Shown piece by piece: positions 1-64,000 of a stretch of 64,000 nucleotides of DNA. Numbering within the stretch: the stretch's first letter is position 1; every line of letters starts with the position of its first letter. Source of the stretch: Eledone cirrhosa (Eukaryota); NCBI GenBank assembly GCA_964016885.1, contig OZ024743.1, positions 265,422,001-265,486,000 on the forward strand, in the 5' to 3' direction. A program made the translations under genes and the position numbers. The notes under the pieces were generated by a model that had not been told where the DNA came from, searched no databases, and saw only the letters and a list, made by a program, of their open reading frames with translations.

Positions 1-699
1 GATACGTCTCACTTTTCAATCGACCGGTCGTGCAGGTGAACATCAAAGCAATTCGGTTCGATTCCCAAAGAAAAACCAGGTCAACGAATATATTCAATAA
101 TCTTAGTGTTATATTAATGGAAACCTATTTCATGTGAACATTATTTTTTAAAATGATATCTTAAAATAGTTTACGCAGCGAGGAATTACACAAAACAATA
201 TTTTATTCAATGAATGATATCTTAATTTTTGCTTCAAATTTCGAAAGTAAATCTTGACATATTTCGATCTTAACCATAACTGTATTTAACAAAACATATC
301 CATAACTATACATTCTGTATAAAAAGCACAACATAAGAGTGCATGTATTTACACTAAGTAGGATGGGAAGTTAAAATTGTTTAGATAATAGATAGTCCAT
401 AGAGGACATTTGGATGGAAATCAATAGTAAATTCAGTGTTGATATTTAATCCAGGATCAGAAAAGATCTAAATTGTAAATACATATATATATATATATAT
501 ACACACACATTCGATTCGTTTGCAAGCAGTGAGATTACGCTTGGTTTATAGATGACCATCGCCATTCTGTTGTTCTAGTGGCGACGGGGAGCAATCGACA
601 ATAATATTGTTTCTGGGTTATTGCCCTTTGTCAAGATTCTGTTTATTCTCTAGCAGCTCACTAGAACTCTGTTAGAGCGAAAAAATATATTCTAATTTT

Positions 700-703
<4 letters not shown>

Positions 704-758
<55 letters not shown>

Positions 759-760
759 CA

Positions 761-813
<53 letters not shown>

Positions 814-843
814 ATATATGTGTGTGTGTGTGTGTGTATGTGT

Positions 844-889
<46 letters not shown>
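704..889. repeat. Compound (TA)n/(TG)n microsatellite
   Basis: Directly visible dinucleotide repeats. Similar tracts lie at 1168-1216, 5596-5730 and 33740-33970. Confidence 0.95.
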
Positions 890-891
<2 letters not shown>

Positions 892-1167
892 GGTATATTT
901 AAAGATTGTTTCCTTTCTTTAATCCGATAGGATGGACATTTTTTATAATCGTTACATTAAGTGGATTGATGGTTTGTCAAATATTATTGGTTTCGATTGG
1001 TATATCAATCTTATCAAATATTAAAACGTGGTTGTGTTCATATTCGGCGAGCAGTTAGAACATATGTGAAATTTCTACAAAAATGTCTTATATATATATG
1101 TTCTCTATGAAGGAGGTGTGGTGAAGGTGGAAGTCGGTTCATGAGGTTAGGATCAAATTGTATTCAG

Positions 1168-1220
<53 letters not shown>

Positions 1221-2991
1221 TATAATTGTGTGTATGTGTACTAAGAATAGGCCCGCTGCAGAAGGAATTGTGGTGATAGAAATTAGGCAGAAGAGGTTAA
1301 AACACAAGAAACACTCAATATACGATGCCAAAGGGTCATCCTGAACTATAAGGTGTAGAAATCTAATATGCTGCTGTTGAATCAATCGGTTATACGCCCA
1401 CTTCATTTCATGGTTAACAAGAAATCTATAGTATCGATATTAGTAAACATTTATGTACATATATTTATTCATATTGATTTATGTTATTCATTCTTACCAA
1501 GCGCGAATAAAAGTAAGTTAGGTTGTGCATGAATTGCTTGCCCCAGTTACTATAGAACATAGAGAACAATAACAAAAATATGAGGTTTTCAGTGTGTTAT
1601 TGGAACCGCACTCAACACGACTTCCATTTTGAAAAGATATATATTAAAAAAACGTTACACCGAATAATACAAAAAAGTATTCATCAATAAATACATAAGT
1701 ATAATGATTGATTGACTCAACATCCTATATATATATCATTCGGATATATTTAATCGATAAAGGAAAAACATTAAACATAAAAATGAGTACTTTAATAGAA
1801 TTCTCTTGGTGCAATTTGAACGCAAAAATATTTTATGGATCTACAACAAGATAGTACATATAAAGCATATATATATTTCAGTTCAGTTCTCAGTCCTGCA
1901 AGGATAGCAGATTATTGAATTTGTTTCGATATTGATGCAGGAACCCCCATCCTATGTATTCCAAACAATACCACAATCTATAATTCATTCTTGGCTGAAC
2001 TCACCTCACTCACACATACACACACACTCACTCACACATACACACACTCACACACACATGCACACTTACATATACACGAGTACATACACGTCCATCAACC
2101 CATCCATCTATCCATCTATACATAATTACTACTTTCAATGAAAATGCATCATCTTTGGGGTGCAAACTGGCAATTGCTCTCTATGTGAGAAATATTAGGA
2201 ATAAAGCAAGACAATACAGAACCAGTTATTGGAAAATGATTCACTCCCACATTTCATTGTTGCACTGAACTTACAGTTTCTGTCTGATATTCGGTGTTAT
2301 AATGAAGGCTGTCATCAACGTATAAATAATAGTTGAGGCAATCGAATTAAGTTCACCTAGAGACGAAAAGAATAAGAATACTGATGCCTGCGGGAAACAG
2401 AACTCCGGCTCTCTCAGATGTCAGGGAAGAGCACTAAGTAATACATAAACGTTTCAAATTTAATGAATGCATTTTAATGTTGACCGCTTTGTTTAGACAT
2501 CTACCTATGTTTATGTATAATAAATATATCCTATATGCCTTACTATATACCTGTCTCATGAATCACATTCTGTTAGCTCTATGGCTAATTAATCACAGCA
2601 AAGTCAAGTACGTTCTATATGTAAATGAAATGTTCAAGCAAATGATTTATATGTAAACCTCTATAGGCTTCAAAATAGTTTTCTCTCTATACCGAACTTA
2701 CGAACGTTACTAATGACGACATGAAAAATCCCGAAACACTAATGCCTAGGGTGTTCATACCACTGTTGAGATTATAGAATACACCGCATATATTATTTAT
2801 GTCAAAGGTAAGTTTATATATATATATATATATATATAGTAATAATAATAAATCCAAAGAGGGCTCGATAAGGATAAATATATATCAAATATATAAGAAC
2901 CGTAGAGCAAATATCTATTAAAATATTCAAAGAGTTTCAGAAGATCCCGTTAAGGGTGAAATCAGCGATTCTTTGCTTAAACTTTAATCTG

Positions 2992-3046
<55 letters not shown>

Positions 3047-3399
3047 CATAAACATATAAGCATGATATTTCTTCCTTCATAGACATTTTTATTATGAATA
3101 TATATGGAAATGGGTCTAGGTTGGCAGTGGTGGATATTATTGTATGCAGGAATACTTCTTCGCGTACAGACGGCAAGATTGAATTTGGAAAATAAATGAA
3201 AAGGGTTTTTGTCAGAGACACACTATTGAGGACAAAACTAACTTTATATGAATAATGTATGTTTATAATTTTGTTGTAAGATGTAAAACATGGACCACTC
3301 ACTATTGTTATTTTAAGACACTTGAAATATTCAACCAAAATGCCTTCGGCACATCCTAGGTTTTACAAACATCGGGATACTCTACATTCAGTTCCCTTG

Positions 3400-4042
3400 T
3401 CATTAAGAGTCAAATGCATATATGCCGTATGAATGACGCAAGGCTTCCAAATGAAATCTGTTATGATGAGCTTATGCAAGCATTGGTCTAAGAAAAAGTA
3501 CAGATTGTACTGAGGAAAAGGTTAAATCTCTGGGTTTAGATATAAATCAATTTGAAAAGCAAGCTTTTGATTATAATACTTGGAGAAAAACAATTAAATC
3601 AGTGTGTCAACTATTGGATGAATAAAAAAAAAAAGGCAAAAGTAAAGTTAAAACGAGCACTATGAAAGGATGACTTAGTATGGAATGAAAATGTTGATTA
3701 TTGAAATTACAATTGCCTTCTCTAAAGCTGGTTTTGAAAATACATATGGAAATGCATGAAAAGACAATGACAGGCAGATTACTTTGCAAGTCTCCCAGCA
3801 CCCCCAGGTGTGATTACTTGTGAAATATGTGGCAAGAGATGTAAGACAGCATCCCGATTAAGAAGCCATATGAATGTTCATCAACATGAAATTCCACACC
3901 CTGATCCAGTAAACCCACACATACATCTGTTACTAGTGCCAACGATCTTGTAAGTCAGTTGCTGGATTGTGTCTAAACTTGCTGGAAGAATTGTAATTAT
4001 GTTGAGACGGCTATCATCTAACAAGATCAAGTAATCATCATA
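3400..4042 (+). mobile_element. Degenerate 3' fragment of an RTE-clade LINE with C-terminal C2H2 zinc fingers
   Basis: Translates to HICRMNDARLPNEICYDEL (RTE C-terminal GHxxRMxxxRLP motif), then CEICGKRCKTASRLRSHMNVH and YICY*CQRSCKSVAGL. There is a small 3' hairpin (atct-aaca-agat) and many disablements. Confidence 0.7.
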
Positions 4043-4119
4043 TGGCCGCGGAACACTCAAGAGATTTTGAGACTTTCATCAGACAGAGATGCATTTAACT
4101 CAGATCAACACAAAACTCT

Positions 4120-4580
4120 ACTTTACCCTTAAAATATGATACACCAACTTCAATACACTTGTAGCACTCAAGCCATTTCAGGAAGGTCCCCTCTGTAGTC
4201 AGTCCAAAGTGAAGTTGTCCAGGGTGCTTGTTACAGCCTCCTTTCTCTCCTGCACATCACAAAACCGTATACCTCTGAGCTTCTTCCATTTCGGGAACAT
4301 TCAGACGTTGCATGAGGCTAAGTCTGGACTGTAGGGAGGATGAGAGACCATCTTCATCCACATATCAGCCAAGTAGGGTGAATTTTGTGGCAGGGGGCAT
4401 TAACCTTGAGCAGACGCCACTAACAAGATTTGAAGAGTTCTGGTCTCTGGCAACGAAATCTCTTCCTGAAAACCTCTACACAGTACTCTTTGTTAACTAT
4501 CTAGCCATCTGGGACTGACTCTATGTAGATGAGAATCTTGCTGTCGAAGAATGGGAATATCATGGGCTTCCGTAAGCAGT
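4120..4580 (-). mobile_element. Tc1/mariner (mariner-type) transposase remnant
   Basis: The minus strand reads KPMIFPFFDSK..VPDG*IVNKEYC..RPELF..W..NAPCH..HPPYSPDLASCN..FPK..LRGIRF..KCIEVGVSYFKG. This contains the mariner YSPDLAP motif and C-terminus, with stops and frameshifts. Confidence 0.88.
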
Positions 4581-4806
4581 GTTGACGATTTCATAGGTCT
4601 CTAGGGTTTTTGCCGAGCCTGACACAACCCTTTATTGCATATCGAGGCTCAAGTTATACTCACGTACCGACCGCATTGAGGAACCAGTCTGGTGTGCCAT
4701 GAGGTGCATGACGGGTAGTGTCAAAGTGGTGTAGCGAGCCGAATATTGAACCTGGAAAAAAATACTTGGCATGTAAACTTATAAACATATCAATGATGTA
4801 TTAGAG

Positions 4807-5520
4807 CACGGGTCGGCAAACATTTTGGGTGTGCATGTCACATAGCTATGCAATTTCCCGTCGGTGGGCCACGTAACTATGAAGTGCCTCGTCGGCGGCC
4901 CATGATATCAAATGAGTAATGAGAAAATATGTAAAAACGAATACAATAATATTAGAAAATACTATGAGACTTTTAGGAAACTGTGACAAAACCACGATAT
5001 CTGGCAGTGTATTTAGATCAGGTTTGTATTGTGTGATGTCAGAATTTACTCCTAACAATACTGAACACTTTTAAAATAGAAAAATAAATAAACATTGATT
5101 ATTATAGAATACAGTCACTTACAGATGTTTTACTATCAGACAGAAAACTCAAATAAAATCTTTTGAGGATTAAATGAAATAACTGTATGCTAGACACGTT
5201 GATTTTATTAGGCAGGTCTATGTCATTCCATATCCCTGCCATACACATATTATGTATACAGGTATATACACGCGCACTGTCTTCTTGACCTGGACGTACA
5301 ACTATCTGTCTGCGTTTGATTGTTTTTTACTGTCATGCAAAAAATTACGTTCAGCAAAGTGAGTCTTGTGGTTTGACGTGTTCTCTAGTCGCTATTCTGT
5401 TCCAAAATAATTCATAGCCCCTTTTCAGGGATCACTTAACCAATGAAACCTGTTGGCGGGCCGGACAAAAATCCTTCACAGGCCGAATGTGGCCCGCTAG
5501 TTGGAGGTTGCCAACTACCG
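4807..5520. mobile_element. Non-autonomous hAT (Charlie-like) DNA transposon
   Basis: A perfect 8-bp target-site duplication TATTAGAG lies at 4799-4806 and 5521-5528. The TIRs are imperfect (cacgggtcggcaaac / ggttgccaactaccg), with subterminal gggcc/ggccc motifs and no ORF. Confidence 0.85.
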
Positions 5521-5620
5521 TATTAGAGTGAGTTACCTAGGTCAAATAAAAGTGCCCTAAAAGAAAATGTCTCAACATTTCTTGAGTGAACTTCGTATAT
5601 ATATATGTATATATATGTGT

Positions 5621-5714
<94 letters not shown>

Positions 5715-6338
5715 ATATATATATATATATAAGATCAGATCTAATAAATCCTAGATAGAACAACTCACTTCTATACAATCAAAGAATAATTCTACGCGCA
5801 ATATTGGAATACGTGAATACGTACGTGCTGTAAAAATGATCAAATTGCTGTTGAAAACATGAATACATTTACTATGATGCGCTAACTAGTCTGCCAATCC
5901 AATACTGTAAAGGTTAGGATATCAAAACGTTGTGTTTCAGATAAAATATTTAATGGAATCCTAGAACTTACGCATATACAACCAACTATTAACAACTCAA
6001 ACAGCAATCTACTTTATTTATTAAATGTTACATGGAATAATTACCATTTTATATCTATCATGTTATATCATGTTATATCTATCAAGTGTGCATTTATCTA
6101 CGTTCGTTTATGTGCCGAAAGCAACCCATAATCAAAAGATTACGGCCAGACTAATAATTATATCAACAGCAACGATAATAATGTAGATGATAATACTAAT
6201 AATGATGAGAAAGTGTTAGAAAAAGAATGAGGTGTAAACAGAGAAGGAATTGGAATATTATCAGTAACTAACAGTAATAGTATGATGACGATGATGCTGA
6301 ATATTAGTTACAAGAAAAGAGGGGTGGAGGAGGAGTTG

Positions 6339-6439
6339 GATGATGATGATGATGATGATGGTGATGACGATGACGACGATGACAACGATGACGATCTTGG
6401 AAATATAACTTGTTTGATACTGGTGGTGGTGGTGGTGGT
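6339..6439. repeat. (GAT/GAC)n and (GGT)n trinucleotide low-complexity tract
   Basis: Directly visible. It explains the poly-D, poly-H and poly-V ORFs. Confidence 0.85.
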
Positions 6440-6821
6440 ATTGATGCGATACAGTCATGGGGATGGATATAGATATGAACGCTTATACCTCGAAGGAGAA
6501 TTAGGTTGTCTTCTACATAAATTGGAACGAGTGAAACTTTTCTCTGAAACAACAATTAACGAAAACTCTTTAAAGTTTTCATATTTAATGAAGGTCACAA
6601 AAATGGAAGTATTAATATAGCATCAAGTATGTTGTATTTTTTCATGTTCTTTATGACTGCGGAGGATAAAGTAGCCTGTTCATTTTGCAACATATAGCGT
6701 CAAATTAGAATCTTTCATGTTTTTAATGAGTAAATGTAATGAATATAGATGTGTATGTGACGTTTTTATTATTATCATTAAAAGAAACCATTATTATCAT
6801 AATAATAATAATAATAATAAT

Positions 6822-9800
6822 GATTTCATTTATTGGCCACGAGGGACGACATATAAGGGACAATACAAAAGACTAGGACAGTGGGGTTTTACAGAAAAAT
6901 CGAGTAAACAATATGAATCACAATAACAAAGTAACAATAAAATTACAAGAAAACATTCCCCAATAGGGAGGATGACCACCCAGGGTTCGCTCAGATACCC
7001 CACCAATCCTGAAAGACCCGACGCTTCGAGAGCACCCTGGAAGGGCACCCCTCTCCTCCTCAAATTAACCTACCTACAGCCGCATGACCAGAGTAGGCCC
7101 ACTCACGCGGGCCATTCTCGCCACATTCACACACCTTTCAGCAAATGTACTGGGGGCAGCACTTCTCTCTCCACCCTCACCTTCCTTTCCAAGTGAAACT
7201 TGAAAAAAGTTGATGAGGGATTGGCCGAAGAGAAAAGTGTCTGTCTTCAGTCCTTTCAGCCTCGTCCACCATACAACCTCTTTCGCTACTGCCACCAGAC
7301 AGAGGAAAATTGCCTGCCCTTGCTGGCCAAAAGAAGGCGGCGGGTCGATCTTCGCTATGGACTCAGCCGATAGCCGGTTCTGTTCTACACGCGACAACGG
7401 CTGTTCAACATAACTCCACAAGTCAGTAATGTACGGACACTGGATGAGTGCGTGCAGAACAGTTTCGTAGCTCTGTGCGCATCTTGGGCAGGTCCGTCTG
7501 ACAGCACTTCCGTGCCTGTAGAGTTTATCTCGAATTGGCAGTGACCCCCGGTAGCACTGCCAAGCGAGGGATTTTTGGAAATTATCCATCATCCCCGGCT
7601 CGAAAGTCCTCCAGTACAGACTGGTTAGTTCGACTTCGTTGACTCCCAGAACCTCTCCAAGTGCGTCGTCGCGCTTGCCCTCCACTAATCCTCTATAGAA
7701 CTCGAGAGTAGAAGTTCCACTGACCGCATTGCCCGCCTTGTAGCGGGCAGTGAGTGCCTGGCAACATTCCAGATGCCAGTCACCCAGTCTCGGTCTCTTC
7801 TTGACCCAGGATTGCAGCTCAGTCAAAGCAACGAGCTGCAGAAAGGCCCGTCTGACAAACGGTGATCACACCTGTTCACCGTTTAGACAGAATATCTGGA
7901 GATGCCGCAGCCTCAGCGCGTGCCTGCGCATCATTAGCCACGGCATGCCCAACCCTCCGCGTAGAGGGTGCTGGAGGCAAATGGACCGCCTCACCATCGG
8001 AACCTGACCCCTCCACAATAATTTGAAGTGGAGCCGCTCCAGGATGGCGAGGCGCGGACGGGGGCAAGAGACGACGGTCAGACTGTAGTAGATGACGGAC
8101 GCTATGTACGCGTTCCCCACCTCCGCCCGACCTTTCAGTGATAGCTTCATCCCAGCCCATTTCTGGGTGGGACTGGCTACCCTGCCCGTCACCTCGTCCC
8201 AATTCTTATCCACCTGGATGTCTGGCCCGAACCAAACCCCTAGCAACTTTACCGGTCCGTCCGCCCAGCGCCTAACGATGCTGGTGGACGGCATGGACTT
8301 GCCCCTCCAGGTGCCGAGCTGCAAGCCCACCGACTTCTCCGGGTTAAGTTTTGCTGCCGTCAACCTTTCATATTCCTCCAATAAGTTGCCGACCACCTCG
8401 ATTTCTGAGGTGTCCGACATCATCACGGTGATGTCGTCCGCATAAGCCGATACAGCCTTTCCGCGTCCCGGTTCGAGCGGGATGCCCTGCAACAGCTCCA
8501 GCTTCCGCAATAAAGGCTCGAGAGTCAATACGTACAGAAGGGAGAAGACAGGGCACCCGGGAGACCTGAAACGGTTCTGAGAGGTGGCCATTAATTTTGA
8601 CTTTCGAGCAGGTGCCGCTGTGCATTGCAGTGATCCAGCTTCTGAAGACGGGGTCGAAGCCAGCCGCCTTGAGGACAGCCTCCAGGTACCGATGGTCGAC
8701 CCTATCTAATGCTTTCGATTGATCTAAATTGATCAGAGCCCCACCGAAGCTAGGTTTACACCCTACCCTCTCTATGATGTATCGCATTAGGTGGAGGTTG
8801 TCGTGTATGGACCTGGTTGGGATTATGCAACTTTGCGCCTCCCCAACCAAATCCCCGACGACAAGCGCCAACCTCTTCGCTAACACCCTGGCCAGAATCT
8901 TAAACTCTGGTTTGAGCAGAGTTATGGGCCTGAAATTGTCTAATGTGTCCCTCTTGTTCTCGTCTTTCCTTATCAACGTCACTACGCCCCGACTCACAGA
9001 ACTGGGAATACTCCCGTTTTGCTGCCAGTTGCAGTAGAGGGCTTCGAGGAGATTGGAGAACAAGTCTGGCATATTTACGTAAAGCTCGTAGGGCAGACCC
9101 TCCAAACAGGGTGACTTGCGCCTCATGCAGCCGACAAGGGCATCCTGAATCTCGGCTGAAGTAATTGGCCTTTCGCAGCGCCCAGCGTCAGCCGTCGAGA
9201 GTTGCGGCAAGCCATCGAGGTTGGGACTGAAGTCCGCCACCATCTCTGACCCGCCACTTCCCCCGAACAACCGAGCAAATTGTTGGCAAAAGGCCTCACA
9301 CATCCGCTTGGAATCGCTCAGCTCGTGTCCTTCTCGGTCCGTCAAAAACCGAATCGTAGTTTCATTACCAGGCTGTGCATCTTCCACGCGGGCCCATCGA
9401 ACAGCTTTGGTTCCCTCGTTTCCCAGAGCACGCGCCTTAGCTCTGACAATGCAGCCTTCGTGTTTCGCATTGAAGAAATGGTCTACTGCCATTCTCGCCG
9501 CTAGTACGTCAGTTGCAATACCACTACCAATAGCCTCGTCTAACTTATCTACCAACTCCCCCACCTTTCTATTTTTCTCTAACGCTACTTCTTTGCTACA
9601 CTCTATCAACATTACTCTAATCTCTCTTTTGAGAGCCTCCCACCATCTATTGTTGACGACTTCCCCTGTCAACTTTTTCTTACCTGAATTGTTTATCTGG
9701 TCCCTGTAAGCCTTACGTGCCGGAAATGACATGTTTAGCTTCCAGTAACCAGGTCCTAACCTACGCGTCTTATCTAGGACGACCATAGAGATCACAAACT

Positions 9801-10753
9801 TGTGATCTGAATAGGTGACCGTTTCAAAACGTGGACAGCTTACACTATTTCTGTCTATTTTCCTAATGAATATCCTGTCTATATACGGTCTAGATGACCC
9901 TATGTGGTTAGCCCAGGTCCACACTGGCGCATTAGGGAAATCTAGTCGTTACCTGTCAGACAGTTGGAACTGGCTGATCAGGTTATTGAGGCTTTTGCAA
10001 CCCCCGCTCCTATCGGATACTCCCACACTGTCCCAGTGTGCGTCTAAGATGCCGTTCCAGTCCCCCGCTAAGAGTAAAGGGCGGGAACTGCCCAGAAAGG
10101 CTTCCAGGCGTCTAAAGAAGTCCGGCCGTCCTGCTCCAGTAGGAGCATTGCCTTCGGTCATAATATGAATGACCGTCCCATTCTGAAGGCGGATGTGGCC
10201 CGCGATTGTCTTCACATTCTCGGGCCTGATCTGGAGAAGGATCTCCAGGTCAACTCCGGTCCAGTCCTCTCTGGCCGTTCTGGTCACTTCTATCGGGACG
10301 GTATCCGTCCCCTCCACAATCACACATCCCAGAAGCCACCACATGTCAAGTCCTGGTGGGATTCTGGGAATGCGGAGACGGGTCGTTCTTTTTCCCATGT
10401 GGGAGCGGTACATTATGACCTTGCTGGTTTTGCAAGGAGTCATAGCGTGTTTCATAGCGAGTGCTTCTGACTTGAACAACACTGAAATTGTGCCGTACTG
10501 TCTGCCCCTCTCTATGTATTCGGTGTCTTCCCTGATGCACCTCAGCCATGTTATTTTTTTCTCCGTAAATTTTTTAACATGTAAAAACTTTCAAAAATTT
10601 GGGCCAAAAGGCCCAAATATTATACTTTCCCCTTCACAGAGCAAAATCTAAGGGTTTATATCCCTCACACAACCATAAATATTTAACAACAAATAATTTT
10701 AACAGGCAAATAAAGTGACTTACTGGGTGCGAGCATATACATCCAATTAGACC
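6822..10753 (-). mobile_element. Tx1/L1-clade LINE copy 1, internally deleted and frameshifted
   Basis: ORF1 remnant fused to APE motifs (GDWN, WTW, YIDR, YSDH), then RT (RPITLL, LDQSKALDRVDH, YADD) and a C-terminal CPRC..H..C motif. AATAAA lies near the 3' end, with (AAT)n on both sides. Confidence 0.92.
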
Positions 10754-10771
10754 AATAATAATAATAATAAT

Positions 10772-13700
10772 ACTGATTTTTTATTGGCCCCAAGTGCTAA
10801 CATAAAGAAAAACATTACAGCGGCCCAGGATGGTACAGGACGGTACGATGTGGGATTTGTGCGTATAAATATTTTGATTATTTATATAAGAAAATAAAGA
10901 AAAAAAGGACATAGAAACATATGTATATATAAACGATAAAAATGAAAATTGAACAATGAAAAATTCCCCAATAGGGGGGAACCTCCGTGGGTTACTCGTG
11001 GCGAAAACCACACAAAAGACCATGGCCACCCTGACCACCAGGTCAAGAGCCAACTCTCAATGTTTCCATCTTTCAAACTACAGACGTATATTCAGAGTGG
11101 TCCCGTTCACTTGGACCATTCTCGCTACAATCAGCCACGTTTCAACAAACTTGCTAGAAGGCAGCACTTGCCTCTCCACCCTGATTTTCCTCTTCAAGTG
11201 AAACTTGAAAAAGTTAGTTAGATATTCGCCGAAGAGGAAAGTGTCTGTCTTTAACCCTTTCAACATTGTCCACCACACAATCTCTTTCGCCATGGCCACC
11301 AAGCAAATGAAAACCGCCTGCCCTTCCTCCTCGAAGGAAGACGGCGAGACCAAATGCACAATGGACTAATTCGATAATCGGATCAGTCCTACACGCGACA
11401 CCAACTGTTCGATATAGCTCCACAAGTCAGCAATGCTCGGGCACTGAACGAGTGCGTGCAGGATGGTTTCGTCGCTCTGCGCGCATCTCGGACAGGCTCG
11501 GATGACGGTACTTCCGTGACTGTAGAGCTTATCTCGAACCTGCAACGCGCCTCGGTAGCACTGCCAGGCCAGGGATTTTTGGAAGTTATCCATAGGCTCT
11601 GGGCTGAAAGTTCTCCGGAAGAGGGCAAACAGCTGATCTTCTTCGACGCCCAGGATCTCTCCGAGAACTTCGTCGCACTTCCCCTCCAATATTGCTCTAT
11701 AGAACGCCGAGGTGGATGTTCCACCGATACTTGTGCCCAGCTGGCAGAGAGCGGCCTGGAGACATTCCAGTTTCCAAGCGCTAACCTTCGGTCTTTTCCT
11801 GACCCAGGACTGCAGCTCCGTCAAGAAGACGAGCTGTCGGGAAACGTACCTGGCAAATGGCGACCACACCTGCTGACCGTCAAGGAAGCACCAGAGATGA
11901 TGCAGCCTCAGCGCATGTTTGCGCATCATCAGCTATGGCATGCCCAGTCCTCCAACGGGTGTTGACAGCAGATGGATGGATCGTCTGACCATGGGAGCGC
12001 GTCCCTTCCACAGAAAGCGGAAGAGGAAGCACTCAATTTTGGTGAGAGTTGGGCAGGAGCTAGGGACGACGGTGAGGCGGTAGCAGATGACGGACGCGAT
12101 GTACGCATTCGCCACCACCGCCCGGCTTTTCAGGGGCAGCTTCCTCTCGGCCCATTTCTGGGTGAGGGAGGCCACACTGCTCGTCACCTCGCTCCAGTTT
12201 TTCTTCATCTGGAGGTCCGGTCCAAACCAGACCCCGAGCAATTTAACCGGTCCATCCGTCCAACGTCCCACGACGCAGTCGGGCGGCATTGACTTGCTGC
12301 TCCAGGTGCTGAGCTGCAAGCCTACCGACTTTTAATGGTTTATGTTTGATCATGTCACCGCTTCGTATTCTTTGAGAGCGGTGCCGAAATCTGGACGTGT
12401 CTGGTGCTCGGCACCACAACGGTGACGTCATCGCGTAAGCCGACTCGGATTTCCTGCACCCTAGTTCGCGCGGAACGTCCCTCATCGCCCCCCAGTTTGT
12501 GCAGTAACGGCTCGAGATTCATTACGTACAAGAGGGACGAGATGGGATAACTCTGGCGGACCGAGCGCATAATGCTGAACGGCTGCGACAGGTGACCGTT
12601 CACCCTCACCACTGAGCAGATTTCGCTGTACATCGCAGCGATCCAACCCCTAAAAACGGGCTCGAAGCCGGCTGCCTCGAGAACCGCCGACAGGTACCGA
12701 TGGTCGACCCTATCGAAAGCTTTGGATTGATCCAAGTTGATCAGGGCTCCACCCGTCCCAGGTTCCTTAACCACACTCTCTACGATGTGGTGGAGGTTGC
12801 GTGTATGGATCTGTCCGGAATGGCGCATGTCTGCGTCTCTCTCACTAGACCCCCGACGACAAGCGCCAACCTCGTTGCTAACACTTTGGCCAAAATCTTG
12901 AACTCTGCGTTCAGCAGGGTTATGGGCCTGAAGTTATCGATAAGATCGCCCTTGTTCGGGTCTTTCCTCAGCAGCGCCACCGCACCACGGCACACAAACG
13001 TGTGAATGCTTCCGTTCTGCTGCCAGTTGCAATAGACATCTGCCAAGAGGTCACCCAACAAGTCTGGCATAAATGCATAGAGATCGTAGGGCAGACGAAC
13101 CAATCATGGCGATTTATCCCTCGTGCAGTTAGCCATCGCTTCCCGTATTTCACCGGCTGTTATTGGCTTTTCGTAACACTGTGCTGCGGTCGTCGAGAGC
13201 CAAGGCAGTCCGTCGAGGTATGCACTGAAGTCCATACCCTGATGCGGCCCGCCGCTGCTCCCGAACAGTTCAGCAAAGTGCTGCTGAAAAGCCTCACACA
13301 TCCGCTCGGATTCGAGCAACACGCGCCCGTTTTGGTCAGATAAAGACCGAATTGTGATTTGTTGCCACGTAGCGCCTCTGCTACCCGGGCCCATTGGACG
13401 GCTTTTGTCCCCTCGTGTCTCAGAGCACGCGCTCCATCTCTGACAACGCAGCCTTCGTGTTCAGGGTTGAAGAATTGGTCGAGTGCCAATCTCGCCGCAA
13501 GCACGTCGGTTATGATGCCTGTCTTAAACGCCTCTTCTAGCTTTATAAAGTGCTGGACGTTTCAAGAAATGTCTCTTAACGTCTGAAGAAAGCTGGCCGT
13601 CCTGCCCCAGTTGGGGCGTAGACGACTACTAGCCTGAAAGCATTGCCTTCGTTGCCGGTCACGTCCAGCACCACCGACTTACCTTCTGGGTCTAGGAAGA

Positions 13701-16248
13701 AAGCCCGTATGGCGAGATCCAAGCCTCTCAGAAAAAGGATGACCCCCCCCCCCCCCCCCCTCCAATCCTGGACGGCTGGGAAATGCGTATAGATCGTAGC
13801 CGCCGAAGATCGTTGCAAAGGCTCGTGCTTCGGTGATTCTGGCTTCGCTGATGGCCACCACATCTATGTTTAGTGAAACTGCTTCAAAATGACCCCAGGC
13901 CACGTGCATTTATGTTTCCTTTCTGAGTAAGGCCATGTTGGATGAGAAACGGGGCAAGTGAGAAAGGGTCACTTACCTAGATTATGTGGTGAAGGGACAG
14001 TAGAACTGTCCCTTTTGCTGGTCATGGGTGTTTTCAAGAGGATGTCAGTGTATATCCTCTTGGTAACCGACCCTCTGAAGTCTCCAACTGCGTTGGGGAA
14101 TTTTTGTTTTAAAGGTTTGTACTGTTCTATTGAGATTTCGCTGATGCTTCTGTTTGTCGGGAGAGTTCTTGGTGTTGGTGGGGTGTAGTAGTTTTTTTCT
14201 GTGATGTCTGTGTGCTGCTTTATATATTGTATGAGTTCATTTTTGCTATGTTTATGGCTGTGACTTTTTGGGGGGAGAGGGGATTTTGTTGCTGTTTTCT
14301 TCTTATTGCTGTTTGGTGTGTGTGTCTTGTTGTGTTTGCGTTGTTGGTGTTTTTGGTGATGCTTGTTGTGGTGTGGTTGTTGTTGTCAGTGGTGCTTGTG
14401 GTGGTGATGGTGGTGGTGTTGCTGCAAGAATCCTTGCTGCCTTTAGCCCTCTTTGTATGCCTTATCTTTTGGAGTGTGAATCTAAAGGTTTTTTTGTGGG
14501 GGGGGGGGGGTTGTGGCAGACCGTTTGCCACTTCACTCCCGCCTCAAACTCCATGTCGGATTCTGTGGCGTCTGGGAGGGGTATGTGCTCTACGGCTCTT
14601 GGTGGTGGTAGTGGAGCCCACTTCAGCAATTTTGTTGCTGGTGTAGCTACTTCAAATGTAGCTATTGGTGTTCCCGCCACTGATGATGCTGCTTTAGTTG
14701 TCCGTGGCCTTGGTACGGGTGTTACGGGCGTTGCCTTCCTACTCACCGTGGAAGGGGCTTCTTCGTTTGTTGCCTGTCCTGCTCTTGGTAGCAGCGGACC
14801 AGATATTGGAAGGAGAGGAGCCTTCTTCGCCGTCTTCTGCGGGCAAAAGGCCCTGAGGTGACCCTTCGACCCACAGAGATAACATTTTGGCTATCTTCCT
14901 TCTACACTTAAAGGGAGTTGAAGTCCTTCCACGATGTCTATGATATCGGGGATAGCGTCGAGACATTCCTGGTCAGTTTGTATAAGAATTTGCATGCCTA
15001 TACCTGACCAGTTCTCTTTCCCTATTTTTTCTACTTGCAGCATGGTCGTCCTGTTCTCGATTCCAGCAAGGACACACGCGGCCAGCCAAGGTATGGGCAC
15101 ATCGGGTGGGACCTGGGTCACTTTGACCCTCACAATTTTCTGCCCGCAGTAGGAGGGCACCTCACTCTTTACGGTTTCCAAAGAGTGAGACTTTTCTTCC
15201 TGGGGGGTGGCGATAAGTACGTCTACTGAGTCGTACTTTCTGCCTCGGGTGATGTGGGTATTGCGTGCCCAGACGCACCCCAAGGCCGTTGGGATTTGAG
15301 CCTCCATGGCTCTCTCCACACGATGTGAGATTATTCTTATGGTGCGGTATGTCACCATCCGTAGCTGCAGGTCCTTGAAAAAATCGGATGGAGGTTTCAG
15401 GGAGACTCTATTTGCGCTTCATGTCACCATGGCCCTTGCGACTGCCATATCCTCCTCTGTGACTAACACTGTCTCGATATTTCGGGCGACACCTGCAAAA
15501 GAAGTGCTCCCTTTTTCAGCAGCACCACTATTGCTGCCACTACTGATCCTACTGGTATCGGTGTCACTGTTGTTGTTTTCGTTGGTACAGTTGTTGGTGG
15601 TGTTGTTGTTGTTTTCGTTGATACTGTGGCTGTTGTTACTGTTATTGTGGCTGTTTTTATTATTGTTGTTTTTGTTGATACTGTTCCTACTATTATTGTT
15701 GTTGTGGCTGTTGTTATTGTCATTGTTATTGTCGTTCTTGACCTTACCGCTGTTATTTTTTATATTGCCGTTCTCGACTTTACCGCCGTTATTTTCGTTG
15801 TTGCTGTTGTTATTAATGGTGCTGTTGTTGGTGTTGTTGTTGGTGGTGTTATTGTTGGTGTTGTTTGTGTTAGAAATATTTGTTAATTTTAAATCTGTAA
15901 CAATCTTCTTTTCCTTTGTAATATTTTCGTTTATATTTGCCTCCGCTGGAACGCTGTCTTGTTGACATGCTGATAAAGTCTCCCTCTCTCTGTGATGTCT
16001 GACAGCACTCTCTCTCTCTTTCTTGTGTTATCCATGTTGAAATTTTTCAACAAAATATGTTTACACAAATACGAATACGACACCCCGTAAAAGGGGTGCC
16101 GTATTATTTACGAGTGAGTCCCTGTATTAGGTGGGTCACTTCTTCTACACTTTTATCAAATTTAAAACTTGAATAAAAAGTTTAGAACGGTTGAAAACGA
16201 GGTAAAACGTTGAAAAAAACTGGAGGCGACAAGAAGCGTGGCTTCACC
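10772..16248 (-). mobile_element. Tx1/L1-clade LINE copy 2, with both ends, ORF1 and a decayed ORF2
   Basis: ORF1 has a Thr/Asn-rich N-terminus and a CYLCGSKGHLRAFC knuckle. ORF2 runs from ~13937 with APE (SEAR, VYAP; deletion at ~13575), RT ([19 protein letters not shown]) and CPRC..H..C. Flanks are (AAT)6 and (AAC)4(AAT)8. Confidence 0.92.
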
Positions 16249-16284
16249 AACAACAACAACAATAATAATAATAATAATAATAAT

Positions 16285-17229
16285 ATACGTGACTGATAGT
16301 AAGGAGCCAATGCTCAGAATTGTACTGAAGGAGAGGACAATAGACCAGGGGATGCCCAAGGAGGAAATAACAACAAGGAGAAAGAGCAGCCTTCATGAAA
16401 AATCCCTTCATAGTACCTTCTTTGAGAAAACTGAATTCAGAGATCCACAGACATGGAACTGGTTGAAGAGAGGAGACCTTAAAAAGGCTACAGAAGGAAT
16501 GCTAATGGCTGCGCAAGAGCAGGCCCTCAAAACGAAGTGGTTGAAACACCATATTTACAAGGAGGAGGCTAGCCCACTGTGCAGGATCTGTGGAGAGAGA
16601 GAGAGGAGACTGTGGCTCACATTGTATCCGAGTGTAAACACCTAGCCCAGACTCACTATAAGGGCTGGAGACATGATGTGATGGGCATGGTTATCCACTG
16701 GCACCTATGCAAAGTAAACAATTTACCACATTCTGAGAAGTGGTATGAGCATAAGCCAGAGGCGGTGATAGAAAACGATCAGGTGAAGGTGCTGTGGGAT
16801 TTTAGGATACAGACGGACAAGAAACTTGAACACAATAGACCTGACTTGGTGGTTTTGGACAAGGAAACAAGATCGTGCCTGATTGTGGATGTGGCCTGCC
16901 CATTCGACACGAGAGTGCAAGAGAAGGAGAGGGAGAAAATTAACCGATACCAGGACTTAAAGTGGGAGGTAAAAAGGATTTGGAACTGCCATGAAGTCAA
17001 AGTCGTCCCGATTGTCATAGGCGCACTATGTACTATCTCAAAAAGTTTCCAGGGATGGTTAAAGAAAATTAGCCCCGCCACGCTTTTTGGAACGCTTCAA
17101 AAGGCATGCTTGCTGGGAACAGCAAGAACCCTCCGATACGTCCTGAATATCTGAGGCTGCAGGTAGTGGCTTGATATTAATTTCAACAAACTTTCCAGTT
17201 AAACTAACATCAATGAGTGAGACTCAAAG
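16285..17229 (+). mobile_element. R4/Dong-clade LINE family A, 5'-truncated (D1)
   Basis: CRIC..HIVSEC zinc knuckle, RHD motif and restriction-like endonuclease (RPD..IVDVAC..EREKINRYQDL). Stop at 17154, short 3' UTR, (AAC)n(AAT)n tail and one frameshift in an (AG)n run. Confidence 0.92.
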
Positions 17230-17238
17230 AACAACAAC

Positions 17239-17273
<35 letters not shown>

Positions 17274-17858
17274 TAATAAGGAACGCGCTGAATAACATCA
17301 TGGACGCCCATAACGAAGTTCCCCACACTATTTGAAATAAATCGAACACCATCGACAAAGCAATAATAAAAACACTACGAAAACAAAGTGGAAACATAAT
17401 TGACGAATACCAAAGAAGCCTACAAAAAATAAATTTTGTACACGGATCGTCCTTATAACATAATTTTCTACATTAAAATATCGGACCACATGAAATAGAA
17501 TATCAGCCGCGCCACTACTCAGAATTGTAAATCAAAACTAATAGAAAAACGATATATGTACGTAACAAACTCTATTGATTATATTACACATGCATGTATT
17601 ATGAACACTACGAAAAATGTACACAAAACAAACATGCAGATATACAGACGTTCGCTATTTGAACAACTATTTGAAGAAGAGAAACAGTCGTAGATCGGAC
17701 GACACGTTGCTTATTTCAGGAGTAAGTTTTGTTTAATTTGTTATTCCCTAACACGAAAATTCGACACATTATTTCACCACTTATCTCTAAAAATAATCTG
17801 ACACTGGTTGTGAGAACTGCATAAATATTTTTATATATTTACCCATTACAATCGCTGT

Positions 17859-18118
17859 TTGACTTTGCCTTTCATCCTTACGGAGTCGATAAAATAAAGT
17901 ACGAGTAATGCACTGGGTTATTGCTGGCCTTGTGCCTAAAGTAGAAACAATTATTTGAAGTGCATTGGCAGTATCGGTAGAGGGTCGGACGCCATGCTTC
18001 CTAGCATAGTTACGTCCCTTTACGATCTGAGTTCAAATCCCGCCGAGGTTGACTTTGCCTTTCATCCTTACGGGGTCGATAAAATAAAGTACCAGTAATA
18101 CACTGGTTAATTGCTGGC
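17859..18118 (+). mobile_element. Tandem SINE units (tRNA-related, octopus-type)
   Basis: ~190-bp repeat unit with B-box-like gagttcaaatcc and the core gactttgcctttcatccttacggggtcgataaaataaagtac. It recurs at 34110-34406 and in degenerate form at 37540-37690. Confidence 0.75.
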
Positions 18119-20010
18119 TCAGGTGATATTTTGAAGATGTCCAGTTATTTCAGAATCCATGAGTGCAGTATGCTGTCAAAGGCTTTTTTTATAATCGATC
18201 CATGCAGAACTGAGATGTCTGTTCTCAAGGATAATACGATTAATCAAGAGTTGATCTTTGCAACCATATGAACCTCGTCGACACCGTTTTTGTTCAATGG
18301 GGAAAAGATTGTTCTCCTCCAAAAACACGTATGTCTTTTCCATGAGAATAGAGGTTAATAATTTATAAGTGGTGGACAAGCAGGTTATGGGCCGATAGTT
18401 TTTTGGATCTTTGGTCTCGTTGTTCTTTGGTAGAATGTAGGTAATGCCACTTGCTATCCAATCAGGTGTATTTTTTGGATCTTTCATAATTCCATTATAC
18501 AACTTGACGAATATATTGTGAGTGCACGGGAGTGAGGAAAGTTATACATTTGGCACCCTGTCTCTACCAGGAGATTTCCATTTATGGGATTTATTGAGTG
18601 CTGTCCTTAATTCCGCTATAGAGATGTCTTCCCATGCCTGTTCTAAATATTTGTAGGATTTTTTCCAGGCGACTAATACAATCTACATTAGCATCATATG
18701 TCTTCTCATCATTCCAAATCTTACTCCAGAAGTGTTCAACTTATTCTATGGACACAATAATTATTTTTATCAATAATTATTTTTTCAATAATTTTTTTTT
18801 TCTTCCCTACCTCTCTATAAAATGACGTGGCATTGGATGAGAACAACTTATTTTGCCTGTAGAAGTGGTTTCGCTTCTCGTATCTATGAATTCGTTGGGC
18901 TTTTACTTGGACCTTTTCTTTCGGAGGTTCTTTTGTTGAAACTATTGCTTCTCTAGAAGACAGTCCATATTTTCTCCTTAGCTTTCTTACCTTCTTGGAT
19001 CTTATATCATTTCCAGCGTTTAACTCACTCAATAAAGATATTTCTCCTCTCATTACGTCAATCTCCCTTTCGATTCTACTCCTCCAAATTAGTTTACCTC
19101 GAAGGTTCGACATTTTTGGGGGTTTTTTTGTGGTAAACAACTTGTTTCAATTACTCTAGCAGGTGCATAAATGATATCATTTAACTCAGTAAGATCAGGT
19201 TCTAGTTATTCTATGATTTTCTTTGTCACAGAATTACCAATCATTATTTGTTTTCCATTTTGGATTGTATTTGGGAGTTTTTGAACTGGTTCTCTATCAG
19301 TTATACTAGAATGTATGCTCATTCAGTATTTTTTGCAATTCCTTCATAGTCTCCCTCTGTTCTTCAGCAGAAGTTTGGTTTTCAATTACTGTTTCTATGT
19401 CCCTCTCCTGGCTATTTTCAGCGGATTCAATAGGGCTTCTCATTTCTACAATCCTATTTGTGATTTGGTCAGATGGATGTCTTTCAGTAAAGACTTGTGA
19501 CTATCTCCAGGAGATTCTTCAGTTCTTTTATCATTTATATTTATGTCATTCTCCACAGCCTGCTTGATCGCAGTTAGTTTAGTGTCTGTGAGTCTATTAT
19601 TATGGAAGATATACCTCCTTACATTTGCCAACTTATTTCCATCCATATCAGGTCTGCTAGCTTGATTCCGAGTTTTCCAGATTTTGTAGGAGTTTAAAGT
19701 GTGCCTGGTTGTGATGGCTTACCTAATGCATAGTAATATGCATGTATTACTTCTTTATACTCTTCTCGGGTCCATTTCATCCTTTTATGTTATTCTTTTT
19801 GAGGTGGTTTGGGTGGTGGATCTGGAGGGCTCCAGTTGGGGCAATCGCGGGTCAAGTGACCATCCAGGTCCATAATTGGAGAAGAGTTTGTGCCAGAGAA
19901 GGACTTTTCGATCTGACGTTGGCACATTCCTGAGGGAGGCGCTTCCTGATTAACCATAGGAAAATCGATTTGGTATTGTGTATTAATTTGTATTTGTTCA
20001 TCTCGCAGTA

Positions 20011-20011
<1 letters not shown>
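18119..20011 (-). mobile_element. R4/Dong-clade LINE, decayed 5' half (distinct from family A)
   Basis: N-terminal KWTREEYKEVIHAYY (Myb-like) and NKLANVRR, then KSPG.D, T.ILPK, NYRPITCL, EQK.C..G..GCKDQL and WIDYKKAFDS..HSWI (early RT domains). The 5' end abuts (ATT)n. Confidence 0.85.
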
Positions 20012-20089
<78 letters not shown>

Positions 20090-20090
<1 letters not shown>

Positions 20091-20370
20091 TTTGAGTCGC
20101 AGTCATTGATGTTAGTTAACTGGAAAGTTTGTTGAAATGAATATCAAGCCACAACCTGCAGCCTCAGATATTCAGGACATATCGGAGGGTTCGTGCTGTT
20201 CCCAGCAAGCATGCCCTTTGAAGCGTTCCAAAAAGCGTGGCGGAGCCAATTTTCTTTATCCATCCCTAGAAACGTTTTGAGATAGTACCTAGTGCGCCTA
20301 TGACAATCGGGACCACTTTGATTTCATGGCAGTTCCAAATCCTTTTTACCTCCCACGTTAAGTCCTGGTA

Positions 20371-20372
<2 letters not shown>
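20090..20372 (-). mobile_element. R4/Dong family A short 3' fragment (D2)
   Basis: High identity to the 3' end and UTR of D1 and D3, with (ATT)n on both sides. Confidence 0.9.
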
Positions 20373-20411
<39 letters not shown>

Positions 20412-22189
20412 GTATTTGAGTCTCAGTCATTGATGTTAGTTAACTGGAAAGTTTGTTGAAATGAATATCAAGCCACTACCTGCAGCCTCAGATATTCAGG
20501 ACGTATCGGAGGGTTCTTCCTGTTCCCAGCAAGCATGCCTTTTGAAGCGTTCCAAAAAGCGTGGTGGGGCCAATTTTCTTTAACCATCCCTGGAAACTTT
20601 TTGAGATAGTCCCTAGTGCGCCTATGACAATCGGGATCACTTTGACATCATGGCAGTTCCAAATCCTTTTTACCTCCCACTTTAGGTCCTGGTATCGGTT
20701 AATTTTCTCCCTCGCCTTCTCTTGCACTCTCGTGTTGAATGGGCAGGCCACATCCACAATCAGGCACGATCTTTTTTCTTTGTCCACAACCACCAGATCA
20801 GGTCTATTGTGTTCAAGTTTCTTGTCCGTCTGTATCCTAAAATCCCACAGCACCTTCACCTGATCGTTTTCTATCACCGCCTCTGGCTTATGCTCATACC
20901 ACTTCTCAGAATATGGTAAATTGTTTACTTTGCATAGGTGCCAGTGGATCTCCCTGCCCATCACATCATGTCTCTAGCCCTTATAGTGAGTCTGGGCTAG
21001 GTGTTTACACTCGGATACAATGTGAGCCACAGTCTCCTCTCTCTCTCCACAGATCCTGCACAGTGGGCTAGCCTCCTCCTTGTAAATATGGTGTTTCAAC
21101 CACTTCGTTTTGAGGGCCTTCTGCTGCGCAGCCATTAACATTCCTTCTGTAGCCTTTTTAAGGTCTCCTCTTTTCAACCAGTTCCCTGTCTGTGGATCTC
21201 TAAATTCAGTTTTCACAAAGAAGGTACTATGAAGGGATTTTTCTTGAAGGATGCTCTTTCTCCTTAATGTTATTTCCTCCTTGGGCATCCCCTGGCCTAT
21301 TGTCCCCTCCTTCAGTACAGTTCTGAGCATTGGCTCCTTACTATCAGTCACGTATTTGTGTATGTTGTTTTTCTCCATCTGAACACAGTCCTCTATGCTG
21401 ATAAGACCTCTTCCACCTTCAGATCTCCTTAAGTAGAGTCTATCGACATCACTCCTCTTGTGGAACATGTTGTAGATAGTCAATAGAATCCTAGTCTTCC
21501 TATCCATTTCTTTTTGTTCAGCAACATTCCATCTCAGAATTCCCGCACTGTACCTAATAATAGACACAGCTCGGGAATTTACTGCACTTATGGCATTCCT
21601 ACTGTTCAGATGTGACTTTAATACGCTCCTTACTCTCCGAATGTATTCAGTTCTTATCAATTCCTTCATTTTTTTGTTCTTGATGTCATCAGCCTCCAGA
21701 ACACCCAAATACTTGTATCCATCTTCAGAGTCAATTTCCTTTATCATCTCACCTGTTGGTACCTGGATTCCGTTACTTCTGCTCAACTTACCCCTCTTCA
21801 TCACAATGACTCCACACTTACTAATACCAAATTGCATACATATATCATTGCTGAAAATACGGACAGTGTCAACAAGCACATCCAACTCCTTCTCACTCTT
21901 CCCGAAGAGCTTAAGATCGTCCATTAAGAGGAGGTGATTGATGGTAAGCCCTCCCTTTCCCAACCTGTATCCTGCTCTCACTTTTCGCAGTACAGTGATC
22001 AGGGGCATCAGGGTAAGGACAAACAACAGAGGGGACAGACTATCACCCTGGAAGATACCTCTCTTGATCTTCACGCTTCCCAAGTATTCTCCAGTTGATG
22101 TTAACTCTGTTTCCCAGGACTTCATACTTTTGCCCAACAACTGTCTGATGTTATCTGCCACCTTGAAGATCTCCAGGCTTTTGGTGATC

Positions 22190-22190
<1 letters not shown>
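20412..22190 (-). mobile_element. R4/Dong family A, 5'-truncated (D3)
   Basis: RT motifs GIFQGDSLSPLLF, NHLLLMDDLKL and YKYLGV, then GGRGL, a CCHC knuckle and REL. A single TAG replaces the W of KGWRHD at 20974. (ATT)n lies on both sides. Confidence 0.93.
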
Positions 22191-22247
<57 letters not shown>

Positions 22248-25200
22248 GGCGTCTTGCGGAGGAAATGGTATTATCGTGAGCTCCGCAAAGGTTTGTTGTT
22301 TTCAGATGTTTCAAATTGCCATTTATGGAAAAATTTTATTGTTAACTGTATATACGTGCACATACATTGTTATCTGAAAAGGACACCCAAAAAGATTGGG
22401 TCCTTGAGCCCAAAATTTAAACTTTTATAATTATCAAACAACATTTTTTCTTGGAAAAATCATGGGCTACCCAGCTCACTCCTTCCTCACAAACTAACAC
22501 CTCACACCGACACCACCATTGTAAATATTACTACGTTTGCTAACACTAAAAATATAAGCAGTAGCAATATTTTAAATTTGTCTCGGGCAGACATTCATTT
22601 CCCGCCATTACCAATGACTGCAGGTGTTAAAGCCGCTACCCCCACCACTACCACAGCGACAACAGAAACAAAAGAAAAAATAAATTAACTCGTGATATCG
22701 AAATGAATTCAACCAAAATGAACTCTTCCACATCGAACACCACTGACGCCACCACCACCACAACTGAAACTAAAATTAATAATAAAAAAAATAACGATAA
22801 CCACAACAGCAACAATGACATTAAGAAAACCACACTGAGTTTTGCCAGAGTAGCAAAACAGTGCGAAGCATTTCAGGTAACTCAGGAGGAATTAGAAGAA
22901 GCCCCCAAAATGGTAAAGAAAGATAGGTACAGGGTCAGCCTACCCCCCAACTAATAAAATGGGGCATGGGCGCCCCTGCACCGTGTCTTATCGAACAATT
23001 AATATAAAATCGCGCCGAGTGGAACGGGCATCCGAGGCCCAAATCCAAAAAGCTTTGGGACATGTGTGGGCAAAAAAACCACACATGAGACGTGGGCAGA
23101 ATTATGGAACCGTGGACGTGTTCTTTGAAACACCACAGGAGGCTAGAGAACACTCCATGGCCCCATTAAGAAGTGACGACTTCACACTCGTCCCAAGCTA
23201 TTGTGGCCAGAGACTCGTAAATATCAGGGTGACCCACGTTCCACCGGCCATCGAAATTCCCTGGCTAATATCTGCCGTCCTTGCCGGCATCGAAGCCAAC
23301 ACCAACATAATCGAAATAGCGAAAGAAAAGCAGCAGAACTGGTCCGGATCAGGGATGGAGCTCCTGATCCAAGCGGACCAAAAAAGCATTGAGGAGATCC
23401 CAGAGGTAATAGACGTCACTGACGGCAGCCATCTCACCGTAATCGTCGAGGGCAGAAGGCCAAGGTGTGTCGTTTGTGGTGAAAGAACCCACCTATGGGG
23501 TTTCTGCCCTCCGGCTAAAAGGTTGAGGCCACCTCTCCTACTCATCCCAGTGACTCAACCATCAACACCACCAGCAGCAGAGATGGCAGCAACAACAGAA
23601 GCAACTGTAACAGCAACAACCCCAGCACCAGTAGCAATACCAACACCACCACCACCCAACGCTTCAGAACTAGCACCAGCGCCTACACCATCCACCACTC
23701 CACAACCAAAACCAACGCCTGTGGAGGATTTTACAATCCCCGGCCTATCACAACTGGAGACAGATTGTGACGACGAGGAGTGGGGAACGGCATCAGGAAA
23801 AAAGAAATAAAGAAACCAAAATAGAAAAAAAATATCTTCCCTCCCCCTCCAAAAACAAAATACAGAGGGAAACAAATAAACTATCAAACAAAAAATTGAG
23901 GACAGATATGCCACCATCCACACCAGCATCACCGACTCCATCACCACAAACACCAACACCATCAACATCATTAACCCCAACACCACCATCACCAACACCA
24001 CAAAAGTCACCAAAAAGCGAAACAGAAACAAACCCACAACAAACACAAACAAAACAAAACAACCAAAACGATGCACACTACACAGCATTAAATTTGAACA
24101 ACAACCAATTATTACACTACATCCAACACAACACCAGCTTCACAGAAAAAGACTACACAGCAAACCAAAAGTTCACACCACCTCCACACATACAAATCAC
24201 TCGCATCACACAGAAAACGTACACGACACTAAAACAAAAATTCCCCAAAGACATCGGAGTCTTCCGACAAGCACTCTCCAGGAGGATTTATAAGGACATC
24301 CTTCCGGAGTAGGCCACAAGCAGTGAAAAGGATGGAGAAACCATCTTTCCTCTAGGAGAAGTAAGGTAAGTGGTCTTTCCCATCTTTTCCACTCCATTTC
24401 AACATGACCTCACTCAGAATAGGCAGCACAAATGCACGTGGCTTGGGGTCGTCTTGGAAGCAGGGCCACCTGCTCAACGACCTCAGGTCACTAAACATAG
24501 ATGTAGTGGCCATCAGCGAGACCAGAATCTCCGAAGCACGGGCCTTCGCACCGATCTTCAGCGGCTACGATGTGTACGCATCTCCCAGCCGTCCGGGATC
24601 GGGGTGTGGAGTTGCTGTGCTTTTTCGGAGAGGTTTGGATCTCGCCATACGGGCCATCTTCCTGGACTCAGAAGGTAAGTTGGTGGTGCTGGACGTGACC
24701 AGCGGAGACGGGCAAGCTTTCAGGCTAGTGGCCGTCTATGCCCCGACAGGAGCAGGGCGGCCTGATTTCTTCCGGTGTCTGGAGACCTTTCTTGGAACGT
24801 CCCGCTCTTTAGTGTTAGTGGGCGACTGGAACGGGATATTAGATGCACGCTGGGACTGTGTGGGAGTAAAGGGTAGGGAAGGAGGGTGCAAGAGCCTCAC
24901 CAACCTTCTCAGGCATTTTGAACTCTCTGACAGGTACCGATTGGATTTCCCGAATGTGCCAATGTGGACTTGGACAAATTGCATAGGGTCATCCAGATCA
25001 TATCTAGATAGAGTATTTTGTAGGGAAATAGATAGGTCTAGCATAGGCTGTCCACAATTCAAGATAGTCAGCTACACGGACCACAACTTCGTGACCTGTG
25101 TGCTTGACTTTGATAGGCTTCATAGACGAGGACCAGGCTACTGGAAGCTAAACGCGTCTTTACCAGTGCGCAAGGCCTACAGAGATCGGATTAGCGAACT

Positions 25201-27780
25201 AGTTAAGCGGGCGTTGAAGGAGGCCATCGTTAACAACAAGTGGTGGTTTGCTCTGAAAAGAGCAATTAGAATAGAGTCCATTAGGTTTAGTAAGGCTTTA
25301 GCAATAAAGAAAAATAGAGCAGAGGGAGAATTAGTTAGACAATTAGGCGAGGCGCTTAGCAAAGGCATCGCGACCGACGTACTTGCGGCGAAATTGGCCC
25401 TTGCCCAATTCTTCAATGCAAAGCACGAAGGCTGCGTTGTCAGAGCTAGGGTGCGTGCTCGCAGACGGGAGGCAATGACTGGCTGCACAAGGGGTAAATT
25501 GCCTGGTTTGGATTGTCTGCCCTATGAACTTTACGTACAGATGCCAGACTTGGTCGGAGGCCTCTTGGCGGACGTCTATTGCAACTGGCAACAGAACGGG
25601 AGAATTCCCAGCTCTGTGAGCCAGGAGATGTGGCGCTGCTGAGAAAGGATCCAAACAAGAGGGATAACATAGATAATTTCAGGCCCATAACTCTGCTAAA
25701 CACAGAGTTCAAGATTTTGCCCAAGGTGCTAGCAAAGAGGTTGGCGCTTGTCGTTGGTGGTCTGGTGGGAGAGGCGCAGACGTGCGCCATTCCCGACAGA
25801 TCCATCCACGACAACCTCCACCTCTTGCGATACATTGTAGAGAGGGTAGCTAGGTAACCTGACACGGGTGGGTCCTTGATCAATTTAGATCAGTCGAAAG
25901 CTTTCGAAAGGTTCGACCATCGTTACCTAGAGGCAGTCCTGAGGGCGACTGGATTTGAGCCCGTCTTCAGAGGCTGGATCGCTGCCATGCACAGCGACAT
26001 CTGCTCTGTGGTGAGAGTGAACGGTCACCTTTCCGAACCGTTCAACATCATGCGCTCGGTCCGCCAAGGATGTCCCCTCTCCTCCCTCTTGTACGTATTG
26101 AGTGTCGAGCCATTACTGCACAAACTGAAGACGTTGAGGGGGGTCCCGCGCGAACTAGGATGTGGAAGATCCGTGTCAGCATATGCGGAACATGTCAACC
26201 TAGTGGTGGCGAACCCCAAACACATCGAGGCGACCGGCACTACACTAAGAGTATACGAAGCGGTGACAGGAGAAATGATCAACCAATAAAAGTAAGTGGG
26301 CCTGCAGCTCGGCACCTGGAGAGGCAGGTCCATGCCGTCCAACTACGTCGTCCGGCGCTGGACGGACGGACCGGTTAAATTGGTTCGGTCCGAACCTCCG
26401 AACGGACAAAAACTGGGACGAGGTGACGAGCAGGGTGGCTTCTCTCACCCAGAAATGGGCCGAGAGGAAGCTATCCCTGAAACGTCGAGCGGAGTTGGCT
26501 AACGCGTACATCGCGTCCGTCATCTACTACAGCCTGGCCGTCGTACCTTATCCTAAGCCCCGCCTAACTGCGGTGGAGCGTTTGCTCTTTCGCTTTTTTA
26601 TGGAAGGGACGCGCTCCGATGGTCAGACGGTCCATCTGCTGTCAACACCCGCTACGTGGAGGACTGGGCATGCCGTGGCTGATGATGCGCAAACACGCGC
26701 TCAGGCTACGACATCTCCACCTCTTCCTCGACGGGGATCAGGTGTGGTCGCACTTTGCTAGACGCGTCTTTTCCCAGCTAATTTCCTTGACTGAGCTGCA
26801 GTCCTGGGTCAAGCGAAGACCGAGAGGGAGCGCTTGGAGACTGGAATGTCTTCAGGCGCTCACAGACCTCGACTAATCGGGCAATGTGTTCGGTGGAAAC
26901 TCCACCTCGGCGTTCTATAGAGGATTAGTGGAGGAGAAGAGCGACGACGTACTTGTGGAAACTCTAGGCGTCAACGAAAATCAACTACGCAATCTCTTCG
27001 GAAGAACTTTCCGGCCGGGGCCTATGAAAAATTTCCAGAAATCCCTAGCCTGGCAGTGCTACTGAGAAGCCTTGCTCGGGATAAACTCGACAGGCATGGA
27101 GGTGCCGTCAGCCGGGCATGTCCGAGATGCGCGCAGGGCGACGACATCTTCCTGCACGCACTCGTCCAGTGTCCGAACATTTCTGACTTGTGGGTTTATG
27201 TCGAACACCTGCTGTCGCGTGTAGGACGGATCTAGCTATCAGCTGAGTCCATCGTGAGGATTGCCCCGCCCTCTTCATTTAGCGGGGAAGGGCAGGCAGT
27301 TTTTATCTGTCTGGTGGCCATGGCGAAACAGATAGTATGGTGGACACGTCTGAAAGGGCTGAAGATGAGCACTTACCTCTTCAGTGATGCCCTGATTAAC
27401 TTTTTTAAATTTCATTTGAAAAGGAAAATCAGGGTAGAGAGGAAAGTGCTCTCTTCCCAGCATTTTGTTGAAAGATGGGTGAGAGAAGCAAGAATGACCC
27501 GAGTGGCCTACTCTTAGTATGTGTCTGTAAATTAAAGGTGGAAAACTGGGAGAGAGCACTTGCCCTGGTGGTCAGGGTCACTGTGGTCTTTTAATGGGCT
27601 TTCTCCACAAATGTCCCTCGGAAGTCTCCCCATATTGGTGAATTTTTCATTGTTATTTTTGTGTTACATCCTCTGTTTTTGTTTTTTACACGCAGAAATA
27701 CCCATTTGTGCCGTCCTGTATTGTCCTGTACTGTCCTTAATGTCTACTTTATGTAAATCCTTGTGGTTAATAAAGAAAAC
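22248..27780 (+). mobile_element. Tx1/L1-clade LINE copy 3, with both ends
   Basis: Starts GG directly after (ATT)19. ORF1 pieces 22703-24312 carry a CVVCGERTHLWGFC knuckle. ORF2 runs from ATG 24404 with APE (NARGL, SETR, VYAP, GDWN, SYLDR, YTDH), RT (RPITLLN, QGCPLS) and CPRC..H..C. There is an internal deletion at ~25465, and AATAAA precedes the (ATT)n tail. Confidence 0.93.
24404..27517 (+). pseudogene. Tx1-like ORF2 (APE endonuclease + reverse transcriptase), disrupted
   Basis: Consecutive ORF fragments show the expected motif order, broken by frameshifts and stops. Confidence 0.88.
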
Positions 27781-27806
27781 ATTATTATTATTATTATTAT
27801 TATTAT

Positions 27807-28701
27807 AGTTGCATTTATCTTGCTTTATGTTCATACGAGTTATCACCAAGTCACAAACAGTGACTTCAAGAGACAACAAGGTCCGCCATGTTCAAGAAAG
27901 AACATACATACACACACATGCATCTTTAGGTGTTTAGACTTGTGATGTACTTATATTGACAGAATCTTCCTTAGTATATGGGCTGTTCCCATTAGTACTA
28001 TCTTTTGTATTTCTCCTATACGCGGGCTTCCTGGGATTTGCGATAAGTAATCATTAGACCCCTTAGGTATCATTTCTAGAGCGCCTACAACCACTGGTAT
28101 TGTTTTAGTTCTCAATTTCCACATTTTTCCAATTTCTATCTCCAAGTCCTTATACTTGCTCAATATTTCAAATGCTTTTATAGACACATTCTTGTCTTTG
28201 GAACGGACATATCAATTAGCAGGCATACCCTCTTTTTAAAGTCCTTCAGTATTATATCAGGTCTATTTGCATCTATTTTTCGGTCTTTTTGGATGCTAAA
28301 ATTCCACAAGATTGAGATGTGATCTTTTTCAAGTATGGGAGGTTGTTGATGTTCCCACCAATTCTTATGATGCGGTGGGTCAAAATGCTTACACATTATC
28401 CAATGTATGTATTGTGCAGCTCTGTCATGCCTGTTTAGGTATTCGGTTGGAGCTATAGGACTGCACATTGAAATTATATGATCAATGGTCTCTAGTTGTT
28501 TTTTACATACAGGGCATAATGGGCTGCATCCATTTTTTATTATGTTGGCTTGGTAATTTTTTGTTGGCAGACACTGATCTTGTGCTGATATAATCAGTCT
28601 TTCAGTCTCCGATTTCAGTCCAGAGGATGCCAACCACTGTTGGGTTAAAATGTTGTCAACATCAGGATTGTTAGCTCTTTCTGGGTATTTTCCATACAGA
28701 G
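27807..28701 (-). mobile_element. R4/Dong-clade LINE family B, 3' fragment
   Basis: AQDQ.L.T, CPVC..HIISMC, RHD, NRPD..LLIDMSVP, KYKDL and ILRKILSI* (stop 27951). The 3' UTR ends in an (AAT)n tail shared tail-to-tail with Tx1 copy 3. Confidence 0.9.
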
Positions 28702-28951
28702 GCTGTTCCCAGCAAGCATGCCTTTTAAAGTTTTTCAAAAAGCGTGGCGGGACCAATTTTCTTTAACCATCCCTGGAAACTCTTTGAGATAGTACCTAGT
28801 GCGCCTATGACAATCGGGACCACTTTGACTTCATGGCAGTTCCAAATCCTTTTTACCTCCCACTTTAAGTCCTGGTATCGGTTAATTTTCTCCCTCTCCT
28901 TCTCTTGCACTCTCGTGTCGAATGGGCAGGCCTCATCCACAATCAGGCACG
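28702..28951 (-). mobile_element. R4/Dong family A fragment (D4), 3' end lost
   Basis: REL segment ACPFDTRVQEKEREKINRYQDL, fused directly to family B at ~28701, with (ATT)n at its 5' side. Confidence 0.88.
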
Positions 28952-28958
28952 TATTATT

Positions 28959-29018
<60 letters not shown>

Positions 29019-29027
29019 GTTGTTATT

Positions 29028-30294
29028 CCTTGAATCTCAGTCATTGATGTTGGTTAAATGGAAAGTCCGTTGGATTGAATATCAAGCCACTACCTGCAGC
29101 CTCAGATATTCAGGACGTATCGGAGGGTTCTTGCTGTTCCAAGCAAGCATGCCTTTTGAAGCGTTCCAAAAAGCGTGAAGGGGCCGATTTTCTTTAGCCA
29201 TCCCTGGAAACTTTTGGAGATAGTCCCCAGTGCGCCTATGACAATCGGGATCACTTTGACTTCATGGCAGTTCCAAATCCTTTTCACCTCCCACTTTAGG
29301 TCCTGGTATCGGTTAATTTTCTCCCTCTCCTTCTCTTGCACTCTCGTGTCGAACGGGCAGGCCACATCCACAATCAGACACGATCTTTTTTCTTTGTCCA
29401 CAACCACCAGGTCAGGTCTATTGTGTTCCAGTTTTTTGTCCGTCTGTATCCTAAAATCCCACAGCACCTTCACCTGATTGTTCTCCATCACCGCCTCTGG
29501 CCTATGCTCATACCATTTCTCAGAATGTGGTAAATTGTTTACTTTGCACAGGTGCCAGTGGATCACCCTGCCCATCACATCGTGTCTCCAGCCCTTATAG
29601 TGGGTCTGGGCTAGGTGTTTACACTCGGACACAATGTGAGCCACAGTCTCCTCTCTCTCTCCACAGATCCTGCACAGTGGGCTAGCCTCCTCCTTGTAAA
29701 TATGGTGCTTCAACCACTTCGTTTTGAGGGCCTGCTCCTGCGCAGCCATTAGCATTCCTTCTGTAGCCTTTTTGAGGTCTCCTCTTCTCAACCAGTTCCA
29801 TGTCTGTGGATCTCTAAATTCAGTTTTCTCAAAGAAGGTACTATGAAGGGATTTTCCCTTAAGGCTGCTCTTCCTCCTTGATGTTATTTCCTCCTTGGAC
29901 ATCCCCTGGCCTACTGTCCCCTCCTTCAGTACAGTTCTGAGCATTGGCTCCTTACTATAGGTCACGTATTTGTATAGGTTGCTGTATAGGTTGTTTTTCT
30001 CCATCTGAACACAGTCCTCTATGCTGATAAGACCTCTTCCACCCTCAGATCTCCTTAAGTAGAGTCTATCGACATCACTCCTCTTGTGGAACATGTTGTA
30101 GATAGTCAATAGCTTCCTAGTCTTCCTATCCATTTCTTTTTGTTCAGCAACATTCCATCTCAGAATTCCCGCACTGTACCTAATAATAGACACAGCTCGG
30201 GAATTTACTGCACTTATGGCATTTCTGCTGTTCAGATGTGACTTCAATACGCTCCTTACTCTCCGAATGTATTCAGTTCTTAACAATTCCTTCA

Positions 30295-30298
<4 letters not shown>
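29028..30298 (-). mobile_element. R4/Dong family A, 5'-truncated (D5) with open frame
   Basis: Uninterrupted ORF portion through the CCHC knuckle and REL to YVLNI* (29102), with (ATT)n on both sides. Confidence 0.93.
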
Positions 30299-30340
<42 letters not shown>

Positions 30341-30639
30341 CTTTTCTGTCCATATCAAAGACCTCCACATTTTGTTTTACACGATCTTATGATTTTGTAA
30401 CTGTTATTTCTCAAATCATTCAATCAAGAGAGAATAATGAGCAAACTTCTATGGGTGTCTTAGTTTCTACTGGTCCACAGTCACTGAAACAAAATTTATC
30501 TCACTATGTCTGCCATCACCTTTAGTTATGTGGCATATGTAGAAATGTAAAGGTGTTACAATACTGTGAGTAAAATACAAGCAACATTTGAAGTTGCATA
30601 CGAGAAAGGATAAAGGAACACTGGTGAGGACTTCATAAT

Positions 30640-31230
30640 GGGAAGAACTTATCAGTACTCCGCCAACATACCAAAATAGAACATCGGGGAACACTAGAGA
30701 ACAGAGTAATAAAGACCATGTTCACACACAGAAAAGACGCAGAGCTCCGGCAAATTACAGAAGCGACAAACACAAACGAACTCCAACCAAAATTAAACAG
30801 AAAACCTGAGTGGAATAGCAACGATATCACAACTAGTAATTATGGATAATATAAAGACATACAGAGACACACAAGAACCAAACTAATAAAAGAAACCAGA
30901 CACACAGAGATAAAACAAGTAACCAACTAGTGACAAGTAAATACACGTATAAATAAACACATGCGCGCGCGTATAACGCATGCGCAACTCAAGTTCACAG
31001 CGCACAACACACAAAAGCAAGATGGTGTAGGACGGAACAAACGAGAGACACAAAATGACAAATTAGTCATTGAGGAGGTCACATACTGTGTTACGAAAGA
31101 GCTTTGACAAGAAATGAATAATCATCCGGTTATTAAAGCAACCAACTGGAAATCTGGAACACATTGAAGTGAAAACCAACCGGTGTGTGTTATTTTATTG
31201 GCAGCATCACCCTCTGAAAGTATAACAATA
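30640..31230 (+). mobile_element. Probable Penelope-like element 3' remnant with a degenerate hammerhead
   Basis: LRQITEA..NELQPKLNRKPEW resembles a GIY-YIG C-terminus. The motif gtca-ttgagga-stem-gaaa-gagc-tt-tgac lies at 31066-31108. Confidence 0.45.
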
Positions 31231-31247
31231 TATATATATATATATAT

Positions 31248-31286
<39 letters not shown>

Positions 31287-31387
31287 TACATAGATTTATC
31301 AAAGAATGTATGGTAATATACCAGGTGGACCATAACGTCACAGAGTACTCGATACTTAGGGTAGTATAGTGGGCAAATGTAAAATAA

Positions 31388-31488
31388 TCAGGACCCCGAC
31401 GGCAGAGCTCCGGCCGTTTCGACAGCTAGATCCGAACAGTTCGGATCTAGCTGTCGAAACGGCCGAAGCTCAACCGTCGGATTTCTGA
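31388..31488. repeat. GC-rich palindrome (fold-back)
   Basis: Perfect 27-bp arms at 31411-31437 and 31439-31465 around a single A, with imperfect extension to 101 bp. Confidence 0.95.
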
Positions 31489-32374
31489 CTCTTTTCCTAT
31501 ATATACATATATATATAATATGCAGAAACACACGAGAGAGAGTGTGTGTGTGTTTCTCAATATACAGGGAAAACCACAAGTGTGTGGAATCTATAAGCTA
31601 CGAAAAGTGAGGTAGAGGGATAATAATTAAAAATATAAATCAAAATGAATTTACCCACCTTTATAACTATATATCACACACGTACAAACCCAAAGAGATT
31701 TGTTTCGCCAAAAGATTAGTGAATGGAATGAAAACACCTTGGTTCAACAGCGTGTGGTAAGTGAATACATTCCAGACAACTCTAAGGAAAACTTAAGAAA
31801 ACTGCCTTGCAACACGTGGTAGAGAGAAGTGAATTTATGCAAAAGACAGTAAACTAGTGGCCTGAGTGGAATGAGCGGCTAGAAATCGTAGCCCAAAACC
31901 ACTCGAAGAAGAGTGCTCTACCAAACAGAGAGAGACAGAAAACTGTTATAAGGAGCGATATTTCAAAATATATTAAGTCATAGACTTGCGTTAGTCCCTG
32001 TAAATGATGTGCTCAAATGAAAAGGAATCCTGAGCTCTTCAAATATAATATGTAGAAAACATAACACACGAGAGAGAGAGTGTGTGTCTTTATCAATATA
32101 CAGGGAAAACCACCAGTATATGGAACTTTACGCGAGTCTATGACTAAGTTAATTCATTTATATATATATGATAAACATTTTTTTTTACAAAAACAATATG
32201 AAGAAATTAGGAGGTAGGTGGAGAAGTTAAAACAGCTCAAAAAACATTAATTCAATATAATAAACAGTACAAAAGTCTATGTTTCATACTGCCTCGAAAG
32301 ATTTTTCAAACAAACATGTGTACAAAATCGTAATGTGTTAAAAATAATAATTACGTATGAAGCAAATTATTATT

Positions 32375-32584
32375 TAAAGTAATTACCAAATATATTTATA
32401 CATTAAATATTGATTTATGAACGTCTCTTCCCTTATTGGGTCTTGTCTGTGGGCTGTAGAGCTGTTTGGTGAGACTTATAATGTGGTATCTATTTATAAA
32501 TAACTGATTTTGACAAGTCCAAATAAGGGACGAAACGTTCGTCAATCAATATTTAATGTAAAAACGTATTTGTTAATTACTTTA
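32375..32584. repeat. ~73-bp imperfect inverted repeat containing a degenerate hammerhead motif
   Basis: Arms lie at 32375-32447 and 32512-32584. The motif gatt-ttgacaa-gtcc..ggac-gaaa-cgttcg-tc-aatc lies at 32506-32547. Confidence 0.7.
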
Positions 32585-33738
32585 ATATATATATGTAAAT
32601 CAATGTCACATCTTAAGTGCAAAAGAAGCAACCTCATAATAAGGTGATTAAATATAGTCTTAGTATTTTATTTTGAAATTTCTAATAAAAGGGGAAGGTT
32701 AAGCAGTCATTTCTTTATATGTTTTCTGTGTGTAGAGACTACAGTCATATGTCTGGTTTCCAAGTACAACATCCCATTAAGAATATATTGGAATACCCGA
32801 AGACATTGTCCATGTTGACGTAAATTGGAATCAAACCGAGTGTACATGGTTGCGAAGCAATCTTCTTAAACCATGCCAAGTGCTTGCTCCACTTACAACA
32901 AAGACATATTGATTGTGTGTGTTAGGGTGAAAACATGCAGTACTTTAGTCTAGAATATATTCCCTTGATAGCTCTCTTGGGAAAGCGAAATTATTTTTCT
33001 TCTTTTTTGCTAATGATGGACCACATTGCAAACTATAAGAGTAATAACAAACCGAGCAAAATGTAATTTATACTTAATCTGAATACATTAATCTATTATA
33101 CAACAGATAGTGTTCTTCCTTTTGTTTCTTTAATACATTTTTTCCCTCGTAAAACCGAAACAATGTTTTATGGTTAATGAGTTTATAATTCTTTAGTCGC
33201 TTGGAACGAGTGTTTGCTTTAAATGGATTAATATCATCTAGTTTTATTATCTTTTCTTCTCTCAGTGGCAATTTATTTTCTTACCTTAATTATTTTTCTA
33301 CAGTTTCTGATTCCTCCTTGAAATTTCTGCCAAGTACTTTGATGAGATCAGATTCAAACAGTTTACAATATCGACTTCTGATTGCTTGCTACGATAAATA
33401 AAGAGGAGAATGGAAGAGAAAAACGAATTCAGTTGAAGTATGAAGGCGGGGAAATAGAGAGAGAGGGGGGAGAGATACAGACAGAGAGAGAGAGATAGTG
33501 ACAGAAAAAGAGTGAGAGAGGGAAAAAGAGGGGGAGAGAGAAAGAGATAAGGGGAGGCTACAATTACACAATAGTGTATTATTTGCTATTATGGATTCGA
33601 TTTTCTATGATTGAATCGGAACGCTGCGTGAAATTACTTAAATGTTACACTTTTGTCTGACAGTTTAAGATGCAAATGATCAGTGAAATTCATTCATCAA
33701 TATTTGTGTTAGCTTCGTTCTGTATTGAAATATAGTTG

Positions 33739-33816
<78 letters not shown>

Positions 33817-33929
33817 TTATGTGTGTGTGTGTGTGTGTGTGTTTATGTGTGTGTGTGTGTGTGTTTATGTGTGTGTCTATATGTGTGTGTGTGTGTATAT
33901 ATGTGTGTGTGTGGGTATATGTATGTATA

Positions 33930-33973
<44 letters not shown>

Positions 33974-34109
33974 TATAATATAGATATAAACACATATATA
34001 TAGTATAACAAAGTTCTTTCGTTGCATATCTGCAGCATCATCAGTGGTACTATTATGTTCCTCCTGTTGCATTGTATGTTTACTCCATTATCTATGTACA
34101 GCAAAGAGT

Positions 34110-34471
34110 TACGGCCTTTATGGTCTGAGTTCAAATTCCGCCGAGGTTAACTTTGCCTTTCATCCTTACGGGGTCGATAAAATAAAGTACCAGTAATGTA
34201 CTGGTTTATTGCTGGCCTTGTGCCAAAATTAAAAACAATTATTTGAAGTGGATTGGCAGTATCGGTAGAGGGTCGGACGCCGTGCTTTCTAGCATAGTTA
34301 CGTCCCTTTACGATCTGAGTTCAAATCCCGCCGAGTTTGACTTTGCCTTTCATCCTTACGGGGTCGATAAAATAAAGTACCAGTAATACACTGGTTATTT
34401 GCTGGCTCAGGTGAGATTTTGAAGATGTCCAGTTATTTCAGAATCCATGAGTGCGGTATGCTGTCAAAGGC
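34110..34471 (+). mobile_element. Tandem SINE units plus a 65-bp R4 RT fragment (duplicate of 17859-18183)
   Basis: Colinear high-identity match that includes the junction ctggctc|aggtga..tttgaagatgtcc. Confidence 0.8.
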
Positions 34472-34481
34472 GAATCAGCGA

Positions 34482-34886
34482 TCTCTCTCTATAATTCTTA
34501 GTCTTTCTCTTTTTAGATAGATACATACATATAATGTCGCGCCCTTATGATATCCGTCTGTATGTCTAGCTGTCTGCATTACGTCACTTTCTACAATTCG
34601 CTCTGCTTCCAGAACGCGCCCTTATAATATATGTCTGTATGTCTGGCTGTCTGATGCCTCAGGTTATTCTGCCAACCTTGCTCTAGACAAATCTCAAACT
34701 CATTCCCCAAACAGTTGGTAAGTGCACACAACTTCTTCCTCACGTTTTAAGCCACAGTGCTGCTTACTTACGTACAACCAGACCCTTACTTCTTTGCCAG
34801 CCGTGGTTGTGGCAATACTAAACTTAGAAAAGGCGGTTATATATTTCACAATACTTATCATGTGCAACGCCGGGTACCACTGCTAG
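34482..34886 (+). mobile_element. Non-autonomous Helitron-like element
   Basis: A|TC start, 3' gcaacgccgggt half-hairpin then CTAG|T, and no TSD. The 3' end is similar to 61365-61394. Confidence 0.65.
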
Positions 34887-34899
34887 TATATATATATAT

Positions 34900-35990
34900 A
34901 AGGAAAAAAGATATTATCGAAATGCAACTGGAGTCTTTTTAAAAATATTTATTTGGTTCCTTTACCGGTTTGGCAGTTCTTGTGCTTTTCAAAAGTAGAA
35001 TTGATGTGGAGGGTTTGTGGTTTTTCTCGCATCTGGTTGGTGTTCGAATGTTACTTCTGTTTTATATGGAAAAGGGTGGCTGGAAATGGTAGATTTTTAG
35101 AAAAGTAATTTTGCTGGTTGATGACTATCATGTGAATAAGTATAATAAATTAAGCGCCAGTTCGCGTTACAGTTCTTATTATATTTGCATTTTAAAAAAG
35201 GGGTGGGGATCAGATTGTTTTTTCATATATGACTTAAATTTGGTTGGTTGATATAGTTACTTGAATAAGCACATCAACTTTCGCGCCAGTTTGTGTTTGA
35301 TTTTCTTTTTACTTAAAAAAAGTGGCTCATTTATAACCAATCAAATGTAATTTGATTGGTTATAAATGAAATTATGACTGTTACGTGAACAAACGGGAGC
35401 ATCCAAACCTAATTGTATGTCCCTCAAATGCTCAGCAAAACGGTCCGCTAAACGGCGTCAAGTTTGTCCGCTGTATAAGAACCCGCAAAGAGAACACCGG
35501 AGGGCATAGACAACGTGGGTGGAGGTGCAGGTGAAGGAGTGACGAATACGGAATGACACTTTAGGGCCTATGGGAGTGGTGGGCGTGGAAATTAAAGTAC
35601 AAGTCTTGCAGCGGGGACGAGAACAAGGATGAGTGCCAGGGGGAGTCGTAATGGTGGACGAGAAGGAATTACGTACCAGGATGTCCCCAAGTTTACGGGC
35701 GCGCTTATATGCTGTAATAGGTGGGTTAGGAAAAAAGTGATGGGGTCAGAAGAGAGAGTGCGGAAGGAATGGTGGATATGTCGCCGGTGTGGTAGGATGA
35801 TGAGGTGTTAGGTGAGAGGGAAATTAAGTGGGGTGTTTGGAGAGTTCTGGTGAGGTGAGAGCGCTGTGGAACGGTCGTTTTCATGTGCGCGGGTGAGAGC
35901 AGCTTGAATCAGGGTAGGGGGATATCAACGCTAGATGAAACGGGAAGCCATGTGAAAGGATAGGGTTTTGAAATCATCTCTCCTGGCGAC
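34900..35990 (-). mobile_element. Penelope-like element remnant, Neptune-type
   Basis: The minus strand reads MASRFI..YPPTLIQAAL, the PCSRPRCKTC linker, and HSFTCTSTHVVYALRCSLCGFLYSGQT*RRLADRFAEHLRDI (GIY-YIG). Confidence 0.8.
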
Positions 35991-36185
35991 AGAGCCGACG
36001 AAGACGGAGGAATTGGAAGTAGGGTATGGATTGTTTGGTGTGGGTTGGATGGGAGGATGTGAAGTCGGGGTAAGAGTGGGAGTCGGTCGGTTTAGTATAT
36101 ATATATATATATACATATATATGTGTGTATGTGTGTGTGTGTGTGTGTGTGTGTATTCGTGTGTATATATATATGTGTGTGTGTG

Positions 36186-36310
36186 AAGGCGCGTGGCTGA
36201 GTGGTTAGAAAATTGGATTAGCAATCGATCGTGAGGTTGTGAGTTCGTTACCCGGACCGGTTGATGCGTTATGTCCTTGGACAAGGCACTTTATTTCACA
36301 CTGCTCCTTC
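36186..36310 (+). mobile_element. tRNA-derived SINE head
   Basis: A box tggctgagtgg and B box gagttcgttacc, followed by the tgtccttggacaaggcacttt SINE core-like motif. Confidence 0.7.
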
Positions 36311-36431
36311 TACCTGGAGTTGCGACCGATAGAGAGTATTAGCAATTAGAAAGACTAATGGAAGCATTCCTGCCTCGGTCCGATTTGACGAAAGTCGATC
36401 GACTGTCGATATATGAGTGTATGTATTTATA

Positions 36432-36521
<90 letters not shown>

Positions 36522-36593
36522 TAATCTATAATATTTATATATATGTATATCCGAAATTAATAAATGGAAACTATATTTATAAAACCATATTTA

Positions 36594-36654
36594 TTTCATT
36601 ATACATATTTCAGGGATACCATATTAAATTATGGTATGCCTTCATCAGACAAAA
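36594..36654 (-). ncRNA. Type I minimal hammerhead ribozyme motif
   Basis: The minus strand reads ttttgt-CTGATGA-aggcatacca..tggtatccct-GAAA-tatgta-TA-atgaaa, in a short unique island between TA arrays. Stem I relies on G.U pairs. Confidence 0.6.
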
Positions 36655-36829
36655 TACAATATATAACAGTTTTACAAATAGCTTTGACGTACCATTTAAA
36701 ATACAACCATTACTTTCGGAGGCTGTCTGGATAGTGAATTGTTTATATTGTTTTAATAAGTCATAGTGTTAAGCACAATTAGAAAAAGACGGAGATAAAG
36801 AAAACGAAAAAGAAAAAGAAAAAAGACGG

Positions 36830-36877
<48 letters not shown>

Positions 36878-37140
36878 TGTATATATATTTGTATATATAT
36901 ATATATATATGTGTGTGTATATATATGTGTGGGTGTATATATATATATGTATGTATTCTATATATATATATGTGTGGGTGTATATATATATGTATATATA
37001 TATATACATATATTTATTTTACTCCTTTTATTTTACTCCTTCTATTTTACTCTTTAAACTCCTCCCAACTTATGGTATCCCCACATATATTCTTCTGTTT
37101 TGGCTTTGTCAATGCTTGTATACTATGTATTTACTCTTTA

Positions 37141-37186
37141 TGCTCTGAAGAGTCCCACTTCTAGTGTGGACGAAACACTGTTAGCA
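37141..37186 (+). ncRNA. Type I minimal hammerhead ribozyme motif
   Basis: tgct-CTGAAGA-gtcc(cac..gtg)ggac-GAAA-cactg-TT-agca: intact core with three stems. Confidence 0.78.
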
Positions 37187-37249
37187 ATTAAAGATATACC
37201 TACGTTCTAAGCGCTCTTTGTTGTTATTTGTATATTTATGTATGTATTC

Positions 37250-37282
<33 letters not shown>

Positions 37283-40059
37283 ATATATATATGTGTATAT
37301 ATATATATATATGTGTGTATATATATATACACACACATATATGACTGTGCGTGTGTGAGTGAATGCGTGTGTGTCTATGTGTGTAGATATAAATCTCTTA
37401 GCGTGCACGCACACACGCGCACATTTATTAATTCCTTACACTTTGAAACTTCATTTGTTGGATCTACTAGGTTATCACATTTATTAAGTTAGAGCTTAAT
37501 TTGCTTTTCACATGTATGAAATGTACGATGGTATAGGAGACTAGCTGGCAGGGTCGTTAGAATGCTTTGTATTATTCGTTATCATTCTATGCATTTCTAT
37601 TTTAAAATTCGTCAGCTGTGCATTTCATCCTTTCAGGTTTGATAAATAAAAAGAACAAAACAGTACTACATTAAACTGTAATACCCCTCCCATCTCTTTA
37701 TTTCTCTTTCTATCTCTCTCTTTCTCTCTCTCTCTCTCCCTCTCCCTATCTCTCTCTATCTCTCGTTCTCTCTCTGTCTCTCTCTCTCTTTTTGGAAGAA
37801 CCCGGATGCTGTGAATCCTGGCAAGGGATGGTCTCCGCTACACTTAAATTCCAAAATTACGCTGGAACTTCTACGACACCGTTAACAGTTGGTGGCCTAA
37901 GGCAAGCATATGTATGTATGTACGTATATTTGAGTCAATATAGGTGTGTATGCTTGCTCTAATGCGTAAATAATCTCACATACAAAAGAACATGTGCCTA
38001 TCTAGTAATTGTTGTATAGTACAGTTCAATACTATTCCAGTTGAAACAGGATAAAAGTCATTCCACCGTAACAATTGACCTTCTTATAATCATATAATAT
38101 GTTGCTAGAAATTTCAATATTTAATGAGTATTCCCGTCATCCTTCTTTTAAGCTGATAGGATGGGATTTGACGGATTGTTCAAAATAAGCTAGATAAGTT
38201 AAACAAGGCGAATAAATAAGATGGGTCTAATCGATACAATGACATAATATTGGAGATGATTGAGTAACGCAAAATGTTTGAAGTGGGTATTTAAGTTCTT
38301 GGGTGTCACCTGTGAGGAGGAGTTAGCTTAGAGTTTAACCGCGTGAATGAATAGATTTATGAATAATTCATTGTTTCAAGTATAAGAGAGGTAAACATAT
38401 AGCAGATAGGCTAAAATGTATGTAGTATCCTTAAATAATCGGTTAAAGATTAAGCAGGATAAGTTACGGTACGTATCGAGAGAACACGTGATTCTATAAT
38501 GACATATGATAGGGATATATCAAAGCAACACGCGCAAGAAGTGGAGGGGATGTGTGTGTGTAATCATTCGTAGGTATGAATAACTACTCAGAATTATCGA
38601 ACAATTACTGGATAAGCAAGTTATGAGATAAGGTTATATTATACAAAATGAAACTTGGTTAAGTAGTTTGATAGTTAGGCCGCCAAACAATGTAAAAACT
38701 AGAGCTTAAAGGTTTGTAAAGGAATCATCTGGTGATAAATTCAAGTCTGATAATTATGATTACAGAGTCTCTGCACTGGTATAATTAATCGAAGTGCTTT
38801 AATAATCTAGCCAAGCAATCACCATGAAAATGAGTATCAGAACTGAAATTGTTGGAAATATTTTAGAATATTTTGATGGAAGTTGGGGAGATTAACACCC
38901 AGAAAAGTACAGATTATTTCAATTTTCTTGCATACTTTGTTGGCTCTGAAAATATATTTAAAAATTATTTAATGAAATATAATTGATGCTTTCATAGAAA
39001 GAAACCTGTGTAGGAATGTATTGTCAATCGTAGACCAAACACTTCCGTATTGACATGGGTCATTTTGGCTAAATCACCGCTAGTGAAAAAGAAAAAGGTG
39101 AATAGTTTATCCAAGGACTTTCAAGGATTTCGAAGATGATAATTTTGTAGATAGGCTCTTCAGCAATATTTATTCTATTTAAGCTTCCTTATATTCCAAC
39201 TATTTAAATCAATATCATTTGTTATTGGTGTTGTGTCAGATCCAATATAATATGTATATATTTATATGAAATGTGCCTGGTACGGACTAAGGCAAGACCC
39301 TATATCAGGATGATACTCGACGTATATTAGACGTGTCAATTGTATCGATCTGCAGAGAAGGCGGTAAGTAGACAGATAAATATGCAAACAGGCAAACAGA
39401 CAATTGCTCATCGGATAAATCTGGCCTTTCACATTTTTGATATTCTTAAAAATTAATCGCATGCTCGATATGGCAGCAAAATCTCCCCCATAGCATTTGC
39501 ATTTGCATCGTTAGTGAGAAAAAAAAAAGAAGATATTTAGCAGGTCTAAGACAAACTCAATGTTTCTCATATTTTCTTATAAATCTTCGAGCTCGTTTGG
39601 AACAACACATTTCCTACTTTCATAATATAATCGACGTTTCTAGAATTTCAAATCGTTTGGCTTAATCTTAAAGTCTCTTTTACTGTAGGAAGACGTACTT
39701 TATGTAATTTTCTGAAGTCGTTCTTTCGCCAGCACTGAATTGGCTGGCTTGCTGGTATTTGAAACTTAAAGCAAGTCACATGTTTATTACGTTTGCGTTG
39801 TTAGCTTGGAATAGTAGTTTGTGTATTGATTTTAGGATTGCTTTGCGATTTGAGTATCAGTTACATAATTAAACGTCTGATTTTGTTAGGAATTTGTTAT
39901 ATTATCCGTTAGTATTTGTAATCCAGCTTGTGTGATATATGGTGTAGTATGTTGCAATTTCTTCTAGTTGTATATGCATGGAAAAGCCATCTGATTCAAC
40001 TTAACTTTTAGCAGTACGACAAAGTAATAATATAGTAAGGCGAATATTTGAGTTTTGAA

Positions 40060-40200
40060 AGTAATTTCAACGAATGGGTGTTACTAAATAGAATATGAAT
40101 GGTACCAGTAATTTCATCGAATTGGATTTACTAAATAGAATATAAATGGTACAAGTAATTTCATCGAATTGGAGTTACTAAATAGAATATGAATGGTACT
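40060..40200. repeat. Minisatellite, 3 x 47 bp
   Basis: Units start at 40060, 40107 and 40154 (agtaatttca.cgaat.gg..ttactaaatagaatat.aatggtac). Confidence 0.92.
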
Positions 40201-40579
40201 GTCGAAGGTGTATGTTCAATGAAATGGAATATCTTTTTTTTTTTTTTTAGAAATTTATCAAGTACATTTAATATAATGAAACCTATGTGAATTATCAGAC
40301 CTGTAATTAATGGTATGGTCCGCTCTTAAGTAAAACACATGCCTGAGCATCTCAGCCCACATGGATGTAATGAGGTAGCATGTCGTGATATAACTCACTG
40401 AGTGAAACAGCGAAACTTCTGTAATGGTAATAAATGTTTCTTAGACTTGCAATGGTGAATTGATCCGTTCACCTTGTTGAATAAACCATTTTGTGTGTCG
40501 ATTCCACATATATTTCTGGAAACGCATTATAATACATTCCGACACATAAATTCACAAGTGTGTGTGTCTGTCTGCGTAT

Positions 40580-40617
<38 letters not shown>

Positions 40618-40899
40618 GTGCATGTATTAGATTGTGTTTTGGGGAAGTTGTAAATTCCCAAATAAACCAATGTTTACAATGACAATGAAAAGAGTATATG
40701 CATAACAATATTTTAATTTTATATACTGCACACAACCTAATCTATTGTACATCAAAATAAATACAATATATACACACCCCCAACACATACCCCCCCCCAT
40801 ATATATATACATATATGTATATTATATATATACATATAAATATATGTATATATTTATATGTATATATGTATGTATATATTATGTTTATATATATATATG

Positions 40900-40972
<73 letters not shown>

Positions 40973-41094
40973 TTATATATTTATATATATATATATAGAT
41001 ATAGATAGGTAAATATACACGGGTGTGTATGATTGTGTATAGAAGATTATATTAGTAAGAGGAATTCCAACTTTGTCTGATTTACTCGTTTTAT

Positions 41095-41786
41095 TTACAA
41101 TCCTTTAAAATATATAATGGTATTATAATGAAATAGTATATCTCCGATCCATAGTTCTCGTAGTTTTTCACCTGTAATACCAGTCGTTAGCTTTGAAATT
41201 TCAACTTCAATTTGGTCATCAATAGCTTCATATTTGGCTTTGTAGCGGGATTGTTTACATTCAGAAATGGAGATGTCGGTCCTGAATTTTGTCAATGTAA
41301 GTTCCTATCGGAGTTTTGTTTCTTCTTCTGGTTCTCCTGCAATTTCTGTAATTAGGTATTTACGAGGGAGTATGGGTGCCGTTAGAGAGAGCCATTTCGA
41401 ATGTGTTTCGACATATTTTTCGCATCTTTATGCTTTCCAGAAATTTGTTTTCTTATGTTAAGGAATTTTTTCCATGTCTTCCACATTTCTTTTCTCATTC
41501 GATGCGTTTTGTTTTGCAAATTTCTTTCGTTTATTTCTGACATCCAAGGGGGTAGTGGTAGGCTTTCTCTTGTATCTTTGATAACTGTTGGTATAATTTC
41601 AGCTAAATTCTTAACTTCAGAGTTTATATGTTCAGATATAAGTTTTCCGTCTGTGGATTGTTTTTCTATTTCCTTTAAAATAGAGGATTGTGTGTCCATC
41701 ATCGTGATAAGTGTTGATAATTTCGATGATATTTCCTTTAGAATTCTTTCTGATTCTGTTGGTTTCATTTGTTGCTTTCCAGACAT
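41095..41786 (-). pseudogene. Disrupted coiled-coil-like ORF in a TA-flanked island, probably retroelement ORF1-like
   Basis: The 134-aa and 66-aa ORFs can be joined across a frameshift and stops. Composition is protein-like, but no family motif was recognised. Confidence 0.4.
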
Positions 41787-41792
41787 GTTGAC

Positions 41793-43955
<2,163 letters not shown>

Positions 43956-44272
43956 TTACTCTTTTACTCTTTTACCTGTTTCAGCCATCCGGCTGAGGCT
44001 ATGCTGGGGCACCGCCCTTGTTGCTACACGTTTTATCTCCAGCCTGTATAGGTTGGCCACTGGTGTAGGAGGGAGTTTGTTGCTGCTGCCCTTAGGTTTC
44101 CCTCGTGTCTTGCTGTGGGCTCATCCGGGATCCTGGATAACAAGGTGTCGAGATGTTTCTTAAAGACATCCACCTCCACGTCATGCAAGTATCGCAGATG
44201 CCTCGGCAGCCTGTTGAAGAGTTGAGGGCCCTTGAATCCCAGGCTATTGCAATACCTGCTCCTTATTCTAGA
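43956..44272 (-). mobile_element. CR1-group LINE 3' end (second family) with (AAAAGAGT)n tail
   Basis: Translates to [42 protein letters not shown], homologous to the C-terminus of the 45106 and 47952 copies. A 3' stem-loop and octamer tail follow. Confidence 0.8.
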
Positions 44273-44274
44273 TG

Positions 44275-44447
<173 letters not shown>

Positions 44448-44500
44448 GTATATATATATATATATGTATATATATATGTATATATATGTATATATATATG

Positions 44501-44572
<72 letters not shown>

Positions 44573-44584
44573 TATATGTTTATT

Positions 44585-44692
<108 letters not shown>

Positions 44693-44952
44693 GGTTTGAG
44701 GTTCACCACTGTATAGAGCTGGTCTATTCCGTATGGTCAATCGTAATGCAATAATATAGAGAGTACTCAACGTAAAGCAGTTCAACCGTCTTTGTTTTTG
44801 TAGTTGGTGGTGCTATTACGGAGTTAAATATTATAATGAAATGACAGGAGGCTGGATTTGTGTAAATCCTTGAAAGGTTTATTATACTATGATCATTTCA
44901 ATGACCGGGTTCCGTATGAATCCGGTGATATGTATATATATGTATATATATG

Positions 44953-44987
<35 letters not shown>

Positions 44988-45004
44988 ATATATGTATATA
45001 TATG

Positions 45005-45035
<31 letters not shown>

Positions 45036-45046
45036 GTATATATATG

Positions 45047-45081
<35 letters not shown>

Positions 45082-45105
45082 GTATATATATATATATATA
45101 TATAT

Positions 45106-46460
45106 GCTGAACTCCAACCAGCATGGATTCCGTAATGGAAGGGATTGCCTGACGCAACTACTGCATCACTTTGATGACATTTTGAGAGCTTGGGAGAGGG
45201 TTCCAACACTGATGTTATCTACCTTGATTTCAGCAAGGCCTTTGACAGGGTTGATCATAACATTCTACTGAGAAAGCTGTCCAATATTGGTGTCACTGGA
45301 AAGCTGCTGCAGTGGATCAAGAGCTTCCTGTCAAACAGAACCCAACATGTTGTAGTTGAGGGAGTCAAATCAAGCCCAGCCAAAGTCAGTAGTGGAGTCC
45401 CACAAGGCACTGTGTTGGGCCCACTTCTCTTCATCATCTATATTAATGACATCACTGACATCATCAAACACAGCAACATTAAAATTTTCGCTGATGATTC
45501 CAAGCTCCAAAAGGTCATCAATGGCGTGGATGACCGGATAAGCCTTCAGTCAGACCTACTGGCTGTTACCCAATGGGCAGAAAAGAACAACATGTTACTG
45601 AACGAAGACAAATTCGAACTGATCCACTTTGGAAAAGAGGATGCTCTGAAACTCCCGTACTCCCTTCCCTCCGGGGAAACTCTCGTGGCATCTATCAACA
45701 TCAGAGACTTGGGAGTAACCGTGGACAGCAACATAAGCTGGACCACGCATATAAGCAGCAAAGTTGACATGGCCCGCAGAATGTGTTCCTGGATCCTCAG
45801 AACCTTCCAGTCGAGAGATTCCCGCACAATTATCCTTCTTTTCTCTACCTTCGCCCGACCACACCTTGAATACTGTTGTCCACTGTGGTCTCCCCACACG
45901 AAACAAAGTATCATGAAACTTGAAGCTCCTCAAAGGGCAATCACGAAAAAGATAGATGGCATGTCAGACCTTGACTACTGGGGTCGATTGGAAAACCTGA
46001 AACTTTACTCACTCCAACGTCGCCGTGAGCGTTATATTATCTGCATGATGTGGAAAATGTTCCATCATCACTGCCCAAATGATGTTGGCATCGCCTTCAA
46101 GATACACCCAAGGCTTGGGCCCCGTGCTATCCGCCCCATTCAAAAATCTAAATCGCAACTCATAACAACAATACGGCACAATTATTTCACCTCAATCGGC
46201 CCTGCTCTCTTCAACATCACACCAGGACACGTCAAAACAGAAACTGACCACACAAAATTCAAGAAGTCTTTGGACAAATTCCTCCAAGTAATACCGGACA
46301 AACCACCCACACCCGGATATGTCTCCGCAAACAGTAATTCTCTTCTCGAATGGGCCATGGTGCCCAAATCCTGAATTGAAAGACTTCGCCAGGTGGTGCT
46401 ATTAAGTTAGACATGGCCTGGGCCAATACTGGCCAAAACATTTCAAAGTTATTCAAAGTT
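45106..46460 (+). mobile_element. CR1-group (Jockey superfamily) LINE, 5'-truncated, copy 1
   Basis: RT motifs [36 protein letters not shown] and RPHLEY, with stop at 46374. It ends ttcaaagtt x2, is TA-flanked and has a 1-bp deletion near 45188. Confidence 0.93.
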
Positions 46461-46543
46461 ATATATATATATATATGTATATATATATACATATATATGT
46501 ATATATATATGTATATATATATGTATATATATATATGTATATA

Positions 46544-46586
<43 letters not shown>

Positions 46587-46905
46587 GTATATATATATAT
46601 GTATATATATATATATGTATATATATATATGTATATATATATGTATATATGTATATATGTATATATATGTATATATATGTATATATATGTATATATATGT
46701 ATATATATGTATACATATGTATATATATGTATATATATGTATATATATGTATATATGTATATATATGTATATATATGTATATATATGTATATAATGTATA
46801 TATATGTATATATATGTATATATATATGTATATATATATGTATATATATATGTATATATATATATATGTATATATGTATATATATATGTATATATATATA
46901 TATAC

Positions 46906-46957
<52 letters not shown>

Positions 46958-46980
46958 GTATATATATATATATACATATG

Positions 46981-47056
<76 letters not shown>

Positions 47057-47126
47057 CATATGTATATATATATATACATATGTATATATATATATATATA
47101 CATATGTATATATATATATACACATG

Positions 47127-47201
<75 letters not shown>

Positions 47202-47224
47202 GTATATATATATATGTGTATATA

Positions 47225-47261
<37 letters not shown>

Positions 47262-47400
47262 TTATGTATATATATGTGTATATATATATATATATACATA
47301 TGTATATATATGTGTATATATATATATATATATATACATATGTATATATATATATATATATATATACATATGTATATATATATATATATATATACATATG

Positions 47401-47457
<57 letters not shown>

Positions 47458-47564
47458 GTATATATATATATGTATATATATATATGTATATATATATATG
47501 TATATATATATATGTATATATATATGTATATATATATGTATATGTATATATATATATGTATATA

Positions 47565-47611
<47 letters not shown>

Positions 47612-47672
47612 GTATATATATATGTATATATATATGTATATATATATGTATATATATATGTATATATATATG

Positions 47673-47725
<53 letters not shown>

Positions 47726-47756
47726 GTATATATATATATATATATGTATATATATG

Positions 47757-47787
<31 letters not shown>

Positions 47788-47798
47788 GTATATATATG

Positions 47799-47829
<31 letters not shown>

Positions 47830-47850
47830 GTATATATATGTATATATATG

Positions 47851-47881
<31 letters not shown>

Positions 47882-47886
47882 GTATG

Positions 47887-47951
<65 letters not shown>
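46461..47951. repeat. Interrupted (TA)n array between the duplicated LINE copies
   Basis: Directly visible. It carries distinctive interruptions: ataatg, cacatg, tattta and cttatg. Confidence 0.97.
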
Positions 47952-47953
<2 letters not shown>

Positions 47954-49307
47954 TGAACTCCAACCAGCATGGATTCCGTAATGGAAGGGATTGCCTGACG
48001 CAACTACTGCATCACTTTGATGACATTTTGAGAGCCTTGGGAGAGGGTTCCAACACTGATGTTATCTACCTTGATTTCAGCAAGGCCTTTGACAGGGTTG
48101 ATCATAACATTCTACTGAGAAAGCTGTCCAATATTGGTGTCACTGGAAAGCTGCTGCAGTGGATCAAGAGCTTCCTGTCAAACAGAACCCAACATGTTGT
48201 AGTTGAGGGAGTCAAATCAAGCCCAGCCAAAGTCAGTAGTGGAGTCCCACAAGGCACTGTGTTGGGCCCACTTCTCTTCATCATCTATATTAATGACATC
48301 ACTGACATCATCAAACACAGCAACATTAAAATTTTCGCTGATGATTCCAAGCTCCAAAAGGTCATCAATGGCGTGGATGACCGGATAAGCCTTCAGTCAG
48401 ACCTACTGGCTGTTACCCAATGGGCAGAAAAGAACAACATGTTACTGAACGAAGACAAATTCGAACTGATCCACTTTGGAAAAGAGGATGCTCTGAAACT
48501 CCCGTACTCCCTTCCCTCCGGGAAAACTCTCGTGGCATCTATCAACATCAGAGACTTGGGAGTAACCGTGGACAGCAACATAAGCTGGACCACGCATATA
48601 AGCAGCAAAGTTGACATGGCCCGCAGAATGTGTTCCTGGATCCTCAGAACCTTCCAGTCGAGAGATTCCCGCACCATTATCCTTCTTTTCTCTACTTTCG
48701 CCCGACCACACCTTGAATACTGTTGTCCACTGTGGTCTCCCCACACGAAACAAAGTATCATGAAACTTGAAGCTCCTCAAAGGGCAATCACGAAAAAGAT
48801 AGATGGCATGTCAGACCTTGACTACTGGGGTCGATTGGAAAACCTGAAACTTTACTCACTCCAATGTCGCCGTGAGCGTTATATTATCTGCATGATGTGG
48901 AAAATGTTCCATCATCACTGCCCAAATGATGTTGGCATCGCCTTCAAGATACACCCAAGGCTTGGGCCCCGTGCTATCCGTCCCATTCAAAAATCTAAAT
49001 CGCAACTCATAACAACAATACGGCACAATTATTTCACCTCAATCGGCCCTGCTCTCTTCAACATCACACCAGGACACGTCAAAACAGAAACTGACCACAC
49101 AAAATTCAAGAAGTCTTTGGACAAATTCCTTCAAGTAATCCCGGACAAACCACCCACACCCGGATATGTCTCCGCAAACAGTAATTCTCTTCTCGAATGG
49201 GCCATGGTGCCCAAATCCTGAATTGAAAGACTTCGCCAGGTGGTGCTATTAAGTTAGACATGGCCTGGGCCAATACTGGCCAAAACATTTCAAAGTTATT
49301 CAAAGTT
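47952..49307 (+). mobile_element. CR1-group LINE, 5'-truncated, copy 2 (open frame to 49221)
   Basis: Same 5' truncation point and 3' end as copy 1, with about 8 differences seen by eye. Confidence 0.93.
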
Positions 49308-49764
49308 ATATATATATATATATGTATATATATATACATATATATGTATATATATATGTATATATATATGTATATATATATATGTATATATATATGTATA
49401 TATATATATGTATATATATATGTATATATATATGTATATATATATATGTATATATATATATATGTATATATATATATGTATATATATATGTATATATGTA
49501 TATATGTATATATATGTATATATATGTATATATATGTATATATATGTATATATATATGTATATATATGTATATATATGTATATATATGTATATATATGTA
49601 TATATGTATATATATGTATATATATGTATATATATGTATATATATGTATATAATGTATATATATGTATATATATGTATATATATATGTATATATATATGT
49701 ATATATATATGTATATATATATATATGTATATATGTATATATATATGTATATATATATATATAC

Positions 49765-49810
<46 letters not shown>

Positions 49811-49833
49811 GTATATATATATATATACATATG

Positions 49834-49917
<84 letters not shown>

Positions 49918-49980
49918 TATGTATATGAAATATATGAAATATGAAATATAAGAATCAAAGAACTGTTCAAAACATTATTG

Positions 49981-50027
49981 TGCTTACAGCTGTTTCCTCC
50001 AAACCGAGGTTTGGGTTCTTCGGAGCA
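49981..50027 (-). ncRNA. Hammerhead-like motif in the inverted pLTR
   Basis: Reverse complement of 51469-51515. Confidence 0.55.
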
Positions 50028-51468
50028 ATTTATTAATGCATGGACAGTTATATGACCTCCCCTTCAGCCGAGAGACATACCAATACATATTCAAACATTG
50101 ATACATATTCAAACATTGTGGGTCAACATTCATTACAGAATTTAGAGTGGCAGTACACACTTCGAGATTACATTTATATTAATAGGTACAATCAAAAATC
50201 AAAGATATAGGTTAAAGTACAACATGAAGATAAGTGGTTATATAGTGCAAATGTTATATGTGTGGCACGCATGTGCGTCTTGTTTATATAGTGTGGCAGA
50301 GAGATATGTGTGGTAGAGGCACTTAGGTAGGTAAATAAGAGTGTTAGGTTGGTAGATCTGGTGGCAAAGTCTTTATATGATTGATATAGTCTGTGTGTGG
50401 AGAAATATTATGAGCATTAAAGATAGTGCAAGCATTAAAAGTGTTATAAGTATTGGAGATGCACAGCGCAGGGATGTCAAGTAATTCATGTACTTCGGTA
50501 TTTTCATGGTCAAGGGAGTGTATATTTCGATTATATGCCTTTCACATAATCCACGACAATCCAGTTAGAGATCGTAGTCTGGTGTTCTTTAGTTCGATAC
50601 AGGAGGTTGTTACGTTTCGAGAGACGCCATTGAATACCGGAAGTGTGTGTGTGGCTAAGGGGAGTTAATGCATGCGGGGAGGTAACTCTGGGGTTTCTAT
50701 ATCTAGCCATTAAAATGTGTCCCAATATAGACCCTGAATTCTATGGTGAGGTGCACCTTCCAAGAGAGACTTTTAAAGCATAAAGTGTACTAACTATAGA
50801 GTAGTTTAACTAAATTATGCTGAAGGTGATCATATTATTATTAAGGTGGATTAACCCATCTTAAGGTGCTACAAATGGAAATTATAGATGATGAGCGAGG
50901 ATTCTAAATTAATGATCTCTGTGGTTGTAGTCTGCTCATATGACCAGGCGCGGTGATTGCAGGAATCGAAATATACACTCCCTTGACCATGAAAATACCG
51001 AACTACATGAATTACTTGACATCCCTGCGCTGTGCATCTCCAATACTTATAACACTTTTAATGCTTGCACTATCTTTAATGCTCATAATATTTCTCCACA
51101 CACAGACTATATCAATCATATAAAGACTTTGCCACCAGATCTACCAACCTAACACTCTTATTTACCTACCTAAGTGCCTCTACCACACATATCTCTCTGC
51201 CACACTATATAAACAAGACGCACATGCGTGCCACACATATAACATTTGCACTATATAACCACTTATCTTCATGTTGTACTTTAACCTATATCTTTGATTT
51301 TTGATTGTACCTATTAATATAAATGTAATCTCGAAGTGTGTACTGCCACTCTAAATTCTGTAATGAATGTTGACCCACAATGTTTGAATATGTATCGATG
51401 TTTGAATATGTATTGGTATGTCTCTCGGCTGAAGGGGAGGTCATATAACTGTCCATGCATTAATAAAT

Positions 51469-51515
51469 TGCTCCGAAGAACCCAAACCTCGGTTTGGAGG
51501 AAACAGCTGTAAGCA
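51469..51515 (+). ncRNA. Hammerhead-like motif (variant core CCGAAGA) in the 5' pLTR
   Basis: tgct-CCGAAGA-ac ccaaacc tc ggtttgg ag-GAAA-cagctg-TA-agca, with a palindromic stem III. Confidence 0.6.
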
Positions 51516-51764
51516 CAATAATGTTTTGAACAGTTCTTTGATTCTTATATTTCATATAACTGCTCTGTAAATCATCTGATGTTTTTACATTGAGCTACTT
51601 AACTTACTGGTAATAAGGTAGTAATACATTACTGCCTACCACTATTTAGGGTGTGTGTAAAATACTTACAACTGCTTAAGGTTTTGTGTTTACATAACCA
51701 TAAATAGTATAACTAATACTATTAACTGCTCCATATCGTTGAGCTGACATATAATATTGCCAAT

Positions 51765-54224
51765 ATGCTAATCAAAGACCAACTCCCCATGTCAACCAAG
51801 AACATACCAATACCATCCAGGAATACATATGAGAAATTGCTGATCAACAGTGTAAATTCATTTATCAATAGAGTGAGATGGAGGACATTCCATTATGATA
51901 GAAACAAATCTAACAACTTGAATAATACTAACAATTTTGACTCCTTCGGCTTTAAAACCTTTAAAAGCCCCCCTCATAACACTCTACTTAACTCCTTTGA
52001 AAATGACCTAGTTAAACTAGTTAAGAACATTAAATACAATAAGCACCATATTAGAAGCAACACCTTCTTAAACAAACTTAACACTTCTATTAGTGGATTC
52101 AAAACTAGTAATAAAATTATTGTACACGCAGATAAAACTAATAACATATACAGCCTAGATTATATTACTTATAGAAAGTTTATATATAATGAACTACATA
52201 AAAGCTACAAAAAAACCACCTTGAAAAACTTAGAAGATATTAATGTAGAGGGTTATAATATAGTGTCTAAACTAGGACTACAGAGGCATACACAACCTTT
52301 CACTCCGAACCCCCCTAGATTCTCTCTGAAGGACCATAAGGAGAACTTCATCAGCAACCCCACGATAAGACTTATCTGCCCTTCCAAGTCCGACATTGGT
52401 ATTATCAGCAAGAAGATTTTGGATAAAATCATCCCACAAATTAAACACAAGATACACCTTAAACAATGAGGAAATACGGGTGAAGTAATTGAATGGTTTA
52501 AGGATATCAAGAATAATAAGAACAAAAAATTTATTCAATTTGATATCAATTCATACTACACCTCTATTTCCCCTATCCTATTAAATAAGGCACTTATCAT
52601 GGCCATGACCAATAGCGACCTGACTAGAGCCCAGGTTGATGTCATCCTTGCGGCCCGTAAAACCATAATCACCTTCGAGGACCAACTATGGACACGCAAG
52701 GATACGCACAACAACTTCGACATAACCATGGGATCTAGTGACTCGGCGCAGGTCACTGATTTGGTCGGCCTATACCTCCTCAATGAAATCCATAAAGACC
52801 TCCCTTACCTCAACGGTGGTTTGTACCGCGATGATGCACTTCTACTCATAGAATATAAAAAATTTAATATAGAAAGAACTAGAAAACAACTGCATAAGAC
52901 ATTCAAAAACTTTAACCTTAGTATCACCATGGACAAAAACACTAAAAATGTTAACTTCCTAGACGCCACACTATACCTAGACTCAAAAATATATACACCC
53001 TTCCATAAGCCTAATGAGAAACTTATTTACGTAGATACCAAGTCTAATCACCCTAGATCAATATTAAACTCTATCTCTAAGGGGGTGTCCAATAGAATCT
53101 CTAGTCTGTCCTATGACGCAAACATATTTAGCAAAAACTCACAATATTACAATCAAGCATTAGCTAACTCCGGCCATAATATAGAAATTGAGTTCCTACC
53201 TAAGAAAACACATAGCTACAACATCATCTCGCACAACGTGTCCATGAGGAAATCTAATAATAGGAATAGCAACCACAAGTACACCAAAGCGGAGGGTGCC
53301 ACCGGAAGTAACCATTACCATGGAAACTACTGTGAGGCCTTAGGAGGAAGCAACACACCAAACACTAAAAGCAAAAATAGAAGAAGAAATAATACATTTT
53401 TCAACCCTCCTTTCAACCTAAATGTCTCCACCAACATACCTAGGGCTTTCTTCTCACTACTAGATAAAAACTTCCCTCTAGGACACAAGTACCACAACCT
53501 CTTAAACAAAAACACCATTAAAATCTCATACTCCACGACGCCTAACTTAGCATACCACATAGCTAGCAGCAATAATAGTAAAATTAGTTCTTACTTCCAA
53601 CAAACAAAATCGCAACGGGATGCAAACCCTCTAAATACCACTGTAGCAAGCAACAATAGCAACGGCAGTAACAATAGAAATAACACTAGTATAAGTAATA
53701 ACACCAGGGTTGTCAACCTGAACACCCAAAATCCTATATCCACCACACAGACTTCCGCATTGCATTATAACCAGCGGACTAACGCACAGAATAATTGTAA
53801 CTGTAGAGCTAATAGAACCTGCCCTTTAGATAAAAAATGCCTAACCAAGGATGTCATATACTCATGCACAGTCACGACTAATAACTCTTCAGAAACCTAT
53901 GTAGGCTCCACTTCTAACTGCTTCAAAATTAGATATAACTCGCACATCCACTCGTTCAAAAAGCACAGCCTAGCCAACTCCACCTCACTTTCTAGCTACA
54001 TACACTATCTAAAATCTAAAAATAAACCATACACACTCAAATGGGAAGTGATAGGCAGCGCGACCTCGTACAAACCACCTAATAAATTCTGTAACCTCTG
54101 TATACTAGAGACACACAATATTATCTTCTCCAACCGTAACCTACTTAACAAAAAATCTGAGGTGTTTGCAACTTGCCAGCACCGCCTCAGACATTCCTTC
54201 CAAAACTTTAAGCCCTATATATAG
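51765..54224 (+). pseudogene. PLE polyprotein (RT + CxC linker + GIY-YIG), 820 codons with one in-frame TGA at 52467
   Basis: Motifs KNIPIPS..RVRW, LKDHK, QFDINSYYTSI, MGSSDSAQVTDL, LYRDD, VNFLD, CNCRANRTCPLDKKC, VIY..YVGST, CNLC..LLNKKSE. The two track ORFs are in the same frame. Confidence 0.92.
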
Positions 54225-55674
54225 CAATGTCGGACTGGAACCTAACACCACATCTAGCATCAAACACCAGAGACACACCCTATACTACATACTACATACC
54301 CAACACTAGCTGACCCATTATAACACAAACAACGACATCCCTCTGGAACCCTTCGCAGGGAAAATACCCATTTATACCTCTACGGCAGGTGTGACAACAT
54401 CCGCCCACCTGGACGGCACTACACCGCTCTAAGGGTAATTTGAGCATGAATTGATCGGTTGGATGGTGTTGGGCAGAGGAAACACCTTCCTTAGACAGAT
54501 GTAAAATGATTTAATCGAGTAGCGCTGTTGACCAGTAGGACCAGGCTGCTGAGCGCAGTGAGTGAATGCAATGCAACTGCCGTGCGGGTTGTACGTATAT
54601 GGATGATCTGACGGTCAGAGAAGGGTCGCGAGGACTGCGGATTGACCTTTGGCCTGCCTGGGGATGATTATCTTTCGACATCCAATGTAGCAAGCGATGA
54701 CCCAGATCTTACCAGAGATCATTGGGTCCTGAAGCAATCCTGCAATCACCGCGCCTGGTCATATGAGCAGACTACAACCACAGAGATCATTAATTTAGAA
54801 TCCTCGCTCATCATCTATAATTTCCATTTGTAGCACCTTAAGATGGGTTAATCCACCTTAATAATAATATGATCACCTTCAGCATAATTTAGTTAAACTA
54901 CTCTATAGTTAGTACACTTTATGCTTTAAAAGTCTCTCTTGGAAGGTGCACCTCACCATAGAATTCAGGGTCTATATTGGGACACATTTTAATGGCTAGA
55001 TATAGAAACCCCAGAGTTACCTCCCCGCATGCATTAACTCCCCTTAGCCACACACACACTTCCGGTATTCAATGGCGTCTCTCGAAACGTAACAACCTCC
55101 TGTATCGAACTAAAGAACACCAGACTACGATCTCTAACTGGATTGTCGTGGATTATGTGAAAGGCATATAATCGAAATATACACTCCCTTGACCATGAAA
55201 ATACCGAAGTACATGAATTACTTGACATCCCTGCGCTGTGCATCTCCAATACTTATAACACTTTTAATGCTTGCACTATCTTTAATGCTCATAATATTTC
55301 TCCACACACAGACTATATCAATCATATAAAGACTTTGCCACCAGATCTACCAACCTAACACTCTTATTTACCTACCTAAGTGCCTCTACCACACATATCT
55401 CTCTGCCACACTATATAAACAAGACGCACATGCGTGCCACACATATAACATTTGCACTATATAACCACTTATCTTCATGTTGTACTTTAACCTATATCTT
55501 TGATTTTTGATTGTACCTATTAATATAAATGTAATCTCGAAGTGTGTACTGCCACTCTAAATTCTGTAATGAATGTTGACCCACAATGTTTGAATATGTA
55601 TCAATGTTTGAATATGTATTGGTATGTCTCTCGGCTGAAGGGGAGGTCATATAACTGTCCATGCATTAATAAAT

Positions 55675-55721
55675 TGCTCCGAAGAACCCAAACCTCGGTT
55701 TGGAGGAAACAGCTGTAAGCA
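55675..55721 (+). ncRNA. Hammerhead-like motif in the 3' pLTR
   Basis: Identical to 51469-51515 (offset 4206). Confidence 0.6.
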
Positions 55722-56020
55722 CAATAATGTTTTGAACAGTTCTTTGATTCTTATATTTCATATAACTGCTCTGTAAATCATCTGATGTTTTTACATTGAG
55801 CTACTTAACTTACTGGTAATAAGGTAGTAATACATTACTGCCTACCACTATTTAGGGTGTGTGTAAAATACTTACAACTGCTTAAGGTTTTGTGTTTACA
55901 TAACCATAAATAGTATAACTAATACATATGTATATATATATATATACATATGTATATATATATATACATATGTATATATATATATACACATGTATATGTA
56001 TATATATATATATATATATA

Positions 56021-56463
56021 GGAGCTCTTAAGAGTCAATGGCCATCCAAAATCACCGGGAGAGATGACCCCTTAGCCTTTGTCAAGGCAGAATTCTAGGA
56101 GAAGGAAAACTCTGATATAACACCTGCAACCCTGATGGTATCCAATGATGTTGACTTGTTCTTCTTTTTGGTAAATATCATCTTGGTTAAGAGAGTGGGA
56201 CTGGCTTTGTGCAGTGCCTTTGCTCACTATAAAAGCTTCACGGCACAGGCATTGCTTTATATCTGGAGATCTCTCTGCACTTGTCGTCACATGGTACCAT
56301 GGGCCCAACACTATGTGTCAATAATTGTCACAAGTGTAGTCTTTGTACCAGAGTTTTCAAGTCGCTGGCTGGACTAAAAAGTCACTCGTTCAGCGCATCA
56401 GTAGGGGTACTCCTACATGGATATAAAGTAGTGGCCGTACTCGAAAACGAGTTGGCAGCCACC
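56021..56463 (+). mobile_element. Short RTE-derived non-autonomous element, 5'-truncated copy
   Basis: Near-identical to 58175-58619, with a [18 protein letters not shown]2H2-like remnant, a 3' hairpin ctcg-aaaa-cgag and TA flanks. Confidence 0.7.
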
Positions 56464-56554
56464 ATATATATGTATGTATGTATGTATATGTATTTATATG
56501 TGTATGTTTGTATATGTATGTATGTATATGTATATATATATGTATGTATGTATG

Positions 56555-56625
<71 letters not shown>

Positions 56626-56663
56626 ATATATGTATATATATATATATATGTATGTATATATAT

Positions 56664-56697
<34 letters not shown>

Positions 56698-56770
56698 GTA
56701 TATGTATGTATATATATATGTATATATATGTATATGTATGTATATGTATATATATATGTATGTATGTATG

Positions 56771-56803
<33 letters not shown>

Positions 56804-56886
56804 ATATATATATATATGTGTATATGTATGTATATATGTGTATATATGTATGTATGTATGTATATATATATATATATGTATGTATG

Positions 56887-56921
<35 letters not shown>

Positions 56922-56922
56922 G

Positions 56923-57013
<91 letters not shown>

Positions 57014-57114
57014 ATATATATATATATATATGTATGTATATATATATATATATGTATGTATGTATGTATATATATATATGTATGTATGTATATATATGTA
57101 TGTATGTATGTATG

Positions 57115-57146
<32 letters not shown>

Positions 57147-57430
57147 TATGTATGTATGTATGTATGTATATGTATGTATGTATGTATGTATGTATATATA
57201 TATATGTATGTATGTATATATATATATGTATGTATGTATGTATATATATATATATGTATGTATGTATATGTCTATATATATATATATGTATGTATGTATA
57301 TGTCTATGTATATATATATGTATGTATGTATATGTCTATATATATATATATGTATGTATGTATGTATATGCATATATATATATATATATATGTATGTATA
57401 TATATACATATATGTATATGTATATGTATG

Positions 57431-57461
<31 letters not shown>

Positions 57462-57514
57462 ATATATATATATATATATGTATGTATATATATGTATATA
57501 TGTGTATATGTATG

Positions 57515-57545
<31 letters not shown>

Positions 57546-57766
57546 ATATATATATATATGTATGTATATGTGTGTATATATGTATGTATATGTATATATA
57601 TATATGTATGTATATATATATGTATGTATGTATATGTATATATATATATATATGTATGTATGTATATATATATATATGTATGTATGTATGTGTATATATA
57701 TATGTATGTATGTATGTATATATATATATATATGTATGTATATATATATATATGTATGTATGTATG

Positions 57767-57833
<67 letters not shown>

Positions 57834-57854
57834 GTATATATGTGTATATGTATG

Positions 57855-57885
<31 letters not shown>

Positions 57886-58011
57886 GTATGTGTATATGTA
57901 TATATATATATATGTATGTATGTGTGTGTGTATGTATATATGTATATATATATATATATATATGTATGTATATGTATATATATATATGTATGTATGTATA
58001 TATATATATAT
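56464..58011. repeat. (TATG)n/(TA)n array
   Basis: Directly visible. It is richer in TATG than the neighbouring arrays. Confidence 0.97.
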
Positions 58012-58619
58012 GTCAGGTCACCAGTTGGTGCTACTGGTAACATGTATCCCAGTACAACCTGTGCCATGGTCGGGTCGTTGGCGACTAAACTGGCAACCCC
58101 ACCAAGGTTTCTTGGTGAGGAGGGTGACTTTGGACATCCTGCAGGACTAAAAACAAAACCTGTCAAAGGGCAAAGGAGCTCTTAAGAGTCAATGGCCATC
58201 CAAAATCACCGGGAGAGATGACCCCTTAGCCTTTGTCAAGGCAGAATTCTAGGAGAAGGAAAACTCTGATATAACACCTGCAACCCTGATGGTATCCAAT
58301 GATGTTGACTTGTTCTTCTTTTTGGTAAATATCATCTTGGTTAAGAGAGTGGGACTGGCTTTGTGCAGTGCCTTTGCTCACTATAAAAGCTTCACGGCAC
58401 AGGCATTGCTTTATATCTGGAGATCTCTCTGCACTTGTCGTCACATGGTACCATGGGCCCAGCACTATGTGTCAGTAATTGTCACAAGTGTAGTGTTTGT
58501 ACCAGAGTTTTCAAGTCGCTGGCTGGACTAAAAAGTCACACTCGTTCAGCGCATCGGTAGGGGTTCTCCTACATGGATATAAAGTAGTGGCCGTACTCGA
58601 AAACGAGTTGGCAGCCACC
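58012..58619 (+). mobile_element. Short RTE-derived non-autonomous element (5' UTR-like + 3' end), ~608 bp
   Basis: 5' motifs ggcgactaaactggcaacc and ctaggagaaggaaaactctga resemble RTE 5' UTRs. The 3' part has a zinc-finger remnant and a hairpin, and there is no RT. Confidence 0.68.
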
Positions 58620-58662
58620 ATATATATATATATACATATGTATATATATATATGTGTATATA

Positions 58663-58703
<41 letters not shown>

Positions 58704-58858
58704 TTATGTATATATATGTGTATATATATATATATATACATATGTATATATATGTGTATATATATATATATATATATACATATGTATATATATATATATA
58801 TATACATATGTATATATATATATATATATACATATGTATATATATATATATACATATG

Positions 58859-58917
<59 letters not shown>

Positions 58918-58998
58918 GTATATATATATATATATATATACATATGTATATATATATATATATATATACATATGTATATATATATATATATACATATG

Positions 58999-59029
<31 letters not shown>

Positions 59030-59099
59030 GTATATATATATATATACATATATATATACATATGTATATATAAATATATATATATATATATATTTATAC

Positions 59100-59130
<31 letters not shown>

Positions 59131-59333
59131 CATACATATGTATATATATATGTATGTATATATACATATGTATATATATATATATACATACATATGTATA
59201 TATATATGTATGTATATATACATATGTATATATATATATATGTATATATACATATGTATATATATATATATATATACATATGTATATATATATATATATA
59301 TACATATGTATATATATATGTATGTATATATAC

Positions 59334-59369
<36 letters not shown>

Positions 59370-59410
59370 CTATATACACACACATTTATATATATATACA
59401 TATATATATA
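58620..59410. repeat. Interrupted (TA)n/(CATATG) array
   Basis: Directly visible. The first ~200 bp repeat the interruption pattern of 47190-47400. Confidence 0.97.
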
Positions 59411-60068
59411 ACATTGAAAAAGTGGAGAATAACATGATCAACAGTATAAAAAAGGAGATTTATATACAGTTCAATAATTGTTTCACTGATAGAGTTGTTT
59501 AAAAATTGCTAAACACTTAAAGTGGTGCCACTCAATTTAAAACACATGTTAGCCCCATCATATCTTCAGAGACTGTGAAAAAATATAAATACATGTGTAC
59601 CCAGCAAATTTACAAATTCAAATTACCAAAGCAATAATAATATTAATAATAAAGAAATAGATAGAAAAAAAGGAAGGGGGATAGATATAATAAAGGTGGT
59701 GGTGGTGTTGGTGGTGAAGGAAGGGAAGAAGAAAGACGAAGAAGGAAAAAGAAAAGAGATAGAGAAAGACGAAGAAGGAAAACGTAAAAGAGATAGAGAA
59801 AGAAGAAGAAGAGGAGAAATTTATTACAGCTAAAAATCACACGTATAGAATATGATAGAGAAACACAAGTAGAGATATCGTAGTATAGAGAGAAGAATGA
59901 AGATGGACAAACAGACGAGTATGATAGACAAACACAAGTAGAAACAAGATGGAAAGAAAAGGGAGAGGGGCAATAAATGAATAAACGTTAATACATGAAT
60001 AAATGTAAGTAAAAATAAAGATAGATATATAGGAATATATTAGGAAATGAATAAAATATATATTTAAA

Positions 60069-60106
<38 letters not shown>

Positions 60107-60640
60107 GATAGATAAATAAATAAGTAAATACATAAATAAGTAAATAAATTAATAAATAAATAATTAAATAAATAAATAAATAGCTAAATAAATAAATTAC
60201 TTCTAAATTAATATAAAACGGTATAATGTGAAAAGTGAAGACGAACATAAATAAATAGATGTGTAAACATGTACGGAGAATATTTAAACATATTAAGATT
60301 ATTGAGAATAGTTTTTGATAATTGTTAAATATATGGATAAATATTAAGTTGAAAATATGATAATCATTATCTATAAAAGGCAGATTGTTGTTGTGTGTGT
60401 TAGTCTTTACATGTTCCGTGTATATACATTTGCACAATTTCAAGCCGACTCGACTCAGAGATGTAAGAATGTTGTAAATGGTCGAACTTAGGTCAACGAC
60501 TAATTATTTCATTCAATCTCACACACAATTACGGAAATAATCGATAAAACTAAATACATGACGCCAACCCCTCTAATATAATCTGATTACCTCTCTCTAC
60601 TCCCCTTAAATTCGATAAAACTACATACATGCTGAAACTT

Positions 60641-60747
60641 TCTCTTATATAAGCTTAAACTTACAAACTTCCTTTAGGAACGCCGAAGAAAGAAGAGAGA
60701 AAGAAATGAAGGAGAGAAAGAGAGAGAGGAGAGTGAGAGAGAGAAAT

Positions 60748-60784
<37 letters not shown>

Positions 60785-61394
60785 GAGAGAGAGAGAGAGA
60801 GAACGTTTGGTTATGAGTGTGGAACGGTCAAACATTTATTTACTTCAATGACAAAGAGAACTTATTACATTTCATACGAAACAACAATTATTCAAAAGCA
60901 ACAGATAAATATATTCAACAACACAAAAATAGTGATAAATCTTTTTTAAAACATCTCTCAACGAACGTGGAAGGAAGAATTATCAGTTTATTTCTATACA
61001 CAATAATATCCTCTATGACGTCACTAAACCTGCTAGAAACAGCAGCTAACTCTCCCCCATATCACACTGCTTCCTACTGTCTTAAATTTAGAAAACACAC
61101 ATTAGACAACCATCCAGAACAACTCCATCGCAGCTCTGTTGTTCGGCTGGCATGGTCTACGCGCGCATTGCTCAAGTACTGTGAAACAATAAATTTCAAC
61201 ACTTCTTTGCACAGAGATAATATCCATAGACGAAAGTAGAATTGTCACTGCTGGCGCAGCTCCTGCTTCGGCAGTCCAGGTCTGCAATTCATTCACCCAG
61301 TGCCTGGCAGACAAAAAAGTGCTGCCATAAAATGGGTGGTGCAACCTAACTTTGGTAACTTATGAACCCGGGCAACGCCGGGTTTTAATGCTAG
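60641..61394 (+). mobile_element. Probable non-autonomous Helitron
   Basis: A 3' hairpin aacccgg-gcaacg-ccgggtt (61365-61384) is followed by CTAG|T. The 5' TC start at 60641 is tentative. There is an internal (GA)n tract. Confidence 0.55.
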
Positions 61395-61659
61395 TGTTAA
61401 ATATATTTATGTGTGTATTGGTTATTTCAATAAGTAAATTAAGTAGTTTTAAGATATATTATATGATAAGATAAAATGACAGACATGAAATAAGTTTAGG
61501 GAGAGAAATACAAAGACAGAGAGTGAAAGATAGAGATATATAAAATAAGAATGTAAATATCAGAGGTTTTGATATTTGGTAATTATAATGGCGAAGGTGC
61601 TGCTGATAATGTGATATCGTAGTAGATCCAAATTGTACAAACAGGGTTATGGAATAGAT

Positions 61660-64000
61660 AAGATGGAAATAAGTTGGTCTAAAGTTTTCGAATTTCGTTG
61701 CTGATTTATGTCGACGAAAAATAATTCGTTCAATTTTACTGTTAAGAAGAATTTTGTTGAAATCTAGAATTTTGAAAAGTTCCATATTACAGAGACAAAC
61801 ATGGGACATACCAATTTGATAGGCCCTTGCTTTTGATAGTTTTATCCAGCTGATTTCATATTCTATGTTTGCATTCTTAAGTTGCCAGATTTTATTGGCG
61901 AGAGTTGTTGTATTCGAGAGATTCTAGTTAGTCATAGAATGTCTGTGTACGTACCACCTTTTCTTAAATTCACCAGCTGTGGAACCAATGTACGACCATG
62001 CCAAGCTACCCCAATTTATAGTACATAGGTATACTATATTTGTCTCTAGGCATCTGCTTTGTAAATGGCATTTGTCAGGTATATGGCAGTTACATTTAGA
62101 TGCTTTACTATGCGCCGGTTCTACTATATGGTTTTGTAGGTTGCTCTGTATGTGCTGCGAATTGGGTTTGTTGATGTATTGTGGTGGTGTGTTCTGGCGT
62201 GTGTTTGGTTGCGATGATCTTATATGCTTATGTTTTGTAATTGGTGTTATGGTACTTATTTGCGGCTACTTGAATTATAAATTCTTTTATAGTTAATTTT
62301 ATGAATGTACGATTCTATGTTGTTGGCAGTGGAGTATGATAGTTTGATAGTTTTTCTATTAAAGATTTTATGATATTTATGGATTTGAGGGAAGTGTTTG
62401 TCAACTAATTTGAAGAAAGTGAAAGGTAGCTTAGTTTTTTATAGAGGAGTCAACCATTGGATTAAACCATAAGTAGTTTCTATTTCTGCATCTTCTATGG
62501 TTATTAGTGGTTTTTATATTAGCATTCTGTTCATTTAAATTAAGTGTCTGCTGCCAATTTCTATGTTTAGTCCTAGGTTTGTTGTTTCTATAGGGGTGGA
62601 TAGTGTTATTAATATTAAGTGTTTTGCTATTTTTTGTATCTGGTATATATTTGAGTCGCTATTTATGGCCTGCCTTAAGTAAAGCTATGTTGTAGTAGTT
62701 AGTGTGTTTGTTAAACAATTCCAGGTTAGAAGATAGGCGCGAGATTCTAAGGGATATACTAGGTGCTATGGAGTTAATTATGGATCTAGGTAGTTAGGGT
62801 TATAATCAATGTAAGCTAAATGTTCATTATTTTTATGGAAGGGTTCTATTAGTCCTGAGTTAAGGTTGAACGATACATTCAAGAAGTTGACTCTTTTAGA
62901 GTTGGGTTCAAAGGTAATGCTAAGGCCTAAATCATTAAAGAATGTTCTAATCTTTTTCCTTAATCTTTCTAGGTTTTGATTATTTAAGTTTCTAGCTAAA
63001 AGTAGTGTATCGTCTCTACAGATTCCTCCTTGTAGATTATCAAATTCTCTATGTAAGAAATGTGCTATATAAATTCCAAACAAGTCTGTGATTTGGGCTG
63101 AGTCATTTGATCCCATAGTTATATCGAAGTTATTCTGTCTATGTTTACGCTCCCAGTAGCTATTGTCGAATTTAATTATTGTACTTCTAGTGGCTAGTAT
63201 TAATTCAATTTCATCTGGTGAAAGATCAGAGTTTTCTGTGCAAAGGGTAGTGCCTTATTTAGGGTAACTGGGGAAATAGAAGAGTAGTAGTCATTTACGT
63301 CAAATTGTATAAGGTCGGGAGATTATCTATTGTCTAATCTATTAAACCAATCTATTGCTTCATTTGTATTACCCCAGAGCTTGATTATTAGTTGTTCTTT
63401 AATTTGTGGTATTATTCTATCTAGTAAAAACTTACTAATTCTGCCTATATCTGATTTTGATGGACATATTAATCTAATAGTGGGTTTAGTTTCGAAATAT
63501 CATTTATGATCCTTCAGAATAAAAGTGGGTCCACAAGGGGTTAAAGGTTCGGTTCTATCGGCTATTTTAATTTTGTTTACTATGTTAAGACCTTCCTTGT
63601 TAATGCTATTGAGTGCAGACTCTGTAGTTTTCTTGTATTTTTTATGTAATTCCCGGCGTATACAATTGTTGTATGTATTAAGGCTCATGGTGTAAACATT
63701 AGATGTTGTGTCTGCCTTTACTATGATACCATTGGTAGTACGTATTTCTTTTATTAGTACATTGATGTTATTTTGCAGTTTGTTGTGATGTGTTCGTTTT
63801 TTGAATTTAATTTATTTTATCGTGTTCATGAGATCAAGTTCAAAGGCATTAAGTTGTGGGTTGCTTGGTGGATTTTTGCAGGATCTAAACCCATACTTTT
63901 CACTGGTGGATCCATTATTTCTATCACTATTATGTCCTTGATCTTATGATATGCTTTCCATCTCATTCTACGGATAAAGTCATTAGTTCTTTGTATAATG
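61660..64000 (-). mobile_element. Second Penelope-like element of the same type, decayed, running off the window
   Basis: LKDHK, LICPSKSDIGRISK, LWGNT, MGSNDSAQITDL, ICRDD, VNFLN, CNCHIPDKCHLQSRC, IVY..YIGST and LLNSK, with frameshifts. Confidence 0.9.

What the first reader, a model, noticed from the sequence alone, without database searches (positions are those of the whole stretch)
6801..27806. Tx1-clade LINEs that appear specific for (ATT)n microsatellites
Seen: three diverged Tx1-like copies with unrelated 5' UTRs each keep both ends. Read in sense, each has (ATT)n or (ATT)n(GTT)n directly before a 5' GG and (ATT)n directly after the AATAAA end, so all six junctions involve the repeat. 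Known: the Tx1 clade includes APE-based site-specific families (Kibi (TC)n, Koshi (TTC)n, Keno U2, Dewa tRNA arrays). Inference: this is an (ATT)n-targeting Tx1 lineage that I do not recall being described, so its APE domain would be a new microsatellite-specific nickase.
Basis: partly seen in the sequence, partly recalled or inferred. Interest (0 to 1): 0.75.

Follow-up and report, generated by a model that had tools for sequence, protein, structure and literature searches.

The report
ATT-seeking LINE family, probable octopod
A large family of jumping genes in this probably octopod genome sits in ATT repeats far more often than chance, likely because its cutting enzyme reads a short ATTAT word and its RNA tail likely pairs with the repeat; repeat-targeting is a known lifestyle, but this target was not found in the papers searched.

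Summary
The three LINEs are real (APE endonuclease + RT, L1/Tx1 type), but they touch five tracts, not six: one tract is B's tail and A's 5' flank. Genome-wide, 87 of 87 full-length 5' ends abut (ATT)n. For A and C that junction is phase-locked, so part of it is likely RNA-borne. The cleaner test is truncated copies: 24 of 85 sit at 4 or more ATT units (background 0.08%) and 46 of 85 have ATTAT within 25 nt (5%). The other 39 do not; 16 of them abut cut neighbouring elements. A SINE sharing the 3' hairpin leaves target duplications starting (A/G)TTA(T/A) (17 of 17) but sits in a tract in only 1 of 47 cases. The likely target is therefore a short ATTAT word, with tract preference added by RNA pairing. 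Two sister families use (TATC)n and a CTCTATATC satellite and differ in the endonuclease hairpin tip. Dong-like elements use the same tracts in the opposite direction. Verdict: a new target variant of a known kind, strong preference rather than strict specificity. Repbase could not be checked. This scan reported the same system on other DNA of this genome (8 notes shown).

The parts
6822..10753 (-). L1/Tx1-type LINE, family A; both ends kept, two internal deletions, broken ORFs
10772..16248 (-). L1/Tx1-type LINE, family B; the adjoining GTT is likely its own 5' start; one internal deletion
22248..27780 (+). L1/Tx1-type LINE, family C; endonuclease frame 24365-25642; one internal deletion
27756..27774 (+). 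3' hairpin with CTTGT loop followed by AATAAA (element C)
   Evidence: sequence; family tally
6799..6821 (-). (ATT)7 tract, 3' tail of A
10754..10771 (-). (ATT)6 tract, 3' tail of B and 5' flank of A
16249..16284 (-). (ATT)8(GTT)4, 5' flank of B and 5' junction of a Dong-like copy
22191..22247 (+). (ATT)19, 5' flank of C and 5' junction of a Dong-like copy
27781..27806 (+). (ATT)8 tract, 3' tail of C, tail-to-tail with a second Dong/R4-like family
16285..17228 (+). 5'-truncated Dong/R4-like LINE with (AAT)n on both sides
20412..22190 (-). 5'-truncated Dong/R4-like LINE (RT, C-x2-C..H..C, NRPDLVVVD motif)
20091..20372 (-). short Dong/R4-like 3' fragment between two tracts
27807..28702 (-). 3' part of a second Dong/R4-like family
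29030..30299 (-). 5'-truncated Dong/R4-like LINE between tracts 28952-29027 and 30294-30340
17859..18118 (+). two tandem pieces of the SINE that shares the 3' hairpin (a second pair at 34105-34406)

Best explanation
These are decayed copies of a large L1/Tx1-type LINE lineage that sits preferentially at ATT repeats, likely because its APE endonuclease nicks the strand complementary to a short ATTAT word and its (AUU)n RNA tail likely pairs with the nicked strand, favouring longer tracts. Shown: element anatomy, flank statistics, target duplications beginning in ATT, no poly(A) at 3' junctions, head-to-tail stacking, opposite-facing Dong-like elements in the same tracts. Inferred: the nick is on the (AAT)n strand (from standard target-primed reverse transcription geometry; exact bond not resolvable); reverse transcription starts inside an (AUU)n tail; full-length RNA carries 5' (AUU)n from the flank, so the cDNA end anneals in phase; each insertion re-creates a tract, which feeds the stacks; the same ORF2 mobilises the SINE in trans.
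For: 87 of 87 other full-length 5' ends abut (ATT)n (read by eye; the queries began at the element's GG). 23 of 24 full-length copies found from the 3' end pass a 10-of-12 match. Truncated: 29 of 77 pass 10-of-12 vs 294 of 57,000 background; only 1 of 77 on the AAT strand. 23 of 77 have 4 or more units vs 30 of 36,240; 44 of 77 have ATTAT within 25 nt vs 5.0%. Duplications starting in ATT and running into unique sequence: L058, L070, L082, L240, L241, L264, L250. Poly(A) in 1 of 137 tails. Phase: 58 of 58 A and C full-length junctions end the tract in frame, truncated ones split 8/7/4. SINE: duplications in 18 of 30 vs 0-3 shuffled, 17 of 17 long ones begin (A/G)TTA(T/A); same CTTGT loop as A, B and C with a different but paired stem. 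Sister families S and T have other flanks and hairpin tip NRSGTSR against NRIGSSR in A, B, C.
Against: 39 of 85 truncated junctions have no ATTAT within 25 nt; the second sample was weaker (1 of 8 with a tract, 2 of 8 with ATTAT). Loss of ATT does not track divergence (p = 0.57). The duplication search gave 9 of 101 vs 2-4 shuffled, three of the nine doubtful, and a search for displaced duplications gave 4 of 40 vs 0-3. Dong-like copies are stricter (14 of 19). The loop difference is one evolutionary event, T rests on 3 sequences, and loop grafts on L1 endonuclease did not transfer specificity in modular fashion (PMC1950540, passages). No biochemistry or RNA data. The SINE partnership rests on 13 nt plus a shared footprint.
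Confidence: 0.62

Rival explanations
1. The endonuclease itself reads several ATT units (a true microsatellite-specific nickase, the first reader's view). ATT-less junctions are all later deletions, and the SINE uses another LINE.
For: 23 of the 44 ATTAT-bearing truncated junctions lie in tracts of 4 or more units, while only 64 of 1,072 background ATTAT sites do. 28 of 137 copies have internal deletions. 16 of 39 ATT-less junctions abut cut neighbouring elements vs 68 of 1,500 background.
Against: Several Tx1 duplications have only 2-3 units (L070, L082, L241; L074 by eye). The SINE shares hairpin loop, tail and polarity yet is in a tract in 1 of 30 and 0 of 17 cases.
Confidence: 0.2
2. The endonuclease is nearly unspecific (AT-rich nicks); selection of ATT sites comes only from pairing of the (AUU)n RNA tail with the primer strand.
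For: Every family's flank mirrors its own 3' tail; L1 priming depends on a few matched terminal bases (PMC3649969, passages); the full-length 5' junction is phase-locked.
Against: Endonuclease hairpin tip changes together with target class; Xenopus Tx1L endonuclease is sequence-specific in vitro (PMC1950540, passages); ATT flanks occur on both sides of the weakly supported RT root while the endonuclease of A stays closer to B/C than to S (66-67% vs 60%).
Confidence: 0.14
3. ATT is only a 3' tail; 5' tracts come from clustering of copies behind older tails, tandem duplication or later slippage.
For: 38 of 87 full-length copies follow a SINE or Tx1 3' end; 82 of 137 tails have another element within 170 nt.
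Against: 49 of 87 follow other sequence; truncation points are scattered yet ATT-flanked; duplications start in ATT; S and T show no such tracts.
Confidence: 0.04

Closest known systems
Kibi (TC)n, Koshi (TTC)n and crocodilian (TTCC)n/(TTTC)n Tx1 families (PMC4494074: passages and section 15 read, figure 3 and supplements not seen; PMC3812793: passages)
   Same: APE-type LINEs that insert into one microsatellite in one orientation
   Different: target is ATT/ATTAT; host is probably an octopod; sister families here use (TATC)n and a satellite; relationship to Kibi/Koshi not tested
Dong (TAA)n elements of Bombyx, Anopheles and Biomphalaria (PMC3812793, passages)
   Same: same microsatellite
   Different: Dong-like copies here carry a restriction-like endonuclease motif (family label recalled) and read (AAT)n in their own sense, opposite to these LINEs
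Tx1-Mar LINEs with SINEU partners (PMC4494074, passages)
   Same: Tx1 family inferred to mobilise a SINE that shares its target preference
   Different: SINE here has a tRNA-like head (B-box-like word, recalled), and is not confined to the repeat
Tx1-1_ACar (PMC10088271, passages)
   Same: Tx1 element inserting into a short tandem repeat
   Different: telomeric repeat of the anole; described only in Repbase Reports, which shows such entries lie outside my searches
Human L1 ORF2p (PDB hits; PMC1950540, passages)
   Same: endonuclease and RT align at E 3e-20; hairpin loop has the same length between the T192 and S202 anchors; short target word
   Different: L1 uses TTTT/AA and a poly(A) tail; these use ATTAT and an ATT tail

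Membership tests
L1 group non-LTR retrotransposon | ORF2 with APE endonuclease, RT and C-terminal zinc motif | tested here: met
L1 group non-LTR retrotransposon | ORF1 upstream with CCHC knuckle | tested here: met
   found in natural copies of B, C and E types, not in the one A copy scanned
L1 group non-LTR retrotransposon | 5' truncation, fixed 3' end, target-site duplications | tested here: met
   duplications visible only where the tract is imperfect
Tx1 clade | RT groups with reference Tx1 families rather than L1 proper | tested here: inconclusive
   no reference Tx1 sequences in hand; nearest Tx1-named protein is an automatically named Stylophora protein at 31%; tree has no L1 outgroup
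Microsatellite-specific Tx1 (Kibi/Koshi type) | more than 20% of flanks are one microsatellite (criterion quoted in PMC4494074) | tested here: met
   87 of 87 full-length; 24 of 85 truncated at 4 or more units
Microsatellite-specific Tx1 (Kibi/Koshi type) | descent from the Kibi/Koshi lineage and a TC/TTC-type target | tested here: not met
   target is ATT, not TC/TTC; descent not testable without those sequences
Microsatellite-specific Tx1 (Kibi/Koshi type) | endonuclease nicks the target specifically in vitro | not testable with these tools
   needs biochemistry
Dong/R4 (neighbouring elements) | RT plus restriction-like endonuclease motif, (TAA)n on both sides | tested here: met
   motif in translation (motif identity recalled); (AAT)n 5' flank in 14 of 19 junctions; no tree built
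SINE partner of this LINE | shared 3' structure and insertion signature | tested here: inconclusive
   shared CTTGT loop and ATTAT footprint; other LINEs of the genome not excluded

The most novel reading that the evidence does not exclude
An octopod radiation of Tx1-type LINEs has retargeted among ATT, TATC and a satellite through a few endonuclease-loop changes. The ATT branch reads only ATTAT, sharpens it to the microsatellite by RNA-tail pairing, drives a very abundant SINE, and shares tracts with Dong from the other strand. This gives a natural series for separating nuclease and RNA contributions to target choice.
Probability: 0.35. Interest if true: 0.68.

Novelty: new variant of a known kind. 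Interest (0 to 1): 0.46.

Why it matters
How APE-type LINEs target microsatellites was described as not well understood (PMC3812793, 2013, passage). Here close families (endonucleases about 60-80% identical) use three different repeats, and a likely passenger SINE exposes the short core word. That makes enzyme-versus-RNA contributions directly testable by swaps. It would also mean many ATT microsatellites in this genome are retroelement junctions, which bears on their use as markers.

Tried and rejected
Single-sequence fold of an endonuclease fragment: mean pLDDT 43.5, not used. Sequencing-run search: no RNA holder listed. Rfam scan of the SINE: only sub-threshold miRNA hits caused by an inverted SINE pair. 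Displaced-duplication search: no gain over shuffles. Divergence as predictor of lost junctions: no effect; length trend weak (14/21, 14/24, 7/12, 9/20). Endonuclease tree does not resolve A, B+C and S+T, so monophyly of ATT families is not claimed. Tx1-1_ACar checked: telomeric, not ATT. Literature searches with no ATT-targeting Tx1 found: (listings; one search was on priming). Two reviews on target-specific LINEs were not held. Supplements of PMC4494074 were unavailable and may list further Tx1 targets. A second background sample was not obtained, so background rests on 200 kb.
Full report
Observation. The window holds three LINEs: A 6822-10753 (-), B 10772-16248 (-), C 22248-27780 (+). Pfam gives Exo_endo_phos, RVT_1 and zf-RVT; the best PDB match of a natural copy is human L1 ORF2p (E 3e-20). 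Bodies are 72-77% identical in DNA. Each has an ATT tract at both ends, but B's tail is A's 5' flank, so there are five tracts. All three have internal deletions. Interleaved are Dong/R4-like LINEs (label from recalled motifs) that read (AAT)n in their own sense.

Genome. G000 has 3.0 Gb. The best named homologue is from Argonauta hians, 64%, so an octopod host is likely (inference). First-look candidates were 6537 and 1515 (C 3' end), 3126 (A) and 1770 (B); these are not copy numbers. Each search scored only the best 40 by identity, and I took up to 30 loci, so samples favour copies like the query. Flanks were not in the queries.

Full-length copies. Of 90 loci from 5'-end searches, 3 were the window's own; the other 87 all have (ATT)n directly before the start (by eye; 79 of 87 have a last perfect run of 4 or more units). 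The junction is phase-locked: 58 of 58 A and C copies end the tract in frame; B starts GTT-GG or GGTT-GG in 23 of 29. Truncated junctions touching a perfect tract split 8/7/4 over the three phases. I infer that part of the full-length 5' repeat comes with the RNA, so these junctions overstate targeting. Further 5' ends (GAATGCC.., GAGTCTG..) also follow tracts.

Truncated copies. Of 137 non-window 3'-anchored copies, 36 ran beyond the DNA held and were set aside, 24 were full-length (23 pass a 10-of-12 match; the 24th by eye) and 77 were scored truncated (at least one, L216, is an interrupted full copy). 29 of 77 pass 10-of-12 against 294 of 57,000 background positions, and 1 of 77 on the opposite strand. 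23 of 77 have 4 or more units against 30 of 36,240; 44 of 77 have ATTAT within 25 nt against 5.0%. A second sample of 15 new B places gave 7 beyond, and 8 truncated with 1 tract and 2 ATTAT: weaker. Combined, 24 and 46 of 85. Background is 20 fixed 10-kb pieces.

The 39 ATT-less junctions. 16 abut cut pieces of Tx1, Dong or SINE against 68 of 1,500 background, and 28 of 137 copies have internal deletions of 50 nt or more, so deletion scars explain a part. Two others have ATT-like duplications (L082, counted among the 16; L074 by eye). About 22 remain unexplained, and divergence does not predict them (p = 0.57). Target-site deletion at insertion or true off-target insertion is not excluded.

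Duplications. Informative ones were found in 9 of 101 copies against 2-4 in shuffles; six are convincing (L058, L070, L082, L240, L241, L264; 10-35 nt) and all start in ATT or GTT. Pure tracts cannot show one, and 82 of 137 tails have another element within 170 nt. Poly(A) follows AATAAA in 1 of 137, TTAT in 127 of 137.

Controls. Dong-like copies: of 29 other loci 10 gave no junction; 14 of 19 junctions have (AAT)n in their own sense (by eye). Sister family S, found in a background piece: 30 of 30 3' ends run into a CTCTATATC-type satellite, none into ATT (by eye). Sister family T: 16 of 23 junctions, after setting aside 6 internal deletions, have TATC-type 5' flanks (by eye). ATT flanks are thus specific to A, B, C and their variants.

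SINE. A 188-nt element ends in the same hairpin loop: C AACC-CTTGT-GGTT (59 of 67), A GGCC-CTTGT-GGCC (27 of 32), B AGCC-CTTGT-GGCC (32 of 38), SINE TGGC-CTTGT-GCCN (28 of 30); S has loop CTGGT (30 of 30) and T mostly CCTGT (22 of 29). Stems differ on both sides and stay paired. SINE duplications were found in 18 of 30 against 0-3 shuffled; the 17 of 9 nt or more start (A/G)TTA(T/A) in the upstream copy. Only 1 of 30, and 0 of 17 in background pieces, lie at tracts, close to the 6% of ATTAT sites that lie in tracts (64 of 1,072). Among ATTAT-bearing Tx1 junctions 23 of 44 are in tracts. If one enzyme serves both (inferred), it reads a short word and the LINE adds tract preference, most simply by tail pairing.

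Endonuclease. The loop between the L1 T192 and S202 anchors (alignment) is mostly NRIGSSR in A, B and C, and NRSGTSR in S and T (T from 3 sequences). The RT tree places A with S+T (91/94, not starred); the endonuclease tree leaves three groups unresolved. This is one change, and PMC1950540 (passages) reports that loop grafts alter but do not modularly transfer specificity. Suggestive only.

Literature. Known Tx1 targets read: Tx1D, U2, (TC)n, (TTC)n, (TTCC)n, (TTTC)n, Mariner, Harbinger, LTR elements (PMC4494074, passages and section 15), telomeric repeat (PMC10088271, passages). (TAA)n is listed for Dong only (PMC3812793, passages). An Octopus vulgaris repeat annotation lists L1-Tx1 and Dong-R4 and has no occurrence of 'target' (PMC13282606, first third and term search). 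PMC4640811 and PMC3649969: passages. Searches found no ATT-targeting Tx1. Repbase, subscription reviews and the supplements of PMC4494074 were not seen; I put about one in three on the target being already annotated there.

Earlier scan notes. One search showed eight unreviewed notes on this system elsewhere in the genome. They gave leads (sister families, hairpin, SINE outside tracts, two papers) that I tested; they are not independent support.

Verdict. Real, a strong ATT preference of a known lifestyle with a target not found in print; best read as a short-word nick plus RNA pairing (0.62). Interest 0.46.

Noticed in passing
L273:1-2415 and loci L321-L370: Sister LINE family S, younger (97% to the query), inserted in a diverged CTCTATATC satellite; L361 holds an open 1,136-residue ORF2 frame.
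   Followed up: partly
L288:1-295 and loci L372-L400, L431-L446: Sister family T sits in (TATC)n/(GATA)n repeats and stacks head-to-tail; mostly short copies.
   Followed up: partly
L211, L219, L225, L228, L261: One further 5' end/ORF1 type is joined to either a C-like or a B-like ORF2 and 3' end, suggesting module exchange between families.
   Followed up: partly
window 27807-28702 (-): Second Dong/R4-like family; its 3' end lies opposite the Tx1 tail in 8 of 137 copies.
   Followed up: partly
window 51726-54224 (+): Long frames (247 and 584 aa) that look Penelope-like with a GIY-YIG-type C-terminus (recalled motif); no Pfam hit at E 0.01 for the 584-aa frame.
   Followed up: no
window 17859-18183 and 34147-34471: 325-nt duplicate at 95% containing a tandem SINE pair cut at the same point and followed by the same sequence.
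   Followed up: no
window 41793-47951, 56464-59410: Very long imperfect (TA)n arrays of 0.8-2.2 kb; 46442 and 49289 start with the same short duplicated word.
   Followed up: no
L290:349-740: Two SINE copies head-to-head, forming a long inverted repeat that gives spurious miRNA hits.
   Followed up: yes
L271-L290: 17 SINE 3' ends in 200 kb of background, which extrapolates to roughly 250,000 copies.
   Followed up: no

What the first reader, a model, noticed from the sequence alone, without database searches (positions are those of the whole stretch)
6801..30340. Two unrelated endonuclease systems share one repeat in strictly opposite polarity
Seen: wherever the top strand is AAT, Dong is + and Tx1 is -. 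Wherever it is ATT, Dong is - and Tx1 is +. This holds for all ten pieces and gives head-to-head (16248/16285, 22190/22248) and tail-to-tail (27780/27807) pairs joined only by the repeat. Known: Dong (R4 clade, REL nuclease) targets (TAA)n. Inference: REL and APE nick complementary strands of the same target and each insertion leaves new repeat, so a ~23-kb self-feeding landing-pad array has grown.
Basis: partly seen in the sequence, partly recalled or inferred. Interest (0 to 1): 0.72.

Follow-up and report, generated by a model that had tools for sequence, protein, structure and literature searches.

The report
Two retrotransposons share AAT, facing opposite
Across this animal genome (likely an octopus), two unrelated kinds of jumping gene sit in the same AAT/ATT simple repeat facing opposite ways and pile up into mixed stacks of 10 to over 100 kb, likely because their cutting enzymes nick opposite DNA strands and each landing duplicates the repeat.

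Summary
Real, genome-wide, and already noted by this scan on other DNA (four times in this genome, once in another). All ten pieces obey the rule; an eleventh (17283-17858) does too. On the forward strand 4038 of 5204 Tx1 3' ends are followed by (ATT)3 against 9 by (AAT)3; 4592 of 5049 Dong ends by (AAT)3 against 13 by (ATT)3. On 43.7 Mb of C1, 57 of 80 Dong ends lie within 20 kb of a Tx1 end (5-10 expected), 53 opposite; an ATT-tailed CR1-like control does not cluster (3 of 51). A 116-kb one-polarity array exists elsewhere. Marked target duplications of 11-30 bp show how an insertion leaves repeat on both sides. Corrections: the ten pieces are one bit per family, not ten; the 23 kb are two pads of opposite polarity fused at a repeat-free joint (18118/18120); no Dong-Tx1 pairing beyond the shared target (p=0.74); the nicks are inferred. 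Dong on (TAA)n, Tx1 on other microsatellites, and opposite-facing TRAS/SART are known; an (ATT)n-seeking Tx1 was not found in ten searches. New variant of a known kind.

The parts
6801..6821 (.). (AAT)7, left end of the AAT-polarity block
6822..10753 (-). Tx1-like LINE, subfamily A; internally deleted (APE N-part and much of ORF1), broken
10754..10771 (.). (AAT)6 between two head-to-tail Tx1 copies
10772..16251 (-). Tx1-like LINE, subfamily B; both ends present, about 0.5-kb deletion in APE, stops and frameshifts
16252..16284 (.). (AAC)3(AAT)8 head-to-head joint
16285..17230 (+). DongA (R4-type, REL), 5'-truncated
17231..17282 (.). AAC/AAT tract (13 units, imperfect)
17283..17858 (+).
   Evidence: lies upstream of and on the same strand as DongC in 11 of 11 fetched loci
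17859..18118 (+). two tandem SINE copies in an internal ATT site of the DongC 5' region; second lacks its tail
18120..20011 (-). DongC body, 5'-truncated and 3' half missing; repeat-free joint to the SINE marks the polarity flip
20012..20089 (.). (ATT)26 with one interruption
20090..20372 (-). DongA 3' fragment
20373..20411 (.). (ATT)13
20412..22190 (-). DongA, 5'-truncated (RT C-part, CCHC, REL)
22191..22247 (.). (ATT)19 head-to-head joint
22248..27780 (+). Tx1-like LINE, subfamily C; both ends present, 265-bp deletion, stops and frameshifts; no poly(A)
27781..27806 (.). (ATT)8 tail-to-tail joint
27807..28701 (-). DongB 3' part
28702..28951 (-). DongA internal piece fused to DongB without repeat (template switch or deletion)
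28952..29027 (.). (ATT)25 imperfect
29028..30299 (-). DongA, 5'-truncated, young (98% to an intact copy, no stop)
30300..30340 (.). (ATT)13, right end of the ATT-polarity block

Best explanation
R4/Dong-type (REL) and Tx1-type (APE) LINE families sit in the same (AAT)n/(ATT)n repeat in fixed opposite directions, likely because Dong nicks and primes on the ATT strand and Tx1 on the AAT strand, and each insertion likely duplicates 4-10 repeat units so that stacks keep attracting further copies of either kind. Shown: repeat at both ends, fixed polarity, clustering, independent origin of neighbours, a few marked duplications. Inferred: nicked strand; preference for long tracts; rich-get-richer growth. 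The window holds two such stacks of opposite polarity, likely fused by a deletion between two inverted DongC copies. An abundant SINE uses the Tx1 polarity and likely the Tx1 enzymes.
For: Polarity: Tx1C/D forward ends 4038 of 5204 then (ATT)3, 9 of 5204 then (AAT)3; DongA 4592 and 13 of 5049. Target, not only tail: 2474 Tx1C 5' ends directly follow (ATT)3; 5' flanks in own polarity for 26 of 28 full-length Tx1 and 62 of 84 truncated Dong pieces, 0 in the other polarity. Clustering on C1 1-43.7 Mb: 57 of 80 DongA ends within 20 kb of a Tx1 end (nulls 4.8 and 9.7), 53 opposite; without the 21 direct tail-to-tail pairs 32 of 36 (p=2e-6); beyond 50 kb 11 of 21; 27 of 30 mixed clusters unipolar. 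Control: CR1-like ATT tails 3 of 51 within 10 kb against 47 of 80 (p=2e-10). 116-kb array with 33 Dong pieces all +, 24 Tx1 pieces all -, 27 AAT runs, 0 ATT runs; neighbours no more alike than distant copies. Duplications: DongA 30 bp including 18 nt of a Tx1 end (L124), DongA 24 bp (L223), Tx1 12 bp plus three new ATT units (L355), Tx1 11 bp (L087). 7 of 12 runs of 8 or more units in 600 kb of evenly spaced samples touch a LINE. Intact ORFs of both kinds exist side by side.
Against: No nick was measured. Of 155 copies with both ends, 79 matched only by pure repeat, 65 showed no duplication and 11 were marked, of which I accept 4 or 5. 27 of 40 truncated Tx1 pieces had no repeat at the 5' side (partly deletions and incomplete references). 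6 of 43 multi-member clusters on C1 are bipolar, as is this window. Tx1 in non-ATT targets and the SINE in short targets mostly add no new units. Tolerance of insertions in gene-poor DNA could add to the clustering and was not separated.
Confidence: 0.8

Rival explanations
1. The repeats are only 3' tails carried by each RNA; the elements insert elsewhere and cluster because of selection or chromatin.
For: DongA subfamilies carry heritable degenerate starts of the tail; a CR1-like family here does carry an ATT tail, median 4 units in 30 copies.
Against: Repeat in own polarity at 5' ends; a tail cannot orient neighbours, yet 53 of 57 are opposite; the tailed CR1 control does not cluster; Tx1 in CTT or ACT tracts brings at most one ATT.
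Confidence: 0.05
2. Same targeting, but stacks form simply because long pre-existing AAT tracts in insertion-tolerant regions are hit repeatedly; insertion adds nothing that matters.
For: Equal use of tracts of 8 or more units (20 per Mb) would give about 17% adjacency against 26% seen (my arithmetic); no empty allele was seen.
Against: Most long tracts are themselves element flanks (7 of 12 LINE, 2 SINE, 3 free); 27 separate tracts in one array cannot come from one seed without duplication; marked duplications exist.
Confidence: 0.12
3. Arrays grew by tandem or inverted duplication of DNA (or assembly error), which copies the polarity.
For: One sampled Dong array shows a repeated 3-kb unit (L158); the window has a flip and a duplicated joint.
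Against: Window copies belong to six families or subfamilies with different truncation points; within-array identity equals genome-wide identity (0.942 vs 0.930; 0.923 vs 0.923).
Confidence: 0.03
4. The two systems are coupled: each prefers the other's ends.
For: Many tail-to-tail pairs (21 of 80); L124 shows Dong inserted at a Tx1 end.
Against: Next LINE after a Tx1 end: 9 Dong, 6 Tx1; after a DongA end: 11 Dong, 10 Tx1; p=0.74, small sample.
Confidence: 0.08

Closest known systems
Dong (Bombyx mori) and Dong-like R4-clade elements (PMC7998251 passages; PMC3774820 passages)
   Same: Single ORF with RT, CCHC and REL motifs; (TAA)n target in the element's sense, stated as usual for insects, molluscs and cnidarians; TAA repeats upstream of B. 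mori Dong.
   Different: Three families, more than 10,000 DongA ends, mixed into arrays with an APE element; no ribozyme match found at the DongA 5' end (inconclusive).
Kibi (TC)n, Koshi (TTC)n, crocodilian (TTCC)n/(TTTC)n Tx1 families (PMC4494074 passages and section 15)
   Same: Tx1-type APE-RT-zinc-finger ORF2 with microsatellite specificity.
   Different: Target (ATT)n, not named in the passages read (Fig. 3 labels and supplements not visible); invertebrate host; target shared with an REL element; kinship to Kibi/Koshi not tested.
TRAS and SART in (TTAGG)n of B. mori (PMC7265360 passages)
   Same: Two families enter one repeat in opposite directions by nicking opposite strands.
   Different: TRAS and SART are similar APE elements (both R1 clade, recalled) at telomeres; here the two use unrelated nuclease types at interstitial microsatellites throughout the genome.
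SINEU / Tx1-Mar of crocodilians (PMC4494074 passages)
   Same: A SINE that shares target preference with a Tx1 family, with tandem insertions around a duplication.
   Different: Target is a microsatellite; the SINE here also shares about 20 terminal nt with Tx1B.

Membership tests
R4 clade / Dong | Single ORF with RT and no APE domain | tested here: met
   Intact 1141-aa ORF in L133; RVT_1 5e-23, no Exo_endo_phos; best solved matches are R2 proteins.
R4 clade / Dong | C-terminal CCHC knuckle, RHD and PD..D-x-K restriction-like nuclease | tested here: met
   Motifs at residues 952, 981, 1037; motif definitions recalled.
R4 clade / Dong | No N-terminal zinc finger (unlike R2) | tested here: met
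   No C2H2 pattern in the first 450 aa; feature from PMC7998251.
R4 clade / Dong | Diverged Myb/SANT-like N-terminal domain | tested here: inconclusive
   Pfam gave no Myb hit; no profile-profile test run.
R4 clade / Dong | (TAA)n target in sense | tested here: met
   DongB 18 of 18 and DongC 6 of 6 ends.
R4 clade / Dong | HDV-like ribozyme at the 5' end | tested here: inconclusive
   No ribozyme family in Rfam scan of 751 nt.
R4 clade / Dong | RT tree position with named R4/Dong | not tested
   No named R4/Dong among the 120 homologues listed.
Tx1 clade | ORF1 plus ORF2 with APE, RT and CCHC finger | tested here: met
   Intact 1152-aa frame in L132: Exo_endo_phos 1e-13, RVT_1 5e-29, zf-RVT 1e-7; APE catalytic motifs present; long upstream frames.
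Tx1 clade | L1-group affinity, nearest named relative Tx1 | tested here: met
   Best solved match human L1 ORF2p 4e-51; only named homologue of 6 is a 'Transposon TX1 149 kDa protein', 32%.
Tx1 clade | RT tree position inside Tx1 rather than L1; kinship to Kibi/Koshi | not tested
   No reference sequences at hand.
Tx1 clade | Target specificity for a multicopy sequence (more than 20% of flanks, criterion of PMC4494074) | tested here: met
   78% of forward 3' ends; 26 of 28 full-length 5' ends.
TRAS/SART-like pair | Opposite orientation in one repeat | tested here: met
TRAS/SART-like pair | Telomeric (TTAGG)n target, both APE | tested here: not met
   Interstitial AAT; one partner is REL. Works like, is not a member.
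TRAS/SART-like pair | Opposite-strand nicking shown in vitro | not testable with these tools
   Needs purified nucleases.

The most novel reading that the evidence does not exclude
A lineage-specific (ATT)n-seeking Tx1 group, its SINE passenger and three Dong families form a genome-wide, self-reinforcing insertion niche: every landing duplicates, and sometimes expands, the repeat, so that tens of thousands of copies collect in polarised arrays up to more than 100 kb, which would account for many of the transposon hotspots and long AAT microsatellites of octopus genomes and name Tx1 as the driver of their dominant SINE.
Probability: 0.45. Interest if true: 0.68.

Novelty: new variant of a known kind. 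Interest (0 to 1): 0.52.

Why it matters
It gives a concrete, testable cause for clumped LINE insertion in a 3-Gb genome. A 2026 octopus repeat annotation counts many young Dong-R4 and L1-Tx1 copies and 288 hotspots but offers no targeting mechanism in the two of three parts read (PMC13282606). It adds a probable new target to the Tx1 clade, shows REL and APE nucleases converging on opposite strands of one trinucleotide repeat, and points to a LINE partner for a very common SINE. Intact copies of both enzymes are available for nicking assays.

Tried and rejected
Empty alleles: contigs of four runs laid on 6000-18200 break at the repeats; no informative joint. No RNA holder listed. Distant Tx1/L1-like loci from metagenomes (best segments mostly 21-33% identity): 0 of 80 carry four or more AAT/ATT units; many contigs end inside the element, so this only says the target is not general. 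Protein atlas gave no answer. Rfam found no ribozyme; ARAGORN found no tRNA in the window, so the SINE's tRNA origin is recalled, not shown. Simple inversion as cause of the flip: rejected, the missing DongC 3' half is not in window 1-36000 or the eight flanking 10-kb stretches. Reverse-strand counts of gapped patterns were dropped because they count one place several times. The 21 pairs within 200 bp were set aside for the orientation test because geometry forces them to be opposite. Loci L201-L221 were picked as exceptions and left out of the flank count.
Full report
Observation. The window is C4:265,422,001-265,486,000 of a 3.0-Gb animal genome. That it is an octopus is inferred from size, repeat content and a recalled SINE resemblance; R4-Dong is reported almost only in cephalopods among molluscs (PMC10294476, passages). 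The AAT and ATT tracts, strands and the three named joints are as described. The pieces belong to three Tx1 subfamilies and three R4-type families. All window copies are truncated or broken; intact frames of Tx1C ORF2 (1152 aa; APE, RT, CCHC) and DongA (1141 aa; RT, CCHC, REL motifs, no APE) lie side by side in an array on C1.

Corrections to the anatomy. 17283-17858 is the 5' end of DongC on +, after AAT; it lies upstream of DongC on the same strand in 11 of 11 loci fetched. It is interrupted by two SINEs, and the second is joined without repeat to a second, inverted DongC copy at 18118/18120. Both DongC copies lack their 3' parts. The polarity flips exactly there, so the 23 kb are two pads, most simply fused by a deletion (inferred). 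At 28701/28702 a DongA piece is fused to DongB without repeat.

Is it more than chance? Within the window, no: polarity is one bit per family. Genome-wide, yes. Exact 3'-end motifs give 10,188 Tx1C/D and 10,057 DongA ends. Forward strand only: Tx1 4038 of 5204 followed by (ATT)3, 9 by (AAT)3; DongA 4592 of 5049 by (AAT)3, 13 by (ATT)3. Of the 16 distinct Tx1 exceptions, 14 are a short AAT run that turns into ATT; most of the 26 distinct Dong exceptions have AAT units first.

Target or tail? 2474 Tx1C 5' ends follow (ATT)3 directly. In fetched loci the 5' flank is in own polarity for 26 of 28 full-length Tx1, 13 of 40 truncated Tx1 and 62 of 84 truncated Dong pieces, and never in the other polarity; 3 of 27 'full' Dong pieces scored, because the DongB and DongC references lacked their 5' ends. 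Tx1 has no poly(A); in CTT, ACT or unique targets it brings at most one ATT. DongA subfamilies carry two to four degenerate AAT-like units as part of their end.

Co-clustering. For all listed ends on C1 1-43.7 Mb (100 Tx1, 80 DongA): 21 DongA ends within 200 bp of a Tx1 end (nulls 0.09, 0.17), 57 within 20 kb (nulls 4.8, 9.7), 53 of them opposite; 32 of 36 without the forced pairs (p=2e-6); 11 of 21 beyond 50 kb. 37 of 43 multi-member clusters and 27 of 30 mixed clusters are unipolar. Tx1-Tx1: 44 of 99 neighbours within 20 kb (4.4 expected), 39 same strand. Control: a CR1-like LINE with an ATT tail (4906 ends, median 4 units in 30) has 3 of 51 ends within 10 kb of Tx1 against 47 of 80 for DongA. 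In 60 evenly spaced 10-kb samples Tx1, Dong and the SINE cover at least 2.6, 1.5 and 2.0%; 17 of 117 runs of three or more units and 7 of 12 runs of eight or more touch a LINE. C1:37,102,391-37,218,741 is a 116-kb array, 85% covered, with 33 Dong alignment pieces all + and 24 Tx1 pieces all -, 27 AAT runs and no ATT run of five or more units; its members are no more alike than distant copies. There is no pairing: after a Tx1 end 9 Dong, 6 Tx1, 3 SINE, 12 none of 30; after a DongA end 11 Dong, 10 Tx1, 2 SINE, 7 none of 30 (p=0.74).

Does insertion leave new repeat? Of 155 copies with both ends, 79 match by pure repeat only, 65 show none, 11 are marked; I accept L124 (DongA, 30 bp including 18 nt of a Tx1 3' end, so Dong came second), L223 (24 bp with an interruption), L355 (Tx1 in the Tx1B 3' UTR, 12 bp plus three new ATT units), L087 (11 bp) and perhaps L178. 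In L356 the two copies of an apparent 23-bp duplication carry different expansions (CTT to 22 units at the 3' side, ATT to 11 at the 5' side), a single hint of insertion-coupled growth. So one target becomes two; net synthesis beyond that is rare or unproven, and no empty allele was obtained.

The SINE. 59 of 73 SINE ends are followed by ATT, 2 by AAT, 12 by neither. It enters single ATTAT sites inside DongC repeatedly, with duplications of about 6-18 bp and mostly no added units. Its last 30 nt align with the Tx1B end (score 27; 7e-4 of 5438 windows; shuffle p=2e-4) and not with Dong ends (8-15). Tx1 as its partner is likely, not shown; RTE ends were not compared.

Mechanism. In target-primed reverse transcription the nicked strand primes cDNA (established knowledge), so Dong in AAT sense implies a nick on the ATT strand and Tx1 in ATT sense a nick on the AAT strand. 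The second cut 11-30 nt downstream duplicates the target. Long tracts are mostly element flanks, so later copies of either family land there and inherit the pad's polarity. The nick sites and the preference for long tracts are inferred.

What is known. Dong on (TAA)n in insects, molluscs and cnidarians (PMC7998251, passages; PMC3774820, passages). Tx1 families on (TC)n, (TTC)n, (TTCC)n, (TTTC)n (PMC4494074, passages and section 15; figure labels and supplements not seen). TRAS and SART enter (TTAGG)n in opposite directions on opposite strands (PMC7265360, passages). Octopus annotations list Dong-R4 and L1-Tx1 as abundant or young without targets (PMC13282606, parts 1-2 of 3; PMC8967140, passages). 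PMC4640811 and PMC5786205 (passages) added nothing on this target. Ten searches found no (ATT)n-specific Tx1 and no Dong/Tx1 co-array; Repbase and subscription journals were not searchable. This scan reported the same system five times before, which is not independent evidence.

Verdict. A real and strong genome-wide pattern; this window is an ordinary, rearranged example of it. New variant of a known kind; interest 0.52.

Noticed in passing
window 34107-34471 and 17859-18183: The SINE-SINE-DongC joint occurs twice in the genome, both in this window, 95% alike; the second copy stops exactly where the first runs into seven T, which would fit SINE read-through and re-insertion, but no tail or duplication is visible.
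   Followed up: partly
window 28702-28951: DongA piece fused in sense to DongB at a few shared bases: template switch between families or deletion.
   Followed up: partly
window 44928-49950: Two direct copies (97.7%) of a CR1-like RT fragment separated by long (TA)n tracts.
   Followed up: no
window 49694-56020: Long ORFs at 51726-54224 that look Penelope-like (recalled; no Pfam hit) inside near-identical direct (99.7%) and inverted repeats; a decayed relative at 61675-63811 on -.
   Followed up: no
L356 (C28): Full-length Tx1C whose two target copies carry different repeat expansions (CTT x22, ATT x11).
   Followed up: partly
L158 (C1:384.00 Mb); L188 (C3:255.00 Mb): A Dong array with a tandemly repeated 3-kb unit; a 556-bp tandem repeat with one AAT run per unit.
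   Followed up: no
L205; L121; L124: Tx1 copies joined in inverted orientation, one tail-to-tail over an AAT tract, two with internal inversions.
   Followed up: no
L003, L013, L017, L110, L239: Dong and Tx1 joined head-to-head without repeat, both lacking 5' parts; likely deletions inside arrays.
   Followed up: no
L429, 3' end: A distant Tx1-like element in a metagenome contig that ends in what looks like a 5S rRNA gene end (recalled), as Mutsu-type elements do.
   Followed up: no
runs X4, X5 on window 6814-16174: Contigs of two other organisms cover the Tx1 pieces deeply but DongA far less, so the Tx1 families are shared more widely or are less diverged (depth is no copy number).
   Followed up: no
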